Source: an uncultured Clostridia bacterium (lineage in GTDB: Bacteria > Bacillota > Clostridia > Christensenellales > UBA1242). Taken from it: a stretch of DNA of 64,000 nucleotides. The stretch is taken from the NCBI GenBank assembly GCA_944381145.1, contig CALWJZ010000001.1, positions 65,125 to 129,124 on the forward strand, read 5' to 3'. Below the pieces are notes generated by a model. That model ran no database searches. It saw only the letters and a program-made list of their open reading frames with translations, and was not told where the DNA came from. This document shows positions 1-64,000 of the stretch, piece by piece. The translations under genes and the position numbers were made by a program. Positions within the stretch are counted from its first letter, which is position 1. The number at the start of each line of letters is the position of its first letter.

Positions 1-1
1 G

Positions 2-655
2 ATAAATGAAAAAGTTATTATTCATTGTGATGGAGTTCAAGCTGTAGGTAAAATTAATGTAAATCTAGACAATTTAAATGTTGATATGTATACTATATCT
101 GCTCACAAAATTCACGGGTTTAAAGGTGTTGGTGCATTAATTTTTAATAAAAAAATAAAATTAAAACCAATAATCTATGGCGGGGGACAAGAAAATAATA
201 TAAGGAGTGGAACAGAAAATGTTTATGGAATATATTCTTTATACAAAGCTGTTGATATAGCTGTAAATAATTTGCAGATAAATTATAATCATGTAATGAA
301 TTTAAAAAATCATTTTATTGAAAAATTGGAAAATACAGGTATTAGTTTTAAGTTACACTCAGGTAATAATTGTTCTCCATATATTATGTCGATAAGTTTT
401 TTGGGTTGTAGAGCAGAGACATTGCTTAATTTGCTTAGTGACGAAAACATTTTTGTTGGTAATGGTTCGGCATGTTCTTCCAAAAAAAGTGGAAATAGAA
501 TTCTTGAAGCTCAAGGAATTCCAATGTCTGAAATTGAAAGTAATTTAAGAATTAGTTTCTCTAAATACAATACTATAGAAGAAGTTGGTTATTTAATAGA
601 ATCTATTTCTAAATGTGTTAATGATTATTTATTAAAAATTAAAAAACATTTTTAA
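2..655 (+). CDS. Cysteine desulfurase (class V aminotransferase, NifS/NifZ/IscS family), 5' end cut by window
   Basis: The frame is open from nt 2 (INEKVIIHCDGVQAVGK...). It carries an HxD..Q motif, the PLP-lysine motif 'SAHKIHG' and the catalytic-Cys loop 'GSACSS'. It sits directly upstream of thiI, as in the Bacillus nifZ-thiI pair. Confidence 0.85.
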   Translation: MNEKVIIHCDGVQAVGKINVNLDNLNVDMYTISAHKIHGFKGVGALIFNKKIKLKPIIYGGGQENNIRSGTENVYGIYSLYKAVDIAVNNLQINYNHVMNLKNHFIEKLENTGISFKLHSGNNCSPYIMSISFLGCRAETLLNLLSDENIFVGNGSACSSKKSGNRILEAQGIPMSEIESNLRISFSKYNTIEEVGYLIESISKCVNDYLLKIKKHF

Positions 656-749
656 TAAATTTAAAATATTGTCATAAACAAACAATGTATTGTCAAATAA
701 TTATATTATTATGGCAATTGTTTAATATATTTTGCAAAAGAAGGTATGT

Positions 750-1904
750 ATGAATAATGTAATAATTATAAGATATAGTGAAATTTTTTTAAAAGGTAAA
801 AATTTTGGTTTTTTTGAGAAAAAACTTTTTGATAATATACATGAAAAAATATCAAATTTTGAATGTGATTTAATTAAATCTAACAAAAGATTTTTTATTG
901 AAAATTATGATATTAAAAATGAAAAAAAATTAATTGAAATTTTAGGTACTATATTTGGAATTCATTCAATAAGTCCTGCAATCAAAATTGAAAGTAATAT
1001 TGAATTAATTAGTAATTATATTTCTACTTTAAATATTAAAAGCAAAACATTTAGAGTTACTGTAAACAGAGCTGATAAAAATTTTCCTATATCATCTATT
1101 GAATTTTCGAAAAATTTAGGAGCAATTATTTTAGATAATAATAAAAATATATCAGTTGATTTACATAGTCCTGATACTATAGTGTATGTTGATATAAGAG
1201 AGACAAAATTTTCTTATATTTACTCAAAAGTTATAAATGGTTTAGGTGGTATGCCTGTAGGTACAAGTGGTAGTGGATTGCTTCTTCTTTCGGGTGGGAT
1301 TGATAGTCCTGTTGCTGGTTATATGATGGCTAGACGTGGAATGGAAATAAATGCAATTCATTTTCATAGTTATCCTTATACCAGCGAAAGTGCAAAACAA
1401 AAAGTTATTAAGTTAGCTAATATCATAAAAAAATTTACTGGTTCATTTAAATTATATGTTGTGTCTTTTACTAAAATTCAAGAAAATATACATAAAAATT
1501 GCAGTAGTTCTTTTATGATTACTTTAATGAGAAGAATAATGTTTAGAATTGCCGAAAAAATTGCAAAAGCAAATAATCTTCAATGCATCATTACTGGCGA
1601 AAACTTAGGTCAAGTTGCTAGTCAAACTGTGGAAAGTATGACTGTAACTAACGCAGTTATTGAAGATTTGCCAGTTTTTAGACCACTTATATCTTTTGAT
1701 AAAGATGATATATCCAAAATCGCTACTAAAATTGGAACTTTTGAAACTTCTATTTTGCCATATGAAGATTGTTGTACTGTTTTCTTGCCTAAGCACCCTG
1801 TGATAAAGCCTAGTATTGATAAATGCTTAAAAGAAGAACAAAAATTAGATATAATGAAACTTATTGATGACGCTTTAAAAGATATAGAAATAATAGACAT
1901 TTAA
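750..1904 (+). CDS. thiI: tRNA 4-thiouridine synthase / sulfurtransferase ThiI
   Basis: Shows the N-terminal ferredoxin-like/THUMP pattern (IIIRYSEIFLKGKN) and the PP-loop 'LSGGIDSPVAG'. The ATG at 750 with GAAGG 6 nt upstream is preferred over the TTG at 732 in the ORF track. Confidence 0.9.
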   Translation: MNNVIIIRYSEIFLKGKNFGFFEKKLFDNIHEKISNFECDLIKSNKRFFIENYDIKNEKKLIEILGTIFGIHSISPAIKIESNIELISNYISTLNIKSKTFRVTVNRADKNFPISSIEFSKNLGAIILDNNKNISVDLHSPDTIVYVDIRETKFSYIYSKVINGLGGMPVGTSGSGLLLLSGGIDSPVAGYMMARRGMEINAIHFHSYPYTSESAKQKVIKLANIIKKFTGSFKLYVVSFTKIQENIHKNCSSSFMITLMRRIMFRIAEKIAKANNLQCIITGENLGQVASQTVESMTVTNAVIEDLPVFRPLISFDKDDISKIATKIGTFETSILPYEDCCTVFLPKHPVIKPSIDKCLKEEQKLDIMKLIDDALKDIEIIDI

Positions 1905-1937
1905 TTTGTGCTTATGTTAATAAGATTATGTTTTTTT

Positions 1938-1964
1938 AAAATAGCTATCATTAGCTATTTTTTT
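1938..1964 (+). terminator. Rho-independent terminator after thiI
   Basis: Hairpin aaaATAGCTA-tcat-TAGCTATttt followed by a T-run. Confidence 0.65.
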
Positions 1965-2016
1965 AATATTTTACAAATTTTTGACTTCTACCTATAATCA
2001 ATTGATTTAAAATAAT

Positions 2017-2045
2017 TTGACGAAGTGTAAATTATCATATATAAT
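2017..2045 (+). promoter_or_regulatory. Sigma-A-type promoter for rny
   Basis: TTGACG (2017-2022), 17-nt spacer, TATAAT (2040-2045), about 110 nt upstream of the rny ATG. Confidence 0.55.
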
Positions 2046-2153
2046 GCTATTGTATAATACTAATTAGTCGCACAGTCCTATTTCAAATTTTGAACATATA
2101 GGGGAAACAACTTGTGCTTAATATTATATAAAAATTTTAATAGGAGTAAACCA

Positions 2154-3743
2154 ATGCTAAACATAAATATATTACTTATGTCAGCTTGGGTTACTGGTTT
2201 GCTCGGTATTTTAATTGGATTAGCTGTAGCTATTCCATGCACATTTTTTGTAATAAAAAAAATACAAAAAAACAAGGCAGAAAAAGATAATGCTAGTGCA
2301 AAAAGTTTGTTAGAAGAAGCAAAACTTGAAGCTAAAAATTTGAAAAAAGAAGCTATTTTAGAAGCCAAAGAAGAAACTTTAAGGCTAACAAGCGAGTGTG
2401 ACCAAGAACTTAAGCTTAGACGTTCAGAAGTTCAAAAAGCAGAAAATAGAATAAATCAAAGAGAAGAATTTCTTGATAAAAAAGAAGAATTAATAGAAAA
2501 AAAGAACGAACAAATTGATAAAATAAAAGAAGATTTAGCAAATAAAGAACAAGATTTAAACAAAAAATTTGATGAACAAAATGAAATTTTGAACAAAATG
2601 ACATCTGAATTGGAAAGAATATCCAAATTATCTAAGGAAGATGCAAAAAAAGAATTAATAGCTAAATACGAAGAAGATGCAAAAAAAGAAGCAGCAATCA
2701 TAGTTAGGGATATAGAAAACAAAGCAAAAGAAGAAGCTGATAAAAAAGCTAGAGAAATAGTGACATTAGCAATACAAAAAACAGCTGTTGATCATACAAG
2801 TGAAGTAACAGTCTCAACAGTTGCGCTTCCTAATGATGAAGTTAAGGGAAGAATTATTGGAAGAGAGGGAAGAAATATTCGTGCTTTGGAATCTGCAACA
2901 GGTGTTGATTTAATAATAGATGATACTCCTGAAGCTGTTGTGTTATCTTCATTTGATCCAGTCAGAAGAGAAATTGCTAGAATTTCACTTGAAAAATTAA
3001 TATTAGATGGAAGAATTCATCCTGCAAGAATTGAAGAAATGGTTGACAAAGTGACTAAAGATATCGAAAATTCAATTAAGGAAGAAGGTGAAGCTGCAGT
3101 ATTTGATGCAGGCATTCATGGTATGCACCCTGAATTAATTAAATTACTTGGTAGACTAAAATATAGAACAAGTTATGGTCAAAATGTTTTGAAACATAGT
3201 TTGGAAGTTGCTTATTTATCAGGGCTTATTGCTGCTGAAGTTGGAGCTAACGAACAAATTGCAAAACGTGGTGGATTACTTCATGATATTGGAAAAGCTA
3301 TTGATCACGAAACTGAAGGTACACATGTATCTATTGGTGTAGAATTGGCAACTAAATATAAAGAGAATAAAGAAGTAATACATTGTATTGCTGCTCATCA
3401 TGGTAATGTTGAATTTGAAAGTTTGGAAGCTATAATTGTACAAACTGCAGATGCTATAAGTAGTAGTAGACCAGGTGCTCGTAGAGAAAGTTTGGAAGCT
3501 TATATAAAAAGACTTACAGCACTTGAAGAAATTGCAAATAGCTTTAAGGGTGTAGAGACTAGTTATGCTATACAAGCAGGTAGGGAAATTAGAATTGTTG
3601 TAAAACCTAATGAAGTAAGTGATGAACAGGCATTATTTATGGCAAAAGATATTGCAAAAAAAATTGAAAAAGAAATGGAATATCCTGGACAAATTAAAGT
3701 AAATGTCATTAGAGAAACTAGAAATGTAGATTATGCAAAATAA
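2154..3743 (+). CDS. rny: Ribonuclease Y (N-terminal TM, coiled coil, KH and HD domains)
   Basis: Contains a TM helix '[18 protein letters not shown]', a K/E-rich coiled coil, a KH motif '[15 protein letters not shown]' and HD motifs 'LLHDIGKA' and 'AAHHG'. The ATG at 2154 is preceded by TAGGAGT and is preferred over the upstream start at 2112. Confidence 0.95.
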
Positions 3744-3750
3744 AAAAATT

Positions 3751-3794
3751 CCAAAATTTGAAATTTAAAATATTTTTCAAATTTTGGTTTTTTT
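3751..3794 (+). terminator. Rho-independent terminator after rny
   Basis: 13-bp stem CCAAAATTTGAAA (3751-3763) / TTTCAAATTTTGG (3775-3787) followed by T7. Confidence 0.8.
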
Positions 3795-3948
3795 ATTTTA
3801 TATATTTTAAAAAATAAAATTTTTCAATAGTTTATAAAAAATATTATTGCTAAAAGATTTATGAATTGTATTGTGTAAAATATCTTTAATATGCTTATTT
3901 TTATTTGAATTTCTTTTTTTAAATAATTATTCTTTTTATAAAATATAC

Positions 3949-3977
3949 TTGACTAATTTTTTTATTTATATTAAACT
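3949..3977 (+). promoter_or_regulatory. Sigma-A-type promoter for tRNA-Trp
   Basis: TTGACT (3949-3954), 17-nt spacer, TAAACT (3972-3977), ending 15 nt before the tRNA 5' end. Confidence 0.5.
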
Positions 3978-3991
3978 AATTAAGTTTTCAA

Positions 3992-4066
3992 AGGGGTGTG
4001 GCTCAATGGTAGAGTAGCGGTCTCCAAAACCGTAGGTTGTGGGTTCGAGTCCTACCACCCCTGCCA
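3992..4066 (+). tRNA. trnW: tRNA-Trp (anticodon CCA), CCA end encoded
   Basis: Acceptor stem AGGGGTG/CACCCCT, anticodon loop cuCCAaa at 4022-4028, T-arm GGTTCGAGTCC, discriminator G plus CCA at 4063-4066. Folded by eye. Confidence 0.9.
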
Positions 4067-4081
4067 ATAAAATATTTTTTG

Positions 4082-4112
4082 AAAGTTTTTATTTTACATA
4101 AAAACTTTTTTT
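4082..4112 (+). terminator. Rho-independent terminator after tRNA-Trp
   Basis: 10-bp stem AAAGTTTTTA (4082-4091) / TAAAAACTTT (4099-4108) followed by a T-run. Confidence 0.7.
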
Positions 4113-4314
4113 AACTTTATCCAAATTTATTTGTAATAATTATGCAAAAAAATAAATAAATATTCTAATATAAAAAAGTTACAAAATAATTATATTAAAA
4201 TAGTATTTTTTTGTAATTGTAATTTATTTATTATTTTTAATAAGTTTCAAAACGCATTATATAGTGATATTTTATATAACAAATTAATAATAAACTTCAA
4301 TAAAAAAACTGTAT

Positions 4315-4761
4315 TTAATATACAGTTTTATTTTTTGATATTTCGGAAGTTGCAAGTTGATCACAGCGATTATTAAATTCGTTGTCTGCATGTCCTTTTA
4401 CTTTGTGCCATGTAACTTTATGGGGTAAAGTTAACTCAATTAACTCTTTCCAAAGTTCAATGTTTTGAACTGGTTTTTTGTTTGCTGTTTTCCAATTATT
4501 TTGTATCCATGTATCGATCCAATTGCAAGTAAAAGCATTTACGACATAAGCGCTATCTGAATAAATATTCAATTCTACTGGTTCTTTTATTAATTTTAAA
4601 CCTTCTATTACTGCTGTTAATTCCATTTGATTATTGGTAGTGTTTTTTTTGTATCCACTATATTCTTTTTTGTGTTTGTTGTATATAAGTATTCCGCCAT
4701 ATCCGCCATCTCCAGGATTGCCACTACAAGCTCCATCTGTGTATAAATCAACAATCTTCAT
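4315..4761 (-). CDS. rnhA: Ribonuclease HI
   Basis: All four catalytic acidic positions of the RNase H fold look intact: 'YTDGAC', 'NNQMELTAVIEGL', 'IYSDSAYV', 'WHKVKGHADNEFNNRCDQLA'. GGAG RBS present. A hairpin at 4305-4329 overlaps the stop and is followed by a T-run on the minus strand. Confidence 0.9.
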   Translation of the reverse strand: MKIVDLYTDGACSGNPGDGGYGGILIYNKHKKEYSGYKKNTTNNQMELTAVIEGLKLIKEPVELNIYSDSAYVVNAFTCNWIDTWIQNNWKTANKKPVQNIELWKELIELTLPHKVTWHKVKGHADNEFNNRCDQLATSEISKNKTVY

Positions 4762-5043
4762 ATAAACTCCAAATTATTTTTCAAAATTTTACTCAAAAAT
4801 GAACTAAAAGTCAAATGCTATTTAATTACAATTAATTTATTTTAAATGTTTAGATAAAATCAAAATAAAAATATTTAATATTGTTTTGTGGGGGCTTTAA
4901 TAGGTTAATTTTGAATTTTTTTTATTTATTAAAAATTTTATAAATCTTACCTGTATATTTGCTTGTGTATAAAGCCAGCATATCTGCCTGTATATAGAAT
5001 GATAGAAAATTAAAAATAATTGTCATTTACTGTCGTAAATTGT

Positions 5044-5072
5044 TTGACCTAATTATCTTTTATATATATAAT
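5044..5072 (+). promoter_or_regulatory. Near-consensus sigma-A-type promoter for the giant ORF
   Basis: TTGACC (5044-5049), exactly 17 nt, TATAAT (5067-5072). This predicts a 5' UTR of about 100 nt. RBS AAGGGAG lies at 5170-5176, 7 nt before the ATG at 5184. Confidence 0.6.
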
Positions 5073-5183
5073 ATATAAGATTAATTACTTAACTTAAATA
5101 AAATAATTTTTTATGTTTAAAAATTAGTATGTCGTCAATAAAAAAACGAATTTTACAAATAATAATTTCAAGGGAGTTCTGGT

Positions 5184-8100
5184 ATGTCAAAACGTGTCAA
5201 ACCAAATTTTAGAGTAAAACATCCTTATTCTTATTTAATCAAATCTATCTTGCTTGGAATAGTAATGCTGTTTACAGGTATTTTTTCTGTGTCTATAGCA
5301 GGATTTATGAAACCAGATTCCTTGCCTGAAGATGTTGATGCTATGCAATATGATGCGATGAAGATAACTACTCACTATGAAGTAGATGATAATGTTGAAG
5401 GCATAATTAATCCAGATAATGGAATACCATATTCTTCTTATCCTGTTTTTATTGATTATGTTGGATCGGAAATATATGATGACCATGTTTCTAGCCGCCC
5501 TCCAGATAGTTCTTCATATATAAACGCTGATGTAGAGATTATTCTTCCAGATTATAGTTTTAGATATGAAGAAAAAATTCATATAGTTACGTTATATTCG
5601 GCTCTTAATAGGCCCATAATACAGTCTGTACAAAACGGAAATATTACTTGGGGAACTTCAACTGATTTTGGCTATAATGTATATTATGTTACAGAATCAG
5701 GAGAATATGTTAAATATAATCTTGACTATGAACAAAATGGTCCAAGTTATTCTACTATGTTTACCATTAGCAATGAGGATCTTTATAATAATGGTTATGT
5801 TGGTATAGTTATTAGTACAAAAGGTCTATTATTTGGTACAAGTGGAGATACTTTTATAGCGATTGATGAAGTAGCATCTTCGCAAGAGACAAAAAAAATA
5901 ATAAATGTTGAGGTTGGAAGATTGGAAACAGAAACACCTGAACCACCACCTACATTCGGACCAGCCAATTTGGGATCATATTCCGGTAATGGTACATCTG
6001 GACTTACTGGAAGAACTGTTGAGGGTGACGGAACACCAAATAAACCTTTTAAAATTTATTCATGGAATGATTTTAGATTTTTGCAATATTATTACAAAGA
6101 CGAAAGTAAATGTTACTCATTGCAGTCAGATGTTACAATTAATACAAACTCATTTAATTACTATACTTATAGTCATGGCAACTGGACGGTAAAAGGAGCA
6201 CTAAGTTATAGCTCTACACCTATTGATTTTGATGGAATCTTTTATGGTAATGGTTTCGATATTAATATTACAACCAATTCAGTTAGATACTCGTTATTCG
6301 AAAGTGTTTCATTTTATTCTATATTGAAAGATTTCAATATTATTGTATCTGCTACATATTCTACTTCTACATATTTCTATTATTCACTGCTTGTAGATGA
6401 AATTAGGGGAGGAACTTTCGAAAATATAAATATAGATTTAGGCAATAATTTTTATATTACTGCTAATTCTAGTTCAACTACACTTTCATCTAGTAGTCCA
6501 GATACAAATATTAGAGATTCTCGATCCGGTGGTATTTTTGCAAGAGCGATATCTGATGTAAATGTCTCTCGTAGTAATGTAAAAATTGTGAATTGTAATA
6601 TTATTGGAGATATAAACTTATTAACGTATGGTGGATATTCTTTTGGTACTTTTGTGGGTTATATAGACACGCATAAGGGAGTTTATATCTCGCATTCAAC
6701 ATATACTGGTACAATATTTATAAATAGAAGAACATCAAGCAATTATCAATCTTCTACAATAAAAGGAAAATATTTTTATTCTGCTACATCTGCATGTGTA
6801 GGTACAGTTCGTTCATCAACTACCCATGTTACTTTTACGCATGTAAATATTAATGCATCATTTTATTTCAAAGCTATTTCTAATTCAACAACTTATCAAT
6901 ACAAAACATATGCAAGAATTACTATTGCTGGTTTTGTAGGTGGTTGGACTGACTACTTTGATCCTAATAGTGCTAGTAGTAAGATTTCATATTCTTATTG
7001 TATGTATAACAAAGATCCAGGACAATCATATGCAGTAGGTGTTGCAAGCGGTTATACAGCTTCAACGATATTAGGTACTACTAAGACATACAAGAGACTT
7101 TATATATATCACACAACGCCATCAACTTCTTATCATACGTATAATACTGCAACGTCAAGTTTCACAAGTTATTATTTATCATATATTTATGGAACTAGCT
7201 TAACAACTTCTACAACTCAATCAACATTTAATAATACTTTCAATAGTTCAAGTAATGGAAATTCTAATGGTTGGTATTATGGAACTGATAAAAAGATATA
7301 TAAAAGGTCAATAAATGTACTAAATTTTTCTACTAAAAGTGGAAATTATACTACTGTAACTCCTGTAAATAATGTTTATAATATTAGTAACGCTAAACAA
7401 TTGAATTATATTAGTTATTTATGTAATAATAATGGTACTAGTTTTTCTGGTAAGACTATAAAATTAACAGCTGATATAGATATGCAAGGATATAATTGGG
7501 TTCCACTTTTTTGCCTTAGTAAGGCTACATTTGATGGTAATGGCTATACAATCAAAAATTTATATATCGATACACCTAGTGTTGTTGGAAAAATGTATGA
7601 TGGATGGTCTGCCTATCGAAATTACATTGGTTTTGCTGGATATTTTAGCAATTCTACTATTAAAAACCTTACATTTGAAAATAGTTTTATGTATATAAGT
7701 GATATTCCTAATTCCTTTGAATATGGATCAAGTGGTATTGGGTCAATAAGAAGTATTGGAATGATTGTAGGACGTTTGAATTCATCAAATTGCTATAATG
7801 TATATACAAAAAATTCTGGTATGTTTTTGTCAATGTATAATGGTTATAATTCTATATCATCAACTGGTGTTCCTACATCAAATTCACTTTATAATTATAT
7901 CTCACCTTGTATAGGTTATTCGCTTCAAAATTCCGATATTAGTGGAATTGTAGTAGATAATTTTCGATTAGGAAAAGATGATGCATTTGTATCTTCAACC
8001 ACATTGAGTACATATGGATTTTATGTATTTGGTGGATTAACAGGCTATGCTTCTTATACTGATTCAAAAGAAGTTGTTATATCTGATATTTCAAATATTA

Positions 8101-11100
8101 GTGGATTAGATTCTGTATATGATTTAGCGAATGGTTCTGCAATACAGAAATATATTACTGATGTAATTATTAATAATGTAAATGTTTCTAACAAAACATC
8201 AACAAATACTTCAAGAAGAATCTACAATACATATTATGAAATGTCTACTAACGGATATCAATTTGCAAATAGAACATCTACACTTAGCACTTTTTTGAGT
8301 ACAATTTTGAAAGGTGACTATGCTGATGTTTGGGGTGTATATACAAATCAAACATCATCTAGTATTCAAAATTTAATGGAAAATGCTGTAACAATCAAAT
8401 TACAGTCAAATCCTTCATGTGCACATACGAGTACTAAACCTGTTTCTGTTTCAGGTACTTGTCCTATATGTGGTTCAAGTGGAACAACTACTGAAAATAG
8501 ATGTAATTTGTGTAACGACGTAGTATCTTATAGCTATAATTATCCTTGTGGATATGATGGTAATACTTGTAATGCAAATAGTCTTTGTCCTGTTTGTAAT
8601 GTGGGTACTATGGAGCCATCTGGTACAACAGATACAGATGTGCAATATTGGGATTTATATTGTTATGGTTGTAATACACGAGTAGAAGAAGCCATTGAAT
8701 ATGCTTGTACTAATTCAAGTTGTAGTAATAGTTATTTGTCTTATGATTGTAATTGTGATAGTTCATATGCATGGAGACTAGGGAAAAGCGATACTTGGAC
8801 TATACGTAACAAAGATACAAATGAAATAGTTGGTTATTATTATCATGAATCTGGTTGTACACAAAAAAATCCATCAATTCATACAGAAGCTTATGGTGTT
8901 GAATGTCCAAATTGTGGTCAAAATGAATACGCTCCTGGTTTTACATATTGTGTTGGTTGCTATGAAGCAACAGGTGGATTGTCAATAGTTTGTGATAGTG
9001 GTTGGTGTTATAGTTGCAGAACTGGTTCTATTGAAACCTTTACAGATTATTCTTGGTATATTTATGAAGATTCTCCTATCATGTCTGTATCATCTCATAG
9101 TGGATATACTTCTCAATTATTAAGTAATAATTCTGCTTGTTGTTGCGCAAGTTGTGATACTTCATATACTGCAAATTATTCTGGCAATAATCAATTACGT
9201 GCCGTTACTGGAAGTAATCCAAGAGTCAATACAATATATTTGGTTTTGTACAAATGTGAACCAAATGCTGTTTTCTTTGATACAAAGAACAATATAGATT
9301 CTGGCCAAACTGAATTATATGATAATGGTATTTTGTCAAAAAGTACGTATAGAATACCATCAACAATTAGTTCTACTTATGGTACTAGTAATTTTATTCC
9401 AAGTAATAATAATTATCAAGAAATGTATAATACTGGATCTTTTGCTTGTTTCCCTGGAGAATCTCTTTATTTAGTAAATAATACTGGTAGTACTAGTTTA
9501 AGTCATACTATCAAGAGTAATTCATCTTCAACTACAAATCTTCTAGAACTGGAAGAATCTGATTATGCAAACTTGTCGACAAGTACTGATCCAAATGTTT
9601 ATAATCTGAAAGCATATAAATATACAGTACCATCTACATACAGTGGCAACTTTAGAAGTTCTAATGGTAACATGTTAATTGAAGTCAATGAAGGACTTAA
9701 AGAAGCATATTTTGTAGTAACTTTTGACGCTTATTCTATAAATGAAATGGACATTGTGCCAACTATTTCAAAAACTGGTAATGGAACTTTGACTAAAGTT
9801 GGAACGTATAATTTAGGAAATAATACTTATGATGGATCGCATATTTCATGGTTATATAAGATTTCTGGAATGGACAAAAACACTCAAATTACTATAACAT
9901 TTGGAAGACCAATTACAAATAGTACTTATTATATAACTCCAGGTTCGTATTCTAGTTTGAATTATGTCAGATCATATGAAAAAATTTATTATCGTGATTC
10001 TAATGAAGGTACCAAGTCAGAATTAACTCCTACATTAAGTGGAAATTCTAAAACTTTTACATTTAAACCATATCAAAATTCTAATTACACATATTGCAGT
10101 AATTTTTCTTCTGATACCAATTTATCCAGTATTGCTGAACAGGTTCCAGAAATAATAATGTCTTATACAGATTACAATAGTTCAACTGACAAATGGTTGA
10201 CAAGGGTTACAATAAATACTTCTAGTTATTACGCTTATTCTAGTAATTATACAGCTGAATCAACTATAACACCTAAGTTTAGATATTATTATAATTCGTC
10301 AACATATAGTTCTGCTACAAGTGATTTGTTTTGCTATTTAGGTAATAATGGTACTTCTTCTACATATTTCAAAATTCTTCAAAGTGATAATTACAAAGTC
10401 GGTAATTATATTTATCAAGCAAAATTAAGATATAGTACTTCAAGTGGAACAACAATATACTCAAGTACAACAGCATCTTCAAATAGTAATATTAATACAA
10501 CTAAAAATGATTTAACATTGGATTGTAGTGAATATACTTCTTCTACTGGTGGCTCTAATAGAACTAATCGAAGATATATTTCTATCAACAATATAAGTGG
10601 AGTTGATAATAAATACGAGAGAGTATTATATAATTTTAATATTACAAAACCATCTAATACAAGTGCAAAAGTATATTTTAATGGTACACAAGTAACAGGG
10701 ACTACTGCTACAGGATATTATAAATATAATACCATTTCAATTGATTTTCCTGGTACAGATGAAAGAATAAAAAATTCTTATTTTGCCGAAGTAAATTATA
10801 CCTATTCAACAACTTCTCAATCTACAACATCTTCTACTAATTATTATCTTGCATATGATAATTCTGGTTTAATTAATCAAGCAACAGGAAGTTCAAAAGG
10901 GTCAGCTCCTACTAGTAATGATTTTAGTATGAGATGGAACAATATCCCGATTATTCATAGTAACAAAGGTATTTATTCATCTGCTAATGAAAGTTGGACA
11001 CCAACTATAAAAGTAAATTTATATCGTTTTACTTGGGATCAAATTGCAAGGGCAACTAAAGATAAATACGATGATACCAATGGCGCAGCTAATATAGCAA

Positions 11101-14100
11101 ATGCTCTTGAATGGGGTAGGTTTTTGATAACACAAAGTTCTAGTAGTGTTTCTACATATGTATTAACCAATGATATAGATTTTTCACCTACAAATGCCTC
11201 TTTTACATCTGGAGGAACTACTTATCACTATGATAACGAATATATAATGAATCCAAGCAAATCTTATACTTTTTCTAAAGTCTTGGATGGTCAAAATCAT
11301 AAATTTATAAATATAGTCGCTTTGTATGGAAATACACTTGAATTCGGCAATGCATTAGATTCTTCATATAATGGTCAGTCAAGTATTTTGTTTAATACAT
11401 ATAATTCAAATACTATATCAGATTTGTATATTTATAATCCAACAATTTATTATAATCTAGAAGCGTCTGAATCAGTTGGTATGATATTTGGTAGAATTTC
11501 GACCGGAGCAAACATTCATAATTTTGGAATATATACTGATTCTAATCATCCAATTATTGTACGTGGTGGATCTAAATTCAGTTTTATAACTTTGTATCAT
11601 TCAGGAAATTCTACTTTATATAATATAAGTATGGATATTTGTGCTGATTTTGGTGTAAATGAAAATTCCACAAAAAATTTAGTTGTAAGCGCAATTGATA
11701 CTATAAACAATGGCCCATGTTATTTAAAAAATTCATACTTCATTATGAATTCTATAAATTCTGGGAAAGTTCAAAATATAAGTAGTACTTACAAATCTAC
11801 ATATTCAACAATTAACATCAATCAAAGCAATAATAAAATTGAAAATGTGTATGTTGTAAGTACTAATTCAAATAATAATGTAACTAGTTATAAAAAGACT
11901 ATCAATACTAATAGTGGTACAGTATCAAATTTATATTATTTATCAAATTCTGCAGATGGTGGATTTGGAATAAATTTAACAGAAACTCAGTTTCAAACTC
12001 AAAATAGTTTTGTAGGCTTTCCGTTTGGATCGGTTTGGGTATTTGATAAATCTTCAACTAATCTAAATAGTTATGTTGATAGTTATAACCAATTTAATAG
12101 GGGTTATCCTTTGCTTGTTACAAGTGGTATGACTTTGGCAACTATTGAAAATTTTGAATTTTATTTAAATGGTCAAAAAGTAACTGCAACTACTCCTACT
12201 GGAAACAAAGTCTATATCAGTGAAGATACTAATTCTAATACTATAACCATGATGTACAATGGTGACACAAATAGTTCTGGTGATGAACCAACTTGGACTT
12301 TACCAAATACTATTGCTTCTATTAGTAGGCAATCTATCTCTATTACTTTAGATAAGTATATAAACTCTAGAGTATACTTACAGAGAGTCGATTATTATAA
12401 TGGTTCTACAACACAAACAATACTTGCAGGTCAGTATGGATCGTTTGGTTCTTCTTCATCGCAGTCTACACAATCATTTACTCCTAGGGTAAATAGTAAT
12501 AATACTATAAGAGTATATTTTACTACTCCAACTATCAATTTTAGGACAAATAGTGCTTTGAATATTTCAAATGCTTTTACAACAAATTTAACATCTAGTG
12601 TATTTTATACTGGATATAGTAATTATTACTTTTTGACTGATCCTTTAGAATTTAATATTACTGAAAATCGTGAAGCTATCAAAATAAGCAAAATTAAATT
12701 CAATACTACAACTCTTCAACCTTTTAGTACGACGAGTGGAAACTATATTACTAAATCATCATCAAATTATACATTTAATTCTGACAAAAGCGTATCTATT
12801 AGTAATTTTACTTCTAATCTAAATATAGAAATTACAGAAGTTTATGTTAAAGTTTTAACTAGTTCTGATTCCACAAACATACCTATAACTATTCATACGC
12901 CTGGTAATAGTAATGTTTATAACCATTCTAATAATTTATACTATTTGCCATATACATCAAACAATTATAGTTATGAGATAAAAGTTACTGATCGTGATAA
13001 TACAAATAAAATTGGAAGTTTAAAAATCTGTAATACAACATACTATTCTAGCACAACTAGTTATGGCAGTAATGTTTTGCAAGATGGTACTAATACACAA
13101 AATTCTTATTTAACGATAAAATATGATACTACTAATTCAAAAAATAGTATGTATTTTAATAATCAGTTAGCAAGCAATACTATACCTCAAAAAAATCTTT
13201 TAAAATTTGCATATGATAATTCTGGATTGTCTAATGGTTCTGTTTTGATATCTCAAAGCAAAATTCAATCTACATATAATATCGTAGTTAGATTAGGAAC
13301 AATAGGGAATGCCCCAGATATTTATAATGACATCAAACTTAGTTATAATAATACTTATAGTTCATTCAATTCATCAACAAATTCGACATATAATACTTCA
13401 TATCAAGCAACAGCAACAAATTTGCCAATTAATACAAATATTTCTTTAAATTTAGGTTTCTATAATGGCTCATCTGTTACTAAATTATCAAAAGCAAGTG
13501 TTGACAATAATAATTATGCTCCTTATTTAATTGATGGTAAATATTATAGAATGTATTGGACAACTGGTGTAAGAAATAGTTCTTCTTCCTATATTACAAA
13601 TTCTTATACATATACTCAAAGTACTACTAATACTCACTATGTCAATGTATATCTTGTTGAAATGTTGACAACAAAATTTCTTTTGTATGATGCTGGAATT
13701 TATAATGCTCCTATGTATTCATCTTTGTATTCTGTACATGGTGCTAGAGCGAGTCATACAATAAATATTGGATACAATACCAGTGCAAGTAGTAGCGGTA
13801 GCAATACAATTAATCAACTAAGTAGTTTACAAAACAATAATTATGTATACTATACTGATTACAATGCTAATGCTTCATATCAATTAACATTCGATAATTC
13901 TTTTGAAGTAGGCTCTCAAACCTATAATTTAAGCGAATTATTTCAAATATCTTATGTCAAATTTAATAATGTAACTCAAAGTTTAAGCAATAATAGTGTT
14001 TCAAAAAATATAACTTCAAACTCAACTTTCTCTCCTTATATTCAACTGAAAACAACTCAAGTAGGAGTTTACATTGTTAATCCAGCATTACAATTCAGTA

Positions 14101-17100
14101 ATAGTGATGCAAATTATTTATCCAACTTAATTCCTTGGATTAGTTTCTATACTTGTAGTAGTGGTGATTCTACACATAATAGAGTTAATCTTTCTACGTA
14201 CCCTAATGCTCAATCAGGATCTCAGTTCCAAAGATTAGCTACATGGAGTGGTTCATCGCTTAATGCTAATGCAAACATATATGTGACTGGTACATCTAAT
14301 AAAGTTGCAACAATTTCAATAAAACCAACAGGAACTGAAAACAATGCTTTTGCGAATTTAACTGATAACTATGTTTATGTTGTAACTACTATTTATGGTA
14401 ATTATTTCGAAATTACTCGTGGAGATAAAGATACTACTACAAATGAAAGTTATGATAAAAATATTTTGGTTAGTTTAACATCTACAAATTTAGGAATTAA
14501 AACTCAAACTAAAGGTACAATTGATGGAAGAAATCAGATTATTAGTATTCATGGACATACTCTTGTGAAAGAAACAAGTGAAGATAATAATTATTCTACC
14601 ATTGCATTTACATATGCTCCTTTTGTAACTCTTAACTTTAGTTCTGAAACTATAAATCATTCAGTTCAAGCTTCGAATAGTATAAAAACTGCTGTAAGTA
14701 ATATTAGCGTAAGTGCTGTAATGGATAATAATCCAAATGTTGTTATAAATCCATTTAAATCAAATAATCCAGAATGGACTTATGACTTGACTGCAACTCA
14801 AACTTCACCAGAAGTTAATCTTGTAGTTACAGCACGCTTAACAATTAAAAATGGCTATTTTTACAATGGAATTAAAATTAATAATATAGAATTTGGTCCA
14901 GATGTTGAAACTCCAGGAACACAAGGTATAACAATTAGTTTGAATGGTAATACATTAACAATTGTAGTTACTTTGAATAAACAACAATATAATCAAACTG
15001 ATAATAATGTATTATCAAACATTAATCCAATTTTCGAAGAAATCAAAACGTATGGACCAGGTAGTGATGCAACAAAAGGAACATCTAATATTGAATTGGT
15101 TGGTAGAGGTACTTTAAAAATATTTGATTATTATGGAAGCAACAAAAATCAATTATTAATCACTTCTAATACTTCTGGCTCAAATATGCCAATTCAAAAT
15201 TCAACTTTAAATGTTTATTATTATTCACAATTAGAAATAGTATTAACTAGTGCTACAAATTTTGTTTGGCAATATTACAAAGTGAATTCATTTGAAAAAA
15301 GAAACACTTCATATGCTAATGGGCAAGTAACAATTAATAGTTCAACTTCTGGCATATCATCAAATAACTTAGGTACTGTTTCTAATGCATCTCAATTTAC
15401 AATTTATGTTGAATATGTTTCCAAAATAAAAGTTGTATCATCGATTCAAAATGATGCAAATTACTTATCAAATCATGATATTTCTAATAATGGAATAGAG
15501 TCTCTTGTATCATCAATTGAAGCAACTGATAATAACATAACTAGCAAATCAGTTACATTTACTCTTACTCCTGATGAAAATTTCAAGGTTATGTTTTATG
15601 AGATAATAGTATTCAAGACAACAAATCCTACTTCATTAAATAAATCTACAAATTATGTTTCATATCAATTAATTAGTTCTGGCTCTAAAGAACATAGTAT
15701 TTCTTATACTAATATGCAAGTTAGTAATTCTGATTTTGATTCAAATTTCAAAACTACTCTAAATACTGACAAAACTGAATTAACTATTGATTTTGTTTAT
15801 ACTAGAGATGGAAAATCATATTCTGAAAGTAATTTCTTTGGTGCTACTGCGTATATTGAAGTTATTCCTTATATGATAGAAACTCCAAAAATTATTACTC
15901 TAAATAATACAACAAATTCTGCTGGAGTAAAATTCGCTGTTGATACAACTCAAGTTAGATATGTTAGAGGATCTTTCACAGGCAATATTTCAAGTCCAAA
16001 TATAGAATTGTTTTATCGTAGTACAGGGAAAACTACTGCAACAGGAACAACTGCAAATGGCTATACTACATTCGATTTTGGAAAAGTAGAAGCTTCAACA
16101 AAAATGGTAGTTTACAATGATACGGTAAATCACTATGATACTATTGAAATAAGCACAAACGGGACTGATTGGTATACTGTCTATGACAAATTCGTAGATG
16201 GTGAATCAACAAGTACATTAACTCTTGATTTTGTTGCTGATAATCATTTATCTTTTACAAACTTGAGCAATAATTATTACTTAGATAACTTAGTTGCTAG
16301 TAGTACAACTAATATAATATCGGGAATGAATGCTTACATACCTGTTGTAGCAAACAAAACATATAGTATTTATTCGTTTATGGAAAATTATGGCTTCAAA
16401 GTTCATGTTTATGATAATAATTTTCAACAAATTTCTGTAAGTGCTGAAATTTCAGCAGGTAATGGTATAGATTATAATGTTGGTTCAACTGGTGCTTATA
16501 TAGGACTTACATTTATTAGATCATCATCAGCATCATCATCTAGTGCAAATCTACAAGAATTGAAAAATAATTTCAATATTGGCTTCCAAATTTATACTTC
16601 TGGATCTGCAGACATAGATTTTTATAGTCCAACTGAAATATATGTAGGAAGCGATAGCAATATTAAATTAGAAAGTGCAGATGGAGTAGGTGTTCGATTA
16701 GTTACAAAAACTGATTCTTATGTAAATGAAATATCAACTTCGGCTTCTAATGGTACTGATTATTTAAGAAATGATATTTCTGAAATAAATGGTGCAACTA
16801 ATGCTTTTTATGTAGGATCTAGAAAATATTATCAATTTAATCCTAAATATGATATTGATATCAATGTTGTATCAAGTAATGCAACACTTAATGCCGATAT
16901 TATTAATAGCATTGTTTCAGACATTTCACATTCTAGTTTATTGAATTCAAACAACGGTAAATATTTCTCAAAAAGCAATAGTTTAAATCCTACTGCAAAT
17001 GATTTTGAATTTAATTATAGTAATATTAATCTTCCAATAGGCTATGAATTTGTTAGTCTTTCACTTGTGGGTCAAAATGACAATACATATGTAAGTTCAT

Positions 17101-20100
17101 ATTATACAGAGTCAACTTCTCTTTCTGGATATTTTGATCACGAGGAAAAAGACAATAGTGAAACATTTACAGTTAAACTTACAATAAAAGAAGTTGAATA
17201 CGAATATACATTTGGTCATAATTGTAATAATTCGAGTTGTCCTGAATGCTTACAAGGACATTTGAATGTATATACAAGTCTTGCAAATTCAAATTCTTCT
17301 AGTGTAGTTTCAACTACTGGACAACCTAAAATAAATGTTGCACAATTGATTGTAAAAGCAAGTTCTAATGCTACAGTTTCTGATAATAGTACAATTGCCC
17401 CAACATCTATAAGTTCAAACATTCCTAAAGCTGTCTATAATGGTGGATCAATGTATAGTAATATTGATCAAATAAAAAAGACAACAATTACTTTAGGATA
17501 CTTTAGTTATACATATGTTGAAGCTATTAGTAGTAATCCAAATGAAATATTCATAGGAAAATGGGACATTATAGATTCTACAGAAAATGGAAATAATAAT
17601 GTTTCAACTTATGCATATTATAATTGGCAAGGTAATAGCGATACAAAAACATTTGGTATGGCAAATGGCGAATATGTTGAGCATTATATTGATAGAAATT
17701 TAGATAAATTATCTTTTGATAGCAATTATACTGTAAATATTAGACATCAATTTTTCTCAACATACAAAATATATTTGAAAGCGTTTATTAATAATTATAT
17801 TAATTCTACATCACTAGTTGAAAATGCTTCAGTAATTGAACATAGTAATACTATTTCTGCTTCAAATACAGAAATTTATAATATCAAAGATGTTAACGAT
17901 AATATTATAGGTAATATTAACGTTGTAATTTCTGGAGATTACACAAAAGGTACAGAATCAAATATTCCATATATTAGATTAATTGCGGGAAATAATGTCA
18001 CTATAACATATACAGATACAAGCGAATATCATGCGATTAATCAAGGAAAAGTTACAGGTTCTAATTTGCATTATGGATCTGGTAGTACTGTTGTTGACGA
18101 AATAATATTAAGTGAGGATAATACTACTATCCAATTCAACAATAGGTCAGGTACTTCAGGTTATGACAATAATGAAATAAATTCAAACAATTGGCTTGAA
18201 GGATATAATCCTACTTCAAATGGTACAATTACCTATACACTTTCTAATACTGGCAGTACAACATCTTATTCTAGTAGCAATCTTACGTTTGAAACATATT
18301 TTGATACTTATCATAAAATATATTTTGATAGAATAAATGCAACTCCTTCAGATGGAATTCTTGCAACAGGTGAGATATCTATTACAGAAAATGAAGATTC
18401 TGCAAATTCTTCCAATTCTGATAATTCCTCAGGTACAACTTTGGGACAAAATTACATAATATTATACGTAAAAGAAGGTAATTCGTTTAAACTTTCTGCT
18501 GAAGATGGAAGTAATAGCTCTGACGGATTGTATGCAAAAGATAAAGTTTATTCTATATCTCAGTTAATAAATGGTTCTTTTGTTATAAATGGAATTTACG
18601 AAATTGATTCTAGTAAATTCAAATCAGATTCTTATAATACTTATTATCAAACTATTATTCAACCTACAACATACAATACTGAAGGTTTATATTCTACAGA
18701 GAGTATCGATGTTGTATCTTCATTAAGTCAAGATTTGTATTATACAGCATTTTATGCTTCTGCTATGCAAATGCAAATAGAATATGATTTGTTAAGTGAT
18801 AATATTAATGAAAATTTTGTAGTAAAATTTGATAATTCAACTAATGAAATATTGTTAGGTACAGATGGAAATTATGGAAAAGTTTCTGTTTGGTCAAATT
18901 TTGATTGCACAGTTTCTGCTCCTCTTCATACTGATGGTTATATAATTGTAGGATCGAATGGAAACTTTGTTTCTACTCCTAATTTATATTTCAAATATGA
19001 TGGAAGTGGAGAAAATGTTTATAATAGTACATATGCTTTTTCAAAAATGCAATATTATACTGGAACTAATATTTCTGGTAACTGCGAATTTGTAGATTTG
19101 GTATCAACTGAAACATCTGCTAATTCAAAGATTTATCTATCCGATAGTGTATCTTATGATACAAAATTTAAAGATAATGTAAATTCTAATCATACAAATC
19201 ATAGTGCTATTAAAATACTTTTGAGTAAACAATATGACGTAAATATTATTTATAGAATTAGAACAAGTGTTGATGATAATTATGCAAATATTAATATTCG
19301 TAATAATGCTTATGTTTATTTAGGTACAAATACATTACCTACAGCAAGTAATTATTCAAACTCATTTAATAATTATAACAATGATGAAAATTCTTATTCA
19401 TATTTTACTAGAAGGTTCACATACAATACTGATATTTTGCTTAGTGCATATGTTCCAACAAATAATGTTTACCTTCCAGATACTGGTGGAATTACAGGTA
19501 ATTTCCGTATTGTACGAATTTCTAGAGAATTACAATTTGATTTAGGTGAAACAATAAATCATGATGGTTTTGCTAATGCTACATTAAACTTTACAGTAAC
19601 ATCAGATACTGCAGGAATATATTATATTGATATAGTTCAAGTATTGAAATTGGATACTTATGCTCCTGAAAGAGAATATATTTCTTTAACTGGTTATAAC
19701 AATAGAGGAAGTCATATTGGAGCAACTATAGAATTTGAAAATGCAGATGGCAAACAAATATATGATGGCTTTACCATTTATTCACACAATGATTCTACCT
19801 CTACATTGACAGGTAAATATGTAGATAAATATGATACTGTTACAATAAAACCAATTTTCGAAGAAGGTTTCGAGGCAAATATAGTTGAAAATTCTCAGTT
19901 TGGATTCCAAAATATTGAAAATTTATCATCTAATGGTGATGGTAGTTATAACTTTGTTGCAATTATTAATCATGTTAATAGTGAATCATCTAGCAATGCT
20001 ATAAAGTTATTTACAATTGAGAAAAAAGTTTATTATGATATGTACTATGGTATTTGTGACAAAGATGGAAATTTATATACAAGTAGTTCGTTACCTGAAG

Positions 20101-23100
20101 GAATAACTTTATCTAGTCTTTTTGCACAAGGCGCAAAAACTATTGTCACAAATGACAATATAATAAGTAATAGTAATCCTACTACCTACATAACAGGATA
20201 CATATTAAGCGACACTCCAGTAGAGGGTTACAATAATATTACAACTGTAAATAGATATATAGGATATTTTGGAAATATTGAATTTACTGTGGAAACAAAT
20301 GTAGTAACTGGAGGTTATCAGTTTAGAAAATTTGTTATTGATGGTCAAAATGAATTATATGATCCAGCAATTACACATAACATTACAGGATTTAATCATA
20401 ATGGTTTAACTAACAAGGGAGCTAATAACTATACTGGTGTTATAGAGTTAGTAGATAATACTGCAGTTGTTAATACAGATACCATCGCACTTTCAGCATA
20501 TTTTGTATATACATATGCAATTACAATTGATGTTAGATCTTCTGATGCACAAGATATTGATTTGGGTGGAAGTGATTTCAATACATTATTTGGTACTAAT
20601 GAATTTTTAAAAAATGGTTTAATTTACAACAAACAATATATTGTAGAATACGGAGATAGTATAACTCAATCAATAAGTGCTTTGATTAAACCAAGATTTA
20701 GTTCAAATGGAAATTATATTAAAGGTTATATGTATTATACATTAGCCAAAAATTCAAATTCAAATATTACAACCAATAGATCGGGAGATACTCTCAATAT
20801 AACAATTGGGAATGTTATAAGTTCAGAAAGTATTAGTATAATTTATCATCCAATACTTTGCATTTCACTAAATCCAGTAATTTCTGGAAAAGGTACAATA
20901 ACAACTGAATTTTCTAATACATCATTTGATGTAAATTCCTACACAAATTGGAATAATAATAATTCTAATATTGGAGTGTCCTATACTTCAACTTCTAGAA
21001 TGTATTCTAATGGCAATACAAAATCAACTCAAAATATAGAACCGGTTCAAACACCTGCAATTTTCGAAAAAACTTATCAAGATTCAACTACTACATATGT
21101 TTATGTTGTTTATGGGGGATCTGGAGCAAGTGGTTTGAAATATACTACAACAGCAACACCTTATATAGAAAATGCAGACAATATTGAATCATCAGAAAGA
21201 TATATTCCTCATGAATTATATTCAAATGGTATAACAAAACATTATCAGATAGAAGTTAGTACTGGAGTATTTGTTGATTACGAAGAACTTGCTGACGGTG
21301 TAAATAATAATACTTTGGTGGATTCTTCACTTAGAGAAAATTATTATTCAAATAATTTACTTGAAATAACTGACGAAAATAATCAAAATATTTTGCCAGT
21401 TGTAAATAGTTTTGAGATAGGTGGCAGTTTTGTTAGAGAATATACAATTGAAATTAATACTCATTTATCTGATTATAATACACACCCATCATCAAATATT
21501 TATATTGTTGTAAATGGTGTTGAATATTTAATAGAAACATCTAACGAAGAAGGTGATTACTATTATAAGAATGTTCATGCTTTGAATGATTTAAATGATT
21601 CGTCTTCGAACGAAAATGAAATAACAAATATTATTGTTGAATGGGACGATGATAAATATGAATTTATTTATGACCAAGTAGATTTAATAAATAATAATTC
21701 AACTGTAAGTTCATATCAAACTTTAGGTGCAAGCAATACAATAAGAAATAGTGATGAAAACATTGTTGCTTATGCAAACGCTTTGCCAATAGGTACAGAA
21801 TTATTCAACGACAAATATTCACGAACATTTAATTTTGTTGAAAAAAGAAATGTAACATTAACAGTAAACCCTGAATATTTAAATGCTGATTTACAACCTA
21901 ATATAAAAATAGAACAATTAATTTCAGATCCAAATGGTGTAAATGTAGAAGGTGGTTCAAATAAATTTAAACCAGATTCTTTGACAGATGGAAATTATGT
22001 TGGAACAAATATATCAGTGGATAATATTGAAACACATAATAATTCTATAAGTGCAACTGTTCAGGCATCAAACTATGAGATTACTCTATATGCTGAAGAT
22101 ATATCTCAGGCTTCTTCATATAAATTCAATGGATTTATAATAAATGGTGTATTAAATGACAATGTAACAGTTGATGGTATTTATTATAAATTAAATGTTG
22201 CCATACCATCTGATAATTTGGGTACCACTTATAACATTGTTGCTGATTATACACTTGATACAACTAACAAAGATATTATAAATATAAAAGGTAATGGATA
22301 TTTTGAATTTGGATATTCAACGGCTAATACTGCAAGTGAAGCTGTACAAAACTACACAAAGTTTAATGACACAAAGTATGCCGATGTTATTAATGAAATT
22401 ACCAAAGACGTTGTTGCTCTTGAAAATAATAATGTAAATTATCTAGTAATCAAGGCATATCCAGATAATTATTCAAAATTAGACAGTGTTTCTGCTATGT
22501 ATCCAGATGCTACTGATTTGGATTTCTCATTAGGTTTTGATACTGATAATGCTACTTTTGTGGATTATTTGTATGATCAAAATAATAATTTGTTTGTTTA
22601 TTCTGTAAAAGATTATGGTCCAAGTTATGATTATATGCAGGTAAATACTGAAATTACGCTTGTATTTACTAGTGACACTTGGAGAGAACATACTGAAGAA
22701 ATAACTACATCTACAATTACAAAAAATTCAATCTCTAAAACTGGATACCATGTAACCACACCACAGCAATTAGCATATCTTGCAAGCAATAGTACAATAC
22801 TTGAAAGTTCTAATACTATAATTTACATTGACGCTAATCTAGATTTAAGTAGTTATTTATGGTTGCCAATTGAAAATTTTGCAGGACAGATAATTTCTGA
22901 AAAATACTCTATTACAGGTATAAATGTTGTAGGTCAACAAAATATTGTTTTGGAAAGCAACATACCAGGCACAGTTGTATTTACTAATGTATATACAACA
23001 AACAAAGGTTATTCTTCCAATCCTACCAAACAATATTATGTATATACACAAGATAGTTCTATGGGATTATTTGGCAGTACAAACGGGGCTACCATAGAAG

Positions 23101-26100
23101 GCCTAAATATAGGTAACTTTAATGGAACATATTATAATTCAAAAAATGTTTATAATGGCAGTATTATAGGAAATGCAACAAATACTACAATTTTAGATGT
23201 AAATCTAACAAGTAATATAAATTATACTTCAATATCTTCTACTGTTACATCTTCAAATTATTATTATTCATTATTTGTAGGTGCTACAAATGGATATAAT
23301 GTTATTAAAAATTGCATAAGTACTGCAAACTACTCATCAAGTGTTTCTGGTGCTAATATAAATGTGTCATTTATTATAGGTAATAGTAATTGCAGTAGTG
23401 CTGTTATTAGTACAGATAATGGAATGCAAACAGGAGATTATATTTCGAATGTAAGTTTAACAAGCAATTCTAGTAACATACGTAATGCAAAAAATTTAGC
23501 GGGTATAATAAGTAACCAAACAGCAATTTCAAACATTTACGCAGATAATATATACATAAATTTAAGTGGTGATAATTCTGCTTCTACTAATGTAATTTGT
23601 AATAATATAAATAATTCAAATATTTTCAAATATGATACAATTTATTCTAATAATTTCTATAGTTCGAGTGAGTCAGGTGATTTATTCAGTATAGATAGAG
23701 TAAGTAATTATGACAATAATCGTTGGAATAATTCTAATCAAAATAATAGAAATCTTAGAATATCATCTACACTTTATGAGTCTTCTCTAAATGTAAATGC
23801 CCATGTAAGTGGTACAGAATCTAATCCAACAATTATTCCAATATCAAGCAAAGATCAACTTATAAGTAACTTAAATGCAATAAACAGTGATTTGAGTTAT
23901 GTTGAATTAAGACTTACAAATAATATTGATTTTGGTGGCGATGTTTGGAAAACTATAGATCTACCAAATGGTTATACATTTAATGGTGCTGGATATACAA
24001 TTTCAAATATAGTACTAAATGAATACAACAATTTGATTGATTCAAAATCATTATTTGGAATAAACAATGGCATCATAAAAAATTTATATTTGCAAGATAT
24101 TTACATGTTAGTAGGTGCGATGGCAACTTATAATCCATCAAATTATGCTATAATTGCAAATGAAAATAATGGAGAAATATTCAGTATAAGTGTTAGAGGA
24201 ACTATTGATGTAAATATCAATAACTCTGAAAATAATGTAGTTTATATTGGTGGGTTGATTGGTACAAATAATTCTAATGATTTATATGAAATAGAATTAA
24301 TTGGAGAAATTAATGTTGGATCATTTAGTTTGAACACCACTTCACTAAAATTTGTTGGTGGGCTTGTAGGTTACATGAATAATGGTAGTTTAAATAAAGC
24401 ACATTCAAGTGTAGTAATTAATACTTATGGAAATAGTAATGTAATAAATACTGCATCAAAATTTGGTGGATTAGTAGGTAAACATACTTCATTAATTATT
24501 AAAGATAGTTATTTTGGCAATTATGAGAATAGTGAATATTTAGCTGGTATAAATGAATATGAAAAAACAAATAATTCAATGGCTTATGTAATAAGTGGTG
24601 AAGGAACAAACCTTGATGTCCAGAGTTTTTATTCAAGTGCAAACTTTTATATAAAATCTGCAAATGGATTAAGCAGTGGTAACATTAATAGTAACTATGC
24701 TTATATGTTAAATACAACATATTCATCTCTTCCAAGCAACATTACATCAATTACAGATGAAAATCTAAAAAATCAAAATAGCCTAGTGGGATTTGATTTT
24801 GAAAATATTTGGTATTATGATAGTTCAGATTACTTGTATCCAAAATTAATCGGTAACAAAAATACTCATGATTTAAAAGTTACTCTGACTGTTGAGGGTA
24901 TTGATCATGTTGATAGTGAAAATATAATTAATGTTGGAACAATAACTAATAGCAAAAATTATGAACAGATTATATATGGTACAAAATACGAAAATAATCA
25001 CACTAATAATTCTATTGATTATTACGTACAAGCACTTCATGATGACACTATTTCTTCAGGATATACTATAGACATAAATGCAAATGAAAATTATCATATA
25101 GTTGCAGTTATTCTTGATGGTATTACTATTCGAAGTTCTAACTTCCGAAATGTTCCAGTGACGAGCTATGAAGATTTAGATTTGTTTGAAATAATTAATT
25201 CTGGAGCATTTAGTAATATAGAAAAAACATATGCAAATACTAATGAACATACTTTGCGAATTGTATTTAGCAAAAATTTCTATTACTATGGTACAGGAAT
25301 TAATGGATCAACAAGCAATTCTTCAATAAATGAATTTGGACAAATAACTTATACCAATGAATATGGACAGACAGTTGTTACAAGTACATCTGTTAATGAT
25401 AAAAACAATAGATTAAGCGATAATACAAATTATTATAACAATCGAACTTCTGATACTAATACTTGGACATTAAGTTCTTCAACTCAAAACTTTTATTATA
25501 AAAACACATCAGGACAAAGTGCTCCAAATAGTGCAAATAGTACTGTTACATTTACATTTAATGCAAAAAGCGTTGTAGGTGATATCAATTCATATATAGG
25601 TGTTAGACTTATAGGTTGGGTTTATATTCCTTATGGTAGTTTGATGACTTTCGACCAAGCAAAGACGTCCTCAATAATTAAATATAATGATAATGGAACA
25701 GTAATATCTATTGAAGCTAATGGAGAAGCAAGCTCAGTTATCCAGTATATTGATGCTTTATCTAATACAAACTTAACATCAATTACACTAAATAATGGAA
25801 AAACTACAACTAGATATATTAGCTCTTCAAGTATTACTATTACTTCTGATGCATTAAGTGAAGGATACTATTATCCATATGTTGAATATGTTTATACATC
25901 ATCAGTTGTAAATACATTGCATTATCATACTCATAATGAAAATTGCTATAATGATGATGGCGAATTAACATGTAATGATGATCTTACACATTCTTTTGAT
26001 TATGGTGGTTCTTGTACTGAATGTATTAATGGATATATTTCCATAAATGGTTTTGTATATCATGTTATTAACAATAAAGTGACTTATAATGATACAGATT

Positions 26101-29100
26101 ATCTAGTTTCTAATAATCAAGTCAATATAGATGGAACAATATATAATGTTTATAATAATATTCAAATATCATATGGAAGTGACTTTAATACGAAAGAGAA
26201 GACTATTACTCCAGGAGACTTTGTAAGTGATGGTAAGAGCATTATAATTGAAATTGACGAAGAAAGAGAAGGTAGCAGAATAGGAGTAATTGCTAGAAGA
26301 TTCTATGATGAAAATACAAATTCAATTAATATTCATTATTATGTAGTTGAAAATAATTTAATTGTAGATGCTTATTATATTAGCGAAGGCAATAAGATTT
26401 CATTTAATAATGAATTTATAAATGATTTAAATGGATTATATTTCCTTGTTAATTCAGAAGTTGAGAACAATGAATATGTTATTAATTTATATTTTGAATT
26501 AAATGAAAAAACTGCTGGCGAGTACGCATTCTACATGGTAGAAAAACTGTATGATGTAACATTAGATATCACTGATGTTTATAAAACTAGTGAAACTAGC
26601 ATAGTATTATTCAGAAATAGTGATTATACGCTATCTTCTACAGTAGTTTCAATTAAAAATAATAATGGAATTATTCAATACATGCTTGGTAATTCAGGAA
26701 CATATGTAAATTTGGATGAAACAGGAGTTTCAAACAAAGTTAATGTATTAGGTTTATCTTTGAAAGTTGATATTAGCATTAATAATGAACTTGTGCATAT
26801 CGTTAGTCAAATGCCAAATAATTACTATCCACGAATCGTTTCTACACCTATCGAAAAATATAGATTAACAGATGAAAGTGATAGCATCAAAGTTACAAAT
26901 ATTTTAGTTGGCGATGATTTAGACAATAAAGATTATAGTGGGGTAAAATATACTACTTATCAAGATATATCTACTGATGGAATTAGAACCAAAGGATATT
27001 TGTCATACGATTTAAATTTCAATACAACAACATACAAATCAAGTATGACTTATTATTATGACTATGGAATTCTAGGTCCTAATGACGAGAAAATGGTTAT
27101 TACACTAAATATGAAGAAAGATAATTATTCATATTTTGATCAATTAAATGTAACTACTAAAATTCCATCATACTATAGTAAGTATTTAAGTGGGTCAAGT
27201 TCTGAATCAATGTATTATAATAATTCAAAACCATTGAATTATACCGATTCTGAACTATTGACATTATTATCTAATTTCCAATTTGCGACAACAGATAGTA
27301 ATATAACTTCTGGAGAAGATGGTTTAACAAGGTCTACTGCATTTACAATTAATAATCCTTATAAACTAGCATGGTTATCACATATTTTAAATAATGATAT
27401 TAATGCAACTTATCAAGTAAATGGAATTGATTATTACTTCAAAAATGCATATTATAAAATTTCAAGTAATTTAGATATGTCTAATAAGTTTTGGTTACCA
27501 ATACCTGAATTTTCTGGAGTAATGTTTAGCAATAATACTGCTACAGATATTGGGTCAATCAATAACTTATTTATAGAATTATTATCAGAAAATGTTGAAG
27601 ACAATGTTTCATTTAATGTAGAGAACAAATCAGATTCTAATTATGTTGGATTTATATCAAAAGGTGTAAATGCTCAATTTATCGGGCTAAACTTTGAAAA
27701 TGCATATGTAAATACAGATATTTCGGTTTACACCGGTATATTAAATGGACTTTCTAACAATTGCTATTTTGATAGAATTAATATTGCTAATACTGAAATT
27801 ACTCAAATAGATACATCGAATACAACAGACAATTTGATTTCTCTTGGTGCAATATCAGGAAAAGCTAATTATATGTTTGTTGTTAATCAATCTGAAATTG
27901 TTCATGTTAAATTTAATGCAAATCACAACAATGTAAGTGCTACAATTGGTTTTAGTGATTACTTTGGAGAAATTTATAATACATATTCTTATGTAGAGCG
28001 TGGTAATGAATTGATAATATCTAATCCAACACTTAGATTTATAAATTCATTAAATGCAATTATAAAAAATTGTGTACATCATGTTTATAGTGGTGTAAAT
28101 GACAATGATAAATTATTCAATAATAATGATATATCTACTTACAAAGATATGAATTACATTATAGTAGACAATTCAGCAACTACTCAAGATTCTACAGCAA
28201 TTTCAAAGAATTCTGTAATAGAATCTAATTTGAGTAATTTGGATTTTGATAGAATATGGCAAATTAATGATTCAAATACAGAAAATATAGGATATGTAAG
28301 CCTAAAGAAATCAGTATTTGATATGCGAACATCTTCTATTTCACTTGCAACAGAAAGTGCTACTGATGTTGGCTCAAAATACAATCCATATTTAATTCAA
28401 TCTGTTGATGATTTTATATTGTTTGTAAATAACATGAATTCAAATAGTAACAATAACATTAGTAGTTATTATAAATTGACAACAGATATAAATTTAACTG
28501 GAAAGTATATTTATCCTATTGAAATATTTAATGCAAATCTTGATGGTGATAATCATATAATTTCAAATTTTTATATTTATTCTGATCAAGGTATTGAATT
28601 AAATGGAACTACTCACTATGATACATCTTTGATTCTTACAAACAATGGAAATCTTAGTAATTTGTTTATCAAAGATTTCTATATTGTAGGTTCTAACGCA
28701 GTTAATGAGTCAACTACTGCAGGATTTGTTGCAAGAAACAATGGAATTATAGAAAATATTTCATTTGTAGGAGATATTATTTCTAATGCAACATATACAT
28801 CTGGTGTTTTAGGATATAATTTAAGCACTAACGAATCTATGTTTGGAACAATAAATACAGTAATATCTGATGGTATTATTTTAGGTACATACTATACAGC
28901 AGGGGTTGTTGGATTTAGTGATACTTACTCTAAAAATGATATTTTAGCAAATTATTCTACAATTTTAGGCTATAAGAATTCAGCAGGTGTAATTGCTAAT
29001 GCTCAAACTACTGGTGTAATTAGTAATATGTACAATGTTGGAAAACTAATGTTTGGAGATGATGGTTCAGGTACACAAAGTTTATCTGGAGTAATAAATT

Positions 29101-32100
29101 CAAATTCAAATAATTCACTTTTAGTTTCAAATATTTATAATAGTGGAATAATTGAAGTTAAAAAAGATAATTCTGGATCAAATACATATGTAGCACCATT
29201 AATTGTGAATATGGGAACTGGCTCTGTCACTCTTAATAATGCAGTTTATTTAATTCCAGCAATAACTAGTACAGGGGATATTGATTATACTGTTGACTCA
29301 GGTATTATTGCTAACTCAAGTACAATAAATTCAGTTTCAGGTAAAAATAATTCAGAAATCATAAATATATCAAATACATTCTCTACAGATTTATGGAATT
29401 TTGTTCAAATATGGAGTGTATATTCTGATGTAAATAATGGACTTCCAGTGTTTAAACATTTCAATGATTACATTGTTAAGTTGCCTTTTGATAGTAATTA
29501 TCAATATATAAGTTCAGATAATTTACCAGATAAATACTTTACATATCAAAAACCAGAGATTTCAAAATATGTTGTTATAAGGGATACTATTTCTGGAGAA
29601 GATTATGTTATAGATATAGACACTTCGGGATTAATCATCACTGAAAATGGAATTTCAAATAATTTCATAACAATTAACGATGTTTATATCAATGATGATG
29701 GTACTATTTATATATATAAAGGTGCAACTGTAACACTTAGAGTTACTTCTGTGATTTATAGACATATAACTTCTATATCATTAAATCACAAAAATTCTGA
29801 AATAACATCGATTACAGAGAATTATACTAGAACTTCAGATGTTCATAATTCTGACGGTCAAAAATTAGGAGTTAAATTTGATATGTCTCCTAATGCAAAT
29901 ATTTTTGATATTTATGATCGTAATAGATTTGATTATTTCATTACAATAACAGAAGCTATTGATACATATGACATCTCTGCTGAAACTTCTGAAGTTACAA
30001 ATGATTCTGCTGTTAGCTTAATTGAAAACATAAGAATTTCAGAAAGTTTGGATAATAATGAAATAAGTGGAGAAAATCCAACGCTTACAAATATTCAACA
30101 TGGAAGCATTGTAAAAATAGAGTTAACATTAAATCAAAATATATTGAGTGCAGAAAATACAAATATAAGAATAGATAATTGGTTACTTGAAGTAGATAAT
30201 ACTCTTGATGATGGAAGTGGTTATAATTATTTAACTGAAGATAAAACAATAGTTAATAGTATTGCAAGTAGTCCAGATAATTATAGTTTAAATCAAAATT
30301 ATAATGTTGCTAATTATGAATCTTATAATACTGATGGTTCAAAAACAACTTATGAATATGATGTAGAAAATGGTAAATTTAATATTCAATTTGTTGCTAC
30401 TGCTGAGACAAGTGGAAATTATATAATTTCTCTTGTAAAACAATGGTTAGTTCAAATCAAATTTAGTATTAATATTGATATAGGTACAGATTATCCTATT
30501 GTATTTGTTAATGGACATGAAGTTAATTCTACTTTAGAAAATAATTCTGCTTACATATTTAATCAAAATATTTTGAGCAATGGTATGACACAGAGTTATA
30601 ATACTGAGTACTATAATTACAATGGATTAAATGCTGTTCCTACTACAAGTACACTTGATACAGGAATTTATTCATTGCTTTCTACACTTGAACAAGATTT
30701 TGAGTATAACATAGGAGAAAATCTAAAAACATTAGACTATGTTAATAATTCATTTATTGTTAAAATCTTTGTAGATAATGGTGCAAGTATAAACTTTAAT
30801 ACTTATTCCAAAGAAGTTTATACATTTACAGGCTTTACTACAAGTAATAGTCCAGTTCCTACTGAAAATGTATCAATGAATACAATAGATGTAGGTGGTG
30901 AAATTTTGGATTTACACACTTTCAGAGTTGATAATTTACAAAATTCTTATCATGGAACAAATATGGTTGTTGCAAACTATATTCCAAGTAAACATTATGT
31001 AAATACAATTGTTGATAATGGAAAAGATATAGATAGATTACAGCCTAATGGAACAGTTTCTGCTTATGCTGAAGTTCCAGCTGATCCTTATGAAACTATT
31101 ACTGGAACTAATATAACAAGTGAAGTGCGTCATGCTAGAAATTTGACAATAACTTTAACTCCAGATATTAGATATACTCTTGATAAATGTTGTGTAAGAT
31201 ATTATGTTTATAAAGATGTAGAAGATACAGATGGAAATATTACAAGAATGTATTATAATGAAGAATCTGATACTTGGACAGATGATAAATCAACAATAAA
31301 CGAAAATTATCTTCCAATGGTAAAACACTACGTATCTGGGTCACTAGCTGAAAATAGAACAACACTTGACATTGTAGAAAGTCCTTATGATGTATTGTCT
31401 AATGATATAGAAACGGGAGATATTAATTATAATTATGTTATTAATATAACTAATCTAGTTGGTAATATAGAAATTCATATTACTTACATTAGAGATTATT
31501 GGAATGATACTCCAACAAGTACAAGTTTAAGTGGTAGTGGAACATATAATGATCCTTATCAAATAACAAAAGCAAGTGATTGGGGGTACTTAGTTAATAC
31601 CTCAAATGCATCAAATAATTATTACAAAAATACTTATTTTGCTGTAATGAATGATATTGACTTTAATTCTAGATTTACACCTAGTCTTAATGAATTTAAT
31701 GGCTACATATACGGAAATGGATTTGTATTTAAAAATGTTTTACTTGATGGATATTTACAATTAGGTAATAATTTTAGACATGTAAGGGATATTTCGGATA
31801 CAGATACAAATTATGTACGAGGTATCGGAAATGATAGTTACTTCGGTTTAATAAATAATCTTCAAATTAATGGTAATATATCAGATATTACATTTGACAA
31901 TTTACAAATTTTAGGCAGTATAAGTAATTCATTAGATAGCGAATATTCTGCAATAATAGGATTAATTGCTAAAAACGAAGGTACTATTACAAATATTATT
32001 ATAAATAACAATTCAAAAATTGAAGTTTTATCTAACGATGAATTAAATTCTACAAGCAATAAGTTTGTATCAAATTTAGGTGCAATTTCAGGAACTAATA

Positions 32101-35006
32101 ATGGTACTATAAGAAATTCTATTAATAATTCCGAAATTGTATACAATTTTGATGAATCATCAATTTCTAGAGAATTATATTACATTTCTGGTATTGCTGG
32201 ATTTAATAATGAAAATGCTTCGATTATTAATACTATAAATAATGGTAATGTATCTTATATTATTAACGGTCTAGTTAATAATACAACAAAAAATTTGCAA
32301 GGTATTTCTTTCAATGCTGAATCAAGTTTGATGTATAATGTAATAAATAATGGTAATATAACAGGAATTTCAAATACTTCAGGTATTACATGTGATAATT
32401 TGGGAACGTTAATTAATGCTTATAATACTGGTATAATTTCTGGTGGAACTACAAGTGGAATATCTGAAAATTTACTTGCTAATTCAATAACTAGAAATGT
32501 ATTCAATATTGGAACTGCTGATAGAATGACATATTCTCATATTGAAGAGTCTGCAATTATTGAAAATGCTTATTATTTATCAGATATAGGCTCAGGTAAT
32601 GGTTTTGGTCTAAATTCTGATCAATTCAAAGATCAAAATCAATTTGTAGAATTTGATTTTGATAGCGATTGGTATATGGGAGATAGTTATCCAAAACTAA
32701 GATTTGAAAATACTACTGGTTACTTTACGCTTGGAATCAATGATTATAGTAGTAATATAACTTCCAAAGATACAGGACTTTGGATTGAAAGTAGTAGTTT
32801 AAATACTATTACACTTGAGAGTTTATATAATAATGCATTAGATGTTTATGTAATTGATAGTTCAGATAAATTAGCATGGTTAAGTAGAATTACTTCTTTT
32901 GAAAATTCAGAAATTAGTGGAAAAACTTTTGTAATCGCTAGTGAAAATCCTATTGATATGTCAGGTAAGTATTTTACTCCAATTAATAGTGCATATAGCG
33001 ACGTTAATAATATTAACATTATAGGAATTGGTAAAAATAGTAGCGATATAGTTTCAAGTGACTTACTTGAAGAATCTGATGTTGAGAATGTTACAATTAC
33101 AAATCTAACAATCAGTTCAGAAAATCAATGGTACTGCACAGAAAAATTACAATCATCATTTATTGCTATGTCAACTAATTCATTAATCAAAGGTATTAAT
33201 ATTGAAAAAACCTTAATTAATGCTTACAATGATAGTAGTTCAATTGTAGGAATAGCAAATAATTCTAAAATTATTAATTGTAATTATATAAGCGGAAATA
33301 TTGCTTCTTATGGAATAGCAAATGAGACTCAAAATGATATCATTTCTTCTGGTATAGTAAATACTTTGAATAATTCTAAGTTATATGGTAGCTCAGTAAC
33401 TGGATACAATTCTGAAGGTATTTTGCATGATACGTTTGAATTTGGCACAGATTTAGGTGGAAGTTTAACTGCATTAAATAATTATGTTAGTACTAGTGGA
33501 TTATTTGGCAGATTAAATTCCGGAGAAAATTCAATAGTACACGAAAATTATTTCAACGGAATTATGTATAGCTTTGACTTTATCCAAAAAGTTTCTGGCT
33601 TAGGAAATAATTTAATTTCAATTGTTCAAAATAACTATGTCAAAGGTCAATTTAATTTATATCAATCAGATACAGAAGTATCTGGACTTGTGAATAGTAT
33701 TGATGTTAATGGACAATTAGATTATAATTATTCAGCAAGTGAATTTGTGGCAAAGCGTAATACAATTTCTAGCATTGTAAATAGTATAAATGCTGGATTT
33801 AATGGAAGCATTAATAAAAATTACTATTTGGTTGATAATTTGTCAGATCCTAAAATAGGTCAAACAATAACATCAAAAGTTAATAATTCTAATTCATATG
33901 TGATTACAGATGAAAATATCAAAGTAATTTCTTCTACTGAATTACGAAATCAAGTTCATTTCAAAGCAGATAGTACTTGGAATTTTGATGATATTTGGAT
34001 ATATATCAATGATGTTAACTGGAATTATCCGGTTTTGAGGTCAATATATGGATATGATACTTCAGATATTGAAATAACCATTTATAATCCAGTTGAATAT
34101 GATAATATTTCTAATCAATTAGGGACATTAAATATTGACGGAAATGAAATTATTACTAAAGATAGTGAAAATAACATTGTTTCTATTTATGGTAATATTG
34201 AAAATTCTACAGAATTTGAATATACTACAGAACTAAAATTTACTTATTCAGTTATGACTAATGATATATCAAATGCATATGTTTCAAATACAACAACTGG
34301 TTTAATTACCAGTACATTATTTGGAAAAGTTGATAAAGCTGGATCAGAAGTAGATGGTAATATTCTTCTAGAAGATGAGACTTATTATACTGAATATGCT
34401 GATTCTTGTGACAATGCAGATATAATTATTACTGAGACAATAACAGAATTGAATTATGGATTAATCATAACATTTAATGTTCGAGAATTTAATGTAACAG
34501 TAAATGCAACACTTACTGCAGATGAAGGAACCGATGGTGTTCAAGATACTGATTTTGTAACAATTTTGTTAGTACATAAGGACAAAAACGGTGTTGTTGA
34601 TTATTCATATTCTGTTAATTTGAGAAATGGTCAATCTTATACTTTTGCAAACATATTTAATGGTAATTATGATGTCGAAAGCAATGTAAGTGACTTTACA
34701 GTTACTACAGATGAGTATGGTAGTTATGAAATTTACATATTTTATCCAATATTCTATTTAAATGATACTGATAATACAAATATCACAATGGCAAAAAATG
34801 TTTCATATAATCCAACACTTATAGAGGAATATAAAATGCCAGAGTATAATACTTATGACAATATTTCATCAATAAATAATGTTAACTGTGAAGAAAATTC
34901 ATTAGGGTCATTTAAATTAGATACTATTACAAGAGATGTTGAATTTAATATAACTATCAACAAACCGTTGGAATATTGGCTTCATTCAACTGCTTCAAAT
35001 ATGTAA
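5184..35006 (+). CDS. Giant (9,940 aa) N-terminally anchored, S/T/N/Y-rich surface protein with multiple GLUG-like beta-helix cassettes
   Basis: The frame stays open for 29,823 nt in AT-rich DNA. All other listed ORFs over the same span are 95 aa or shorter. It has a strong RBS, a basic N-terminus plus hydrophobic segment 'SILLGIVMLFTGIFSVSIAGF' (about nt 5238-5306), recurrent cassette motifs (listed below) and a strong terminator about 20 nt after the TAA. Confidence 0.9.
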   Translation: MSKRVKPNFRVKHPYSYLIKSILLGIVMLFTGIFSVSIAGFMKPDSLPEDVDAMQYDAMKITTHYEVDDNVEGIINPDNGIPYSSYPVFIDYVGSEIYDDHVSSRPPDSSSYINADVEIILPDYSFRYEEKIHIVTLYSALNRPIIQSVQNGNITWGTSTDFGYNVYYVTESGEYVKYNLDYEQNGPSYSTMFTISNEDLYNNGYVGIVISTKGLLFGTSGDTFIAIDEVASSQETKKIINVEVGRLETETPEPPPTFGPANLGSYSGNGTSGLTGRTVEGDGTPNKPFKIYSWNDFRFLQYYYKDESKCYSLQSDVTINTNSFNYYTYSHGNWTVKGALSYSSTPIDFDGIFYGNGFDINITTNSVRYSLFESVSFYSILKDFNIIVSATYSTSTYFYYSLLVDEIRGGTFENINIDLGNNFYITANSSSTTLSSSSPDTNIRDSRSGGIFARAISDVNVSRSNVKIVNCNIIGDINLLTYGGYSFGTFVGYIDTHKGVYISHSTYTGTIFINRRTSSNYQSSTIKGKYFYSATSACVGTVRSSTTHVTFTHVNINASFYFKAISNSTTYQYKTYARITIAGFVGGWTDYFDPNSASSKISYSYCMYNKDPGQSYAVGVASGYTASTILGTTKTYKRLYIYHTTPSTSYHTYNTATSSFTSYYLSYIYGTSLTTSTTQSTFNNTFNSSSNGNSNGWYYGTDKKIYKRSINVLNFSTKSGNYTTVTPVNNVYNISNAKQLNYISYLCNNNGTSFSGKTIKLTADIDMQGYNWVPLFCLSKATFDGNGYTIKNLYIDTPSVVGKMYDGWSAYRNYIGFAGYFSNSTIKNLTFENSFMYISDIPNSFEYGSSGIGSIRSIGMIVGRLNSSNCYNVYTKNSGMFLSMYNGYNSISSTGVPTSNSLYNYISPCIGYSLQNSDISGIVVDNFRLGKDDAFVSSTTLSTYGFYVFGGLTGYASYTDSKEVVISDISNISGLDSVYDLANGSAIQKYITDVIINNVNVSNKTSTNTSRRIYNTYYEMSTNGYQFANRTSTLSTFLSTILKGDYADVWGVYTNQTSSSIQNLMENAVTIKLQSNPSCAHTSTKPVSVSGTCPICGSSGTTTENRCNLCNDVVSYSYNYPCGYDGNTCNANSLCPVCNVGTMEPSGTTDTDVQYWDLYCYGCNTRVEEAIEYACTNSSCSNSYLSYDCNCDSSYAWRLGKSDTWTIRNKDTNEIVGYYYHESGCTQKNPSIHTEAYGVECPNCGQNEYAPGFTYCVGCYEATGGLSIVCDSGWCYSCRTGSIETFTDYSWYIYEDSPIMSVSSHSGYTSQLLSNNSACCCASCDTSYTANYSGNNQLRAVTGSNPRVNTIYLVLYKCEPNAVFFDTKNNIDSGQTELYDNGILSKSTYRIPSTISSTYGTSNFIPSNNNYQEMYNTGSFACFPGESLYLVNNTGSTSLSHTIKSNSSSTTNLLELEESDYANLSTSTDPNVYNLKAYKYTVPSTYSGNFRSSNGNMLIEVNEGLKEAYFVVTFDAYSINEMDIVPTISKTGNGTLTKVGTYNLGNNTYDGSHISWLYKISGMDKNTQITITFGRPITNSTYYITPGSYSSLNYVRSYEKIYYRDSNEGTKSELTPTLSGNSKTFTFKPYQNSNYTYCSNFSSDTNLSSIAEQVPEIIMSYTDYNSSTDKWLTRVTINTSSYYAYSSNYTAESTITPKFRYYYNSSTYSSATSDLFCYLGNNGTSSTYFKILQSDNYKVGNYIYQAKLRYSTSSGTTIYSSTTASSNSNINTTKNDLTLDCSEYTSSTGGSNRTNRRYISINNISGVDNKYERVLYNFNITKPSNTSAKVYFNGTQVTGTTATGYYKYNTISIDFPGTDERIKNSYFAEVNYTYSTTSQSTTSSTNYYLAYDNSGLINQATGSSKGSAPTSNDFSMRWNNIPIIHSNKGIYSSANESWTPTIKVNLYRFTWDQIARATKDKYDDTNGAANIANALEWGRFLITQSSSSVSTYVLTNDIDFSPTNASFTSGGTTYHYDNEYIMNPSKSYTFSKVLDGQNHKFINIVALYGNTLEFGNALDSSYNGQSSILFNTYNSNTISDLYIYNPTIYYNLEASESVGMIFGRISTGANIHNFGIYTDSNHPIIVRGGSKFSFITLYHSGNSTLYNISMDICADFGVNENSTKNLVVSAIDTINNGPCYLKNSYFIMNSINSGKVQNISSTYKSTYSTININQSNNKIENVYVVSTNSNNNVTSYKKTINTNSGTVSNLYYLSNSADGGFGINLTETQFQTQNSFVGFPFGSVWVFDKSSTNLNSYVDSYNQFNRGYPLLVTSGMTLATIENFEFYLNGQKVTATTPTGNKVYISEDTNSNTITMMYNGDTNSSGDEPTWTLPNTIASISRQSISITLDKYINSRVYLQRVDYYNGSTTQTILAGQYGSFGSSSSQSTQSFTPRVNSNNTIRVYFTTPTINFRTNSALNISNAFTTNLTSSVFYTGYSNYYFLTDPLEFNITENREAIKISKIKFNTTTLQPFSTTSGNYITKSSSNYTFNSDKSVSISNFTSNLNIEITEVYVKVLTSSDSTNIPITIHTPGNSNVYNHSNNLYYLPYTSNNYSYEIKVTDRDNTNKIGSLKICNTTYYSSTTSYGSNVLQDGTNTQNSYLTIKYDTTNSKNSMYFNNQLASNTIPQKNLLKFAYDNSGLSNGSVLISQSKIQSTYNIVVRLGTIGNAPDIYNDIKLSYNNTYSSFNSSTNSTYNTSYQATATNLPINTNISLNLGFYNGSSVTKLSKASVDNNNYAPYLIDGKYYRMYWTTGVRNSSSSYITNSYTYTQSTTNTHYVNVYLVEMLTTKFLLYDAGIYNAPMYSSLYSVHGARASHTINIGYNTSASSSGSNTINQLSSLQNNNYVYYTDYNANASYQLTFDNSFEVGSQTYNLSELFQISYVKFNNVTQSLSNNSVSKNITSNSTFSPYIQLKTTQVGVYIVNPALQFSNSDANYLSNLIPWISFYTCSSGDSTHNRVNLSTYPNAQSGSQFQRLATWSGSSLNANANIYVTGTSNKVATISIKPTGTENNAFANLTDNYVYVVTTIYGNYFEITRGDKDTTTNESYDKNILVSLTSTNLGIKTQTKGTIDGRNQIISIHGHTLVKETSEDNNYSTIAFTYAPFVTLNFSSETINHSVQASNSIKTAVSNISVSAVMDNNPNVVINPFKSNNPEWTYDLTATQTSPEVNLVVTARLTIKNGYFYNGIKINNIEFGPDVETPGTQGITISLNGNTLTIVVTLNKQQYNQTDNNVLSNINPIFEEIKTYGPGSDATKGTSNIELVGRGTLKIFDYYGSNKNQLLITSNTSGSNMPIQNSTLNVYYYSQLEIVLTSATNFVWQYYKVNSFEKRNTSYANGQVTINSSTSGISSNNLGTVSNASQFTIYVEYVSKIKVVSSIQNDANYLSNHDISNNGIESLVSSIEATDNNITSKSVTFTLTPDENFKVMFYEIIVFKTTNPTSLNKSTNYVSYQLISSGSKEHSISYTNMQVSNSDFDSNFKTTLNTDKTELTIDFVYTRDGKSYSESNFFGATAYIEVIPYMIETPKIITLNNTTNSAGVKFAVDTTQVRYVRGSFTGNISSPNIELFYRSTGKTTATGTTANGYTTFDFGKVEASTKMVVYNDTVNHYDTIEISTNGTDWYTVYDKFVDGESTSTLTLDFVADNHLSFTNLSNNYYLDNLVASSTTNIISGMNAYIPVVANKTYSIYSFMENYGFKVHVYDNNFQQISVSAEISAGNGIDYNVGSTGAYIGLTFIRSSSASSSSANLQELKNNFNIGFQIYTSGSADIDFYSPTEIYVGSDSNIKLESADGVGVRLVTKTDSYVNEISTSASNGTDYLRNDISEINGATNAFYVGSRKYYQFNPKYDIDINVVSSNATLNADIINSIVSDISHSSLLNSNNGKYFSKSNSLNPTANDFEFNYSNINLPIGYEFVSLSLVGQNDNTYVSSYYTESTSLSGYFDHEEKDNSETFTVKLTIKEVEYEYTFGHNCNNSSCPECLQGHLNVYTSLANSNSSSVVSTTGQPKINVAQLIVKASSNATVSDNSTIAPTSISSNIPKAVYNGGSMYSNIDQIKKTTITLGYFSYTYVEAISSNPNEIFIGKWDIIDSTENGNNNVSTYAYYNWQGNSDTKTFGMANGEYVEHYIDRNLDKLSFDSNYTVNIRHQFFSTYKIYLKAFINNYINSTSLVENASVIEHSNTISASNTEIYNIKDVNDNIIGNINVVISGDYTKGTESNIPYIRLIAGNNVTITYTDTSEYHAINQGKVTGSNLHYGSGSTVVDEIILSEDNTTIQFNNRSGTSGYDNNEINSNNWLEGYNPTSNGTITYTLSNTGSTTSYSSSNLTFETYFDTYHKIYFDRINATPSDGILATGEISITENEDSANSSNSDNSSGTTLGQNYIILYVKEGNSFKLSAEDGSNSSDGLYAKDKVYSISQLINGSFVINGIYEIDSSKFKSDSYNTYYQTIIQPTTYNTEGLYSTESIDVVSSLSQDLYYTAFYASAMQMQIEYDLLSDNINENFVVKFDNSTNEILLGTDGNYGKVSVWSNFDCTVSAPLHTDGYIIVGSNGNFVSTPNLYFKYDGSGENVYNSTYAFSKMQYYTGTNISGNCEFVDLVSTETSANSKIYLSDSVSYDTKFKDNVNSNHTNHSAIKILLSKQYDVNIIYRIRTSVDDNYANINIRNNAYVYLGTNTLPTASNYSNSFNNYNNDENSYSYFTRRFTYNTDILLSAYVPTNNVYLPDTGGITGNFRIVRISRELQFDLGETINHDGFANATLNFTVTSDTAGIYYIDIVQVLKLDTYAPEREYISLTGYNNRGSHIGATIEFENADGKQIYDGFTIYSHNDSTSTLTGKYVDKYDTVTIKPIFEEGFEANIVENSQFGFQNIENLSSNGDGSYNFVAIINHVNSESSSNAIKLFTIEKKVYYDMYYGICDKDGNLYTSSSLPEGITLSSLFAQGAKTIVTNDNIISNSNPTTYITGYILSDTPVEGYNNITTVNRYIGYFGNIEFTVETNVVTGGYQFRKFVIDGQNELYDPAITHNITGFNHNGLTNKGANNYTGVIELVDNTAVVNTDTIALSAYFVYTYAITIDVRSSDAQDIDLGGSDFNTLFGTNEFLKNGLIYNKQYIVEYGDSITQSISALIKPRFSSNGNYIKGYMYYTLAKNSNSNITTNRSGDTLNITIGNVISSESISIIYHPILCISLNPVISGKGTITTEFSNTSFDVNSYTNWNNNNSNIGVSYTSTSRMYSNGNTKSTQNIEPVQTPAIFEKTYQDSTTTYVYVVYGGSGASGLKYTTTATPYIENADNIESSERYIPHELYSNGITKHYQIEVSTGVFVDYEELADGVNNNTLVDSSLRENYYSNNLLEITDENNQNILPVVNSFEIGGSFVREYTIEINTHLSDYNTHPSSNIYIVVNGVEYLIETSNEEGDYYYKNVHALNDLNDSSSNENEITNIIVEWDDDKYEFIYDQVDLINNNSTVSSYQTLGASNTIRNSDENIVAYANALPIGTELFNDKYSRTFNFVEKRNVTLTVNPEYLNADLQPNIKIEQLISDPNGVNVEGGSNKFKPDSLTDGNYVGTNISVDNIETHNNSISATVQASNYEITLYAEDISQASSYKFNGFIINGVLNDNVTVDGIYYKLNVAIPSDNLGTTYNIVADYTLDTTNKDIINIKGNGYFEFGYSTANTASEAVQNYTKFNDTKYADVINEITKDVVALENNNVNYLVIKAYPDNYSKLDSVSAMYPDATDLDFSLGFDTDNATFVDYLYDQNNNLFVYSVKDYGPSYDYMQVNTEITLVFTSDTWREHTEEITTSTITKNSISKTGYHVTTPQQLAYLASNSTILESSNTIIYIDANLDLSSYLWLPIENFAGQIISEKYSITGINVVGQQNIVLESNIPGTVVFTNVYTTNKGYSSNPTKQYYVYTQDSSMGLFGSTNGATIEGLNIGNFNGTYYNSKNVYNGSIIGNATNTTILDVNLTSNINYTSISSTVTSSNYYYSLFVGATNGYNVIKNCISTANYSSSVSGANINVSFIIGNSNCSSAVISTDNGMQTGDYISNVSLTSNSSNIRNAKNLAGIISNQTAISNIYADNIYINLSGDNSASTNVICNNINNSNIFKYDTIYSNNFYSSSESGDLFSIDRVSNYDNNRWNNSNQNNRNLRISSTLYESSLNVNAHVSGTESNPTIIPISSKDQLISNLNAINSDLSYVELRLTNNIDFGGDVWKTIDLPNGYTFNGAGYTISNIVLNEYNNLIDSKSLFGINNGIIKNLYLQDIYMLVGAMATYNPSNYAIIANENNGEIFSISVRGTIDVNINNSENNVVYIGGLIGTNNSNDLYEIELIGEINVGSFSLNTTSLKFVGGLVGYMNNGSLNKAHSSVVINTYGNSNVINTASKFGGLVGKHTSLIIKDSYFGNYENSEYLAGINEYEKTNNSMAYVISGEGTNLDVQSFYSSANFYIKSANGLSSGNINSNYAYMLNTTYSSLPSNITSITDENLKNQNSLVGFDFENIWYYDSSDYLYPKLIGNKNTHDLKVTLTVEGIDHVDSENIINVGTITNSKNYEQIIYGTKYENNHTNNSIDYYVQALHDDTISSGYTIDINANENYHIVAVILDGITIRSSNFRNVPVTSYEDLDLFEIINSGAFSNIEKTYANTNEHTLRIVFSKNFYYYGTGINGSTSNSSINEFGQITYTNEYGQTVVTSTSVNDKNNRLSDNTNYYNNRTSDTNTWTLSSSTQNFYYKNTSGQSAPNSANSTVTFTFNAKSVVGDINSYIGVRLIGWVYIPYGSLMTFDQAKTSSIIKYNDNGTVISIEANGEASSVIQYIDALSNTNLTSITLNNGKTTTRYISSSSITITSDALSEGYYYPYVEYVYTSSVVNTLHYHTHNENCYNDDGELTCNDDLTHSFDYGGSCTECINGYISINGFVYHVINNKVTYNDTDYLVSNNQVNIDGTIYNVYNNIQISYGSDFNTKEKTITPGDFVSDGKSIIIEIDEEREGSRIGVIARRFYDENTNSINIHYYVVENNLIVDAYYISEGNKISFNNEFINDLNGLYFLVNSEVENNEYVINLYFELNEKTAGEYAFYMVEKLYDVTLDITDVYKTSETSIVLFRNSDYTLSSTVVSIKNNNGIIQYMLGNSGTYVNLDETGVSNKVNVLGLSLKVDISINNELVHIVSQMPNNYYPRIVSTPIEKYRLTDESDSIKVTNILVGDDLDNKDYSGVKYTTYQDISTDGIRTKGYLSYDLNFNTTTYKSSMTYYYDYGILGPNDEKMVITLNMKKDNYSYFDQLNVTTKIPSYYSKYLSGSSSESMYYNNSKPLNYTDSELLTLLSNFQFATTDSNITSGEDGLTRSTAFTINNPYKLAWLSHILNNDINATYQVNGIDYYFKNAYYKISSNLDMSNKFWLPIPEFSGVMFSNNTATDIGSINNLFIELLSENVEDNVSFNVENKSDSNYVGFISKGVNAQFIGLNFENAYVNTDISVYTGILNGLSNNCYFDRINIANTEITQIDTSNTTDNLISLGAISGKANYMFVVNQSEIVHVKFNANHNNVSATIGFSDYFGEIYNTYSYVERGNELIISNPTLRFINSLNAIIKNCVHHVYSGVNDNDKLFNNNDISTYKDMNYIIVDNSATTQDSTAISKNSVIESNLSNLDFDRIWQINDSNTENIGYVSLKKSVFDMRTSSISLATESATDVGSKYNPYLIQSVDDFILFVNNMNSNSNNNISSYYKLTTDINLTGKYIYPIEIFNANLDGDNHIISNFYIYSDQGIELNGTTHYDTSLILTNNGNLSNLFIKDFYIVGSNAVNESTTAGFVARNNGIIENISFVGDIISNATYTSGVLGYNLSTNESMFGTINTVISDGIILGTYYTAGVVGFSDTYSKNDILANYSTILGYKNSAGVIANAQTTGVISNMYNVGKLMFGDDGSGTQSLSGVINSNSNNSLLVSNIYNSGIIEVKKDNSGSNTYVAPLIVNMGTGSVTLNNAVYLIPAITSTGDIDYTVDSGIIANSSTINSVSGKNNSEIINISNTFSTDLWNFVQIWSVYSDVNNGLPVFKHFNDYIVKLPFDSNYQYISSDNLPDKYFTYQKPEISKYVVIRDTISGEDYVIDIDTSGLIITENGISNNFITINDVYINDDGTIYIYKGATVTLRVTSVIYRHITSISLNHKNSEITSITENYTRTSDVHNSDGQKLGVKFDMSPNANIFDIYDRNRFDYFITITEAIDTYDISAETSEVTNDSAVSLIENIRISESLDNNEISGENPTLTNIQHGSIVKIELTLNQNILSAENTNIRIDNWLLEVDNTLDDGSGYNYLTEDKTIVNSIASSPDNYSLNQNYNVANYESYNTDGSKTTYEYDVENGKFNIQFVATAETSGNYIISLVKQWLVQIKFSINIDIGTDYPIVFVNGHEVNSTLENNSAYIFNQNILSNGMTQSYNTEYYNYNGLNAVPTTSTLDTGIYSLLSTLEQDFEYNIGENLKTLDYVNNSFIVKIFVDNGASINFNTYSKEVYTFTGFTTSNSPVPTENVSMNTIDVGGEILDLHTFRVDNLQNSYHGTNMVVANYIPSKHYVNTIVDNGKDIDRLQPNGTVSAYAEVPADPYETITGTNITSEVRHARNLTITLTPDIRYTLDKCCVRYYVYKDVEDTDGNITRMYYNEESDTWTDDKSTINENYLPMVKHYVSGSLAENRTTLDIVESPYDVLSNDIETGDINYNYVINITNLVGNIEIHITYIRDYWNDTPTSTSLSGSGTYNDPYQITKASDWGYLVNTSNASNNYYKNTYFAVMNDIDFNSRFTPSLNEFNGYIYGNGFVFKNVLLDGYLQLGNNFRHVRDISDTDTNYVRGIGNDSYFGLINNLQINGNISDITFDNLQILGSISNSLDSEYSAIIGLIAKNEGTITNIIINNNSKIEVLSNDELNSTSNKFVSNLGAISGTNNGTIRNSINNSEIVYNFDESSISRELYYISGIAGFNNENASIINTINNGNVSYIINGLVNNTTKNLQGISFNAESSLMYNVINNGNITGISNTSGITCDNLGTLINAYNTGIISGGTTSGISENLLANSITRNVFNIGTADRMTYSHIEESAIIENAYYLSDIGSGNGFGLNSDQFKDQNQFVEFDFDSDWYMGDSYPKLRFENTTGYFTLGINDYSSNITSKDTGLWIESSSLNTITLESLYNNALDVYVIDSSDKLAWLSRITSFENSEISGKTFVIASENPIDMSGKYFTPINSAYSDVNNINIIGIGKNSSDIVSSDLLEESDVENVTITNLTISSENQWYCTEKLQSSFIAMSTNSLIKGINIEKTLINAYNDSSSIVGIANNSKIINCNYISGNIASYGIANETQNDIISSGIVNTLNNSKLYGSSVTGYNSEGILHDTFEFGTDLGGSLTALNNYVSTSGLFGRLNSGENSIVHENYFNGIMYSFDFIQKVSGLGNNLISIVQNNYVKGQFNLYQSDTEVSGLVNSIDVNGQLDYNYSASEFVAKRNTISSIVNSINAGFNGSINKNYYLVDNLSDPKIGQTITSKVNNSNSYVITDENIKVISSTELRNQVHFKADSTWNFDDIWIYINDVNWNYPVLRSIYGYDTSDIEITIYNPVEYDNISNQLGTLNIDGNEIITKDSENNIVSIYGNIENSTEFEYTTELKFTYSVMTNDISNAYVSNTTTGLITSTLFGKVDKAGSEVDGNILLEDETYYTEYADSCDNADIIITETITELNYGLIITFNVREFNVTVNATLTADEGTDGVQDTDFVTILLVHKDKNGVVDYSYSVNLRNGQSYTFANIFNGNYDVESNVSDFTVTTDEYGSYEIYIFYPIFYLNDTDNTNITMAKNVSYNPTLIEEYKMPEYNTYDNISSINNVNCEENSLGSFKLDTITRDVEFNITINKPLEYWLHSTASNM
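6031..7320 (+). other. Giant ORF cassette A (beta-helix-like; approximate bounds)
   Basis: N-cap-like 'GTPNKPFKIYSWNDFRFLQYY..SLQSDVTIN..FDGIFYGNGFDINI'. Rung-like 'SGGIFARAISDVNVSRSNVKIVNCNIIGDI' and 'GGYSFGTFVGY'. Confidence 0.5.
7366..8400 (+). other. Giant ORF cassette B (beta-helix-like; approximate bounds)
   Basis: N-cap 'VYNISNAKQLNYISYLCNNNGTSFSGKTIKLTADIDMQGYNWVPL..ATFDGNGYTIKNLYI'. Closing 'GDYADVWGVY'. Confidence 0.6.
8418..9158 (+). other. Giant ORF Cys-rich region with about eight CxxC motifs
   Basis: CPICG-x10-CNLCN; CPVCN-x21-CYGCN; CPNCG-x11-CVGCY; CDSGWCYSCR; CCCASCD. Cys is otherwise rare in this protein. Confidence 0.8.
11025..12125 (+). other. Giant ORF cassette C (beta-helix-like; approximate bounds)
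   Basis: N-cap 'ALEWGRFL..STYVLTNDIDFSP..KVLDGQNHKFINIVAL'. C-cap 'TETQFQTQNSFVGFPFGSVWVFD..NRGYPLLV'. Confidence 0.55.
22737..23790 (+). other. Giant ORF cassette D (beta-helix-like; approximate bounds)
   Basis: N-cap 'YHVTTPQQLAYLASNS..TIIYIDANLDLSSYLWLPIENFAGQI'. Confidence 0.55.
23811..24855 (+). other. Giant ORF cassette E (clearest GLUG-like cassette)
   Basis: N-cap 'NPTIIPISSKDQLISNLN..LRLTNNIDFGGDVWKTIDLPNGYTFNGAGYTISNIVL'. Rungs 'YIGGLIGTNN', 'FVGGLVGYMNNGSL', 'FGGLVGKH'. C-cap 'TDENLKNQNSLVGFDFENIWYYDSSDYLYPKLI'. Confidence 0.65.
27310..28310 (+). other. Giant ORF cassette F (beta-helix-like; approximate bounds)
   Basis: N-cap 'AFTINNPYKLAWLSHILNN..YYKISSNLDMSNKFWLPIPEFSGVMF'. 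C-cap 'SNLSNLDFDRIWQINDS..GYVSLK'. Confidence 0.55.
28350..29465 (+). other. Giant ORF cassette G (beta-helix-like; approximate bounds)
   Basis: N-cap 'YNPYLIQSVDDFILFVNNMNS..YYKLTTDINLTGKYIYPIEIFNANLDGDNHIISNFYI'. Rungs 'TAGFVARNNGIIENISFVGDI', 'YTAGVVGF'. C-cap 'DLWNFVQIWSVYSDVNNGLPVFKHF'. Confidence 0.6.
31527..32705 (+). other. Giant ORF cassette H (beta-helix-like; approximate bounds)
   Basis: N-cap 'YNDPYQITKASDWGYLVN..YFAVMNDIDFNSRFTPSLNEFNGYIYGNGFVFKNVLL'. C-cap 'NSDQFKDQNQFVEFDFDSDWYMGDSYPKLRF'. Confidence 0.6.
32840..34050 (+). other. Giant ORF cassette I (beta-helix-like; approximate bounds)
   Basis: N-cap 'YVIDSSDKLAWLSRITS..SGKTFVIASENPIDMSGKYFTPIN'. C-cap 'STELRNQVHFKADSTWNFDDIWIYINDVNWNYPVLRSI'. 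Confidence 0.55.
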
Positions 35007-35026
35007 TTTTATAAGATTTTAAATTC

Positions 35027-35058
35027 AAAAAAAAAATATCCCGAAAGGGATATTTTTT
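35027..35058 (+). terminator. Rho-independent terminator of the giant ORF
   Basis: ATATCCC-gaaa-GGGATAT (35036-35053), extended by A/T pairs and followed by T5. It begins about 20 nt after the TAA stop. Confidence 0.8.
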
Positions 35059-35084
35059 ATATTTTTATTGCCAACATTTATTTA

Positions 35085-35120
35085 GTAAAAAAACACTCAA
35101 AAATATTGAGTGTTTTTTTT
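35085..35120 (-). terminator. Terminator of the convergent ABC operon (bidirectional shape)
   Basis: ACACTCAA (35093-35100) / TTGAGTGT (35106-35113), flanked by an A-run upstream and a T-run downstream. It abuts the permease stop codon at 35119-35121. Confidence 0.7.
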
Positions 35121-37218
35121 AGAAATCTCTTTTATTAAAGACTGTATATGAAATAAATATAGAAATAGTGGAATAACAAATAGAAATAAGTATGCTATAT
35201 AAAAAATTCATTGAGCTTTGTATAGGTGTAATTAATATATTTTGTAATATGCTTTCGGAAGAAATTGCTGTAAATGCATTACCAAAATATTTAAATAAAT
35301 GTAAATTCATGCCTGGTAGCAGTGAATACCAAAAAGCATTTGCAAATAATATATTTAAAACATAATTTAAAATTAAAATGACTAAACATACTGTTACAGA
35401 ACCAGCATAATTTTTAAATAAAATAGATATCATTAGTGCAATGAGAACATAAAATATAATATCTAAAATCAATGATAAAATATTCAATAACATCAATGCA
35501 ATTGGTGACATGACAATAGGGTGTGATGAATTAAATATCGATAGTATTGGTGTATTATCAAGTCCAAACATAAAGTATCCACCAGCAAAAGAAATCAAAG
35601 CACTAAATATTACAAATATCACAACAAAAAATATTGTTGCAAGTAATTTAGCTGTGATTATTTTTGAACGCTTATAAGGACGTGCAAGAAGTAATTTTAT
35701 AGTCCCACTTTCAGTTTCACTAGTAATTAAATTGCAAATTAAAAGCATAGCAAATAGAATAATAATTATTGTACAAAATTCCATTGTAAAGTAAACAAAA
35801 TCATATACATTCGTTTTTTGACCAGAATTTTGATTAAAAGTAAAGTTTGTATTAAATGAGTTAGAGTAAATATTATTGTCTATATAAAAAGCGTTTTTTT
35901 CAATTCTTTCTTTATATTCATAATTATTATAATTATTAAGATTATAACCATATAAATTATTAAATTTATTACTAACATAATCATTACTTAAATTTTGTAT
36001 AACGTAATCGTTTATGTATTCATTATAACTTGAAGCAAGTAGGGAATATTCAGTTATTTTAAATTGAATATTTTTGATACTTTGATCTTGTCTATAACTA
36101 TTAATTTCATCTAATATTTGGGCTTTATTACTATCCACTTTATTTTTTAATTTAGTAAATAATTCCAAATCACTAGCAGACAATTTAATTTGATTAATCA
36201 CATTAGAATCAATACTAAAAATAGTAGTAAAGTAATTTGCTAAATTTATTGAATCTAAATTTGATTTTAAATTCGTATAATCTGACATATTTGCAGTTGT
36301 ACCAACAAAAGCTGAAGCTGTTAAATATACAATTGCGCTATCCAATGTAGATGAAATTTGTTGTTTAATGTTTTTATCTATTAGTATAATTGGAAATTTA
36401 TTGTCTACCAATAAATCAAAATATTTTTTCAAAGCTTCTGTATATTTCAAAATTGACTTTCGTGAAATCTCCATTGTTATCAATCCTGAAGTTCCACTTT
36501 GATAAGCTGTATTAAAATCATCATAATTATCTTTTATATCTTTTGACATTGAGTATAATGTAGGTAATACATAATATGTTCCATATGACAAATCTTTATT
36601 TAATTTTTCCTTATAATTATTTGTGTCATAAACTTCAATTATTTCAAAACTATCATACGAATTTGTATAATCCAAAAATGCTTGAATATTATGAGAAAAC
36701 TCAGTTAAGTAGTAATTCGTATTATCATTAATATTATTAATATATTCAGAAGAATAATATATGTGAGGATATATGCTAAGATCTGAAAAATCTCTGAAAG
36801 CATCTAAGAAATTTTGTAATTTGCTCTTCAAATTTTGATATTCTTTGTTTCTTAGTGAAATATCTGAAGTATTTCTAATTGTTTCAATATTTTGTACAAC
36901 ATCATTATAATAATCTTCTAGATTATTATCTCTTTGATTACTATATAAATAGTAATTATAAATACTATCTGTATCAGAAAAACTTTTATCTATTCCTATT
37001 TTACTATTTGTTAAATCCTCATTGTAAAATGTGTTATAGTATTCTGTAGAAGTGGTTTTATTATCATAAATTATAGTTAAGTCTAAACCACTACGGGGCT
37101 CAAAAATGTATAAAGACACAAAAATTGTTGCCACTAACATCAGTGCCATAATATACACAGCTGGTCTTTTAAATATTTTTTTAAATTCAGCTCTAGTTAA
37201 TCTAAATGTACTAGTCAT
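35119..37218 (-). CDS. ABC-2-type transporter permease with a ~450-aa extracytoplasmic domain between TM1 and the C-terminal TM bundle
   Basis: N-terminal TM 'AVYIMALMLVATIFVSLYIF', a long N/Y/D-rich soluble region, then about 5 hydrophobic helices in the last ~230 aa. AAGGAG RBS. Lies 11 nt downstream of the ATPase gene. Confidence 0.65.
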   Translation of the reverse strand: MTSTFRLTRAEFKKIFKRPAVYIMALMLVATIFVSLYIFEPRSGLDLTIIYDNKTTSTEYYNTFYNEDLTNSKIGIDKSFSDTDSIYNYYLYSNQRDNNLEDYYNDVVQNIETIRNTSDISLRNKEYQNLKSKLQNFLDAFRDFSDLSIYPHIYYSSEYINNINDNTNYYLTEFSHNIQAFLDYTNSYDSFEIIEVYDTNNYKEKLNKDLSYGTYYVLPTLYSMSKDIKDNYDDFNTAYQSGTSGLITMEISRKSILKYTEALKKYFDLLVDNKFPIILIDKNIKQQISSTLDSAIVYLTASAFVGTTANMSDYTNLKSNLDSINLANYFTTIFSIDSNVINQIKLSASDLELFTKLKNKVDSNKAQILDEINSYRQDQSIKNIQFKITEYSLLASSYNEYINDYVIQNLSNDYVSNKFNNLYGYNLNNYNNYEYKERIEKNAFYIDNNIYSNSFNTNFTFNQNSGQKTNVYDFVYFTMEFCTIIIILFAMLLICNLITSETESGTIKLLLARPYKRSKIITAKLLATIFFVVIFVIFSALISFAGGYFMFGLDNTPILSIFNSSHPIVMSPIALMLLNILSLILDIIFYVLIALMISILFKNYAGSVTVCLVILILNYVLNILFANAFWYSLLPGMNLHLFKYFGNAFTAISSESILQNILITPIQSSMNFLYSILISICYSTISIFISYTVFNKRDF

Positions 37219-37229
37219 TATTTTCTCCT

Positions 37230-38168
37230 TTATATAATACTAGTTTTTCCATTAGTTTTTCTATTTACAATTTCTAAGAATATTTCTTCAAGAGATTTTG
37301 ATACAACTTCGATACCAAAAATTGAAATATTATAACTCAGAAGTTTTTTGGTTATTTCAGTAATTTTGTCTTCACTTGTGTATACCAAAACTCTATTTCC
37401 AGCAATATCACATTTTAATTGAAGTTCATTAACAATAATTTTACCTGCAAAATTAGGATAATCAACTTTAATCTGAATTCTTTTTGCACCGTCAATACTA
37501 TCTCTAAGACTTGTAATAGATTTAATTTCAAGAAGTTGTCCATTATTGATAATTGCAATAGTATCACAAAGTTGCTCCATATCTGATAACATATGACTTG
37601 ATATTAGGATAGCTATATTATATTCTTTGGCTAATGTTTTCAAAAAATCACGCATCTCTTTGACTCCATTAGGATCAAGACCGCTAAGTGGTTCGTCTAA
37701 TACCAAAAGTTTAGGGGAGTGTAATAATGCTTGTGCAATTCCTAAACGTTGTTTCATACCCAACGAATATGTTTTTAATTTGTCTTTTAATCTATGCTCA
37801 AGTCCTACAATTCTCGAATATTTCAAAATATCGTCTTTAGATATATTTTTGTATAAACTCGCATAATACTTTAAATTATCATATCCAGACATATATGGAT
37901 ACATAAGTGGATTTTCAATTAATGCGCCAACATTTTGCAATGCTTTTTCTTTATCTTTTGGCATATCAAAATTACAAATTCTAATTTGTCCTTTAGTAAT
38001 ACTACAAAGGCCACAAATCATTTTCATTGTAGTTGTTTTACCAGCACCATTTGGTCCTAAAAATCCAAATATTTCACCTTCACGAATATGAAATGAAATA
38101 TTATTTACTGCTACTCTATTTCCAAATGTTTTTGTTAAATTAGAAACATCTAATATTACTTTACTCAA
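37230..38168 (-). CDS. ABC transporter ATP-binding protein
   Basis: Walker A 'GPNGAGKTTT', Q-loop, signature 'LSGLDP' preceded by 'YSLGMKQRL', Walker B 'LLVLDEP', H-loop 'SSHML'. TTG start at 38168 with AAAGGAG 7 nt upstream. Confidence 0.9.
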   Translation of the reverse strand: MSKVILDVSNLTKTFGNRVAVNNISFHIREGEIFGFLGPNGAGKTTTMKMICGLCSITKGQIRICNFDMPKDKEKALQNVGALIENPLMYPYMSGYDNLKYYASLYKNISKDDILKYSRIVGLEHRLKDKLKTYSLGMKQRLGIAQALLHSPKLLVLDEPLSGLDPNGVKEMRDFLKTLAKEYNIAILISSHMLSDMEQLCDTIAIINNGQLLEIKSITSLRDSIDGAKRIQIKVDYPNFAGKIIVNELQLKCDIAGNRVLVYTSEDKITEITKKLLSYNISIFGIEVVSKSLEEIFLEIVNRKTNGKTSII

Positions 38169-38260
38169 AATTTATCTCCTTTTTGATAAATAATAGTTAT
38201 AATTCATATACCAAAAAATATATAATTATATTAGAATATTTAAATAAGATAAGGGTGAAA

Positions 38261-39151
38261 ATGATTAAGAAAATTATTATTTTTATAGTTAATTCATTAA
38301 TTTTATGGGGTGCTTTTTTATGTTTAACATTTATTAAAATTGATTCAATGAATAATATTATAAAATTGCTTTTTTTAATAATTATAAATATTTTATATCT
38401 AACTACAATTATTTTTAAGTGGTTGAAATATTATAAAATCAGTCGATTTTTTTATGTTTTATTTATAACCATTTCCATTGGTTTGTTTGGATATATAATA
38501 TTGTATAAACTAGAAATTATTGATACTATATCTTCGATTACTAAACTAAAAAATTACATATTATCAACTAAAGAAAAAGGGGTATTTATTTACATCTTAT
38601 TGCAGATCGCTCAAGTAATTATATTACCTGTTCCAGCAGCAATAATTTGTATAGTAGGTAGTTTAATTTATGGTCCATTGTTAGGTTCAATTTATTGCTC
38701 TATAGGAATTTTATTAGGGTCATTTGTATCTTTTTGGATTGGTAAAACTTTTGGTAATAAAATTGTCACATGGATAGCTGGAGTTGAAAATACTGAAAAA
38801 TATTCGAAAATAATAAGAAAACGTGGTGCTTTTTTTCTAATAATAGCGTTTTTATTACCAATGTTTCCTGATGATATCTTATGTTTAATTTCAGGTATAA
38901 GCAATATGAAATTCAAAAATTTTGCATTAATTACTACAATAACTCGACCTATAGGAGTTATATGTATGTCATATTTCGGTGGAGGTCATATAATTCCATT
39001 TAATGGTTGGGGATTATATGTTTGGATTATTTTATTAATAGCATTTATTTTCTTAGTAATATTAATGTATAAGTATCAAGAACGTATGCAAAATTATATT
39101 TTAAATAAAATTACTAAAAACAAAAATAAAAGAAATAATACAGAAAGTTAG
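38261..39151 (+). CDS. TVP38/TMEM64 (DedA/SNARE-associated) family membrane protein
   Basis: 'QIAQVIILPVPAAIICIVGSLIYGP..GSFVSFWIGKTFG..LLPMFPDDILCLISGIS' matches the family pattern as I recall it. The ATG at 38261 with AAGGGTGA upstream is preferred over 38183. Confidence 0.7.
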   Translation: MIKKIIIFIVNSLILWGAFLCLTFIKIDSMNNIIKLLFLIIINILYLTTIIFKWLKYYKISRFFYVLFITISIGLFGYIILYKLEIIDTISSITKLKNYILSTKEKGVFIYILLQIAQVIILPVPAAIICIVGSLIYGPLLGSIYCSIGILLGSFVSFWIGKTFGNKIVTWIAGVENTEKYSKIIRKRGAFFLIIAFLLPMFPDDILCLISGISNMKFKNFALITTITRPIGVICMSYFGGGHIIPFNGWGLYVWIILLIAFIFLVILMYKYQERMQNYILNKITKNKNKRNNTES

Positions 39152-40890
39152 TCATAAAATTTTTTGATTTTCAACAAAAGTGAATAAATTGGAGGACCAA
39201 CTATGAAATTAAATGTTAATATAATTGGTAGAATTAATTTTATGGCGAAATAATTAAAGTTATCGATTTCGAATCCTAATAATGTATTTATACAATAGAT
39301 CAATATCAATGATACCAAAAATGTCAGTATTCCAAAAATTGATGCATATTTTAGTTTAAAATTATTAATTTTATGCTCATCTGGATTAAATATAATAGGT
39401 AATATAAAAATTAAAGATATAAACACAGCCAAAACATAGGCAACTATAAATAAATATTTATCATTATTTACAATTAAATTTAAATTTTTAAATATGAAAT
39501 ATGAAGCTGTTATTTCAACTATAAATAACATTAACAAAATAAAACCAAATAAACATTTAATTTTATTTATAAGTACATAAGATTTATCGCTAAGCACTGC
39601 ATTAGATCTATTTTCATATCTATTGATTTTAATATTTTGTTCATTATTAGAATAATTAGAAATCTCTTCTATATACTTAGAATTATCTGATTTTATACTA
39701 AATTCTTCTGGTTCTAAATTGATAAATTTATCATCATCTTCTTCTAAAATATCACTCTTTAAATCATGTTTATCATCTGTTTTATTTATTTCTTCCTCTT
39801 CGACATAATTAAATAAATTATTTTCATCATTACTCTGATTGTATTGTAATTGTGTATTTTCAAATATAGCATTATCTTGCGCATCAAATAATTTATTTAA
39901 TTTAGACCTATAATCTATTTCTTTTTCAGTAGGGTATTCAATAGATTTCGAAATATCGTTTTTAGTAGGTTTTAGTCTGGATTTTGTTAATGAATTAAAC
40001 TTGACTAAAAAATTTTCATTTCGTCTTTTTCTTTCTTCATCACTAATTTCGAAATTATTATTTGATATCTGATTATTATTTGTAGTAGATGAATATGAGT
40101 TATATCCAAAATTTTGATTTGTAATTCTTTTTCCAACATTATCAATAATTTTTGATTTGTTTGATTGATTATAATTAGGTACATAGTCAATATCTCTAAG
40201 TTTGTATATTCCATCAGAATCTAAAATAACTTTTTGCTGTTTTTTAGGTTTTATATAATGTAATTTTTTTAATGAAGTGGACATACATCTTTTATTATTA
40301 ATTTTAACTTGATTAGCAATTTCTTTCCAAATTATTTTTCTATCTATAAAATTATCATTATTAAGTATAATGCTATTATTATCTATTGATTTTTCGATTG
40401 GTGTAGTTAAGTGGAAATCATGATCAACGATTACTTCGTTATTTTCTTTTTTATCAAAACCAATAACTGCAGGAATATCAACAGTTTCTGTTATTTCAAC
40501 AATATTAGTATTATTTGTTTTTATAGAATTATCGCTACTATCTAAATTGTTTTGAATATTAGTTTCATATTGTTGATTTGAATTTCTTAATATTTTAGAT
40601 TTTAAAATTTCATTATTAAAGTAATTCAAACCTTTTTCAGTCAAATGATAATAATGTCTTCTGCCTCCAATATCACTATCACCCCAATATGAACTTACAT
40701 AACCTTTTTCTTCAAATCTAGATAAACTACTATATAGACTAGGTTGTTTTAGAACAAATTTTCCTTCAGAGAAATTTTCAACTTCTTTTATAATTTCATA
40801 ACCATATTTATCGCCATTTACAAGAGTTTTTAAAATTATGTTATTAACAGATCCACGAGAAGCAATTCTCTTTCTTTTTTTCTTTGCCAT
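39148..40890 (-). CDS. PadR-family winged-helix regulator fused to a long low-complexity linker and a C-terminal multi-TM domain
   Basis: The N-terminus 'ILKTLVNGDKYGYEIIKEVENFSEGKFVLKQPSLYSSLSRFEEKGYVSSYW..RRHYYHLTEKG' is PadR-like. The C-terminal ~140 aa contain about 4 hydrophobic helices. AGGAG RBS. The stop overlaps the convergent TVP38 gene stop by 4 nt. Confidence 0.75.
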   Translation of the reverse strand: MAKKKRKRIASRGSVNNIILKTLVNGDKYGYEIIKEVENFSEGKFVLKQPSLYSSLSRFEEKGYVSSYWGDSDIGGRRHYYHLTEKGLNYFNNEILKSKILRNSNQQYETNIQNNLDSSDNSIKTNNTNIVEITETVDIPAVIGFDKKENNEVIVDHDFHLTTPIEKSIDNNSIILNNDNFIDRKIIWKEIANQVKINNKRCMSTSLKKLHYIKPKKQQKVILDSDGIYKLRDIDYVPNYNQSNKSKIIDNVGKRITNQNFGYNSYSSTTNNNQISNNNFEISDEERKRRNENFLVKFNSLTKSRLKPTKNDISKSIEYPTEKEIDYRSKLNKLFDAQDNAIFENTQLQYNQSNDENNLFNYVEEEEINKTDDKHDLKSDILEEDDDKFINLEPEEFSIKSDNSKYIEEISNYSNNEQNIKINRYENRSNAVLSDKSYVLINKIKCLFGFILLMLFIVEITASYFIFKNLNLIVNNDKYLFIVAYVLAVFISLIFILPIIFNPDEHKINNFKLKYASIFGILTFLVSLILIYCINTLLGFEIDNFNYFAIKLILPIILTFNFIVGPPIYSLLLKIKKFYD

Positions 40891-41114
40891 AAACTCTCCT
40901 AAAACATATGTAAACTTAATTATAATATAATATACAATTATACAAAATTAGTCAAATAAAATACTATGCAATGTCGAATTTAATACATATTATAGGTAAA
41001 AATATTTGCTGTATTATTGTTGATTTTGTTATAATTAGAATAATTTAATAATAAGAAATTATGTTATTATTTTTATATTATTTGTTTTAAAAGATTTATA
41101 AAAAAAGGAATTTT

Positions 41115-41786
41115 ATGATTAAACCAGATTTAATTGTTAGAACATATAGAAGAAGTTTATGTTTAAAAATTTCAAAAGATGGAAGTTTAATTGTCCAAGC
41201 ACCAAAAAGACTAAATATGAATGACATACTTAAATATATTCAAGAAAAAGAAAAATGGATTAAATCTAAACAAACAGAAATACAAAATAGATTAAATATA
41301 AATAAAGATGTCATAAAGTATAATCAATTTTTATTTTTTGGGAAAAAATATTTATTACAAAAAATTCAAGGTATAAAAAAAATCGAATTAACTGAAAACA
41401 GTTTGTTAGTGCCTAATATTGATGATTTAGATTTGATTTTTATGAAAATAAAAAAATGGTATATATTGAATGCAAACAAAATACTAAAAGAAAGGGTAGA
41501 ATATTTTGCTGATATTATGCAAATAGATTATGCCAGTATAACAATTTCTAATAGCAAAACAAGATGGGGTAGTTGTGATAATTTTAGAAATATAAAATTA
41601 AATTTTAGATTAATAATGTTACCACATAAAATTATTGATTTTGTAATAATTCATGAATTGGCACATATAATTGAATTTAATCATTCTAAACAATTTTATA
41701 AAATTATATCAACAATTATGCCAAATTATAAATTACAGCAAAAAAATATAAAAGAATATGATTATTTGTTGTCACTATATAGATAG
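41115..41786 (+). CDS. YgjP-like (DUF45) / M48-family zinc metallopeptidase
   Basis: 'TRWGSC' followed by the HExxH motif 'IIHELAHIIEFNHSKQFY'. AAAGGA RBS. Confidence 0.85.
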   Translation: MIKPDLIVRTYRRSLCLKISKDGSLIVQAPKRLNMNDILKYIQEKEKWIKSKQTEIQNRLNINKDVIKYNQFLFFGKKYLLQKIQGIKKIELTENSLLVPNIDDLDLIFMKIKKWYILNANKILKERVEYFADIMQIDYASITISNSKTRWGSCDNFRNIKLNFRLIMLPHKIIDFVIIHELAHIIEFNHSKQFYKIISTIMPNYKLQQKNIKEYDYLLSLYR

Positions 41787-42181
41787 AAAATATTATTACT
41801 TTAATTTATTTAATAAGTTGATACAAAAAATCATTTAGATGATCTTAGTTAAAATATAGGGGTGGGGGTGAAAATTTCCACCTTTATTTTTTAACAAAAG
41901 CAATTTTACAAATAAAAAAATATACAAATTTTTTGGCTTTATTTCTAAATTTATATATAAAAACTATTCGCAAAAGACAACTTTTGCGAATAGTTGTGTG
42001 TATTTTAACAACTAAATATCATAAGTAAATTGATTGTGTTTCAAATGTGTAATAAGATTTTATGATAATAAAGTTTGACAATTTTCTTTTATTTAAACAT
42101 TTATGCAAATATTTAAAAAATATCGCATAGAACCGTTATTTTTAATATTTACATTTTTGCATAGTACTTATTGCGTAGTAT

Positions 42182-42222
42182 TAAAAAAATTAATATTAAG
42201 CTAATATTGACTTAATATTAAT
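42182..42222 (-). terminator. Rho-independent terminator of the 290-aa gene
   Basis: Perfect 12-bp inverted repeat ATTAATATTAAG (42189-42200) / CTTAATATTAAT (42211-42222), followed on the minus strand by T6. About 60 nt past the stop. Confidence 0.55.
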
Positions 42223-42284
42223 GTATATTTTTTAAAAATCATTTCTAATTATAATATTAATTAATTTATTTTAAATTAAGATTT

Positions 42285-43157
42285 TTAGACTTTTGTTAAA
42301 TATTTTTCTATAATTTTAATTATATGTTTTACATATAATAAAGACATTGATCTATAAATGCTTGTAAAAGCATTATCTTCTTCATCAATTGTTTTAAAAT
42401 TTTTTATGCTGTTATTTCTTAAAAAGTTAATAATATTTATAAGCGTTTTTTTACTATTATCTATAAATAAATTATTAGGTACATTATATAGCATTGTTTC
42501 AATAATTTCTTTTGGTAATGATTTTATATTATTATTTTTCAATAGAATATTTTTGAAGATTATAATTGTATCATTATATATATTATTAGTTAACTTATTT
42601 TTTTTATTATAATTCTCTATTGCTTTTGTTACATATTCAATTTCTATGCCATTATTTTTTTTATACATCAATCCTTTTATATTATTTGAATTATAATAAG
42701 CAATGCATGGTATTACTCTAAAATAATAATCAGTAATTACATTATTTTCTATTACTGTTGATTTTAAACAAACTGAATTTTCTTCTTTCCATATGATATT
42801 GTTGTTATCTAAAATGGAAATTAAATTTAAATATATTGAATCTATGAACTCATCTAAATTATAATACAAATTAGGAAAATATATATTGTTTTTAGATGAT
42901 GTTTTTATTTTTGTAGAAGTTTTGTAATTTAATGGTTGATTTATAACTAAATATAAAGTACTAAAAATATCTTTGTTACAATTAGTTCGTAATTCAAATT
43001 CGTCATAATAAATCAATTCAAAATTAGTTTTATCAAATAATGTTTTATCTAATATTATATTATCAATAATATGATCAATTACTAATTTAAAATTCTCCCT
43101 TATCTCTTTATTAAATTGTTCATTATAAATCACCTTAAACTCGTTGGATATAAACAT
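42285..43157 (-). CDS. Hypothetical protein; possible catalytically degenerate nucleotidyltransferase-fold (CD-NTase/MNT-like) protein
   Basis: Clean ORF with AGGAG RBS. 'YFRVIPCIAY', 'NNGIEIEY..AIENYNKKNKLTNNIYNDTIIIFKNILL' and 'LPKEIIETMLYNVPNNLF' recall the layout of the NTase core and C-terminal helices, but the expected GS...DxD and third Asp are not present. Function is not established. Confidence 0.35.
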   Translation of the reverse strand: MFISNEFKVIYNEQFNKEIRENFKLVIDHIIDNIILDKTLFDKTNFELIYYDEFELRTNCNKDIFSTLYLVINQPLNYKTSTKIKTSSKNNIYFPNLYYNLDEFIDSIYLNLISILDNNNIIWKEENSVCLKSTVIENNVITDYYFRVIPCIAYYNSNNIKGLMYKKNNGIEIEYVTKAIENYNKKNKLTNNIYNDTIIIFKNILLKNNNIKSLPKEIIETMLYNVPNNLFIDNSKKTLINIINFLRNNSIKNFKTIDEEDNAFTSIYRSMSLLYVKHIIKIIEKYLTKV

Positions 43158-43336
43158 ATTTGCTCCTATTTATAATATATTATCATACTTGTTGATAAAA
43201 GTCATTCAAAATATTTATAGAAAATTTTTATATAATTTTTATTAAATTATGCTATTTTAATCAAATGCTTTACTATTTATGAAATTATTGATACAATACT
43301 TATAAGTATTCGCAAAATAATATAAAGGAAATTATT

Positions 43337-44377
43337 ATGGATAGTAATTATTTTACTGAAAGAGATGAAAATAATATTCTAAAAATTAGAGAAATAAGAA
43401 AAGAACTACCTGCCTTTTGTGGAGAATTTTTCAGAGGAATTGAGCCTTACACTACTCCATTAACAAGGTTAGGATATGCCAGGGATATAAAATTATTTTT
43501 TGATTTTTTAGTTTCTGAAACACAAGAATTTTATCAGGTTCCAATATTACAAATAAATGCAGAAGATTTAAATAAAATAACTTCTACTCATTTGGAAATG
43601 TTTATGGAATACATAAGTTTATATAAAATAAATGGAAAAACTTATAAAAATGGAGAAAATGCGCGTTGTAGAAAACTAAGTAGTATAAGATCATTGTTTA
43701 AATATTTTTATAAAAAAGATGTTCTTAAAAGTAATGTTGCTGCTAAATTGGAAACACCAAAAATTCATGAAAAACAAATAATTCGTTTAGAAGGAGATGA
43801 GGTTTCAAAAGTTTTAGATTTAGCTGAAACTGGACAAGACATGACAAAAATGCAACAAGGATTTCATAAACATACTCAAGCTAGAGATTATGCAATGTTA
43901 TCATTATTTTTAGGTACGGGAATACGTATTTCTGAATGTGTTGGATTAGATATAAATGATTTTGATTTTAAGCAAAATGCATTTAAAGTTACTAGAAAAG
44001 GTGGCAACAAAGTTATTTTGTATTTTAATGATGAAGTATCTGATGCCTTGCAAAATTATATTTTGGAAAGAAATAAAATTAAACCACAAAAAGGTAGTGA
44101 AAACGCCCTATTTTTAAGTTTACAGAACAAAAGAATTTCAGTTAGAGCTGTTGAAAAATTAGTTAAAAAATATAGTAAAATAGTAAATCCACTAAAAAAA
44201 ATTACTCCACATAAACTAAGAAGTACATTTGGTACAAATTTATATAGAGAAACTAATGATATTTACGTAGTAGCAGATGTATTAGGACACAAAGATGTTA
44301 ATACTACACGAAAACACTATGCTGCTATTTCAGATGATATAAGAAGAAATGCTGCACAAAAAGTTAAATTTAGATAA
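43337..44377 (+). CDS. Tyrosine site-specific recombinase, XerS/XerC-like
   Basis: C-terminal catalytic pattern 'ARDYAMLSLFLGTGIRISE', 'VTRKGGNK', 'ITPHKLRSTFGTNLY', 'LGHKDVNTTRKHY' (R..K..HxxR..H..Y). The N-terminal 'LPAFCGEFF..TTPLTRLGYARDIKLFFDFL' resembles the XerS layout. AAAGGA RBS. Confidence 0.85.
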   Translation: MDSNYFTERDENNILKIREIRKELPAFCGEFFRGIEPYTTPLTRLGYARDIKLFFDFLVSETQEFYQVPILQINAEDLNKITSTHLEMFMEYISLYKINGKTYKNGENARCRKLSSIRSLFKYFYKKDVLKSNVAAKLETPKIHEKQIIRLEGDEVSKVLDLAETGQDMTKMQQGFHKHTQARDYAMLSLFLGTGIRISECVGLDINDFDFKQNAFKVTRKGGNKVILYFNDEVSDALQNYILERNKIKPQKGSENALFLSLQNKRISVRAVEKLVKKYSKIVNPLKKITPHKLRSTFGTNLYRETNDIYVVADVLGHKDVNTTRKHYAAISDDIRRNAAQKVKFR

Positions 44378-44390
44378 ATTCAAAATATTT

Positions 44391-44404
44391 AGAACATTTG
44401 TTTG
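44391..44404 (+). promoter_or_regulatory. LexA (Cheo/SOS) box at the lexA promoter
   Basis: AGAACATTTGTTTG fits the Gram-positive GAAC-N4-GTTY core and overlaps the -35 hexamer. Confidence 0.7.
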
Positions 44405-44430
44405 ACAAGGAATTATATATGTGATATATT
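44402..44430 (+). promoter_or_regulatory. Sigma-A-type promoter for lexA
   Basis: TTGACA (44402-44407), 17 nt, TATATT (44425-44430), preceded by TGa (an extended -10-like element). Confidence 0.6.
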
Positions 44431-44459
44431 AAGTAATATAAGTTTGATAGGAGTTAACT

Positions 44460-45086
44460 ATGTCTAAATATTCCAAAGAAGAACAATTGCTTACTTTTAT
44501 AAAAAATTATCAAAATAATAACGGATATCCCCCTACCGTTAGAGAAATGTGTAAGGCTATTAAGGTTAGTAGCACTAGTACTATATTCTATTATTTAAAT
44601 AAATTAGAAACATCAAATAAGATTAAAAAAAGCCCTAACAAAAATAGAGCCTTAGAAATATTAGATAATGAAAATATCGAGTTAACTAGTATAAAGACCG
44701 ATAATATAAATAATTTAACAAAAATTCCAGTATTAGGGACTGTTACATGTGGTGAACCAGTACTTGCAATTCAAACATCAGAAGAATATTTTATGGTGTC
44801 CAAAGCTTTATTTAAAGGCGATGATTTGTTTATGCTAACAGCTAAAGGGGATAGCATGATTAATGCTGGTATATTTGATGGTGATAAAATAGTGCTAAAA
44901 CAACAATCATATGCAAATAATGGCGATATTGTAGCTGCATTAATTGATGATTCTGCAACAATTAAAAGGTTTTATAAAGAAGACGGTCATTATAGATTAC
45001 AACCTGAAAATGATAGTTATTCCCCTATTATTGTTGATAATATTCAAATTATTGGAAAAGTAGTAGGATTAGTTAGAAAATTTTAA
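44460..45086 (+). CDS. lexA: LexA repressor
   Basis: N-terminal wHTH 'GYPPTVREMCKAIKVSSTSTIFYYLNKLE', S24 peptidase domain with 'GDSMINAGI' and a Lys in 'IKRF'. AGGAG RBS. Confidence 0.92.
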   Translation: MSKYSKEEQLLTFIKNYQNNNGYPPTVREMCKAIKVSSTSTIFYYLNKLETSNKIKKSPNKNRALEILDNENIELTSIKTDNINNLTKIPVLGTVTCGEPVLAIQTSEEYFMVSKALFKGDDLFMLTAKGDSMINAGIFDGDKIVLKQQSYANNGDIVAALIDDSATIKRFYKEDGHYRLQPENDSYSPIIVDNIQIIGKVVGLVRKF

Positions 45087-45098
45087 TTTGTAAAAAAT

Positions 45099-45127
45099 AA
45101 AACGCTTAAATTATTTTTAAGCGTTTT
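45099..45127. terminator. Bidirectional terminator between lexA and miaA
   Basis: 12-bp stem AAAACGCTTAAA (45099-45110) / TTTAAGCGTTTT (45116-45127) with A/T runs on both sides. It overlaps the miaA stop. Confidence 0.75.
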
Positions 45128-46034
45128 TATTATATAAAACTAAAATACTTTCTAAAATATTTTTATCATTAGAATTAAACCAGTGGATGTCTGGATTTTT
45201 TTTAAACCAAGTTATTTGTCTTTTTGCATAATTTCGTGAATGTTGTTTAATTTTATCTATTGTTTCTGATAATGACATCTCATTTCTTATATAACTTACT
45301 ATTTCTTTATATCCTATAGCTTTCATAGCATTGCAATTTTCTGGAGTAAAACCTTTATTATAAAAATAAGTAACTTCCTCAATTAGTCCATTATTAATCA
45401 TTATATCAACCCTATTATTAATTTTATCATATAATTCTTTTCTATCTAAGTATAATCCAATAATTAAAGGATTTTTTAATATAACATCACAGGTATTTGG
45501 AATTTTTGATTTGACATTATCTGTAGTTAATTTTATTTCAATAGCTCGAATTATTCGTTTTGTATCATTAATATGAATATTGTTAGCAGAATCTGGATCA
45601 ATTTTTATAAGATAATTATAAAGATATTCTTTTCCTTTGTTTTTTAAAAGATTTTCTAATTCATTTCTTATTTTGAAATTTTTTTCTGATTGTCCATATG
45701 AATAATTTTTAATCAAACTATCAATGTAAAAACCAGTGCCACCTACTACAATTGGTAATATATGTTCACTTTTTAATTTTGCTAATATATCAGATGCATT
45801 TTGTCTAAATATTGCAACATTGTATTCACAAGATGGATTAACAAAATCAATTAAAAAATGTTTTACATCAGACATTTCTTCTTTAGTTGGTTTAGCAGTG
45901 CCTATATTGAAGTCTTTATATATATACATACTATCAGCATTAATTATATTTGCATTCAATTTTTTTGCAAGTTTTATTGATAAGCTAGTTTTACCTGTTG
46001 CTGTAGCTCCTACAATAATTATACTATCGTACAT
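45117..46034 (-). CDS. miaA: tRNA dimethylallyltransferase
   Basis: P-loop 'IVGATATGKTSLSIKLAKKL', 'IINADSMYIYKDFNIGTAKPT' and 'HFLIDF'. The start overlaps the mutL stop (TAATG). Confidence 0.92.
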   Translation of the reverse strand: MYDSIIIVGATATGKTSLSIKLAKKLNANIINADSMYIYKDFNIGTAKPTKEEMSDVKHFLIDFVNPSCEYNVAIFRQNASDILAKLKSEHILPIVVGGTGFYIDSLIKNYSYGQSEKNFKIRNELENLLKNKGKEYLYNYLIKIDPDSANNIHINDTKRIIRAIEIKLTTDNVKSKIPNTCDVILKNPLIIGLYLDRKELYDKINNRVDIMINNGLIEEVTYFYNKGFTPENCNAMKAIGYKEIVSYIRNEMSLSETIDKIKQHSRNYAKRQITWFKKNPDIHWFNSNDKNILESILVLYNKNA

Positions 46035-47941
46035 TAAACTATCCTTTTAAACCATTTTTCAATTTCATTTTTTGTTATATTAACTATAATTGGCCTACCA
46101 TGTGGGCACAAAAGAACTTTTCCAGGTTCATATAATTTTTCTAATAAATAGCCGATTTCAGAATCATTTAAAATATCTTTTCCTTTTATAGCTGATTTAC
46201 ATGCTGTTTTTGCTAAATATTCTTTTATTGAATTGCTTTTACTAAGTATTAGTTTATTGTCAATATCATGCAAAATATTGTCAAAAAATTCCTTGATGTT
46301 GATATTTTCTAATAATAAAGGGACACTAGATATTTTAAATGCATTATCGCCAAAATTTTCAATATCAAAACCAATTTCTTTTATTTGATTGAAATTTTCA
46401 TTTATAAATCCAGCTTCTAAATAATTAGCTTCCAAAATATAAGGTATCATTAAAGGTTGAGTAGCAACTTCTTTATTTTTTAATTCATTATTCAAATTAT
46501 CAAATAAAATTCTTTCGTGTCCTGCGTGTTGATCAATTATAAATAACGATTGTTCTCTTTCAACAAGTATATAAGTATCAAATAATGTTCCAATTAATTT
46601 AAAATTATTTTTATTAATATTTATATTCTCTTGTTCTATCTTTTCATTATAATTATCTATATTACTTTTTGATGAAGATGCAACCTGAAAATCAAAGATT
46701 TTTCTATCGTGTATTGGATAAATATTTATTAAATTTTCAATCTTGTTTGCTTCATATTCTAAATTATTTTCCAGTGAAACTTCTTTTATTTCATTACTAT
46801 CATATTTTTTTTCACTAGTAATATTTGATAAATTATTTTCATCATAATCATTTTTTTGAGGAGTATATTCTGATCCAATATTTTTTATATTATAAAGTAA
46901 ATCATTATTTACAGTATTATCTACATTGTTTTCATCTACAGTAATTGATTTTGTATTATTTATATCAAAAAGAATATCTGAAACAGAAGAATAAACAATT
47001 CCAAAAATTTTATTATTATCTTCAAATTTTACATCAAGTTTGTTTGGATGAACATTAACATCAACTTTGTCTAATGGTATAGTTAAATTAATAACATAAA
47101 AGGGAAATGTTCCTTTCATAATAAAATTTTCATATGCTTTGTAAATTGCTGTCGATATTGTTTGATTTATTACATATCTGCCATTAATAATAAGTGTTTG
47201 ATATGTTCTATTTGGCTTAGAAAAAGTTGGCTTACAAAGATATCCACTAAAAATAAAATCATCTTTTTTGAAATTAAATTCAAAAATATTATCAACTATT
47301 TGTTTGCCATAAATTGAATAAATAGCATCATATAAGCCTGTACCATAAGATTGATAAATAATTTTATTATCTGCAATATACTTAAAAGAAATTTTTGGAT
47401 TGGCAAGAATTAGTCTAGATACTAAATTTGTTATTTCATTTTCTTCCAATTTTGGTTTTCTTAAAAATTTTTTTCTTGCAGGAATATTAAAAAACAAATC
47501 ACTAACAATTATAAATGTACCATTTGTAGCTCCAACTGGTTCAATCTCACCTAACTCACCACCATTAACTTTTATCTGATATCCAATATCTTGATCTGTT
47601 TTTGATGACATTATAATTTTAGATACAGAAGCAATTGAACTCAATGCTTCTCCCCTAAAACCTAAAGTACCAATTTTACTTAAATCATCTATCGATTTTA
47701 TTTTGCTTGTTGCATGAGCCATAAATACTTTATTAAAGTCATCTTTTTCTATTCCACAACCATTATCAACAACCTTTATTTGTTCTATACCTCCATTTAA
47801 TATCTCAATAGAAATATTTGTAGCTCCAGCATCAATACTATTTTCTACTAATTCTTTTACTACAGAAGCAGGTTTTTCTACTACTTCTCCTGCAGCTATT
47901 TTATTGTAAACTTCTTTTTCTAAAATATTTATTTTTGACAT
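46034..47941 (-). CDS. mutL: DNA mismatch repair protein MutL
   Basis: GHKL ATPase motifs 'IAAGEVVEKPASVVKELVENSIDAGAT', 'DNGCGI' and 'GFRGEAL'. Lies 1 nt after the mutS stop. Confidence 0.95.
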   Translation of the reverse strand: MSKINILEKEVYNKIAAGEVVEKPASVVKELVENSIDAGATNISIEILNGGIEQIKVVDNGCGIEKDDFNKVFMAHATSKIKSIDDLSKIGTLGFRGEALSSIASVSKIIMSSKTDQDIGYQIKVNGGELGEIEPVGATNGTFIIVSDLFFNIPARKKFLRKPKLEENEITNLVSRLILANPKISFKYIADNKIIYQSYGTGLYDAIYSIYGKQIVDNIFEFNFKKDDFIFSGYLCKPTFSKPNRTYQTLIINGRYVINQTISTAIYKAYENFIMKGTFPFYVINLTIPLDKVDVNVHPNKLDVKFEDNNKIFGIVYSSVSDILFDINNTKSITVDENNVDNTVNNDLLYNIKNIGSEYTPQKNDYDENNLSNITSEKKYDSNEIKEVSLENNLEYEANKIENLINIYPIHDRKIFDFQVASSSKSNIDNYNEKIEQENININKNNFKLIGTLFDTYILVEREQSLFIIDQHAGHERILFDNLNNELKNKEVATQPLMIPYILEANYLEAGFINENFNQIKEIGFDIENFGDNAFKISSVPLLLENINIKEFFDNILHDIDNKLILSKSNSIKEYLAKTACKSAIKGKDILNDSEIGYLLEKLYEPGKVLLCPHGRPIIVNITKNEIEKWFKRIV

Positions 47942-47942
47942 A

Positions 47943-50573
47943 TTAATCCTTTTTTAAATAATTTTTTAGTTGTATCAAAATATCAAAAGCATTAAGAGGT
48001 GTAAGATTATTAAGATTTAAATCTTCTAGCACTGAAACAATATTTTTTATATTTCTATTAAGCACAACATTTTTTGTAGCATAGTCATTATCAATTTCGG
48101 AAGTAATTTTTTTATTATTTGATAAATCGTTTTGTTCCAAAGTATGTAGTATGTTTTTAGCTCTAATTAAAACATCATTTGGAAGTCCAGCAAGAGATGC
48201 AACTTCTATTCCAAAACTTCTACTTGCACCACCTCTTACAATTTTTCGTAAAAATATTATTGAATTATTATATTCTTTTACTGAAACTTTATAATTTTTA
48301 ATACCATCAATTAAACCTTCTAATTCTGTTAGTTCATGATAATGTGTTGAAAACAATGTTTTACAAGTATAATTTTTCGAAATAAATTCAATTACTGCCC
48401 ACGCAATACTTAAGCCATCAAAAGTAGATGTTCCCCTACCAACTTCATCAAGAATAATTAACGAATTATTTGTAGCATTGTTTAAAATATTACTAACTTC
48501 ATTCATTTCTACCATGAACGTGCTTTGTCCCATAGATAAATCATCACTAGCACCAATCCTTGTAAAAATCTTATCTACTAAACAAATCTTTGCACTCAAA
48601 GCTGGAACATAAGAACCAATGTGAGCCATTAATGTAATCAAAGCGACTTGTCTCATATATGTACTTTTACCAGCCATATTAGGACCTGTAATTATCATTG
48701 TTCTACTATCAGAATCATTTAAAATAGTATCGTTTGGAACAAATTCTTCAGATTTGTTTATTAATTCAACTATAGGGTGTCTGCCTGAAATAATTTCAAT
48801 GTTTTTATTATTCTTAGAGATTATTGGTTTACAATAATTATTTTCTAAGGCAACTGTTGCAAAAGACAATAATACATCTAGTTCAGCTATAGCGTTTGCT
48901 GTTTGTTTCATTTTATTTAAATTATTAATCAAAATTTTTCGAATATTTTCAAATATTTCCTTTTCTAAAGATTCTTTTAGAATATTTGCATTTAATATTT
49001 TTTCTTCATACTCTTTTAATTCATCTGTAATATATCTTTCTGAGTTAGATATAGTTTGTCGCCTAATATAATTATATGGAACAAGGCTACTTTGAGAATT
49101 TGGAACCTCTATGTAATAGCCAAAAACTTTGTTATAACTTATTTTTAAATTTTTTATTTTTGTTTTTTCTTTTTCTTTTGCTTCTATTTTTGCAATATAT
49201 TCTTTAGCAGATTTTGAAATATCTATATATTCATCTAATTGTTTATTAAATCCATATTTTATTAAATCAGTATTTTTTGAATCAAATTGCGAATCATTTT
49301 TGTCAACAATGGCTCTCTCTAATAAATCTACGATATCAGAAAAGTCATGCAAATCTTCTTTGATTTTAGTAATATTATTTGAGTTAAAAGGATCTAAACA
49401 TTTTTTTATTTCAGGAATTAAATTCAAAGATTTTTTTAACAAAATACAGTCACTATTTACAAAATTATTATAACTTATCCTTCCTATTAATCTTTCAATG
49501 TCATATACATTATACAATAAATTTGATATTTTTTCACGAATTATAATATTTTTGACTAGTTCCTCAACGCTATTAAGTCTTGCATTGATTAATTTATCAT
49601 TATACAAAGGTTGTTCTATATATGATTTTAAAAGTCTTGCTCCCATAGAAGTTTTAGTTTTGTTTAAAACCCAAAACAAAGACCCTCTTTTTTTTCTATC
49701 TTTCAAAGTTTCAGTAAGCTCTAAGTTTCTTCTTGAATTTGCATCAATTTGCATATAATTATTTAATTCAATGAATTCAACAGAATTAATATGTGATAAT
49801 TCTCTTTTTTGTGTGTTATAAATATATTGCAATAATGCTCCAGCACTAATTATAGAATAATGCCTGTTATTTAATTCTGTTTTTTTGATACTATCAATAT
49901 TTAATTGTTTAATTAACAAATCGCATGCTTTACTATAATCGAAATATTTTAAATCTATAGTCTCACTTTTTGGAATATAATTAGATACAACACAAGGAAG
50001 AGAATTATAATAATTTATCATTTCATCATTCAAAATAATTTCACTAGGCTTAATGCTAACCAAGAAATCATTTGTTTTTGATAAAATATTTTCATTTACA
50101 AATTCCGTAGCAAAAAATTTTCCTGTCGAAATATCTATACACGAAATTCCAATATTATCTTTATCTTTATAGATACAAATAATATAATTATTTTTGTTTT
50201 CATCAAGCATAGAACTTTCAATAAGTGTACCAGGAGTAATTATTCTTACAACATCTCTTTCAACGACCTTGATACCTTTTGTAGGTAGAGTTAATTGTTC
50301 ACAAATAGCAACCTTATAACCTTTTTCTAATAATTTTGCAATATAACCTTCACATGCGTGATGAGGAACTCCACACATTGGCGCTCTTTTTTCTAATCCA
50401 CAATCTTTTCCTGTTAATGTAAGTTCTAATTCACGTGCACATAATTCTGCATCTTCAAAAAACATTTCATAAAAATCACCAAGCCTAAAAAACAAAATAC
50501 AATCTTTGTATTTTTCTTTCATATTTAGATATTGTTTCATCATTGGAGATAATTTCTCTTCAGTTTTTTTCAT
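47943..50573 (-). CDS. mutS: DNA mismatch repair protein MutS
   Basis: 'SPMMKQYL..FFRLGDFYEMFFEDA' mismatch-binding motif, Walker A 'GPNMAGKST', 'STFMVEM' and 'DEVGRGTSTFDG'. Confidence 0.95.
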   Translation of the reverse strand: MKKTEEKLSPMMKQYLNMKEKYKDCILFFRLGDFYEMFFEDAELCARELELTLTGKDCGLEKRAPMCGVPHHACEGYIAKLLEKGYKVAICEQLTLPTKGIKVVERDVVRIITPGTLIESSMLDENKNNYIICIYKDKDNIGISCIDISTGKFFATEFVNENILSKTNDFLVSIKPSEIILNDEMINYYNSLPCVVSNYIPKSETIDLKYFDYSKACDLLIKQLNIDSIKKTELNNRHYSIISAGALLQYIYNTQKRELSHINSVEFIELNNYMQIDANSRRNLELTETLKDRKKRGSLFWVLNKTKTSMGARLLKSYIEQPLYNDKLINARLNSVEELVKNIIIREKISNLLYNVYDIERLIGRISYNNFVNSDCILLKKSLNLIPEIKKCLDPFNSNNITKIKEDLHDFSDIVDLLERAIVDKNDSQFDSKNTDLIKYGFNKQLDEYIDISKSAKEYIAKIEAKEKEKTKIKNLKISYNKVFGYYIEVPNSQSSLVPYNYIRRQTISNSERYITDELKEYEEKILNANILKESLEKEIFENIRKILINNLNKMKQTANAIAELDVLLSFATVALENNYCKPIISKNNKNIEIISGRHPIVELINKSEEFVPNDTILNDSDSRTMIITGPNMAGKSTYMRQVALITLMAHIGSYVPALSAKICLVDKIFTRIGASDDLSMGQSTFMVEMNEVSNILNNATNNSLIILDEVGRGTSTFDGLSIAWAVIEFISKNYTCKTLFSTHYHELTELEGLIDGIKNYKVSVKEYNNSIIFLRKIVRGGASRSFGIEVASLAGLPNDVLIRAKNILHTLEQNDLSNNKKITSEIDNDYATKNVVLNRNIKNIVSVLEDLNLNNLTPLNAFDILIQLKNYLKKD

Positions 50574-50580
50574 ATAAACC

Positions 50581-51891
50581 TCAATTTACTAATTTGCCAA
50601 ATAATTTGTTGTATGCAAATTTTGTAATTTCAACATTATAAAACTTGTTGATTTCTAGTTCGTCATTTACAATAATAGTTTTTCCACTATCAGACATTGT
50701 TAAAAATCCTTTTTCAGATTTTTCAATAGCTATAACATTAAATGTTTTACCGATTGAATTTTCATTTTTTTGTTTTGTAATTGACTTTGTTAATTCTAAT
50801 AACTTATGAATACGAGTCTTTTTGGTTTCTTCATCAATTTGATTTTCCATCTTTTCAGCTACAGTTCCACTTCTTTTAGAAAACATGAAAGCAAAAACCC
50901 CATCATATTTTACTTGATTAACTAAATTGTAAGTTTCCATAAAATCTTCTTCAGTTTCACCGGGAAAACCAACAATAATATCTGTCGAAATATAGGCATC
51001 TGGAATATATTTTCTAATTAAATCAATTAATGTTAAATAGTGTTCCTTTGTGTATTTTCTATTCATTAACCTTAAAATTTTATTACTTCCAGACTGAATT
51101 GGAAGATGTATAACTTTGCAAATTTTATCATTACTTGCAATAGTTTTAATTACATCTTCACTTAAATCTTTTGGATGTGAAGTCATAAATTTAATTTTAA
51201 AGTCACCTTTAATTTCACAAATTTTCTTTAACAAAAAAGAAAAATTTATAGATTTATCTTCAAAATCATTTCCATAGCTATTAACATTTTGTCCAAGTAA
51301 AGTAATATATTTATACCCCTGCTTAACTAGAGCCTCAACTTCATTAACAATTTCTTGATAATTTCTGCTTCTCTCTCTTCCTCTGACATAAGGAACTATG
51401 CAATATGAACAAAAATTATTACAACCAAAATTTATATTCACCCATGCATTAGAATATAAATTATCTCGACTTATTTCTATATTTTCATATATTCCATTTG
51501 CTTCTTTCCAAATATCAGATATTTTTTTGTGATTACGCTTAAAATTAATAATAAATTCTTTGAACAAATGGATATTGTGAGTACCAAAAATTATATCTAC
51601 AAAAGGGAATTTTTTATAAATCAATTCACTTCTACCATCTGCTTGCGCCATACACCCACAAATAGCAACGATTAGATCTTTGTTGGCTTTTTTTATTTTT
51701 TTTATTTGTCCAATATTCCCTAAAATTTTTTGTTCAACACCATCTCTTATACAGCAAGTATTAAATACAATTATTGACGCATCATTAATTTTGTCAGTTT
51801 TTGTATAATTAAGACTTTCTAACATACCTGCAAGCTTTTCACTTTCATGAACATTCATTTGACAACCAAATGTTTTTATATAATATTTCAT
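50581..51891 (-). CDS. miaB: tRNA-i6A37 methylthiotransferase MiaB
   Basis: UPF0004 N-domain 'KTFGCQMNVHESE', radical-SAM 'CNNFCSYCIVPYVRG' and a C-terminal TRAM-like end. Its position upstream of mutS is as in Bacillus. Confidence 0.85.
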   Translation of the reverse strand: MKYYIKTFGCQMNVHESEKLAGMLESLNYTKTDKINDASIIVFNTCCIRDGVEQKILGNIGQIKKIKKANKDLIVAICGCMAQADGRSELIYKKFPFVDIIFGTHNIHLFKEFIINFKRNHKKISDIWKEANGIYENIEISRDNLYSNAWVNINFGCNNFCSYCIVPYVRGRERSRNYQEIVNEVEALVKQGYKYITLLGQNVNSYGNDFEDKSINFSFLLKKICEIKGDFKIKFMTSHPKDLSEDVIKTIASNDKICKVIHLPIQSGSNKILRLMNRKYTKEHYLTLIDLIRKYIPDAYISTDIIVGFPGETEEDFMETYNLVNQVKYDGVFAFMFSKRSGTVAEKMENQIDEETKKTRIHKLLELTKSITKQKNENSIGKTFNVIAIEKSEKGFLTMSDSGKTIIVNDELEINKFYNVEITKFAYNKLFGKLVN

Positions 51892-51914
51892 ATTTTCCTT
51901 CTATCGTAATTTTT

Positions 51915-51943
51915 TTGACAAACTTGTACAAGATAAGTATATA
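51915..51943 (+). promoter_or_regulatory. Sigma-A-type promoter for the PBP gene
   Basis: TTGACA (51915-51920), 17 nt, TATATA (51938-51943). Confidence 0.45.
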
Positions 51944-52008
51944 TTAGTTTAAAAAAAAATTCAAGTTATTTCAAAATTATAGTAGTATAAAAGATAAAAA
52001 AGGTTTTT

Positions 52009-54327
52009 ATGAAAAAAAAGAAATTTTTAAGTATTTTTTTAATAACAATTTTAAGTATAATTATAATTTTATTAGGTGCAATATTTATTTTCATAAATAT
52101 GACGATAAGCAGTGTTAAAAATTTAGATATATCATTAACAAACAATGAATTAAATTATTCTCAAATCTTTGATAAAAATGAAAATGAACTTCAGTATTCA
52201 GAAAATTTAAAAGATAATTACATAAAAATAGAAAATATTCCAGAATATACAAAAAACGCATTTATATCAATTGAAGATAAAGAATTTTATAATCATAATG
52301 GTTTAAATTATAAAAGAATTATAAAAGCGACATATAATAATTTAAAATCTGGAAATTTAGTTGAAGGTGCAAGTACAATTACTCAACAATTAGTAAAAAA
52401 TAGATTTTTAACTAACGAAAAAACTTTTGATAGAAAAATAAAAGAAGCATATTTAAGTAAAAAATTAGAAAAACAAGAAACCAAAGAAAAAATTTTAGAA
52501 ACTTATTTAAATACCATATATTTTGGAAATGGAGCTTATGGCATAGGAAATGCATCAAAAACATTTTTTAATAAATTGCCACAAGATTTAACTTTAAGTG
52601 AAAGTTGTGTCCTTGCAGGATGCATAAAATCTCCTACAAATTATTCTCCTCTAAATAATTTAGACAATTCAATAAAACGACGTAATCTTGTTTTGGATGA
52701 AATGCTAAATGACAAGGTTATATCTAATGATCAATACAATGAAGCAATTAATGAAAAAATTGATATTAGCAATAGCAATGTTTCAAATAATCTATCTGAA
52801 ATAGATCTATATAGTCAATATGTAATTAATGAGGCTAGTGAAATATTAAATACCAATCCTTATAATGTTTTACATGGAGGATACAAAATAATTACATATC
52901 AAGATGATAAAATTCAAAAATATTTAAATGAAACAATAAACGATGAAAAAAATTACAATATAAATAAATATGGAAATATTGCTGACAGCTTATCTATAAT
53001 AATAGACAATAAAAATTATGGTGTATCAGCTATTGCAGGAAAAAGCAAATATAATTTAGTTAATTTCAAAAGACAACCTGGAAGTCTTATAAAACCCATT
53101 TTAGTTTTTGCACCTGCGATTGAAGAAGGTTTAATAAATTCCAAAACGCAAATTCTAGATGAAGAAATAAATATAAATGGCTATGCTCCAAAAAATGTTG
53201 GAAACAAATACTATGGTTACATTAGTGTAGAAGATATTGTTGCAAAAAGCTTGAATGTACCCACAATAAAAATAGCGCAAAAATTAGGTTTAGAAAAATG
53301 TAAAAATTATGCAGAACTAGCAGGAATTAATTTTGCAAAAGACGATAATGGTTTGGCTATTACACTTGGAGGATTAACAGAAGGAGTAACTTTAAAAGAA
53401 ATTACAGATAGTTATTCGGTATTAACAAATTCAGGAAATTATAAAAAAAGCAATTTTATACAAAGAATTGAAAATAGTAATAATATGACAATATATGATA
53501 GAAAAGTGTCAGAAAATAACATATATAACAATGATACTAGTTATTTAATGACAGATATTTTGAAATATGGCGTTAAAAATGGTACTTCTAAAAAATTATC
53601 AAAATTTGATTATGATATAGCAAGTAAAACAGGAACTGTTAATGTAAAAAATACAAATTACAACACAGATGCATATAGTTTAGCATATACTACCGATCAT
53701 GTAATGTCAGTATGGTTAGGAAATTACTCAATGAATAAAGAATATAATTTGGAAGGAAATAATAACGGTGGTACATATGCAACACAAATTATATGTGATA
53801 CTTTTGAAAAAATATATAATGATGAAAAGCCAGAAAGTTTTGTTATGCCAGATAGTGTTGAAAATTACATTATTGATCGAAAAACATTAGAAGAAGATCA
53901 TGAAATTGTACTAGGAGATTATGTTCCCGAACGATATCAATTAAGTTGTTTAATGTCAAAAAGATTTGCAACTGATACTCAATCAACAAAATTTACTTCA
54001 ATTGACAAATTTAATTTTCAAATAGAGACATATAAAAATAGTTGCTCTATTTCATTTAATGCAGAAGATTATATAACTTATAATATTTATAAAATATCTA
54101 ATGGAAAATCAAAAAAAATTGATACAGTAAAATCATATAATGGAACTTATTCATATACAGATACTGACATATTAAATAATATTAAATATGCTTATTATAT
54201 TGAAGCAAAAAGTAATTATAGTAATGCATATTATAAAACGGATCCTAAATATATATTTTTAGAAAAAAATTATAATGAATTAATTGATTCAAATGTTAAT
54301 GATAATTTATCATGGTTATTTTCTTAA
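52009..54327 (+). CDS. Class A penicillin-binding protein (glycosyltransferase GT51 + transpeptidase)
   Basis: N-terminal TM. GT51 motifs 'SIEDKEFYNHNG' and 'GASTITQQLVKN'. Transpeptidase motifs 'PGSLIKP' (SxxK) and 'SKTGT' (KTG). An extra ~130-aa C-terminal beta-rich tail. Confidence 0.9.
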   Translation: MKKKKFLSIFLITILSIIIILLGAIFIFINMTISSVKNLDISLTNNELNYSQIFDKNENELQYSENLKDNYIKIENIPEYTKNAFISIEDKEFYNHNGLNYKRIIKATYNNLKSGNLVEGASTITQQLVKNRFLTNEKTFDRKIKEAYLSKKLEKQETKEKILETYLNTIYFGNGAYGIGNASKTFFNKLPQDLTLSESCVLAGCIKSPTNYSPLNNLDNSIKRRNLVLDEMLNDKVISNDQYNEAINEKIDISNSNVSNNLSEIDLYSQYVINEASEILNTNPYNVLHGGYKIITYQDDKIQKYLNETINDEKNYNINKYGNIADSLSIIIDNKNYGVSAIAGKSKYNLVNFKRQPGSLIKPILVFAPAIEEGLINSKTQILDEEININGYAPKNVGNKYYGYISVEDIVAKSLNVPTIKIAQKLGLEKCKNYAELAGINFAKDDNGLAITLGGLTEGVTLKEITDSYSVLTNSGNYKKSNFIQRIENSNNMTIYDRKVSENNIYNNDTSYLMTDILKYGVKNGTSKKLSKFDYDIASKTGTVNVKNTNYNTDAYSLAYTTDHVMSVWLGNYSMNKEYNLEGNNNGGTYATQIICDTFEKIYNDEKPESFVMPDSVENYIIDRKTLEEDHEIVLGDYVPERYQLSCLMSKRFATDTQSTKFTSIDKFNFQIETYKNSCSISFNAEDYITYNIYKISNGKSKKIDTVKSYNGTYSYTDTDILNNIKYAYYIEAKSNYSNAYYKTDPKYIFLEKNYNELIDSNVNDNLSWLFS

Positions 54328-54393
54328 CACAAAATATTGCAATGAATAAATTCAAATATTTTAGTTATATTATATAAGCTAACTCAATTTTTA

Positions 54394-54436
54394 TAAAAAA
54401 AGTATTAAATTTATCTAAATTTAATACTTATTTTTT
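54394..54436. terminator. Bidirectional terminator between the PBP gene and recA
   Basis: AAGTATTAAATTTA (54400-54413) / TAAATTTAATACTT (54416-54429) with an A-run upstream and a T-run downstream. Confidence 0.65.
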
Positions 54437-55421
54437 ATACATGTAATTTATTTTTTATTAATTCTTTTATTTCTTTGTATATATCGTCATTTTCCTGAAG
54501 ATAAATTTTTACATTTTCTTTTCCTTGACCAATTTTTTCTCCATTATAACTATACCATGATCCACTTTTTTGAATAATGTCTAATTCTATGGCCATATCA
54601 ATAATGCAACCTTCATTATTAATACCAGTACCATACATTATATCAAATTCAGCTGTTTTGAATGGTGGAGCTAATTTATTTTTTACAATTTTAACTTTTG
54701 TTTTGTTTCCAATAACTTCCGAACCATCTTTGATAACATCTACTTTTCGAATGTCCATTCTGATTGAAGAATAGAATTTTAATGCTTTACCACCTGTTGT
54801 AGTCTCTGGGTTTCCGTAAATCACACCAATTTTATCTCTTAACTGATTTATAAATATTACACATGCATTAGTTTTATTTACAATTGCAGTTAACTTTCTC
54901 AAAGCTTGACTCATAAGTCTTGCTTGAATGCCCATAAAACTATCACCCATCTCTCCATCAATTTCAGCTTTTGGTGTAAGAGCCGCTACACTATCAATTA
55001 CTACACAATCTACAGCTCCACTTCTAACTAATGCTTCACATATCTCCAAAGCTTGTTCGCCTGTATCAGGCTGAGATATATACAAATTATCAATATCTAC
55101 ACCAAGTCTTTTAGCATATTGTGGGTCTAAAGCATGTTCTGCATCTATAAATGCTGCAGTACCACCTAATTTTTGTGCTTCTGCTAAAATATGTAATGTT
55201 ACAGTAGTTTTACCAGAACTTTCAGGTCCATAAATTTCAATTATTCTTCCACGAGGAACTCCTCCAATTCCTAATGCATAATCTAAAGTTATACAGCCAG
55301 TTGGTATTACATCTATAGACTTTTGAACGTCGTCACCTAGTTTCATAATAGAGCCTTTGCCAAATTGCTTTTCAATTTGAGATATGGCTTGTTCAAGTTG
55401 TTTTTTCTTATTTTCGTCCAT
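54435..55421 (-). CDS. recA: Recombinase RecA
   Basis: 'FGKGSIM', Walker A 'GPESSGKTT', 'FIDAEHALD' and 'VIDSVAAL'. The start at 55421 ([10 protein letters not shown]) with AAAGGA upstream is preferred. The longer ORF start at 55445 lies inside the LexA box. Confidence 0.95.
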
Positions 55422-55438
55422 ATAAATTATTCCTTTAT

Positions 55439-55452
55439 TAAACATTTGTTCT
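55439..55452 (-). promoter_or_regulatory. LexA (Cheo/SOS) box at the recA promoter
   Basis: The minus strand reads AGAACAAATGTTTA, beginning 4 nt downstream of the -10 hexamer. It shares the same AGAAC-N4-GTTT form as the lexA box. Confidence 0.7.
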
Positions 55453-55456
55453 ATAT

Positions 55457-55484
55457 ATTATACACAAATTTAAGTAAATTGCAA
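55457..55484 (-). promoter_or_regulatory. Sigma-A-type promoter for recA
   Basis: On the minus strand: TTGCAA (55479-55484), 16 nt, TATAAT (55457-55462). The -35 lies within the end of the upstream cinA-like gene. Confidence 0.6.
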
Positions 55485-56669
55485 ATCATTTTGTTTAAGT
55501 TTTTTTATTAAATAAAATATAGCAGTCTTTGATAAATTCTGAATTAGATTTTCATTACTAATGTTAATTTTGTTTTTATACACATGAATTCCATCAATAT
55601 CTCCTATCGACATATAACAAATATCTGAATTAACAAGATCCCCTAATACAAACAAAACAATATCACAATTATTTTTTTCCAACAATGCGTTTGAAAATTC
55701 GTAAACAGTGTTTACGCTGAATTTTCCATAACTTTTAATAATATTATCATCTATTTGTAAAGAGTTTTGAATTTTATCAAAATCAACAAAAAGAAAACTT
55801 GAATTAATAACATCACTATTAATTAAAGATAATTCTTTTGTAATGTTTCCATATGTAACTGTTTCTGCTAAACATAAATGTTTTTTTTGCAACATTAATA
55901 AATCAATTGCCATTTGATAAATAGAAATATCTTCAAGTGCATAAATAAATTTTTTTAGTTTTGAAATTATACCAGCAATACATTCTTGCAATTCTTTTTT
56001 ATCAATATTATTAGAGTATCTTATATAGATTGTATTATCTAAGTCATCACCCACAATATTTATTTTTATGTCATTAATAAAAAAATATTGTGAAATAATA
56101 GCACGAATATCTTTTTCTAATACTCCAAAGCATTTTATTACTTGATATTCATAATTAATCCCTATTAAATCTTTGATTATAGGTAAAACAAAATTAAAAT
56201 AATTTTGTTTTACAAATTCAAAATTTTCAGGAACAAAAACTAAGTATGTTTGATTTAATTTATACATAAATCCGTTATTATAAAAACTCTCTGAAAATAA
56301 TGGTATAGAATTATTTGGTAACATACACTCCATTTCTTCTTGAATCGAAAAAACTATATTGTGATTATCACAATATTTTTTTAGAGCATTATAACAGTTT
56401 TGATTAATGGATAATTTTTCATTAATTATTTTTGATAAATTTTCTTTGATATTATGATTATATATTGATTTTTCTGTTCCAATAATAAATATAAAATCAT
56501 AATGTTCATCAAAAATATCTTTTAATTTATTGTAATTATTATCAAAATATGAAATAAGAGAAAAATTTTCTCCTATTTCATATAATTTTTTAGATAAAAA
56601 TTCAATAATACTTGTTTGCTCTTCACATTGTATTAAGTTCGAATTAAGTGCAATGCAAGAAATTTTCAT
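55470..56669 (-). CDS. CinA-like protein (divergent; canonical motifs degenerate)
   Basis: It occupies the conserved pgsA-cinA-recA slot and has about the right length. The C-terminal half 'LCLAETVTYGNITKEL..FSVNTVYEFSNALL..DIVLFVLGD' aligns by eye with the CinA/PncC pattern (AESCTGG..vS...a..MA..a..), with the signature residues replaced. Confidence 0.5.
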   Translation of the reverse strand: MKISCIALNSNLIQCEEQTSIIEFLSKKLYEIGENFSLISYFDNNYNKLKDIFDEHYDFIFIIGTEKSIYNHNIKENLSKIINEKLSINQNCYNALKKYCDNHNIVFSIQEEMECMLPNNSIPLFSESFYNNGFMYKLNQTYLVFVPENFEFVKQNYFNFVLPIIKDLIGINYEYQVIKCFGVLEKDIRAIISQYFFINDIKINIVGDDLDNTIYIRYSNNIDKKELQECIAGIISKLKKFIYALEDISIYQMAIDLLMLQKKHLCLAETVTYGNITKELSLINSDVINSSFLFVDFDKIQNSLQIDDNIIKSYGKFSVNTVYEFSNALLEKNNCDIVLFVLGDLVNSDICYMSIGDIDGIHVYKNKINISNENLIQNLSKTAIFYLIKKLKQNDLQFT

Positions 56670-56674
56670 AATAA

Positions 56675-57388
56675 TTAATTATTACTATTTTTTTGATTTG
56701 ATTTTTTAGAAGATGATTTTATAGCCTTTTGATTAGTGCTTAAATCTTTATTACTTTTTGATTGCTCAAATTTTTCATTAGTATTAATTGTATTATCTTT
56801 TTTTTCTTCTTTAAATACACCAAAATTATTAACCAAATATACAATACCAGAAATTATTATCAAACATGATGTAATACCTACAAATACATAAAATACTAAT
56901 GTAAAATATTTCATAAATTCAGTATTTGCTATTGAATCAATATCTCTAAGACCAGCAATTAATAATCCATACATCAATGTAGCATATAAGAAATTAGCTT
57001 TTACTTTTGCAACTTTATCAGCAGCAATAACTTTACCTTTTAGTTGCCCAATTTGTCTAAGACCTGTAACTTCATAATCTCTTAAAATCATTATAAACAT
57101 AACTATTATTCCATAAGGCATAGGAATAATTGGATTTTCTCCTACTATCAAAAGTATTAATCCAGTAGTTGCTAATAATTTATCAGCTATTGGATCTAAA
57201 AATTTCCCCAAATCGGTTATAAGATTATATTTTCTCGCTATATGTCCATCAATTGCATCACTTATTGCAGCAATTATAAATATACCTAGCGCAATAAACT
57301 TTGAATATGGAAATGATAATAATGAAAATACAATAAATACTGGCATTAATAAAATTCTTGTTAATGAAATTTTGTTTGGAATATTCAT
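56675..57388 (-). CDS. pgsA: CDP-diacylglycerol--glycerol-3-phosphate 3-phosphatidyltransferase
   Basis: CDP-alcohol phosphatidyltransferase motif 'DAIDGHIARKYNLITDLGKFLDPIADK'. Multi-TM. A K/S/N-rich ~50-aa C-terminal tail. ATGA overlap with the rimO stop. Confidence 0.9.
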   Translation of the reverse strand: MNIPNKISLTRILLMPVFIVFSLLSFPYSKFIALGIFIIAAISDAIDGHIARKYNLITDLGKFLDPIADKLLATTGLILLIVGENPIIPMPYGIIVMFIMILRDYEVTGLRQIGQLKGKVIAADKVAKVKANFLYATLMYGLLIAGLRDIDSIANTEFMKYFTLVFYVFVGITSCLIIISGIVYLVNNFGVFKEEKKDNTINTNEKFEQSKSNKDLSTNQKAIKSSSKKSNQKNSNN

Positions 57389-58689
57389 ACTTTTTCTCCT
57401 TCTAAATCATAATCTAATTTATTTATTATTTTTATATTATAAAATTCACCTAAATTTAATTTTTGATTTATGTATATAACACTATCAATATTAGGACACT
57501 GACCATAAAATCTACCTATGGAATAATTTTCAAAACTTTCATCAATAATTACTTTAAAATTTTGATTAATATAATTATCAAGCAATTTATTTTGAATTTC
57601 AAATTGTAGTTGAGTTGCAATTTTTAATCTATCGTCCTTAATTGTTTCAGATATTTGATTACTTAAATTATAAGCAACAGTCCCTTCTTCTCTACTATAT
57701 TTAAAGAAACCTACATTGTTAATTTTATGTATTTTAATAAAATCTAAAATTTCATTAAAATCTTGGTCTGTTTCGCCTGGAAAACCCAGGATAAATGTTG
57801 TTCTTAAAACAATATTTGGTATATTTTTCTTTAATTTATTAAATAATTGTTCAATATCATCTTTTGTAGAACGCCGATTCATAGCTTTTAATATTTTATT
57901 TGAAATATGCTGTAATGGAATATCTAAATATTTAACTACTTTATCATTGTTTTTTATTTCTAATATTAAATCATCATCAACTTCCTCAGGATAACAATAT
58001 AATAATCTAATCCATTCTATTTTATTAATTTTTGAAATTTCACGAATTAATTTAACTAACGATTTTTTTCCATAAATATCTATTCCATACTTTGTTATAT
58101 CTTGTGCAACCAATATAATTTCTTTTACTCCTTGATTAGCAAGATTTTTAGTTTCATTTACAAGTATGTCAATAGGAATAGATTTGTATCTACCTCTTAT
58201 ATATGGAATTAAACAATATGTACAAAAGTTATTGCAACCTTCTGAAATTTTTAAATACGCATAATGATTAGGTGTTGTAATAACTCTGCCATGTAAATTT
58301 TTTACATTTAAATTAGTTTTATATAAATCACAAATTATTTGAACAATTTTATCGTTATCTTTAATTTTTACAAACGCATCAACCTCTGGCAAACTAGATT
58401 GAAGATCTTCATAATTGAGTTCATTTATACAACCTGTAACAATTAACTTTTCTAATTTATTAGATTTATATTGAGACATTTCTAATATATTTTCAATTGA
58501 TTCCCTTCTAGCACTTTCTAGAAATGCACAAGTATTTATGAGTATTATATTAGCTTCTTGTGGTTTATTTACTATTTCAAAACCAGCAGATTTTATTTGA
58601 AAAATCATGTTTTCCAAATCAACTCTGTTTTTATCACAACCAAGCGAAATAAATCCAACTTTTTTATTTAAAATATTTTTTTCTATCAT
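57385..58689 (-). CDS. rimO: Ribosomal protein S12 methylthiotransferase RimO
   Basis: 'VGFISLGCDKNRVDLE', radical-SAM 'CNNFCTYCLIPYIRG' and a C-terminal TRAM-like end. ATGA overlap with the ftsK stop. Confidence 0.85.
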   Translation of the reverse strand: MIEKNILNKKVGFISLGCDKNRVDLENMIFQIKSAGFEIVNKPQEANIILINTCAFLESARRESIENILEMSQYKSNKLEKLIVTGCINELNYEDLQSSLPEVDAFVKIKDNDKIVQIICDLYKTNLNVKNLHGRVITTPNHYAYLKISEGCNNFCTYCLIPYIRGRYKSIPIDILVNETKNLANQGVKEIILVAQDITKYGIDIYGKKSLVKLIREISKINKIEWIRLLYCYPEEVDDDLILEIKNNDKVVKYLDIPLQHISNKILKAMNRRSTKDDIEQLFNKLKKNIPNIVLRTTFILGFPGETDQDFNEILDFIKIHKINNVGFFKYSREEGTVAYNLSNQISETIKDDRLKIATQLQFEIQNKLLDNYINQNFKVIIDESFENYSIGRFYGQCPNIDSVIYINQKLNLGEFYNIKIINKLDYDLEGEKV

Positions 58690-61601
58690 TCGTCTAAATT
58701 TTCTCCAAATCTTTCCTCGAATTCCTGTTGAGTAATATATAAAACTCTTCTACCATTATTATCTCCAGGAGACACAAAACCTGCTTTTTCCATTTGCAAA
58801 ACAATTTTATTTGCTTTTGGATAACCGATACCAAAATAAGCTTGTAAAGACGAAGCACTGGCTTTTTTTGCTTTTATGAAATATCTCAAACAATCTTTTA
58901 ACATTGGATCAAAAGATTCGTCTGCACCATTTGAAGCATCAAATCCATCTTTTTTATTAAACATTTGGTCTTCAATTTCTTCATCAAATTCAACTTCGTT
59001 GTTTTCTTTAACAAAATTTATAATTGACTTTAGCTCATTATTATCAATATAACAACCTTGAATTCTATCCATTTCATTTGTACCCTGTGGCAAAAATAAC
59101 ATATCGCCCATACCTAACAAATATTCTGCACCTGAATTCTCAAGTATTGTTTTGCTATCGTTGTATGAATTTACTGCAAACGCAATTCTACTAGGCAAAT
59201 TTGCTTTGATTGTTCCAGTAATAACATCAACAGTTGGCCTTTGTGTAGCTAAAACTAAATGAATACCACAAGCTCTAGATTTTGCTGCTAGTAGCAGAAT
59301 TTTTTCTTCAATTTCTTTTTTTGCCCTATTCATGAAATCGCCTACTTCATCAAAAACCATTACAATATAATACATTTTTGGAATTGCACCACTAATAACT
59401 TCTGGAGTCTCGTTATATTCACTAATTTTCTTTACACCCAAAGAATTTAGCTTTTTGTATCTTCTATCCATTTCATCAACTAACCAACTTAATGCGCTAA
59501 TCGCCTTATCACATTCAGTAATTGTGTTTGGTATTAATAAATGCGGAAGATTGTTAAACAAACTAAATTCAACAGTTTTTGGATCAACCAAAATAAGTCT
59601 TAAATCTTCTGGTGATGCCTTGTATAATAAGCTTACAAGCATTGTATTTAAGCAAACTGATTTACCACTTCCAGTACTACCAGCAACTAATGTATGAACA
59701 AGTTTATCAATACAAGCTACTTTGCAATTGCCACCAATGTCTTTACCTAAAGCAAAAGTAAGAGGAGATTTACTATTTTGGAAATTCGAACTTTCCAACA
59801 TTTCTCTCAATCCTACAGTAATACGATTTTTATTTGGTACTTCAATACCAAAAGCATTTTTGCCAGGTATAGGTACCTGGACTCTGCAAGGACTTTCTAA
59901 CGCCATGGACAAATCATTAATTTTGTTATTAACTGAATTTACAGAAATACCAGGAGCCATTTGTAGTTCGTATCGAGTAAATGTTGGACCTTTGACGGCA
60001 TTAATAATTTTTGTATCAATTTTAAATGATTTTAAAGTATCAACTATAAGTTGACCTTTTTCTGCAATATATTCACTATCATCATCAATATTCGAAGAAT
60101 ATTTTTTTAACAAATCAATAGGAGGCTTTATATATGTTGGTGGTTTTTTATAAATTTTTTGTTGAATTGGTTTAAGATTTACTTTTGGTTCATCAATTGA
60201 AATTTGAACAGGTCTAAATGATGTATTTTCAACAATATTATTATTTACTTCACCACTGTATGCTTTTTTTGCAAGTTCTGGCAAGTTATTTATAGCATTA
60301 TTTATATTTGAATTATTTTTAGAATATAATTCTTGATTTTTTAAGAAATCTTTTTTTGTAAAATTCTCGTCAAAAATATCATTATTTTCACTATTTATAG
60401 ATGAATTAGAGCTTTCTAATTTTTTAAATGGATTTATACCAATGCTTGCTTCTTTTTGATTGTTTGATATTAAATCTAATTTTTCATTTAATTTGCTAAG
60501 TCTATTATTATTTTCATTATTTTGATTTATTAAATTTAAACTTTCTTGCTTTTCAGTAAGTATAGGTTTAACATTATCAAATCCTGGTTTTACTGCCTTA
60601 GTTTCAAATTTCCCTTTTGATATATTCAAATAATCTAATGCTGCTTTCTTTCTTTCTTCATCTTTATCTACAATTTTTGGAGATTCATTTTTTATTTCAT
60701 TATCCGATTTAATATCAATATTTCCAATTGAATTAAATTCATCTTCATGAACGAAAATACTTGGTTTTTTAGAAACATTAATAACATTACTATCAATATC
60801 GTCATTACCAGAAGTATAATTACTTGAATCAAATTGGCTTTCTAATTTTTTTGCATAATCAATTTCTTGAAAACTATTTTCATTAATTGCTTTTTCTTTT
60901 GAAAGTCCTAAAATAGATTTTGCTTCTTTCTTCTCTTCTGAATCATCATCGTCAGAAATAAATATTTCATCTTCTATGTTTTTGGGTTTTTCGTTATTTG
61001 AATTGTTGCTGTCTTGTACTAATTCATTTTCATTATTCTCTTTGACAAGTTCTTTTTTATTAATATCATCATTATTTTCTAAAATAGTTGCTTTTTTATT
61101 TTTGATTTCAACATAAACTCTATCAATTAAAATAGATGTAAAAATAAGTAGAATAATGATTAAAATAATATATGTTGCAACATCAAAAGTCAAATAATAC
61201 AAAGGATAAAGTATAATTCCAAATATTACTCCACCAGCAGTTAAATTACTTTTGAAAGTAGTTGATAAGTAATTAACAAAGTCATTGTCAATATTTTTGC
61301 TTGTTGCTAATTGTAATATTAAAATAAATACAAAAGACCATAATATGGAAAAAATCAAAATTGATTTTGATGTTTTTATGGTTTTATTTAGCATAAATAA
61401 AATACCTAAAATTATAAAAAACAAACAAATCGGAAATATCAAAAGTCCAAAAGTACCTAATATAAACTTAGTGAAGATTTGAAAAAAATTAAAAACTAAT
61501 AAAATTAAAAAAATAGAAAAAACACTTGTTAAAGCTATACCAACCTTTAACTTTTTGTTTTTATTACTAATCTTACTTGTTTTTGTAGGATAAATTGCCA
61601 A
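58686..61601 (-). CDS. ftsK: DNA translocase FtsK/SpoIIIE
   Basis: N-terminal 4-5 TM helices, a long N/E/K-rich linker, motor domain with Walker A 'VAGSTGSGKS' and 'ATQRP', and a C-terminal winged-helix gamma domain. TTG start at 61601 with AAAGGTGA upstream. Confidence 0.93.
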   Translation of the reverse strand: MAIYPTKTSKISNKNKKLKVGIALTSVFSIFLILLVFNFFQIFTKFILGTFGLLIFPICLFFIILGILFMLNKTIKTSKSILIFSILWSFVFILILQLATSKNIDNDFVNYLSTTFKSNLTAGGVIFGIILYPLYYLTFDVATYIILIIILLIFTSILIDRVYVEIKNKKATILENNDDINKKELVKENNENELVQDSNNSNNEKPKNIEDEIFISDDDDSEEKKEAKSILGLSKEKAINENSFQEIDYAKKLESQFDSSNYTSGNDDIDSNVINVSKKPSIFVHEDEFNSIGNIDIKSDNEIKNESPKIVDKDEERKKAALDYLNISKGKFETKAVKPGFDNVKPILTEKQESLNLINQNNENNNRLSKLNEKLDLISNNQKEASIGINPFKKLESSNSSINSENNDIFDENFTKKDFLKNQELYSKNNSNINNAINNLPELAKKAYSGEVNNNIVENTSFRPVQISIDEPKVNLKPIQQKIYKKPPTYIKPPIDLLKKYSSNIDDDSEYIAEKGQLIVDTLKSFKIDTKIINAVKGPTFTRYELQMAPGISVNSVNNKINDLSMALESPCRVQVPIPGKNAFGIEVPNKNRITVGLREMLESSNFQNSKSPLTFALGKDIGGNCKVACIDKLVHTLVAGSTGSGKSVCLNTMLVSLLYKASPEDLRLILVDPKTVEFSLFNNLPHLLIPNTITECDKAISALSWLVDEMDRRYKKLNSLGVKKISEYNETPEVISGAIPKMYYIVMVFDEVGDFMNRAKKEIEEKILLLAAKSRACGIHLVLATQRPTVDVITGTIKANLPSRIAFAVNSYNDSKTILENSGAEYLLGMGDMLFLPQGTNEMDRIQGCYIDNNELKSIINFVKENNEVEFDEEIEDQMFNKKDGFDASNGADESFDPMLKDCLRYFIKAKKASASSLQAYFGIGYPKANKIVLQMEKAGFVSPGDNNGRRVLYITQQEFEERFGENLDE

Positions 61602-61765
61602 TTTTTCACCTTTTATAATATTATACTAAAAGTATATCACATAAAAAAAAATAATTAAACTACTTTTATATGATAAATATTTATTTTATAGAAATTTAAT
61701 TATAAGTATTTATAATACTATTATATTTGACATAAAAAATAGTAAACTAACATCATGGTCCAAAT

Positions 61766-61793
61766 TTTAAAAAAATAAGGCATTAAGCCTTAT
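61766..61793 (-). terminator. Terminator after the deacetylase gene
   Basis: ATAAGGC (61775-61781) / GCCTTAT (61787-61793) overlaps the stop and is followed by a T-run on the minus strand. Confidence 0.55.
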
Positions 61794-62491
61794 TTTATAC
61801 ACTCCGTTACAGTAGTAGGAATTATATTATTTAATTTATAATATTCCAAAATTAATGGTAATGCTTTTAGAGTGTTTTCTGTCGGATGAGCTAAAATAAA
61901 ATCTCCACCATTAATATTAGTTGTCGCTCTTGTATAAATTAAATTTGCGTCTTTATCTCTCCAATCAATAGTATCTTTTGACCACATAATTGTTGAATAT
62001 CCTAAATTTTTGCATGCATCAATCGTAGCTTTATTAAAACTTCCACTAGGTGGAGCGAATAAATTCATATCAATTCCCAAAGTTGTTTTTACTAATTCAT
62101 GATTGACATATATTTCATTATAATTTTGTTCATAATTTAAATATTCTTGATCTTTATGTAAATATCCATGATTACCAATTTCATGACCTCTATTGTATAT
62201 TTCTTTTAACATTTCTGGTTCCTTTTCAACCCACTGACCACCAACAAAAAAAGTGCATTTAATATTATATTTATCTAGTATATCGAGCATATCTTCAATA
62301 TACTCAGTTCCCCAATAAACATTAATCATAATAGAAACTTTATTTGCGTCTTTGTTTCCATTGTAAATTACGTCATCATTTTGATAACTAAAAGCATATT
62401 CATAACTACTTGTACCAATATATAATACCATGCAAGTTAGCATTAAAATAATAATAATATTTGATACACTTCTAAATGTTTTTACTTTCAT
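61790..62491 (-). CDS. Polysaccharide deacetylase (NodB homology domain), PdaB-like
   Basis: N-terminal TM/signal. 'KVSIMINVYWGTEYIEDMLDILDKYNIKCTFFVGGQWV', 'GHEIGNHGYLH', 'LFAPPSGSF' and 'DTIDWRD'. Confidence 0.8.
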   Translation of the reverse strand: MKVKTFRSVSNIIIILMLTCMVLYIGTSSYEYAFSYQNDDVIYNGNKDANKVSIMINVYWGTEYIEDMLDILDKYNIKCTFFVGGQWVEKEPEMLKEIYNRGHEIGNHGYLHKDQEYLNYEQNYNEIYVNHELVKTTLGIDMNLFAPPSGSFNKATIDACKNLGYSTIMWSKDTIDWRDKDANLIYTRATTNINGGDFILAHPTENTLKALPLILEYYKLNNIIPTTVTECIK

Positions 62492-62586
62492 ATAAAAATT
62501 TCCTTTTCATTTGTATTATATATGCATAAGAATAATTTTTTATGAAACATATTGACTTTTTAATTTAATAGAATTATAATAATCGA

Positions 62587-63465
62587 ATGGAAAAGTGTTT
62601 AGAAAAAATTTTTAATCAATTAATTGAAGAAATTAAGCCATATTTAAATAAGAAAATCAATGATTTAAATTATTTTTTTCAATTTAATGAAGATAATCAA
62701 AAAATACATAATTTTTTAGTTGAATTCATTGAATCAAATTTTAAAAATATTGATGAATTTGATAATTTTAAATGTGAAATATTTGATTTAATTGATATAC
62801 ATAAAAATGAATTAAATGAAAATAAGAATACAGATAATTATTTTTTTTTACTAGATAATATATATTCATTATTGGATAAATATGAATTTACATTTATAGA
62901 AAATGACTATATAAAATTTGATAAAGAGTATAAACCTGATATAATATTTAATACCTTAGGAAATATAACATATTATCTAAGAAAATTAGACAATGAACAC
63001 ATTAAGTCATTGGTTATTCTTCCAAATGGCGAAACCTATTTAGCAAATTTTCTACACTGGGATTTGTGTAGTTGGCTAACATTAGAAGGCATTGATTTGC
63101 AAAATTCCATAAGAGTAAGTGTAAGTAAACCATATAAAGAGTTATCATTTAATAGTATAAATAATACTAATTATATACATTCTGATAAATCAAAAGAAAA
63201 TTTTAGAATTACTGAACAGCAAGCCGAATCATTAAAAAATATTTACTTGAAATTAAGCAAATATTTAAAAAATTTTCCAAGTATAGAACAAATTCTTATG
63301 AAAACTCAAAATTTTGGTTTTGGATATAATGATGAAGATAAAAGTTTGGCAAGAAAAAATTTATTAACTCTAGAAAATGCTTTTGGTAGTTCTCAATTTA
63401 ATAGTAATGAATATTTACGAATGTTGAAAGATGCAAATACCTCTCATGATTTTCGTGGCTTTTAA
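62587..63465 (+). CDS. Hypothetical protein (292 aa), no recognisable domain
   Basis: Clean ORF between two terminators. No obvious Shine-Dalgarno sequence before the ATG. I recognised no motifs. Confidence 0.5.
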   Translation: MEKCLEKIFNQLIEEIKPYLNKKINDLNYFFQFNEDNQKIHNFLVEFIESNFKNIDEFDNFKCEIFDLIDIHKNELNENKNTDNYFFLLDNIYSLLDKYEFTFIENDYIKFDKEYKPDIIFNTLGNITYYLRKLDNEHIKSLVILPNGETYLANFLHWDLCSWLTLEGIDLQNSIRVSVSKPYKELSFNSINNTNYIHSDKSKENFRITEQQAESLKNIYLKLSKYLKNFPSIEQILMKTQNFGFGYNDEDKSLARKNLLTLENAFGSSQFNSNEYLRMLKDANTSHDFRGF

Positions 63466-63500
63466 ATAAAAAACACATATTTTAAATATGTGTTTTTTTT
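63466..63500. terminator. Bidirectional terminator between the hypothetical gene and pnp
   Basis: ACACATAT (63473-63480) / ATATGTGT (63486-63493) with an A-run upstream and T7 downstream. Confidence 0.7.
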
Positions 63501-64000
63501 ATGCTTTATATTTACCCACTAGCTTTAAATCAACTTTACCATCATTAATTTTAATAACTTCAACTTCAACTTGGTCACCAATATTAACAACATCTTCAAC
63601 TTTTTCAACCCTTTTATTAGAAAGTTTTGAAATATGAATCATACCTTCTTTGTTAAAGCCAATTTCTACAAAAGCACCAAATTGAAGAATTTTTACTACT
63701 TTTCCAGTATAAATCTTTCCAATTTCAAGGTCTTCTGCAATAGATAAAATAATTTCTTTTGCTTTATTAGATTTTTCTTGATCTATACCGCAAATCATTA
63801 CAAGTCCATCGTCTTCTATATCCACTTTTACACCAGTTTCATCGATTATTTTGTTAATCATTTTTCCACCAGAACCAATAACATCTTTAATTTTATCTGG
63901 ATTTATTGTAAATGAGATAATTTTTGGAGCAAATGGACTGAGATTTGGTCTTGGACTACTCAATACTTCATTCATTTTGTTAAGAATAAATAATCTACCT
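63499..64000 (-). CDS. pnp: Polyribonucleotide nucleotidyltransferase (PNPase), C-terminal KH + S1 part; 5' end beyond the window
   Basis: KH motif 'IKDVIGSGGKMINKIIDETG' and S1 'GKIYTGKVVKILQFGAFVEI..GMIHISKL'. The frame stays open upstream of the listed Met to the window edge (..GRLFILNKMNEV..). Confidence 0.9.
   Translation of the reverse strand, partial: GRLFILNKMNEVLSSPRPNLSPFAPKIISFTINPDKIKDVIGSGGKMINKIIDETGVKVDIEDDGLVMICGIDQEKSNKAKEIILSIAEDLEIGKIYTGKVVKILQFGAFVEIGFNKEGMIHISKLSNKRVEKVEDVVNIGDQVEVEVIKINDGKVDLKLVGKYKA

Follow-up and report, generated by a model that had tools for sequence, protein, structure and literature searches.

A single uninterrupted gene encoding a protein of 9,940 amino acids occupies nearly half of the window, the 64,000-nt stretch of DNA from an uncultured Clostridia bacterium that was analyzed here. 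This gene is genuine, unbroken and native, and its product most likely represents a new family within the recognized class of giant surface proteins. In our reading, it is probably a lineage-specific cell-surface protein, exported by Sec and tethered by its N terminus, with a mosaic ectodomain that serves in binding or adhesion. The features on which this reading draws are collected in Table 1.

Table 1. Features of the giant gene and its surroundings (window coordinates)
Feature	Residues	Position	Strand	Evidence or remark
rny		2112-3743		Just beyond rnhA
tRNA-Trp		3992-4066		Just beyond rnhA
rnhA		4315-4761	-	Upstream neighbor
Candidate sigma-70-like promoter, TTGACC-17-TATAAT		5044-5072	+	11/12 matches
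RBS, AAGGGAG		5170-5176	+	7 nt before ATG; read from sequence
Giant CDS	1-9940	5184-35006	+	Stop codon included; orthologues and other assemblies
Basic tail (aa 1-20) and single hydrophobic helix (aa 21-42)	1-42	5184-5309	+	Signal-anchor or signal peptide; hydropathy, conservation
Module 1, degenerate	280-700	6021-7283	+	hhalign against external GLUG proteins, E=3.4e-4, probability 38%
Module 2	725-1060	7356-8363	+	Leave-one-out HMM, E=1.3e-11; in A2
Cys-rich region	1078-1330	8415-9173	+	8 CxxC motifs, partly CxxC-x10-CxxC pairs
Module 3, degenerate	1950-2315	11031-12128	+	hhalign, E=2.2e-4, probability 45%
Candidate CBM32/F5-8 type C (discoidin-like) domain	3556-3698	15849-16277	+	Weak evidence
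G-H-x-C-N-N-x-x-C-x-x-C-x-x-G-H motif	4011-4026	17214-17261	+	Candidate metal site
Module 4	5840-6195	22701-23768	+	Leave-one-out, E=1.4e-4; in A2
Module 5, best preserved	6205-6560	23796-24863	+	Leave-one-out, E=1.2e-9; three GGL[IV]G motifs
Module 6	7380-7712	27321-28319	+	Leave-one-out, E=1.9e-5; in A2
Module 7	7725-8095	28356-29468	+	Leave-one-out, E=3.3e-9; in A2
Module 8	8780-9175	31521-32708	+	Leave-one-out, E=2.1e-6; in A2
Module 9	9210-9630	32811-34073	+	Leave-one-out, E=7.7e-4; in A2
C-terminal 310 aa, presumed distal tip		34074-35003	+	Without anchor motif or hydrophobic tail
Bidirectional intrinsic-terminator-like hairpin		35031-35058	.	12-bp stem, CCC/GGG core, T-run; 0 in shuffles
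ABC-2 permease and separate ATPase		35119-38168	-	Convergent with giant gene
Tyrosine recombinase		43337-44377		8 kb downstream, not adjacent

The reading frame is intact and native

The frame opens with ATG, contains no internal stop and accounts for 29,823 of the 64,000 nt of the window (46.6%, against the roughly 47% of a preliminary description made from the same DNA). The remaining ORFs of at least 80 amino acids within it encode 83, 95 and 94 residues only, within the limit of 95 given in that description, and its alternative frames hold 744 and 1,561 stops. From the local frequency of stop trinucleotides, the probability that such a frame is open by chance is about 1e-386. Codon usage in the giant ORF is that of the neighboring genes (RSCU correlation of 0.99; GC3 of 0.128 in both). 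Nucleotide repeats within the gene do not exceed 48 nt in length or 81% in identity, which bears out the earlier impression that near-identical repeats are absent, and its one tandem repeat is trivial. Self-BLAST of the whole protein gave no off-diagonal matches, and chunked self-BLAST gave only 10 weak pairs.

The gene is also present in other assemblies. Logan contig ERR4096266_40922 (24,610 nt) has its final 7,184 codons undivided: one gene of 7,184 amino acids is called there, extending beyond the limit of the fetched locus (L011), and the 12,943 nt that were fetched correspond to window positions 25119 to 38061 at 99.992% identity, with one SNP (S9446Y). A second Logan contig, ERR14964821_1385, matches window positions 1139 to 10888 without a difference (100% identity) and covers aa 1 to 1901. 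By arithmetic, it is only for about aa 1902 to 2756 (window positions 10889 to 13451) that the window assembly is the sole source. The claim that chance or assembly junk is implausible as an explanation for the frame is thus well founded, given its openness, its native codon usage, these other assemblies and the absence of repeats able to cause misjoining. The preliminary description went too far in placing the size at the extreme of bacterial proteins, since the longest predicted proteins surveyed reach 85,804 aa and the terms "large" and "giant" have been applied from 10,000 and 30,000 aa, respectively (West-Roberts et al., bioRxiv 10.1101/2023.11.21.568195). At 9,940 aa, the protein is large, and its size is not record-breaking.

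The RBS and the GC-cored hairpin that had been noted at the two ends of the gene were both recovered, the hairpin starting 25 nt past the stop codon. The promoter that had been noted is also present, but promoter-like sites in this AT-rich DNA are no commoner than in shuffles, and the match alone is weak, leaving the site a candidate only. The placement between rnhA and an ABC operon likewise held, and tRNA-Trp and rny can be added beyond rnhA. The flanking genes form a core set (thiI, rny, rnhA, ABC-2, lexA, miaA, mutSL, miaB, PBP, and recA). The 20 flanking ORFs scanned include no gene for a sortase, a glycosyltransferase or accessory secretion, in agreement with the preliminary description. 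To its statement that no transposase or integrase lies beside the gene, we add the tyrosine recombinase 8 kb downstream, which is not adjacent. A polymorphic toxin was rejected as an identity for the protein, there being no toxin-domain match and no immunity-type ORF downstream before the terminator.

Orthologues occupy the same chromosomal position

In five related Clostridia MAG species (contigs CAKVID010000001, CAKVHV010000001, DOEE01000003, SVHM01000001, and JAEDFU010000020), the order rny-rnhA-giant ORF is kept, with a collinear orthologue about 29% identical to the giant protein. These orthologues stay in frame until the fetched DNA runs out, at lengths of at least 5,035, 4,178, 3,369, 3,369, and 1,249 aa, and the comparison stops where the fetched loci do, with the C-terminal 5,500 aa beyond its reach. 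Residues 1078 to 4378 align collinearly with residues 1590 to 5035 of the L007 orthologue at 29% identity (E=0), and the identity, ranging from 20 to 45%, is spread evenly along the aligned length, indicating that all parts are under constraint. Some of the relatives are Clostridia MAGs from Hadza (human gut) samples; the JGI metagenomes scanned gave no match.

Orthologous loci split into several genes would, according to the preliminary description, argue against a single giant protein. Such split loci were found in two related metagenome populations, one with a +1 frameshift early in the orthologue (L003/L004) and one with an early in-frame TAG (L005), whereas the five MAG species showed no such split over the DNA fetched. 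These early lesions suggest that the giant protein is dispensable at least sometimes. Vertical inheritance within an uncultured low-GC Clostridia lineage, to which the gene is specific, is the best explanation for its distribution. Its fixed chromosomal position in six or more species-level lineages marks it as a stable lineage trait, and native codon usage together with the conserved synteny led us to reject the possibility that it is mobile-element cargo.

A single N-terminal helix and no C-terminal anchor

The basic N terminus and single hydrophobic helix of the preliminary description are confirmed by hydropathy. Basic residues K3, R4, K6, R10, K12, and K20 precede the sole segment hydrophobic enough for a membrane helix (aa 22 to 40; Kyte-Doolittle score of 2.29, with the runner-up at 1.46). 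The charge is positive on the N-terminal side of the helix and acidic residues come after it, which is the pattern expected for N-in/C-out insertion by Sec and supports such a topology. This N terminus (motif VKHPYSYL...ILLGI) is the best-conserved part of the family, at 58 to 72% identity versus about 30% elsewhere. At aa 37 to 40, the string S-I-A|G fits the -3/-1 rule for a possible signal-peptidase site, and relatives show FSA or VFA where the giant protein has S-I-A; cleavage there could set the protein free instead of leaving it tethered. The earlier proposal of a Sec-exported, N-terminally tethered surface protein is partly supported, by the charge pattern, by the single helix and by modules of a family found in extracellular contexts (see below).

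At the other end, the preliminary description had seen no anchor that it could recognize, and we found none: the giant protein has no C-terminal LPXTG, second hydrophobic segment or other C-terminal anchor. LPxTG-like strings are internal only (LPDTG at aa 4764), and with no C-terminal hydrophobic segment and no sortase in the 20 flanking ORFs scanned, the protein was rejected as a sortase substrate. HExxH is absent throughout. The net charge is -412.

Divergent GLUG beta-helix modules

The preliminary description held the cassettes of the protein to be diverged beyond easy recognition. With profiles, seven to nine very divergent GLUG modules could be recovered, comprising seven beta-helix modules of about 350 aa and two that are degenerate. 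A2, a profile built from window modules only, matched 61 proteins, all but two of them annotated as PF07581 GLUG (best E=6.8e-14), and hhalign aligned it with external GLUG proteins over 327 columns (probability 99.6%, E=6.3e-24). A profile of the modules plus the A2-matched proteins reaches PDB entry 3N6Z (E=1.8e-26) and the N-terminal domain of IgA1 protease. Pfam GLUG and Peptidase_M26_N gave no match at E<=0.1 in ten 994-aa segments of the giant protein, and the only direct match of A2 in the PDB, to CsaA, was spurious. Because no single module reaches Pfam GLUG and A2 misses the PDB, the link to GLUG is transitive, via homologues and fold. Module 5, the sole module modeled, was predicted by AlphaFold2 to be a parallel beta-helix with moderate confidence (pLDDT of 70.9; pTM of 0.77), and the top Foldseek matches of this model were 3N6Z, 7UVL and 6XJA (TM of 0.48 to 0.56, probability 1.00). 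By profile homology, and in module 5 also by predicted fold, the modules are members of the GLUG beta-helix family.

The modules share a cap-rungs-cap layout, starting with (D/N)PY.I, DIDL..W.PI and F.G.fdGnG..I.nl, continuing with GG(L/I)(V/I)G-type rungs and ending with F..FDF..(I/V)W......YP.L. The GG(L/I)(V/I)G rung motif is present in three canonical copies in module 5 and in single relaxed copies in modules 1, 2, 7, and 8, and is degenerate elsewhere. Both degenerate modules failed the leave-one-out test: in module 1 the N-terminal cap and first rungs alone are recognizable, and in module 3 only the C-terminal cap motif (FVGFPF..VW), although an internal BLAST match links aa 2244 to 2290 of module 3 to aa 9123 to 9168 (E=4e-6). 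The modules sit at both ends of the protein and are paired in its C-terminal 40%. GLUG proteins elsewhere also carry SLH, dockerin, PASTA, Listeria-Bacteroides-repeat and Fib_succ_major domains, all of which are extracellular contexts.

Other candidate domains and the dark regions

The CxxC motifs of the Cys-rich region (for example, C1093-C1096 with C1107-C1110) vary in copy number by species, the L007 orthologue having a cluster of 18, mostly in pairs about 14 aa apart. The region has no Pfam match, and its motif spacing, which resembles that of the two CxxC knuckles 10 to 20 residues apart in Cys4 zinc ribbons, suggests that it may form a zinc-ribbon-like array. Extracellular zinc ribbons are unusual, and we count this against that part of the reading. 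For aa 3556 to 3698, the signals are concordant but weak, with scores under curated thresholds: in alignment A4, one nonwindow member matches PF22633 (E=6.7e-4) and one matches PF00754 (E=0.035), and a four-orthologue profile of the region found 4A42 as its sole match in the PDB at E<=10 (E=0.027). A single-sequence AlphaFold model of the domain had a pLDDT of 37, too low to be of use. These signals hint at a CBM32-like sugar-binding domain. In the candidate metal site, residues H4012, C4014, N4015, N4016, C4019, C4022, and G4025 are identical in all four aligned species (columns H313, C315, N316, N317, C320, C323, and G326 of alignment A5).

About 6,000 residues, some two thirds of the protein, match nothing known; this dark sequence is rich in N, S, T, and Y, is conserved between species and is probably beta-rich. 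Searches of ten segments of the protein against Pfam and NCBIfam gave nothing credible, matches to DM13, BipA_C and CatM falling far short of the cut-offs, and phmmer searches of both protein halves against the PDB gave no match. Orthologue profiles of aa 2320 to 3000, 3000 to 3700 and 3700 to 4400 found nothing in the PDB at E<=1, and a weak match to HEPN_AbiA_CTD (E=0.007) was dismissed as chance. The profile of aa 3000 to 3700 found no homologue among proteins, and aa 3000 to 4199 matched only short orthologue-like fragments among 1.8 billion representative proteins. By hhalign, three dark regions showed no similarity to one another, nor did the GLUG profile to the dark region compared with it, and judging from the three regions compared, the remaining two thirds or so of the protein appears to be genuinely nonrepetitive.

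A proposed role and its alternatives

We propose that the basic N-terminal tail would remain cytoplasmic and that the helix at aa 21 to 42 would target the chain to the Sec translocon, most likely staying embedded in the membrane as a signal-anchor, with about 9,900 residues threaded to the outside. The ectodomain would be a mosaic of GLUG modules, the CxxC-rich cluster, a candidate CBM32-like domain and the dark residues. Its most likely job would be binding, with glycans, food particles, host mucus and other cells as conceivable targets, and it may act as an adhesin or fibre; a protective, strongly acidic outer coat is also possible. The pneumococcal IgA1 protease has a beta-helix, homologous to the modules, in an N-terminal domain that contacts the Fab of its substrate IgA1 (PMC7695701), and this contact provides a precedent for a ligand-binding role.

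If the N-terminal helix were instead removed as a Sec signal peptide, with cleavage following S-I-A at aa 39, the product would be released, held noncovalently by the wall or divided into separate functional parts. We regard this as unlikely: the putative site, with its counterparts in relatives, and the lack of any other anchoring device speak for it, but the hydrophobic stretch of 22 residues between K20 and K43 is long for a signal-peptide core, retention would more readily account for the far better conservation of VKHPYSYL, the motif of the cytoplasmic tail, and neither a protease domain nor HExxH is available for self-processing. A nonfunctional origin, as an assembly chimera or as a decaying relic open by chance, is effectively refuted. 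It could appeal to the metagenome-type sequence, to the segment seen in the window only and to the two relatives with a frameshift or stop, and it founders on the minute probability of an open frame, on the native codon usage and lack of misjoining repeats, on the other assembly with 7,184 aa as one gene and one SNP in the 12.9 kb compared, and on the collinear open-frame orthologues, at 29% identity, of five species.

The modules and dark regions might also constitute a surface-displayed array of polysaccharide lyases, glycosidases or proteases that degrades rather than merely binds, which we think quite improbable. Many parallel beta-helix proteins are such enzymes, and the lower-ranked Foldseek matches include pectate lyases, PL6 alginate lyases, phage tailspikes and pectin methylesterase, but the lyase and tailspike matches (TM of 0.34 or lower, E of 1.8e-3 or worse) fall below those to 3N6Z and to the IgA1-protease N-terminal domain, which is noncatalytic. 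CBM32-like domains typically accompany glycoside hydrolases and the closest solved relatives of the modules belong to IgA1 proteases; against this, the whole protein contains no HExxH and no catalytic family from Pfam, NCBIfam or the PDB, and the orthologue profiles of aa 2320 to 4400 likewise found no catalytic family in the PDB. The reading that we prefer, a tethered binding protein, has a bolder extension, which we hold to be unlikely: the dark residues would comprise several new extracellular folds alongside zinc-ribbon arrays and a GHxCNNxxCxxCxxGH metal site, and the protein would be the main attachment organelle of a lineage attached to mucus or partner cells. If true, the surface fibre would follow an architectural principle distinct from that of repeat-based giant adhesins.

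What uncultured gut bacteria adhere to is determined by giant surface proteins, of which hardly any from gut Clostridia has been characterized. The absence of near-identical repeats is unusual among very large adhesin-like proteins, and it means that short-read assemblies can recover the gene and that its segments lend themselves to study one by one, as unique domains. Its large dark fraction packs candidate new folds into a single protein, which offers a concrete target both for metaproteomics and for structure prediction that draws on orthologue alignments. No concept is overturned, large surface proteins in gut Clostridia being already on record.

Comparison with known systems

The GLUG (PF07581) and M26 IgA1-protease N-terminal beta-helices of known structure (3N6Z, BACOVA_03286; 6XJA/6XJB, S. 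pneumoniae; 7UVK/7UVL, G. haemolysans) have the cap-rungs-cap layout in common with the modules described here, and the model of module 5 predicts the same right-handed parallel beta-helix. Unlike the M26 IgA1 proteases, the giant protein lacks the M26 catalytic region, HExxH, G5 and LPXTG, and an identity as an M26 IgA1-specific metalloendopeptidase (ZmpA/B/C) was rejected for want of HExxH, of an M26 Pfam match and of a direct PDB sequence match. The typical GLUG proteins that we found are 300 to 725 aa long, with GLUG as their sole recurrent Pfam annotation, whereas the giant protein has up to nine GLUG regions amid about 6,000 aa of unrelated sequence.

Clostridia from mammalian gut metagenomes are already known to encode proteins of 10,000 to 30,000 aa, which have been given a binding role; these proteins carry Listeria-Bacteroides, YG or RCC1 repeats, and those of the RCC1 type are without membrane anchors (bioRxiv 10.1101/2023.11.21.568195). 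The giant protein shares their order of size, predicted extracellular location and proposed binding role, but it lacks their Pfam repeats, has an N-terminal helix and is essentially nonrepetitive. The giants of Omnitrophota have numerous transmembrane regions and divergent SecA DEAD domains and are at least 30,000 aa long (bioRxiv 10.1101/2023.11.21.568195). The protein described here differs from these in having one hydrophobic helix, no SecA domain and 9,940 aa.

Classical giant adhesins are LPXTG or serine-rich-repeat proteins in Gram-positive bacteria (Ebh, SRRPs) and T1SS substrates in Gram-negative bacteria (LapA, SiiE, MpIBP). Like them, the giant protein is very long, acidic, probably beta-rich and presumably projects from the cell; unlike them, it has no C-terminal LPXTG, near-identical tandem repeats, accessory Sec or glycosyltransferase genes, RTX/T1SS signal or T1SS genes. 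Assignment to the SRRPs, as an accessory Sec substrate, was rejected because the protein has no tandem repeats and its neighbors are core genes rather than secA2, secY2, asp or gtf. Assignment to the T1SS RTX/BAP adhesins was likewise rejected, since there is no RTX/HemolysinCabind match and the adjacent ABC-2 permease and ATPase genes are convergent and do not form an ABC-MFP-TolC system. A further difference from the classical giant adhesins is that anchoring of the giant protein, if any, would be by its N terminus.

An intact gene in a core-gene neighborhood

The giant gene is one open reading frame of 9,940 codons with an ATG start, at window positions 5184-35006 on the forward strand. Stops number 744 and 1,561 in the two alternative sense frames, and at the local frequency of stop trinucleotides 9,940 codons would stay open with a probability of about 1e-386, in agreement with the preliminary description, which had considered a chance frame implausible and other ORFs over this span small (those of at least 80 aa are only 83, 95, and 94 aa long). 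The expression signals proposed there were all found (see the table), with the qualification that sites of the TTGACC-17-TATAAT type are no more frequent here than in shuffled AT-rich sequence. A further hairpin and T-run lies at window 35094-35113, just 3' of the convergent ABC-2 permease gene; with two such structures within 90 nt, they appear to be separate terminators for the converging transcription units.

Features of the giant gene and its surroundings (window coordinates; residues of the window protein)
Feature	Window position	Residues	Remark
Upstream neighbors			aminotransferase fragment, thiI, rny, tRNA-Trp, rnhA
tRNA-Trp (CCA)	3992-4066		between rny and rnhA
Promoter-like TTGACC-17-TATAAT	5044-5072		sequence match
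RBS AAGGGAG			7 nt 5' of ATG, read from sequence
Cys-rich cluster	8415-9173	1078-1330	8 CxxC motifs, some as CxxC-x10-CxxC pairs
GHxCNNxxCxxCxxGH	17214-17261	4011-4026	candidate metal-binding site
12-bp hairpin and T-run	35031-35058		3' of giant gene
First downstream neighbors			ABC-2 permease/ATPase pair, convergent to giant gene
Further downstream			VTT, PadR, and YgjP genes, tyrosine recombinase, lexA, miaA, mutL, mutS, miaB
Beyond miaB			class A PBP, recA, pgsA

GC3 is 0.128 in the giant gene and in its neighbors alike, and the correlation of their relative synonymous codon usage (r=0.99) equals that between two halves of the neighbor genes. Near-identical nucleotide repeats, of which the preliminary description had seen none, are absent (none >48 nt or >81% identity), leaving nothing to misguide an assembler. 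In run ERR4096266, a Logan contig of 24,610 nt, whose called gene (7,184 aa) extends past the end of the fetched locus, matches window 25119-38061 without gaps over the 12,943 nt compared, the single difference being C>A at window 33520 (S9446Y, within module 9). A second Logan contig, from ERR14964821, shows complete identity across window 1139-10888, which takes in the first 1,901 codons. By arithmetic from the length of the ERR4096266 contig, only about aa 1902-2756 are seen in the window alone. That the gene is an artefact or a relic is effectively excluded.

The flanks consist of core genes, as described previously, and none of the 20 flanking ORFs scanned is a sortase, glycosyltransferase, or dedicated secretion gene, again as stated. 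The PadR gene (window 39148-40890, reverse strand) encodes a 580-aa protein, far longer than usual PadR regulators, in which Pfam recognizes nothing but a PadR domain at the N-terminus (aa 19-90); the end of the gene shares 4 nt with the VTT-domain gene. Two reverse-strand ORFs are without a Pfam match at E<=0.001, one of 290 aa (window 42285-43157), 5' of the tyrosine recombinase gene, and one of 399 aa (window 55470-56669) between recA and pgsA, a position often held by cinA in Firmicutes. The phage-integrase-family recombinase gene (window 43337-44377, forward strand) lies directly 5' of lexA and 8 kb from the giant gene; the enzyme may be Xer-type, because other mobile-element genes were not seen.

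A rare family of collinear orthologues

Scanning one genome per GTDB species yielded five MAGs with a relative of the giant gene, labeled Clostridia or Clostridiales bacterium (two from Hadza samples, one UBA11490). All five share an upstream gene order whose last member is a 529- to 532-aa ORF in the position of rny in the window, and each has a further ORF, the giant-gene orthologue, that opens with the shared N-terminus M(R/S)K..KP.F.VKHPYSYLI.SILLGI. The window protein is collinear with these orthologues; for example, aa 1078-4378 align with residues 1590-5035 of L007, the locus of one MAG relative, at 29% identity (E=0). Every 100-aa bin of the alignment is 20-45% identical, leaving no segment as unconstrained filler, and the N-terminal ~40-50 residues stand well above the remainder, at 58-72%.

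Orthologous loci split into many genes would, according to the preliminary description, count against its reading. The frame is open to the end of the fetched DNA in all five MAGs (at least 5,035, 4,178, 3,369, 3,369, and 1,249 aa), but it is interrupted in two related metagenome populations. At loci L003 and L004 of one population, a single extra base outside a homopolymer causes a +1 frameshift equivalent to aa ~1090 (L003 5431-5467; L004 the same). At locus L005 of the other there is an in-frame TAG (about 4946-4948) where aa ~690 would lie; past it, this frame is open for at least 1,308 aa. These interruptions could be pseudogenization, on/off variation, or assembly error. In both populations rnhA still adjoins the orthologue, and the sole nucleotide-level match between the window and L003 is the tRNA-Trp gene (93%), indicating that the tRNA-rnhA-giant gene arrangement is conserved.

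The family is rare. A word-indexed search of 5.8 billion proteins gave three matches to the N-terminal 1,200 aa and none to aa 3000-3700, exhaustive HMMER searching of 1.84 billion representatives gave three short fragments for aa 3000-4199, and two JGI metagenome scans gave nothing. Absence from these protein libraries is not absolute, since they evidently lack the MAGs' own giant proteins.

GLUG beta-helix modules

Sequence reading and chunked BLAST suggested nine ~350-aa modules, each starting with (D/N)PY.I...L, followed by DID(L/M)..W.PI and F.G.fdGnG..I.N, and continuing in irregular G-rich rungs to a closing motif, F..FDF..(I/V)W......YP.L. Cassettes had been described as diverged beyond easy recognition, but leave-one-out HMMs recovered seven of the nine (E 1e-11 to 8e-4, against 13 non-module control chunks); modules 1 and 3 were not recovered, and in profile-profile comparison module 1 matched only at the N-cap (E=3.4e-4) and module 3 only at the C-cap (E=2.2e-4). 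A profile of the seven, built from the window sequence only, retrieved 61 database proteins, 59 of which carry Pfam GLUG (PF07581), some together with SLH, dockerin, PASTA, Listeria-Bacteroides-repeat, or Fib_succ_major domains. Profile-profile comparison with 21 of these external proteins gave a probability of 99.6% (E=6.3e-24, 327 columns). In the PDB, a profile combining the modules with such hits found 3N6Z (E=1.8e-26) as well as N-terminal domains from IgA1 metalloproteases of Gram-positive bacteria; the window-only profile found neither. AlphaFold2 modeled module 5, with the combined alignment, as a parallel beta-helix (pLDDT 70.9, pTM 0.77), and the top Foldseek matches were 3N6Z, 7UVL, 6XJA, 7UVK, and 6XJB (TM 0.48-0.56), with pectate lyases and tailspikes scoring far lower. 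The modules belong to the GLUG beta-helix family, as divergent members.

Dark regions and candidate binding sites

Outside the modules and the candidate sites described below, about 6,000 aa (the dark regions) matched nothing in the segment-wise Pfam search proposed earlier, in NCBIfam or, by sequence or (for aa 2320-4400) orthologue profile, in the PDB. Three 700-aa dark regions showed no profile-profile similarity to one another or to the GLUG profile, making the protein a mosaic of unique segments and not a repeat array.

In the L007 protein, 18 CxxC motifs cluster between aa 1383 and 1835 (nt about 14147-15505), mostly in pairs about 14 aa apart, versus the 8 of the window protein, so copy number differs between species. 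The pairs recur every ~50-60 aa, and at loci L009 and L010 some CxxC motifs come straight after the membrane helix. The cluster resembles an array of zinc-ribbon-like knuckles that can expand, in a protein predicted to be extracellular. In the candidate metal-binding site, H4012, C4014, N4015, N4016, C4019, C4022, and G4025 are invariant in all four aligned species, with surroundings ~30% identical. Residues 3556-3698 are a weak candidate for a CBM32/discoidin domain: one aligned orthologue matches PF22633 (E=6.7e-4), and the sole PDB hit of the four-species profile at E<=10 is 4A42 (E=0.027), which we take to be a Clostridium perfringens CBM32. This region gave no usable structure model from single sequence.

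Topology, function, and comparison with known proteins

The basic N-terminus and single hydrophobic helix described previously were borne out (aa 21-42, Kyte-Doolittle 2.29; elsewhere <=1.46). Six K/R precede the helix and an acidic stretch follows it, a charge distribution that predicts N-in/C-out topology. N+S+T make up 35% of the residues and Y 8%, and the net charge is -412. Mid-protein there is an LPDTG (aa 4764-4768; window 19473-19487) with no hydrophobic or basic tail after it, probably fortuitous and not a sortase signal.

The evidence best supports Sec insertion of a protein whose N-terminal helix would tether a large ectodomain; alternatively, the signal may be cleaved at SIA↓G and the product released or processed. 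The putative ectodomain has GLUG beta-helix modules at both ends and paired in the distal 40%, alongside a candidate sugar-binding domain. The N-terminal domain of pneumococcal IgA1 protease, which includes the homologous beta-helix, touches the IgA1 Fab in the solved structure (PMC7695701) and provides a precedent for this fold as a ligand binder. We infer a function in adhesion or binding, possibly as a coat. A hidden enzymatic activity is an alternative; the protease motif HExxH does not occur in the window protein.

As a whole, the protein belongs to none of these classes: M26 proteases, LPXTG adhesins, SRRPs, T1SS adhesins, and Omnitrophota-type giants. Its size had been called extreme among bacterial proteins, but 9,940 aa is big and not extreme against classes of "large" (>=10,000 aa) and "giant" (>=30,000 aa) proteins (West-Roberts et al., bioRxiv 10.1101/2023.11.21.568195). 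The same survey noted gut Clostridia proteins of 10-30 k aa, carrying other repeat domains. What is new here is an undescribed, syntenic, lineage-restricted protein family, with proposed N-terminal anchoring, construction without repeats, and large orphan content.

Follow-up and report, generated by a model that had tools for sequence, protein, structure and literature searches.

The N-terminal β-helix of the M26 IgA1 protease from Streptococcus pneumoniae (PDB accession codes 6XJA, 6XJB and 7JGJ; residues 781-1070) is a compact structure built from GLUG rungs, and a homologous domain is present in the IgA1 protease of Gemella haemolysans (PDB accession codes 7UVK and 7UVL). The IgA1 proteases carry one copy of the β-helix beside a zinc-metalloprotease domain, together with G5 and LPXTG elements, and the N-terminal β-helix (781-1070) binds the Fab of IgA1 and gates the active site (PMC7695701). 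A stand-alone GLUG β-helix is known from Bacteroides ovatus (PDB accession code 3N6Z; BACOVA_03286), a 363-aa single-domain protein of the Bacteroidota that is named a 'putative immunoglobulin A1 protease' and is functionally uncharacterised. A GLUG protein from infant stool activates NF-kB, an effect that is as yet unexplained (PMC8480279). The docking of IgA1 (PMC7695701) and this NF-kB-activating protein are the only functional precedents for the domain, and a literature search pairing GLUG with β-helix found no paper. The Pfam models PF07581 (Glug motif) and PF05342 (Peptidase_M26_N) represent pieces of this domain, not the whole unit of cap, rungs and cap.

Here, we describe a gene of 29.8 kb from a stretch of 64,000 nucleotides (the window, in the following) of an uncultured Clostridia bacterium. 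In our view, the best overall explanation of its product, and a reasonably probable one, is a giant surface protein with nine β-helix cassettes that is most likely adhesin-like and anchored via its N-terminus.

The giant gene and its product

The nine cassettes, labelled A to I, are all encoded by a single open reading frame that is preceded by a Shine-Dalgarno-like AAGGGAG at positions 5170-5176. Its product is rich in N, S, T and Y (N+S+T = 35%), and neither the giant protein nor any single cassette gave a usable result when scanned against Pfam and NCBIfam, so that the gene was blank in terms of annotation. Its main features outside the cassettes are as follows.

5184..35006, + strand: single giant open reading frame of 9,940 aa, home of all nine cassettes, all in frame
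5184..5315, + strand: putative N-terminal signal-anchor (aa 1-44), a basic N-region followed by a hydrophobic helix at about aa 15-44
8418..9155, + strand: Cys-rich module lying between cassettes B and C and outside both (aa 1079-1324), its 28 Cys arranged mainly as CxxC pairs
12126..22709, + strand: longest of the 'dark' spacers (aa 2315-5842), in which neither a known domain nor an internal repeat was detected
34077..35003, + strand: C-terminal region of unassigned fold (aa 9632-9940), without LPXTG and without a membrane helix

The genes flanking the giant gene encode a class A PBP, RecA, MutS/L, FtsK and RNase Y, which indicates that the host is walled and that the locus is chromosomal; the closest relatives of the RecA protein are found in MAGs of Clostridiales and Christensenellales, with RecA relatives at 88-92% identity.

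The cassettes are present in runs of 2, 1, 2, 2 and 2, with unclassified stretches of 680-3,500 aa between the runs. Fast-evolving, unclassified sequence amounts to about 6,500 aa of the protein, and 65% of the chain is without detectable relatives beyond close orthologues. The dark regions comprise aa 45-276, 1086-1959, 2315-5842, 6569-7373, 8103-8779 and 9632-9940. No internal repeats were detected outside the cassettes, PDB sequence searches with three of the dark regions gave nothing significant, and the Cys-rich module has no relative in Pfam or the PDB. Parts of the protein are traceable in fragments of orthologues: the N-terminus is 70% identical to that of fragment P0152, the longest spacer is colinear with its orthologous counterpart at about 31% identity, and the C-terminal region shares 47% identity with the C-terminus of fragment P0066.

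According to a hydropathy scan, the helix at about aa 15-44 is the only hydrophobic helix in the 9,940 residues. A sortase anchor (LPXTG, hydrophobic helix and basic tail) is absent from the C-terminus, and LPxTG-like strings occur only internally, at aa 2588, 4718 and 4764. Judged from these sequence features, the giant protein is quite likely located at the cell surface and is probably held on the cell by its N-terminal helix, through which any anchoring would then occur. Alternatively, this helix could be a cleaved signal peptide, with the protein then being secreted or held on the cell in another way.

The nine cassettes and their domain family

The preliminary description of this locus had proposed that nine segments share one domain with an opening motif, a middle part of short rungs and a closing motif. 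A profile built from 159 full-length cassettes of other proteins, and thus containing zero sequences of the window, scored positively against the giant protein at nine places and nowhere else; these places agree with the positions noted earlier to within a few tens of bases. The cassettes are listed below, with the whole-segment scores against this external profile in bits.

6012..7337, + strand: cassette A (aa 277-718; profile-aligned aa 278-669), opening cap, eroded rungs, no closing motif; 32.6 bits
7341..8438, + strand: cassette B (aa 720-1085; profile-aligned aa 728-1062), clear opening cap, 2 GLUG-like rungs; 73.8 bits
11061..12125, + strand: cassette C, the singleton (aa 1960-2314; profile-aligned aa 1983-2291 in two pieces), both caps clear, middle eroded; 46.3 bits
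22710..23792, + strand: cassette D (aa 5843-6203; profile-aligned aa 5851-6186), opening cap, no closing motif, adjoins E; 29.6 bits
23793..24887, + strand: cassette E (aa 6204-6568; profile-aligned aa 6208-6560), best-kept GLUG rungs (3 x GGL[IV]G); 110.5 bits
27303..28334, + strand: cassette F (aa 7374-7717; profile-aligned aa 7380-7706 in two pieces), both caps, short eroded middle; 44.5 bits
28353..29489, + strand: cassette G (aa 7724-8102; profile-aligned aa 7729-8098), full-length match; 112.0 bits
31521..32735, + strand: cassette H (aa 8780-9184; profile-aligned aa 8781-9176), clear opening and closing caps; 130.9 bits
32826..34076, + strand: cassette I (aa 9215-9631; profile-aligned aa 9220-9626), full-length match, opening with an insertion; 78.9 bits

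HHalign comparisons recognised all nine cassettes as members of the external family with probabilities of 96.0-99.9% (A, 96.8%; B, 99.3%; C, 96.4%; D, 98.1%; F, 96.0%; G, 99.8% across 310 columns; H, 99.9%; I, 99.6%). Cassette H is the top match overall, while cassette A is the weakest member, its score being set against a shuffle maximum of -6.8 bits for this segment. For five cassettes (A, B, C, D and F), HHalign matched little beyond the first 95-120 columns, so that the fold is presumed for the C-terminal halves of these five. A leave-one-out profile built from window sequences alone failed to recover cassette A (-26 bits) and was ambiguous for cassette C. The cassettes share only 13-28% pairwise identity, and cassette I in particular is weakly similar to its siblings.

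With a protein of such biased composition (rich in N, S, T, I and Y) and with BLAST matches between cassettes that are weak (the best, E 1e-5, links the closing regions of C and H), one might ask whether the similarity is an artefact of composition. We assign this possibility a negligible probability and regard it as ruled out by the controls: 300 shuffles per segment, the reversed sequences and 21 equally biased non-cassette windows reached maxima of 5.2, -6.7 and -0.6 bits, respectively, against about 30-131 bits for the nine segments, the HHalign negative controls did not exceed 0.83%, and the matches stay in register, with openings aligning to openings and closings to closings. We are highly confident, with regard to both domain identity and fold, that a single known domain is present here in nine strongly diverged copies.

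The three parts of the cassette have been retained to different extents. The opening cap (strand, helix, [DN]-[IL]-[DN]-[LFM]...W/F-x-P-[IL]...F-x-G-x-[FL]-x-G-x-[GN]-[YFH]-x-I-x-N-[LIV]) aligns in all nine cassettes, with substitutions, as had been described, and it is the part that HHalign recognises in every one of them. The closing cap (K-x-Q-x-x-F...[FW]-[DN]-F-x-x-x-W...YP-x-L), which had likewise been ascribed to all nine, is clear in six; all six matches of a strict regular expression for it in the 9,940 aa lie where C (FPFGSVW...YPLL), E, F, G, H and I end, whereas the motif is degenerate in B (DYADVW) and missing from A and D. Rungs of the Glug type are repeats of about 26-28 aa that bear G-G-[LIV]-[VIA]-G. 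An HMM for rungs derived from the external cassettes detected, at a threshold of 5 bits, three GLUG-type rungs in E, two in B and one each in G and I, and none in A, C, D, F and H; by comparison, external cassettes contain 4.4 on average, shuffled sequences 0.009, and non-cassette sequence none. Hence, the GLUG rungs are mostly eroded in the cassettes of the window (0-3 each versus 4.4 in relatives). W and G are the only near-invariant columns of the cassette alignment.

The suggested search with Pfam Glug (PF07581) was negative for the nine cassettes, none of which reached the gathering cut-off of 20.5 bits; cassette E came closest (11.3 bits; E 0.52), the other eight had no match, and neither did the whole-protein pieces searched (the first two 4,000-aa pieces, aa 1-7500). 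Word-indexed homology searches yielded a single orthologue fragment for cassettes H and I and, likewise, a single one for the first 2,314 aa of the protein; the family was reached only by an exhaustive profile search, in which the cassette profile retrieved 23,883 protein clusters. All seven relatives tested were Glug-positive (E 1e-7 to 1e-65), three of the seven matched Peptidase_M26_N as well, and Big_2, Ig_3, He_PIG and dockerin domains likewise occur in relatives. The consensus sequence derived from the external cassettes has seven Glug matches (E 3e-45). Its residues 53-125, a stretch that runs from the last part of the opening (F-x-G-x-FDGNGH) into the first rungs, match positions 181-250 of Peptidase_M26_N, while the Glug repeats cover the rungs.

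A profile made from the window cassettes alone has no match among the PDB sequences, and the family assignment thus depends on intermediate sequences. The joint profile of window and external cassettes matches 3N6Z (E 6.7e-35, profile positions 4-279), the structures 6XJA/6XJB/7JGJ (E about 7.6e-27; chain residues ~119-399, equivalent to ~783-1063 of the IgA1 protease and thus within its N-terminal β-helix, 781-1070) and the G. haemolysans IgA1 protease structures 7UVK/7UVL (E ~1e-25). An AlphaFold2 (AF2) model of cassette E (pLDDT 81.2, pTM 0.85) is almost entirely β, with one early helix; the underlying alignment had 33 rows, of which 24 were canonical external cassettes that may have driven the predicted fold. 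Foldseek related this model to 3N6Z, 6XJA and 7UVK with a probability of 1.00, and its top six matches were 3N6Z and IgA1 protease structures, followed by an SRRP adhesin (weak) and then by helices of the pectate-lyase type; the TM-scores against 3N6Z and 6XJA are moderate (0.44-0.51). Structure prediction, also proposed beforehand, thus yielded a solenoid for E, but for H, where the alignment comprised only eight window cassettes, it gave a pLDDT of 44 and no usable fold. A right-handed parallel β-helix is accordingly predicted with confidence for cassette E only. Taken together, the Glug-positive relatives, 3N6Z, the IgA1 proteases and the model of E uphold the earlier assignment to GLUG-type β-helix modules of large surface proteins and IgA1 proteases; that the cassettes are right-handed parallel β-helices of the GLUG/IgA1-protease N-terminal type is supported indirectly, through a transitive link.

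Arrangement and history of the cassettes

The layout of four adjacent pairs (A-B, D-E, F-G and H-I) plus the singleton C was correctly recognised at the outset. Orthologue fragments keep these pairs, which marks the layout as old: P0152 has retained A'-B' (A' is 33% identical to cassette A), and L002 has retained D'-E', F', G', H' and I' in colinear order, with 29-48% identity (41% for G') and in the same gene neighbourhood; orthologues of H are found in P0001 and P0066. The layout seen today is older than the divergence from the closest relatives known. There is no DNA-level repeat of more than 48 nt in the giant gene, and a recent duplication or an assembly artefact is therefore ruled out as the source of the cassettes.

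The pairing had been ascribed to the ancient duplication of a two-cassette unit. On this view, A, D, F and H would descend from one 'first' member, and one 'second' member would be ancestral to B, E, G and I. Adjacent pairs at four of the five cassette sites, their maintenance in orthologues, and a first member lacking the closing motif in both A-B and D-E speak for this proposal. However, F and H do possess closing motifs, so that a cap-less first member is found in only two of the four pairs, and first members are no closer to one another than to second members: the first/second labelling ranked 7/8 with phmmer (-0.54 bits) and 4/8 with HHalign and orthologue-augmented profiles (-0.28 score units). 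Similarity is not raised within pairs, the strongest links between cassettes (E-G-H, B-D and C-H) cut across pair positions, and the regions flanking the pairs show no mutual similarity. Moreover, head-to-tail arrays of any length from 1 to 21 cassettes are usual in relatives, and the adjacency of cassettes hence needs no special explanation. The duplication of a pair thus gained no support from phmmer, HHalign or the pairwise identities, yet it was not refuted either; we consider it decidedly doubtful. At 13-28% identity, the similarity signal is saturated. We suggest that the cassettes would derive from duplications too old for their order to be recovered.

Proposed function and comparison with known systems

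According to our proposal, each cassette would start with an N-terminal cap (strand, helix and DIDL...W-P-I...F-x-G-x-FDGNGH-x-I-x-NL), continue with a stack of GLUG-type rungs and end with a C-terminal cap (K-x-Q-x-x-F...FDF-x-x-x-W...YP-x-L). It would represent the same domain as the N-terminal β-helix of the streptococcal M26 IgA1 proteases and 3N6Z, a domain that is arrayed in large extracellular proteins of bacteria by the thousands. The giant protein would be kept on the cell of an uncultured, walled, Christensenellales-like Clostridia bacterium by one membrane helix at its N-terminus, with the remainder, which has no protease or other recognisable catalytic domain, being extracellular. 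It would then most likely serve as an adhesin or fibril in which rigid β-helix cassettes provide ligand-binding faces, as the IgA1 protease β-helix does for the IgA1 Fab, and in which the ~6,500 aa of fast-evolving, unclassified sequence provide the spacing between them.

That the cassettes bind ligands, and do not merely serve as structural elements, is a reading by analogy to which we give an even chance. β-helices are stiff rods, and the cassettes might simply lend stiffness or length to a very long stalk without binding any particular ligand; the poor conservation of the GLUG rungs and of most surface positions would fit such a role, as would the fact that the identity of the cassettes to their orthologues is only slightly above that of the spacers (33-48% versus 31-39%). 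The β-solenoid of SRRP, the weak Foldseek match mentioned above, is however the binding region of an adhesin, and the long retention of nine separately diverged cassettes fits diversified surfaces at least equally well. Since the best-characterised homologue, the N-terminal domain of the IgA1 protease, also contacts a protein ligand (PMC7695701), we regard a purely structural role as somewhat unlikely.

Two enzymatic readings fare worse. Beyond the adhesin, the Foldseek list runs on into pectate/pectin lyases, PL6 lyases and glycoside hydrolases, and the external consensus weakly touches Pectate_lyase_5 (E 0.013, below the cut-off), which would be in keeping with cassettes that are pectate-lyase- or glycosidase-type β-helices of a multi-catalytic, polysaccharide-degrading protein. 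Yet the lyase-type structural matches are weak (E >0.02, TM 0.12-0.31) and reflect the shared solenoid fold only, the description of Pectate_lyase_5 is that of an adhesive domain, no CAZyme-type Pfam family is found anywhere in the protein even at E up to 1, and a conserved acidic/basic catalytic constellation does not stand out in the cassette alignment; this makes such an enzyme very improbable. The kinship with M26 IgA1 proteases, which are the closest solved homologues, and the presence of Peptidase_M26_N in some relatives could also suggest an IgA1-protease-like enzyme whose β-helices act as substrate-docking or gating modules for a protease domain. There is, however, neither an HExxH nor an HxxEH motif anywhere in the 9,940 residues, Pfam scans found no Peptidase_M26_C, G5 or any peptidase family in any part of the protein, and the C-terminus is devoid of an LPXTG motif. 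Lacking HExxH, the giant protein is not a protease; an M26-type enzyme, without zinc motif and catalytic domain, is effectively refuted and thus extremely unlikely.

The adhesin-like surface protein that we favour might be taken a step further, to a lineage-specific, multi-specific surface fibre of ~10,000 aa in which every one of the nine independently diverged cassettes has evolved towards a separate ligand, the 65% of the chain lacking relatives beyond close orthologues (including the 28-Cys CxxC module) consists of undescribed domain types, and the cassettes mark a large 'eroded GLUG' subclass invisible to Pfam. We consider this extension unlikely; if it were true, current annotation would undercount this domain in gut Clostridia.

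The outcome of this study is mainly one of annotation: a 29.8-kb gene that was blank in Pfam and NCBIfam can now be described as encoding a probably membrane-anchored giant surface protein with nine GLUG-type β-helix domains. Motif-level Pfam models (Glug, Peptidase_M26_N) miss diverged copies that a domain-level cap-rungs-cap profile finds easily, and given the 23,883 protein clusters matched by such a profile, many large extracellular proteins from bacteria of the gut and the environment would be better annotated with a curated whole-domain model. Proteins of this kind are candidate adhesins of uncultured Christensenellales-like Clostridia.

When viewed against the known systems, the giant protein differs from the IgA1 proteases in having nine copies of the β-helix instead of one, with largely eroded GLUG rungs, and in lacking their protease, G5 and C-terminal LPXTG elements. 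3N6Z is the best match by both sequence and structure (Foldseek E 2.7e-5, TM 0.48/0.51) and shares the N-terminal cap motif (G-x-G-T-x-x-x-PY-x-I...DIDM...FDGD-x-H-x-I-x-N), but the match ends before the closing cap. PF07581 and PF05342 are strongly positive in external members of the family and detect no cassette of the window. Among gut and environmental bacteria, giant multi-cassette GLUG proteins such as P0002 (7,824 aa, 19 matched stretches) and P0056 (7,338 aa, 20) resemble the window protein in the type of cassette, in their very large size and in their extracellular accessory domains. They mostly form long uninterrupted arrays, with start-to-start distances of 250-450 aa in 668 of 823 intervals, whereas the cassettes of the window protein are set in short runs (2, 1, 2, 2, 2) with 680-3,500 aa between them. 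The domain type is known and current understanding is not overturned; what is new is a diverged, nine-copy member of this family.

The giant protein and its nine cassettes

The region 6031-34050 is contained entirely within a single ORF (5184..35006, +) that encodes, uninterrupted by stops, a giant protein of 9,940 aa; its ATG is preceded 8 nt upstream by a Shine-Dalgarno-like AAGGGAG. The G+C content of the DNA is ~27%, and Asn, Ser and Thr make up 35%, Tyr 8%, of the protein. In a preliminary description, nine segments with a common grammar (opening, short rungs, closing motif) were assigned to the GLUG-type beta-helices. All nine are in frame with the ORF, and the GLUG motif is largely decayed in them.

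Cassettes of the giant protein (segments of the preliminary description, translated) and their recognisable GLUG rungs
A, aa 283-713, 0 rungs
B, aa 728-1073, 2 rungs
C, aa 1948-2314, 0 rungs
D, aa 5852-6203, 0 rungs
E, aa 6210-6558, 3 rungs
F, aa 7376-7709, 0 rungs
G, aa 7723-8094, 1 rung
H, aa 8782-9174, 0 rungs
I, aa 9219-9623, 1 rung

Pfam recognized no family in the first two 4,000-aa pieces (aa 1-7500) of the protein scanned whole, NCBIfam gave no match, and the sole Pfam match among the isolated cassettes was a sub-threshold Glug (PF07581) in E (11.3 bits; cut-off 20.5). BLAST matches between cassettes are weak (lowest E-value 1e-5), and all of them keep register, pairing an opening with another opening or a closing part with another closing part. 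The strict closing-motif pattern has six matches in the 9,940 aa, all at cassette ends (C, E, F, G, H, I); A and D have no such motif, and in B it is degenerate. A leave-one-out profile built from window sequences only supports B, E, F, H and I at 12-30 bits, with D and G marginal, C ambiguous and A failing.

An exhaustive search of 1.84 billion representative proteins with a profile built on eight window cassettes yielded 23,883 proteins at E <=1e-3 (517 at E <=1e-30). Most of these are very long and match the profile at several sites. From the 150 best, 159 full-length cassettes were assembled into an external profile that includes no window sequence. This profile scores positive at exactly nine sites of the giant protein, those previously described, and nowhere else; the whole-segment scores of 29.6-130.9 bits compare with a maximum of 5.2 bits for 300 shuffles per segment, <= -6.7 bits for reversed segments and <= -0.6 bits for 21 non-cassette windows of the protein. 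HHalign, queried with each cassette plus its orthologues where available, aligned every one to the external alignment at 96.0-99.9% probability (negatives <=0.83%), the match in A, B, C, D and F being confined mainly to the first 95-120 columns. Together, the external-only profile, its controls and HHalign confirm the nine-cassette observation, the weak members A and C included.

Family and fold of the cassettes

The external consensus is the grammar already described: an opening (G-S-G-T-x-x-N-PY-x-I...L-x-x-DIDL...W-x-PIG...F-x-G-x-FDGNGH-x-I-x-NL), repeated rungs (Y-V-GGLVG-Y...G-x-I-x-N-C-Y) and a closing part (K-Q-Q-x-T-F...WDF-x-x-VW...YP-x-L). It matches Pfam Glug seven times (E 3e-45) and Peptidase_M26_N at positions 181-250. 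Glug is significant in all seven external relatives scanned (E 1e-7 to 1e-65), three of which also carry Peptidase_M26_N, and their accessory domains are of extracellular types (Big_2, Ig_3, He_PIG, dockerin).

Among PDB sequences, a joint window and external profile retrieved the Bacteroides ovatus GLUG beta-helix (3N6Z; E 6.7e-35) and the M26 IgA1 proteases of S. pneumoniae (6XJA/6XJB/7JGJ; E 7.6e-27) and G. haemolysans (7UVK/7UVL; E about 1e-25). The stretch matched in the pneumococcal enzyme falls within its experimentally described NTD beta-helix, residues 781-1070 (PMC7695701). An AlphaFold2 model of cassette E, computed with a deeper alignment (pLDDT 81.2, pTM 0.85), is almost entirely beta with a single early helix; its top six Foldseek matches are 3N6Z, 6XJA, 6XJB, 7UVL, 7UVK and 7JGJ (probability 1.00, TM 0.41-0.51), followed with weak scores by the solenoid of the L. 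reuteri SRRP adhesin and by pectate or pectin lyases. The Glug-positive relatives, the consensus, the PDB matches and the cassette E model thus bear out the family assignment. Since a window-only profile finds no match among PDB sequences, the link is transitive via the external relatives; the support for it, though indirect, comes from several independent lines of evidence.

Since both the cassette domain and its fold have been described before, and giant extracellular proteins are known to contain it, the cassettes studied here are unusually eroded representatives of a known domain. Pfam covers only pieces of it, namely Glug and a portion of Peptidase_M26_N; a whole-domain model detects copies missed by such motif-level models, and many of the external proteins it matches measure 2,000-7,800 aa and contain as many as 21 cassettes.

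Age of the layout and origin of the pairs

Several orthologue fragments cover parts of the giant protein. P0001 (NCBI, Christensenellales MAG) spans H, linker and I at 45% identity, P0152 retains the signal-anchor and counterparts of A and B, and P0066 corresponds to aa 7619-9939 (39% identity). The gene for the latter lies on L002, an ENA scaffold of 91.6 kb on which the genes downstream follow the order seen in the window; the gene upstream of it is colinear with aa 4308-7506 (29% identity) and keeps the counterparts of D, E and F. A real gene split in L002 (7,529 + 2,435 aa) was rejected, because a run of N inside cassette F' (about 9940-10000) marks the break, which is thus a scaffold-gap assembly artefact. 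Between orthologues, identity is 33-48% in cassettes and 31-39% in spacers; syntenic neighbours share 43-87%. From this colinearity and these identities, it follows that the nine-cassette layout is older than these lineages and that the whole protein is fast-evolving.

The arrangement as four pairs (A-B, D-E, F-G, H-I) plus C had been ascribed to duplication of a two-cassette unit, which would make same-position cassettes (A, D, F, H and B, E, G, I) most alike. Among the 8 possible labelings, this one ranks 7th by phmmer (same- minus other-position, -0.54 bits) and 4th by HHalign with orthologue-augmented profiles (-0.28 score units). The strongest HHalign links (E-G-H, B-D, B-E, C-H) cut across positions, pairs show no raised similarity between their members, the flanks of the pairs are unrelated to one another, and there are no DNA-level repeats >48 nt. 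The usual arrangement in relatives is a head-to-tail run of 1-21 cassettes. Cassette duplications are very old (13-28% identity over matched columns), and an ancient two-cassette duplication, as the sequence layout might suggest, is neither supported nor excluded.

Remaining sequence, genomic setting and comparison with known systems

About 6,470 aa (65%) of the protein lie outside the cassettes. Pfam gives no match to this sequence up to E 1, a search for internal repeats detected none, and the spacers aa 1086-1959, 2315-5842 and 6569-7373 have no relative among PDB sequences; the remaining interest lies in this unclassified 65% and in the practical reach of the whole-domain model.

Features outside the cassettes
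12126-22709, 24888-27302, 29490-31520, 34077-35003 (+), uncharacterised stretches, colinear with the orthologue (31-47% identity)
8418-9155 (+), aa 1079-1324, Cys-rich module with 28 Cys, mostly CxxC pairs
35119-38168 (-), ABC-2 permease (699 aa, long N-terminal extension) and ATPase, convergent to the giant gene

The Cys-rich module, located in a presumably extracellular protein, has no Pfam relative and only Kazal/ovomucoid noise among PDB sequences (E about 0.14). Two small CxxC/His clusters, GHNCNNSSCPECLQGH (aa 4014-4022; 17223-17249) and HYHTHNENC...CTEC (aa 6921-6947; 25944-26024), lie in otherwise Cys-free spacers.

The giant gene sits in an unremarkable chromosomal setting. Cysteine desulfurase, ThiI, RNase Y and tRNA-Trp lie upstream; downstream are the ABC-2 pair, DedA/VTT, PadR, YgjP, integrase, LexA, MiaA, MutL, MutS, MiaB, a class A PBP (which implies a walled cell), RecA, RimO and FtsK. 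This RecA is closest, at 87-92% identity, to MAG proteins annotated as Clostridiales, Christensenellales or Clostridia. Adjacency of the ABC-2 pair is kept in L002; the ATPase is 87% and the permease 43% identical, the latter diverging at the same pace as the giant protein. A 148-aa ORF (4315-4761, -; cut-off of the first ORF list, 150 aa) resembles, by eye, RNase HI (MKIVDLYTDGACSGNPG...). A 290-aa ORF (42285-43157, -) adjoining LexA and a phage-type integrase (43337-44377) has no Pfam match; it shares 51% identity with the ORF in the syntenic position on L002 (25077-25994), which bears PF26305 (CD_NTase_C), and is possibly a relic of a CBASS-like defence gene.

The sole hydrophobic helix of the giant protein (aa 15-44) is preceded by a basic N-terminus, in a signal-anchor region 70% identical in P0152. 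In our view, the protein is best read as a giant, non-enzymatic surface protein anchored by its N-terminus, whose stiff beta-helix cassettes might act as binding faces. The analogy is with the IgA1 protease, where the NTD beta-helix touches the IgA1 Fab and shifts about 10 Å, gating the active site (PMC7695701). The giant protein shares a homologous beta-helix with the S. pneumoniae and G. haemolysans enzymes. It has neither HExxH (nor HxxEH) motifs nor a C-terminal LPXTG or hydrophobic tail, and its cassettes carry 0-3 recognisable rungs, whereas those of external GLUG relatives average 4.4.

Follow-up and report, generated by a model that had tools for sequence, protein, structure and literature searches.

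What is a dense cluster of cysteine motifs, of a kind associated with zinc ribbons and thus with typically cytoplasmic proteins, doing in a giant protein that is apparently exported? The cluster was noticed in a first-pass annotation of a 64-kb stretch of DNA (hereafter the window, meaning the whole stretch analyzed here), and lies in a single giant open reading frame with the following features upstream of the cysteines:

5184..35006, + strand: giant open reading frame (9940 aa) that encodes the Cys cluster
5226..5315, + strand: single hydrophobic stretch of the protein (aa 15-44), which follows an N-terminus rich in Lys and Arg
7311..8363, + strand: upstream conserved domain (aa ~710-1060), with 34% identity to the homologue in L016 (see below)

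Searching the whole 9940-aa protein against Pfam and NCBIfam gave zero matches, no second membrane segment was found beyond aa 15-44, and self-BLAST revealed no internal repeats at E<1e-3. We read aa 15-44 as a signal anchor or signal peptide, which would place the remainder of the giant protein outside the cell; over its first 44 residues the protein shares 31 identical positions with a homologue, P0005. The start region of the upstream domain appears homologous to proteins with Peptidase_M26_N and GLUG domains, and relatives of the domain also bear pectate-lyase-like adhesive, dockerin or SLH domains. A profile built from the window and L016 sequences yielded >50 protein matches (E 1e-26 to 1e-6, spanning about 11-13% of the query), many of which carry PF05342, PF07581 or PF20585, domains for which the window protein itself has no Pfam match. 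An extracytoplasmic location of the cluster is supported, if not proven, by the sole N-terminal hydrophobic segment together with these surface-protein homologies. The first-pass annotation had placed the cluster immediately after a cassette pair A-B; the part of this that was checked, cassette B, corresponds to the conserved upstream domain. The host bacterium appears to be low-GC and Clostridia-like. The neighboring genes in the window are housekeeping genes (RNase H, RNase Y, ThiI, an ABC transporter, PadR, MutS/MutL, MiaA/MiaB, PBP1A, and FtsK) and provide no functional clue; no thiol-disulfide oxidoreductase gene was found within the 64 kb.

The region aa 1079-1324 (nt 8418-9155) holds 27 of the 67 Cys residues of the giant protein, a Cys content of 11% compared with 0.41% across the other 9694 aa (p = 1.7e-26, hypergeometric), and 8 of the 10 CxxC motifs of the whole protein. 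Every motif listed in the first-pass annotation is present as written: CPICG-x10-CNLCN (C1093, C1096, C1107, C1110), CPVCN-x21-CYGCN (C1135, C1138, C1160, C1163), CPNCG-x11-CVGCY (C1241, C1244, C1256, C1259), CDSGWCYSC (C1270, C1275, C1278), and CCCASC (C1319-1324), the remaining Cys belonging to CAH (1079), CGYDGNTC (1122/1129), CTNSSC (1175/1180), CNC (1189/1191), and CTQ (1225). Outside this region, the window protein has two further Cys/His mini-clusters.

That the cluster is genuine and conserved is also evident from its relatives, as three homologous giants, in a common gene order, each carry an array at the identical site with conserved sequence on either side; the copy numbers are 3, at least 4, and 8. 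The 8-module array is encoded by L016, a Clostridia metagenome-assembled genome from a Hadza gut sample and the one relative whose sampling source is named; the array of at least four modules is found in L018/L019, two ENA contigs with an upstream RNase H gene in common, in which a 1-nt insertion within the first module splits the gene. P0005 contains a different Cys cluster.

Comparison of these arrays shows that the repeating unit is not the bare pair of CxxC knuckles that had been proposed, but a module of ~50-60 aa that includes a His, of which the window cluster comprises three copies (W1, W2, and W3). The module follows the pattern C-x-H, x11-17, C-P-x-C-G, x10-11, C-x-x-C, x10-15, C-G-[YW], and an optional Cys; we designate its cysteines in this order as C(a) to C(g). 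Six Cys are invariant in 14 of 14 modules from three lineages, so that the lack of conservation in homologues that the annotation had named as a refutation is not observed, and the His of C-x-H is present in 12 of the 14. Canonical modules hold 6 or 7 Cys, with C(g) absent from W1, L016 module 1, and L018 module 2. CAH and CGYDG, previously regarded as additional single cysteines, are both invariant parts of the module. The array and its flanks are organized as follows:

8295..8342, + strand: conserved flank preceding the array (aa 1038-1053), LSTILKGDYADVWGVY, also in L016 and P0005
8418..8567, + strand: module W1 (aa 1079-1128), canonical; C1079-A-H1081, C1093-P-I-C1096-G, C1107-N-L-C1110, C1122-G-Y
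8568..8756, + strand: module W2 (aa 1129-1191), remodelled and corresponding in position to L016 module 2
8757..8855, + strand: Cys-free linker of 33 aa (aa 1192-1224), at the position of L016 modules 3-7
8856..9017, + strand: module W3 (aa 1225-1278), the terminal copy and counterpart of L016 module 8
9018..9155, + strand: tail of the terminal module (aa 1279-1324), ending C1319-C-C-A-S-C1324 and aligning with the ...YTCNDCED that closes the L016 array
9246..9284, + strand: conserved flank following the array (aa 1355-1367), LYKCEPNAVFFDT, with the L016 counterpart LYACEPSAVFVDT

We define the family by the module pattern (with x10-12 allowed between C-P-x-C and C-x-x-C) in tandem, downstream of a ...GDYAD[VI]WG[VI]Y flank, in a giant exported protein. 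W1 is a full match, and the same array is found in L016/P0004 and L018/L019; W2 and W3 match in part, with the His missing or shifted, altered spacers, and no G-[YW] after C(f). In W2, which has TNSSCSN in common with L016 module 2, the His is gone (C1129-N-A), the first spacer is cut to 5 residues, the inter-CxxC spacer is stretched to 21, and four extra Cys are present (1175, 1180, 1189, and 1191). The His and the first strand have been lost together, with 11 residues gained between the CxxC motifs, which looks like compensated remodelling. W3 has C1225-T-Q with a His at +8, followed by C1241-P-N-C1244-G, C1256-V-G-C1259, and C1270/C1275/C1278. Both copies are degenerate, with no His at the canonical place.

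The arrays of L016 and P0004 share 89.5% identity, and none of their 41 substitutions falls on any of the 44 Cys or on a C-x-H His (p=0.0055 for the sparing of Cys alone). The first C-x-H of the array, which has no preceding module, is conserved in all three lineages. From these alignments we conclude that the module is conserved in predicted giant cell-surface proteins from a few uncultured gut Clostridia-like bacteria, the family being known from three lineages only.

No significant match to the module was found in Pfam, NCBIfam, the sequences or folds of the PDB, or the folds of BFVD, and a literature search retrieved no description of such a module; the family is previously undescribed, in agreement with the annotation's remark that the combination was unfamiliar. 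An exhaustive search of 1.84 billion representative proteins returned one match, a fragment of the 8-module array. The giant open reading frame itself is absent from the protein catalogue, and its relatives were recovered only through a scan of raw contigs. Word-indexed homologue searches, queried with either the Cys region or the module profile, found no relatives, nor did a GTDB genome scan with aa 700-1700, and JGI metagenome scans with the module alignment and a DNA pattern gave low-complexity false positives only; 16 of the 17 genome matches that the DNA pattern produced consisted of (TGY)n-type low-complexity DNA. Most of the weak sequence matches are to Zn-knuckle families (double zinc ribbon, the DnaJ Cys-rich domain, and ribosomal zinc ribbons); the Kazal family is also among them. 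The best zinc-ribbon matches in Pfam are DZR (E 0.0059) and Zn_ribbon_4 and Zn_Ribbon_1 (about 0.01), all below their gathering scores, so that no family of this type reaches the threshold.

Structure prediction of the region, as the annotation had suggested, was successful for part of it: the AlphaFold2 model of W1 is confident (pLDDT 87), whereas that of W3 with its tail (pLDDT 40) is not reliable and could not be used. W1 is predicted as a three-strand antiparallel β-meander (module residues 7-15, 22-30, and 36-42), with CPIC (16-19) in the β1/β2 turn and CNLC (30-33) in the β2/β3 turn. The two CxxC turns lie at opposite ends, separated by a continuous 9-residue strand with pLDDT >90. It should be noted that the model was built from a 9-row alignment of repeats, and that the assignment of sites was read from the secondary-structure string of this one model. 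A Foldseek search of the W1 model against PDB and BFVD gave nothing at E<=0.001, the lowest E being about 3 for PDB and 0.4 for BFVD; Cys4-Zn domains such as cereblon CULT, yippee, and acetone carboxylase γ make up most of the top weak fold matches.

Because the 9-residue strand parts them, the two CxxC turns probably do not share one ion, contrary to what a zinc-ribbon reading would imply. Against this, short "double zinc ribbon" units, whose two CxxC motifs bind one ion, typically have the same spacing C-P-x-C-G, x10, C-x-x-C. As the strands are very polar and leave no hydrophobic core, the fold would be held by two tetrahedral metal sites, Zn2+ being the likeliest ion: site A from C(a)-x-H and C(d)-x-x-C(e), and site B from C(b)-P-x-C(c), C(f), and the optional C(g), giving a cross-braced order of ligands with one site at each end of the module. 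In W1, L016 module 1, and L018 module 2, which have no C(g), site B would be reduced to three Cys. Since the chain would enter at one end and leave at the other, successive modules could join head to tail as a stiff rod to which each would add roughly 3 nm, a length estimated from the predicted 9-residue strands. Such a rod, its length set by copy number, would hold the adhesive β-helix-type domains at the N-terminus away from the remaining protein. Thiolate-metal sites outside the cell would be plausible in the anoxic, reducing gut, because the sole relative with a named source (L016) comes from there.

We infer metal binding by the module from this model, and consider a spacer role likely from the variation in copy number and the predicted shape. 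Taken together, a new array of Cys/His mini-domains with two metal sites per module, serving as a stiff spacer in a giant surface protein, is a reading to which we give even credence; the earlier suggestion of a tandem metal-binding array or stalk is still the best account of the cluster. A bolder form of it, on balance unlikely, is a novel structural principle for the stalks of bacterial surface proteins: an extracellular, cross-braced two-metal β-meander without a hydrophobic core that forms a metal-dependent head-to-tail rod, whose stiffness and reach of the adhesive head would be tied to zinc and gut-lumen redox, so that the surface protein itself would sense oxygen, oxidants or the withholding of zinc by the host.

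The same ligands could be nested instead, with C(b)xxC(c) and C(d)xxC(e) holding one Zn as in a classical short zinc ribbon, and C(a)-x-H, C(f), and C(g) forming a second, Cys3His site either inside the module or at the junction between modules. The spacing C-P-x-C-G, x10-11, C-x-x-C is usual for double zinc ribbons, whose families are the commonest weak Pfam matches; W2 tolerates 11 extra residues between its CxxC motifs, like the tip of a hairpin; and C(g), x1-6, C(a')-x-H forms a compact local cluster. However, the 9-residue strand of the W1 model sets the CxxC motifs roughly 30 Å apart, and the conservation in three lineages of the first C-x-H of the array despite the lack of a prior module argues against a purely junctional site. 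We regard the nested arrangement as unlikely.

Cys-rich repeats of exported proteins are usually disulfide-bonded, and the modules could be metal-free, disulfide-knotted mini-domains comparable with the extracellular Cys-rich repeats of eukaryotes, stabilizing a stalk in an oxidizing setting. The predicted export of the host protein, from its N-terminal hydrophobic segment, and the invariance of the Cys across modules would fit this. It accounts poorly for canonical modules with 6 or 7 Cys and a near-invariant His in C-x-H (12/14), for C-P-x-C-G, which is a metal-knuckle signature, and for the origin of the sole source-named relative (L016) from a gut anaerobe, and we judge it quite unlikely; the lack of a thiol-disulfide oxidoreductase gene counts weakly in the same direction, given a window of only 64 kb.

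A functional array rather than a spacer, namely a store or scavenger of Zn or Fe, a redox or metal sensor, an adhesive ligand-binding unit, or a metal-bridged zipper for self-association, is in our view improbable. The 8-module homologue would have as many as 16 putative sites, and the two further mini-clusters in the window protein, the different Cys cluster of P0005, and the Zn-dependent self-association known from Gram-positive G5-E repeat proteins would all be in keeping with it; yet the free variation in copy number and the degenerate window copies suit a spacer better than a tuned binding site, and sites about 30 Å apart, if the strands are as predicted, are too distant for electron transfer. 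That the modules are Kazal-type serine-protease inhibitor domains, blocking host proteases from the surface, is extremely improbable and was rejected as an identity, since the weak match of W1 in PDB and Pfam to ovomucoid/Kazal_1 (over P-x-C-G-S-x-G-...-C-N-x-C-N-x-V-V, E 0.0015) is below threshold (18.0-18.6 bits against a Pfam gathering score of 21) and confined to 1 of 10 modules, takes in C3-C5, 3 of the 6 Kazal Cys, with no counterpart for the invariant C(b), weakens tenfold with a better profile (E 0.0011 to 0.011), and places a β-strand where Kazal domains have their α-helix, in a model with no helix and for which the 50 matches listed by each Foldseek search (PDB and BFVD) include no Kazal structure. 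Readings as an electron wire, a thioester or a radical-SAM crosslink were set aside on geometry, an absent motif, or absent partner genes.

If the reading as a two-metal spacer array holds, the module represents a new domain family in which Cys/His metal knuckles, normally cytoplasmic, are unusually placed outside a bacterial cell, where they would replace the Ig-like or isopeptide-stabilised repeats usual in adhesin stalks and make the mechanical behaviour of a giant surface protein depend on how much zinc the gut supplies and on its redox state. Protein design would also gain a very small rigid building block, of about 50 aa, that can be stacked. Because the family is nearly invisible to catalogue searches, with one fragment among 1.84 billion representatives and an uncatalogued open reading frame, features found solely on such giant open reading frames may be under-sampled.

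Several known systems share individual properties with the module. Zinc ribbons and rubredoxin-type knuckles (DZR, Zn_ribbon_*, L37Ae/eL43, and Rpb9) likewise have two CxxC motifs, the first being C-P-x-C-G, and the W1 model has each CxxC at a β-hairpin turn within a small antiparallel sheet of three strands. The module differs in adding two invariant ligand positions, C-x-H and C-G-[YW], in having its CxxC motifs at opposite ends of the model, where they would not share one ion, and in its occurrence as a tandem array in an exported giant, with no zinc-ribbon family threshold reached. The DnaJ Cys-rich domain has four CxxCxGxG motifs and an extended hairpin whose ends bind two Zn, and belongs to a cytoplasmic chaperone in which it is not a tandem repeat. 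It and anti-TRAP resemble the module in an elongated β structure with Zn at each end, as we propose for the module, whose C-x-x-C-G-x-x-G is similar to CxxCxGxG; weak matches were found to 1exk, 2ctt, 2bx9, and PF00684 (15.0-15.5 bits against a threshold of 32.7, with at most one partial CxxCxGxG per module). In contrast to the nested ligands of DnaJ (1+4, 2+3), those of the module would be interleaved and include a His.

Interleaved ligands (1+3, 2+4) from eight Cys/His binding two ions, as would apply to the module, are characteristic of the RING, B-box, and PHD cross-brace, and weak RING and TRIM matches to the module were obtained, none of them significant (zf-C3HC4_3, E 0.12-0.27). RING-type domains are eukaryotic and cytoplasmic. 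The module order C,H / C,C / C,C / C,(C) is not C3HC4, the spacing also differs, and RING domains have a compact fold with sites about 14 Å apart, unlike the long meander of the module with about 30 Å in the model. The likeness to Kazal domains is local, consisting of C-G-S-x-G-x5-6-C-x-x-C-N-x-V-V with the same C3-x10-C4-x2-C5 spacing.

The closest parallel in proposed role is with the stalk repeats of Gram-positive giant adhesins (Ig-like, G5-E, SHIRT, and isopeptide-stabilised), which likewise consist of small tandem β-domains, vary in copy number, and hold adhesive domains away from the cell; in G5-E repeats, too, Zn is used, for self-association. The module has no sequence or fold relationship to any of these repeats, and would be stabilized through Cys/His metal sites, whereas they rely on a hydrophobic core, isopeptide bonds, or an elongated single-layer sheet.

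The giant protein of the window contains 67 Cys residues, 27 of which fall within aa 1079-1324 (nt 8418-9155); the Cys fraction of this segment is 11% against 0.41% elsewhere (hypergeometric p = 1.7e-26), and eight of the ten CxxC motifs of the protein lie in it. The dense Cys cluster reported by the first-pass annotation is confirmed, as every listed motif is present as written. When 1.84 billion representative proteins were searched exhaustively with aa 1042-1383 (phmmer), no close relative was recovered and the only match was P0004 (E 2e-18), a 390-aa fragment on a 1.4-kb ENA contig with six and a half tandem copies of a Cys/His module. Its consensus reads C-x-H, 11-14 residues, C-(P)-x-C-(G), 10-11 residues, C-x-x-C, 10-12 residues, C-G-[YW], usually with a further Cys 1-6 residues ahead of the next C-x-H; we designate the Cys positions, in order, C(a) to C(f) and the optional last one C(g). 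By this pattern the window cluster resolves into three copies, W1-W3, so that CAH and CGYDG, present as noted but taken at first for additional single Cys, are invariant module positions.

5184-35006, + strand: ORF of the giant protein, 9940 aa, between RNase H and an ABC transporter
aa 1079-1128: W1, canonical copy
aa 1129-1191: W2, His and most of the first spacer lost, four Cys added, 21 residues instead of 10 between the CxxC motifs
aa 1225-1278, tail to 1324: W3, Gln in place of His, extra Cys at the end

Since the protein catalogues yielded little beyond P0004, a degenerate DNA pattern representing the module was run over the raw contigs of 185,579 species-representative genomes. Only one of the 17 matches was genuine: L016, on a 320-kb contig of an uncultured Clostridia MAG (a Hadza sample according to its record), with a single open frame across the 8 kb examined (2666 aa). 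Its sequence aligns collinearly with window aa 710-2521 (30-34% identity), and its array of eight modules, holding 57 of the fragment's 74 Cys, occupies exactly the position of the window array, after ...LSTILKGDYADIWGIY and before ...LYACEPSAVFVDT. W1 corresponds to its module 1, W2 to module 2 (TNSSCSN is common to both), and W3 with its tail to module 8 with its tail (window ...SNNSACCCASCDT vs ...SNYTCNDCED); a 33-aa Cys-free linker stands in the window where L016 has modules 3-7. Between P0004 and the L016 array, which are 89.5% identical, there are 41 substitutions, none of which affects a Cys or the C-x-H His. A profile built from the window and L016 giants led to a third lineage, P0005 (E 2e-57), whose gene also follows RNase H and which has the common pre-array flank, then T-C-S-H-T, with at least four more modules encoded beyond a 1-nt insertion.

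In the 14 modules compared, drawn from the three lineages, the six positions C(a) to C(f) never vary, and 12 modules retain the His; in the module alignment A2 the remaining positions are 16-45% identical to W1. The conservation of the Cys in homologues, on which the first-pass annotation had made its reading depend, is thus clear, and we hold the repeat family and its conservation with high confidence. Scans of JGI metagenome contigs found no further module copies; the family is real but rare.

The insertion in P0005 (L018 ~5437-5442, TGGT where TGT is expected) recurs at the same site in L019, an independent ENA assembly; it lies within the codon for C(b) of the first Cys module and splits the gene into a 1420-aa ORF and an ORF continuing in another frame, which could be a genuine pseudogene or variant, or a common assembly error. 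P0005 also carries a different, very dense Cys cluster near its N-terminus (aa ~143-180, L018 ~1630-1740; SCGCTNGDCECPECSDSPSSCVCDADSHCDCW), without counterpart at that place in the window giant, which has no Cys before aa 310. The only CxxC motifs of the window giant beyond the main cluster are in two small Cys/His clusters, H-N-C-NNSS-C-PE-C-LQG-H (aa 4012-4026, window 17217-17261) and HYHTHNEN-C-x8-C-x5-H-x9-C-TE-C (aa 6913-6947, window 25920-26024), which look like isolated metal knuckles.

The interpretation given by the first-pass annotation, a tandem metal-binding array or a disulfide-knotted stalk, is partly supported. No module reached any Pfam gathering score. Apart from Kazal, the sub-threshold matches were mostly to assorted zinc-knuckle families (ribosomal and RNA-polymerase zinc ribbons, double zinc ribbons, RING/B-box, anti-TRAP and the DnaJ Cys-rich domain), which shows a sequence resemblance to metal knuckles in general without membership of any such family. 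W1 also weakly resembles Kazal/ovomucoid domains (E 0.0015 in PDB; 18.0-18.6 bits vs 21 in Pfam), a reading we reject because the match spans only three Cys in one of ten modules, is tenfold weaker with a better profile and is contradicted by the W1 model.

Aligned with the other repeats, W1 gave an AlphaFold2 model (pLDDT 87, pTM 0.60) whose three strands span module residues 7-15, 22-30 and 36-42. The first turn contains CPIC (16-19) and the second CNLC (30-33); the predicted fold is a β-meander in which a 9-residue strand separates the two CxxC turns, one at either end. The model of W3 with its tail was unusable (pLDDT 40). Foldseek of the W1 model against PDB and BFVD found no significant neighbour; the top weak PDB matches were mostly Cys4-Zn domains (cereblon CULT, yippee, acetone carboxylase γ), and no Kazal domain was among the matches listed. 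C(a)-x-H, just ahead of strand 1, would lie near the second turn, and C(f), just past strand 3, near the first, which suggests two putative, cross-braced metal sites per module: C(a), His, C(d) and C(e) at one end, C(b), C(c), C(f) and, where present, C(g) at the other. This topology is held with less confidence than metal binding itself. A nested zinc-ribbon topology is an alternative. In W2 the first strand and the His have both gone and the distance between the CxxC motifs has grown by 11 residues; speculatively, these paired changes would suit a compensatory remodelling in the direction of a classical ribbon. The W1 strands are nearly all Ser, Thr and Asn, with one aromatic face, and such a domain would presumably need staples of the two-site kind to fold. 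The Cys could instead form disulfide knots; the conserved His, the C-P-x-C-G signature, the odd Cys count and the gut origin of the sole relative with a named source favour metal, without proving it, and we regard metal binding by the modules as probable with moderate confidence.

The N-terminus of the giant protein is Lys/Arg-rich, followed by its sole hydrophobic segment (aa 15-44). The upstream domain shows homology to the beginning of domains that occur in proteins carrying Peptidase_M26_N, GLUG, pectate-lyase-like adhesive, dockerin and SLH domains, and this homology together with the N-terminal anchor supports a surface location; no sortase motif is present at the C-terminus. The first 44 residues (5184-5315) share 31 of 44 with P0005 aa 1-44, elsewhere only ~35-39% identical; this conserved start, M-x-K-x-x-KPN-x-RVKHPYSYL and then the hydrophobic segment, may serve as a signal dedicated to export or anchoring. 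Pfam and NCBIfam searches of the whole protein gave zero matches and BLAST against itself no internal repeats at E<1e-3, a combination unusual for a giant surface protein. L016 aa 25-160 weakly matches window giant aa 5855-5977, 6217-6345 and 7764-7900 (E 4e-5 to 2e-4); with these weak recurrences of the upstream cassette's beginning (AKQLNY...TADIDM-GYNW...F-G-G-TI-NLY) at three sites far downstream, the protein may hold several diverged cassettes of this type.

At orthologous sites the copy number is 3, at least 4 and 8, and the meander would have its chain enter at one end and leave at the other. The most economical reading would make the array a rigid, metal-stapled spacer whose length can be adjusted, set between the adhesive-type domains at the N-terminus and the ~8600 residues that remain; alternatively it may act in metal storage, in sensing or as a zipper, and our confidence in the spacer role is again lower than in metal binding.

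The window (G+C ~27%) otherwise carries ordinary chromosomal genes (a NifS/IscS fragment, ThiI, RNase Y, tRNA-Trp(CCA), RNase H, ABC transporter, PadR, MiaA, MutL, MutS, MiaB, PBP1A, FtsK), the gene set of a cell-walled bacterium of Bacillota type. A phage-integrase-family gene and a LexA-like (S24 peptidase) gene (43337-45086) adjoin miaA, mutL and mutS, and the lowest G+C (20-22%) is at ~38-44 kb; this region may be a small integrated element. PBP1A of the window occurs in a 15-billion-protein collection, in which neither the exact giant-protein sequence nor any relative of aa 1042-1383 at >=50% identity is represented. The modules constitute a new family within a known general kind, the Cys/His knuckle mini-domains; where they sit and how they are arranged is unusual.
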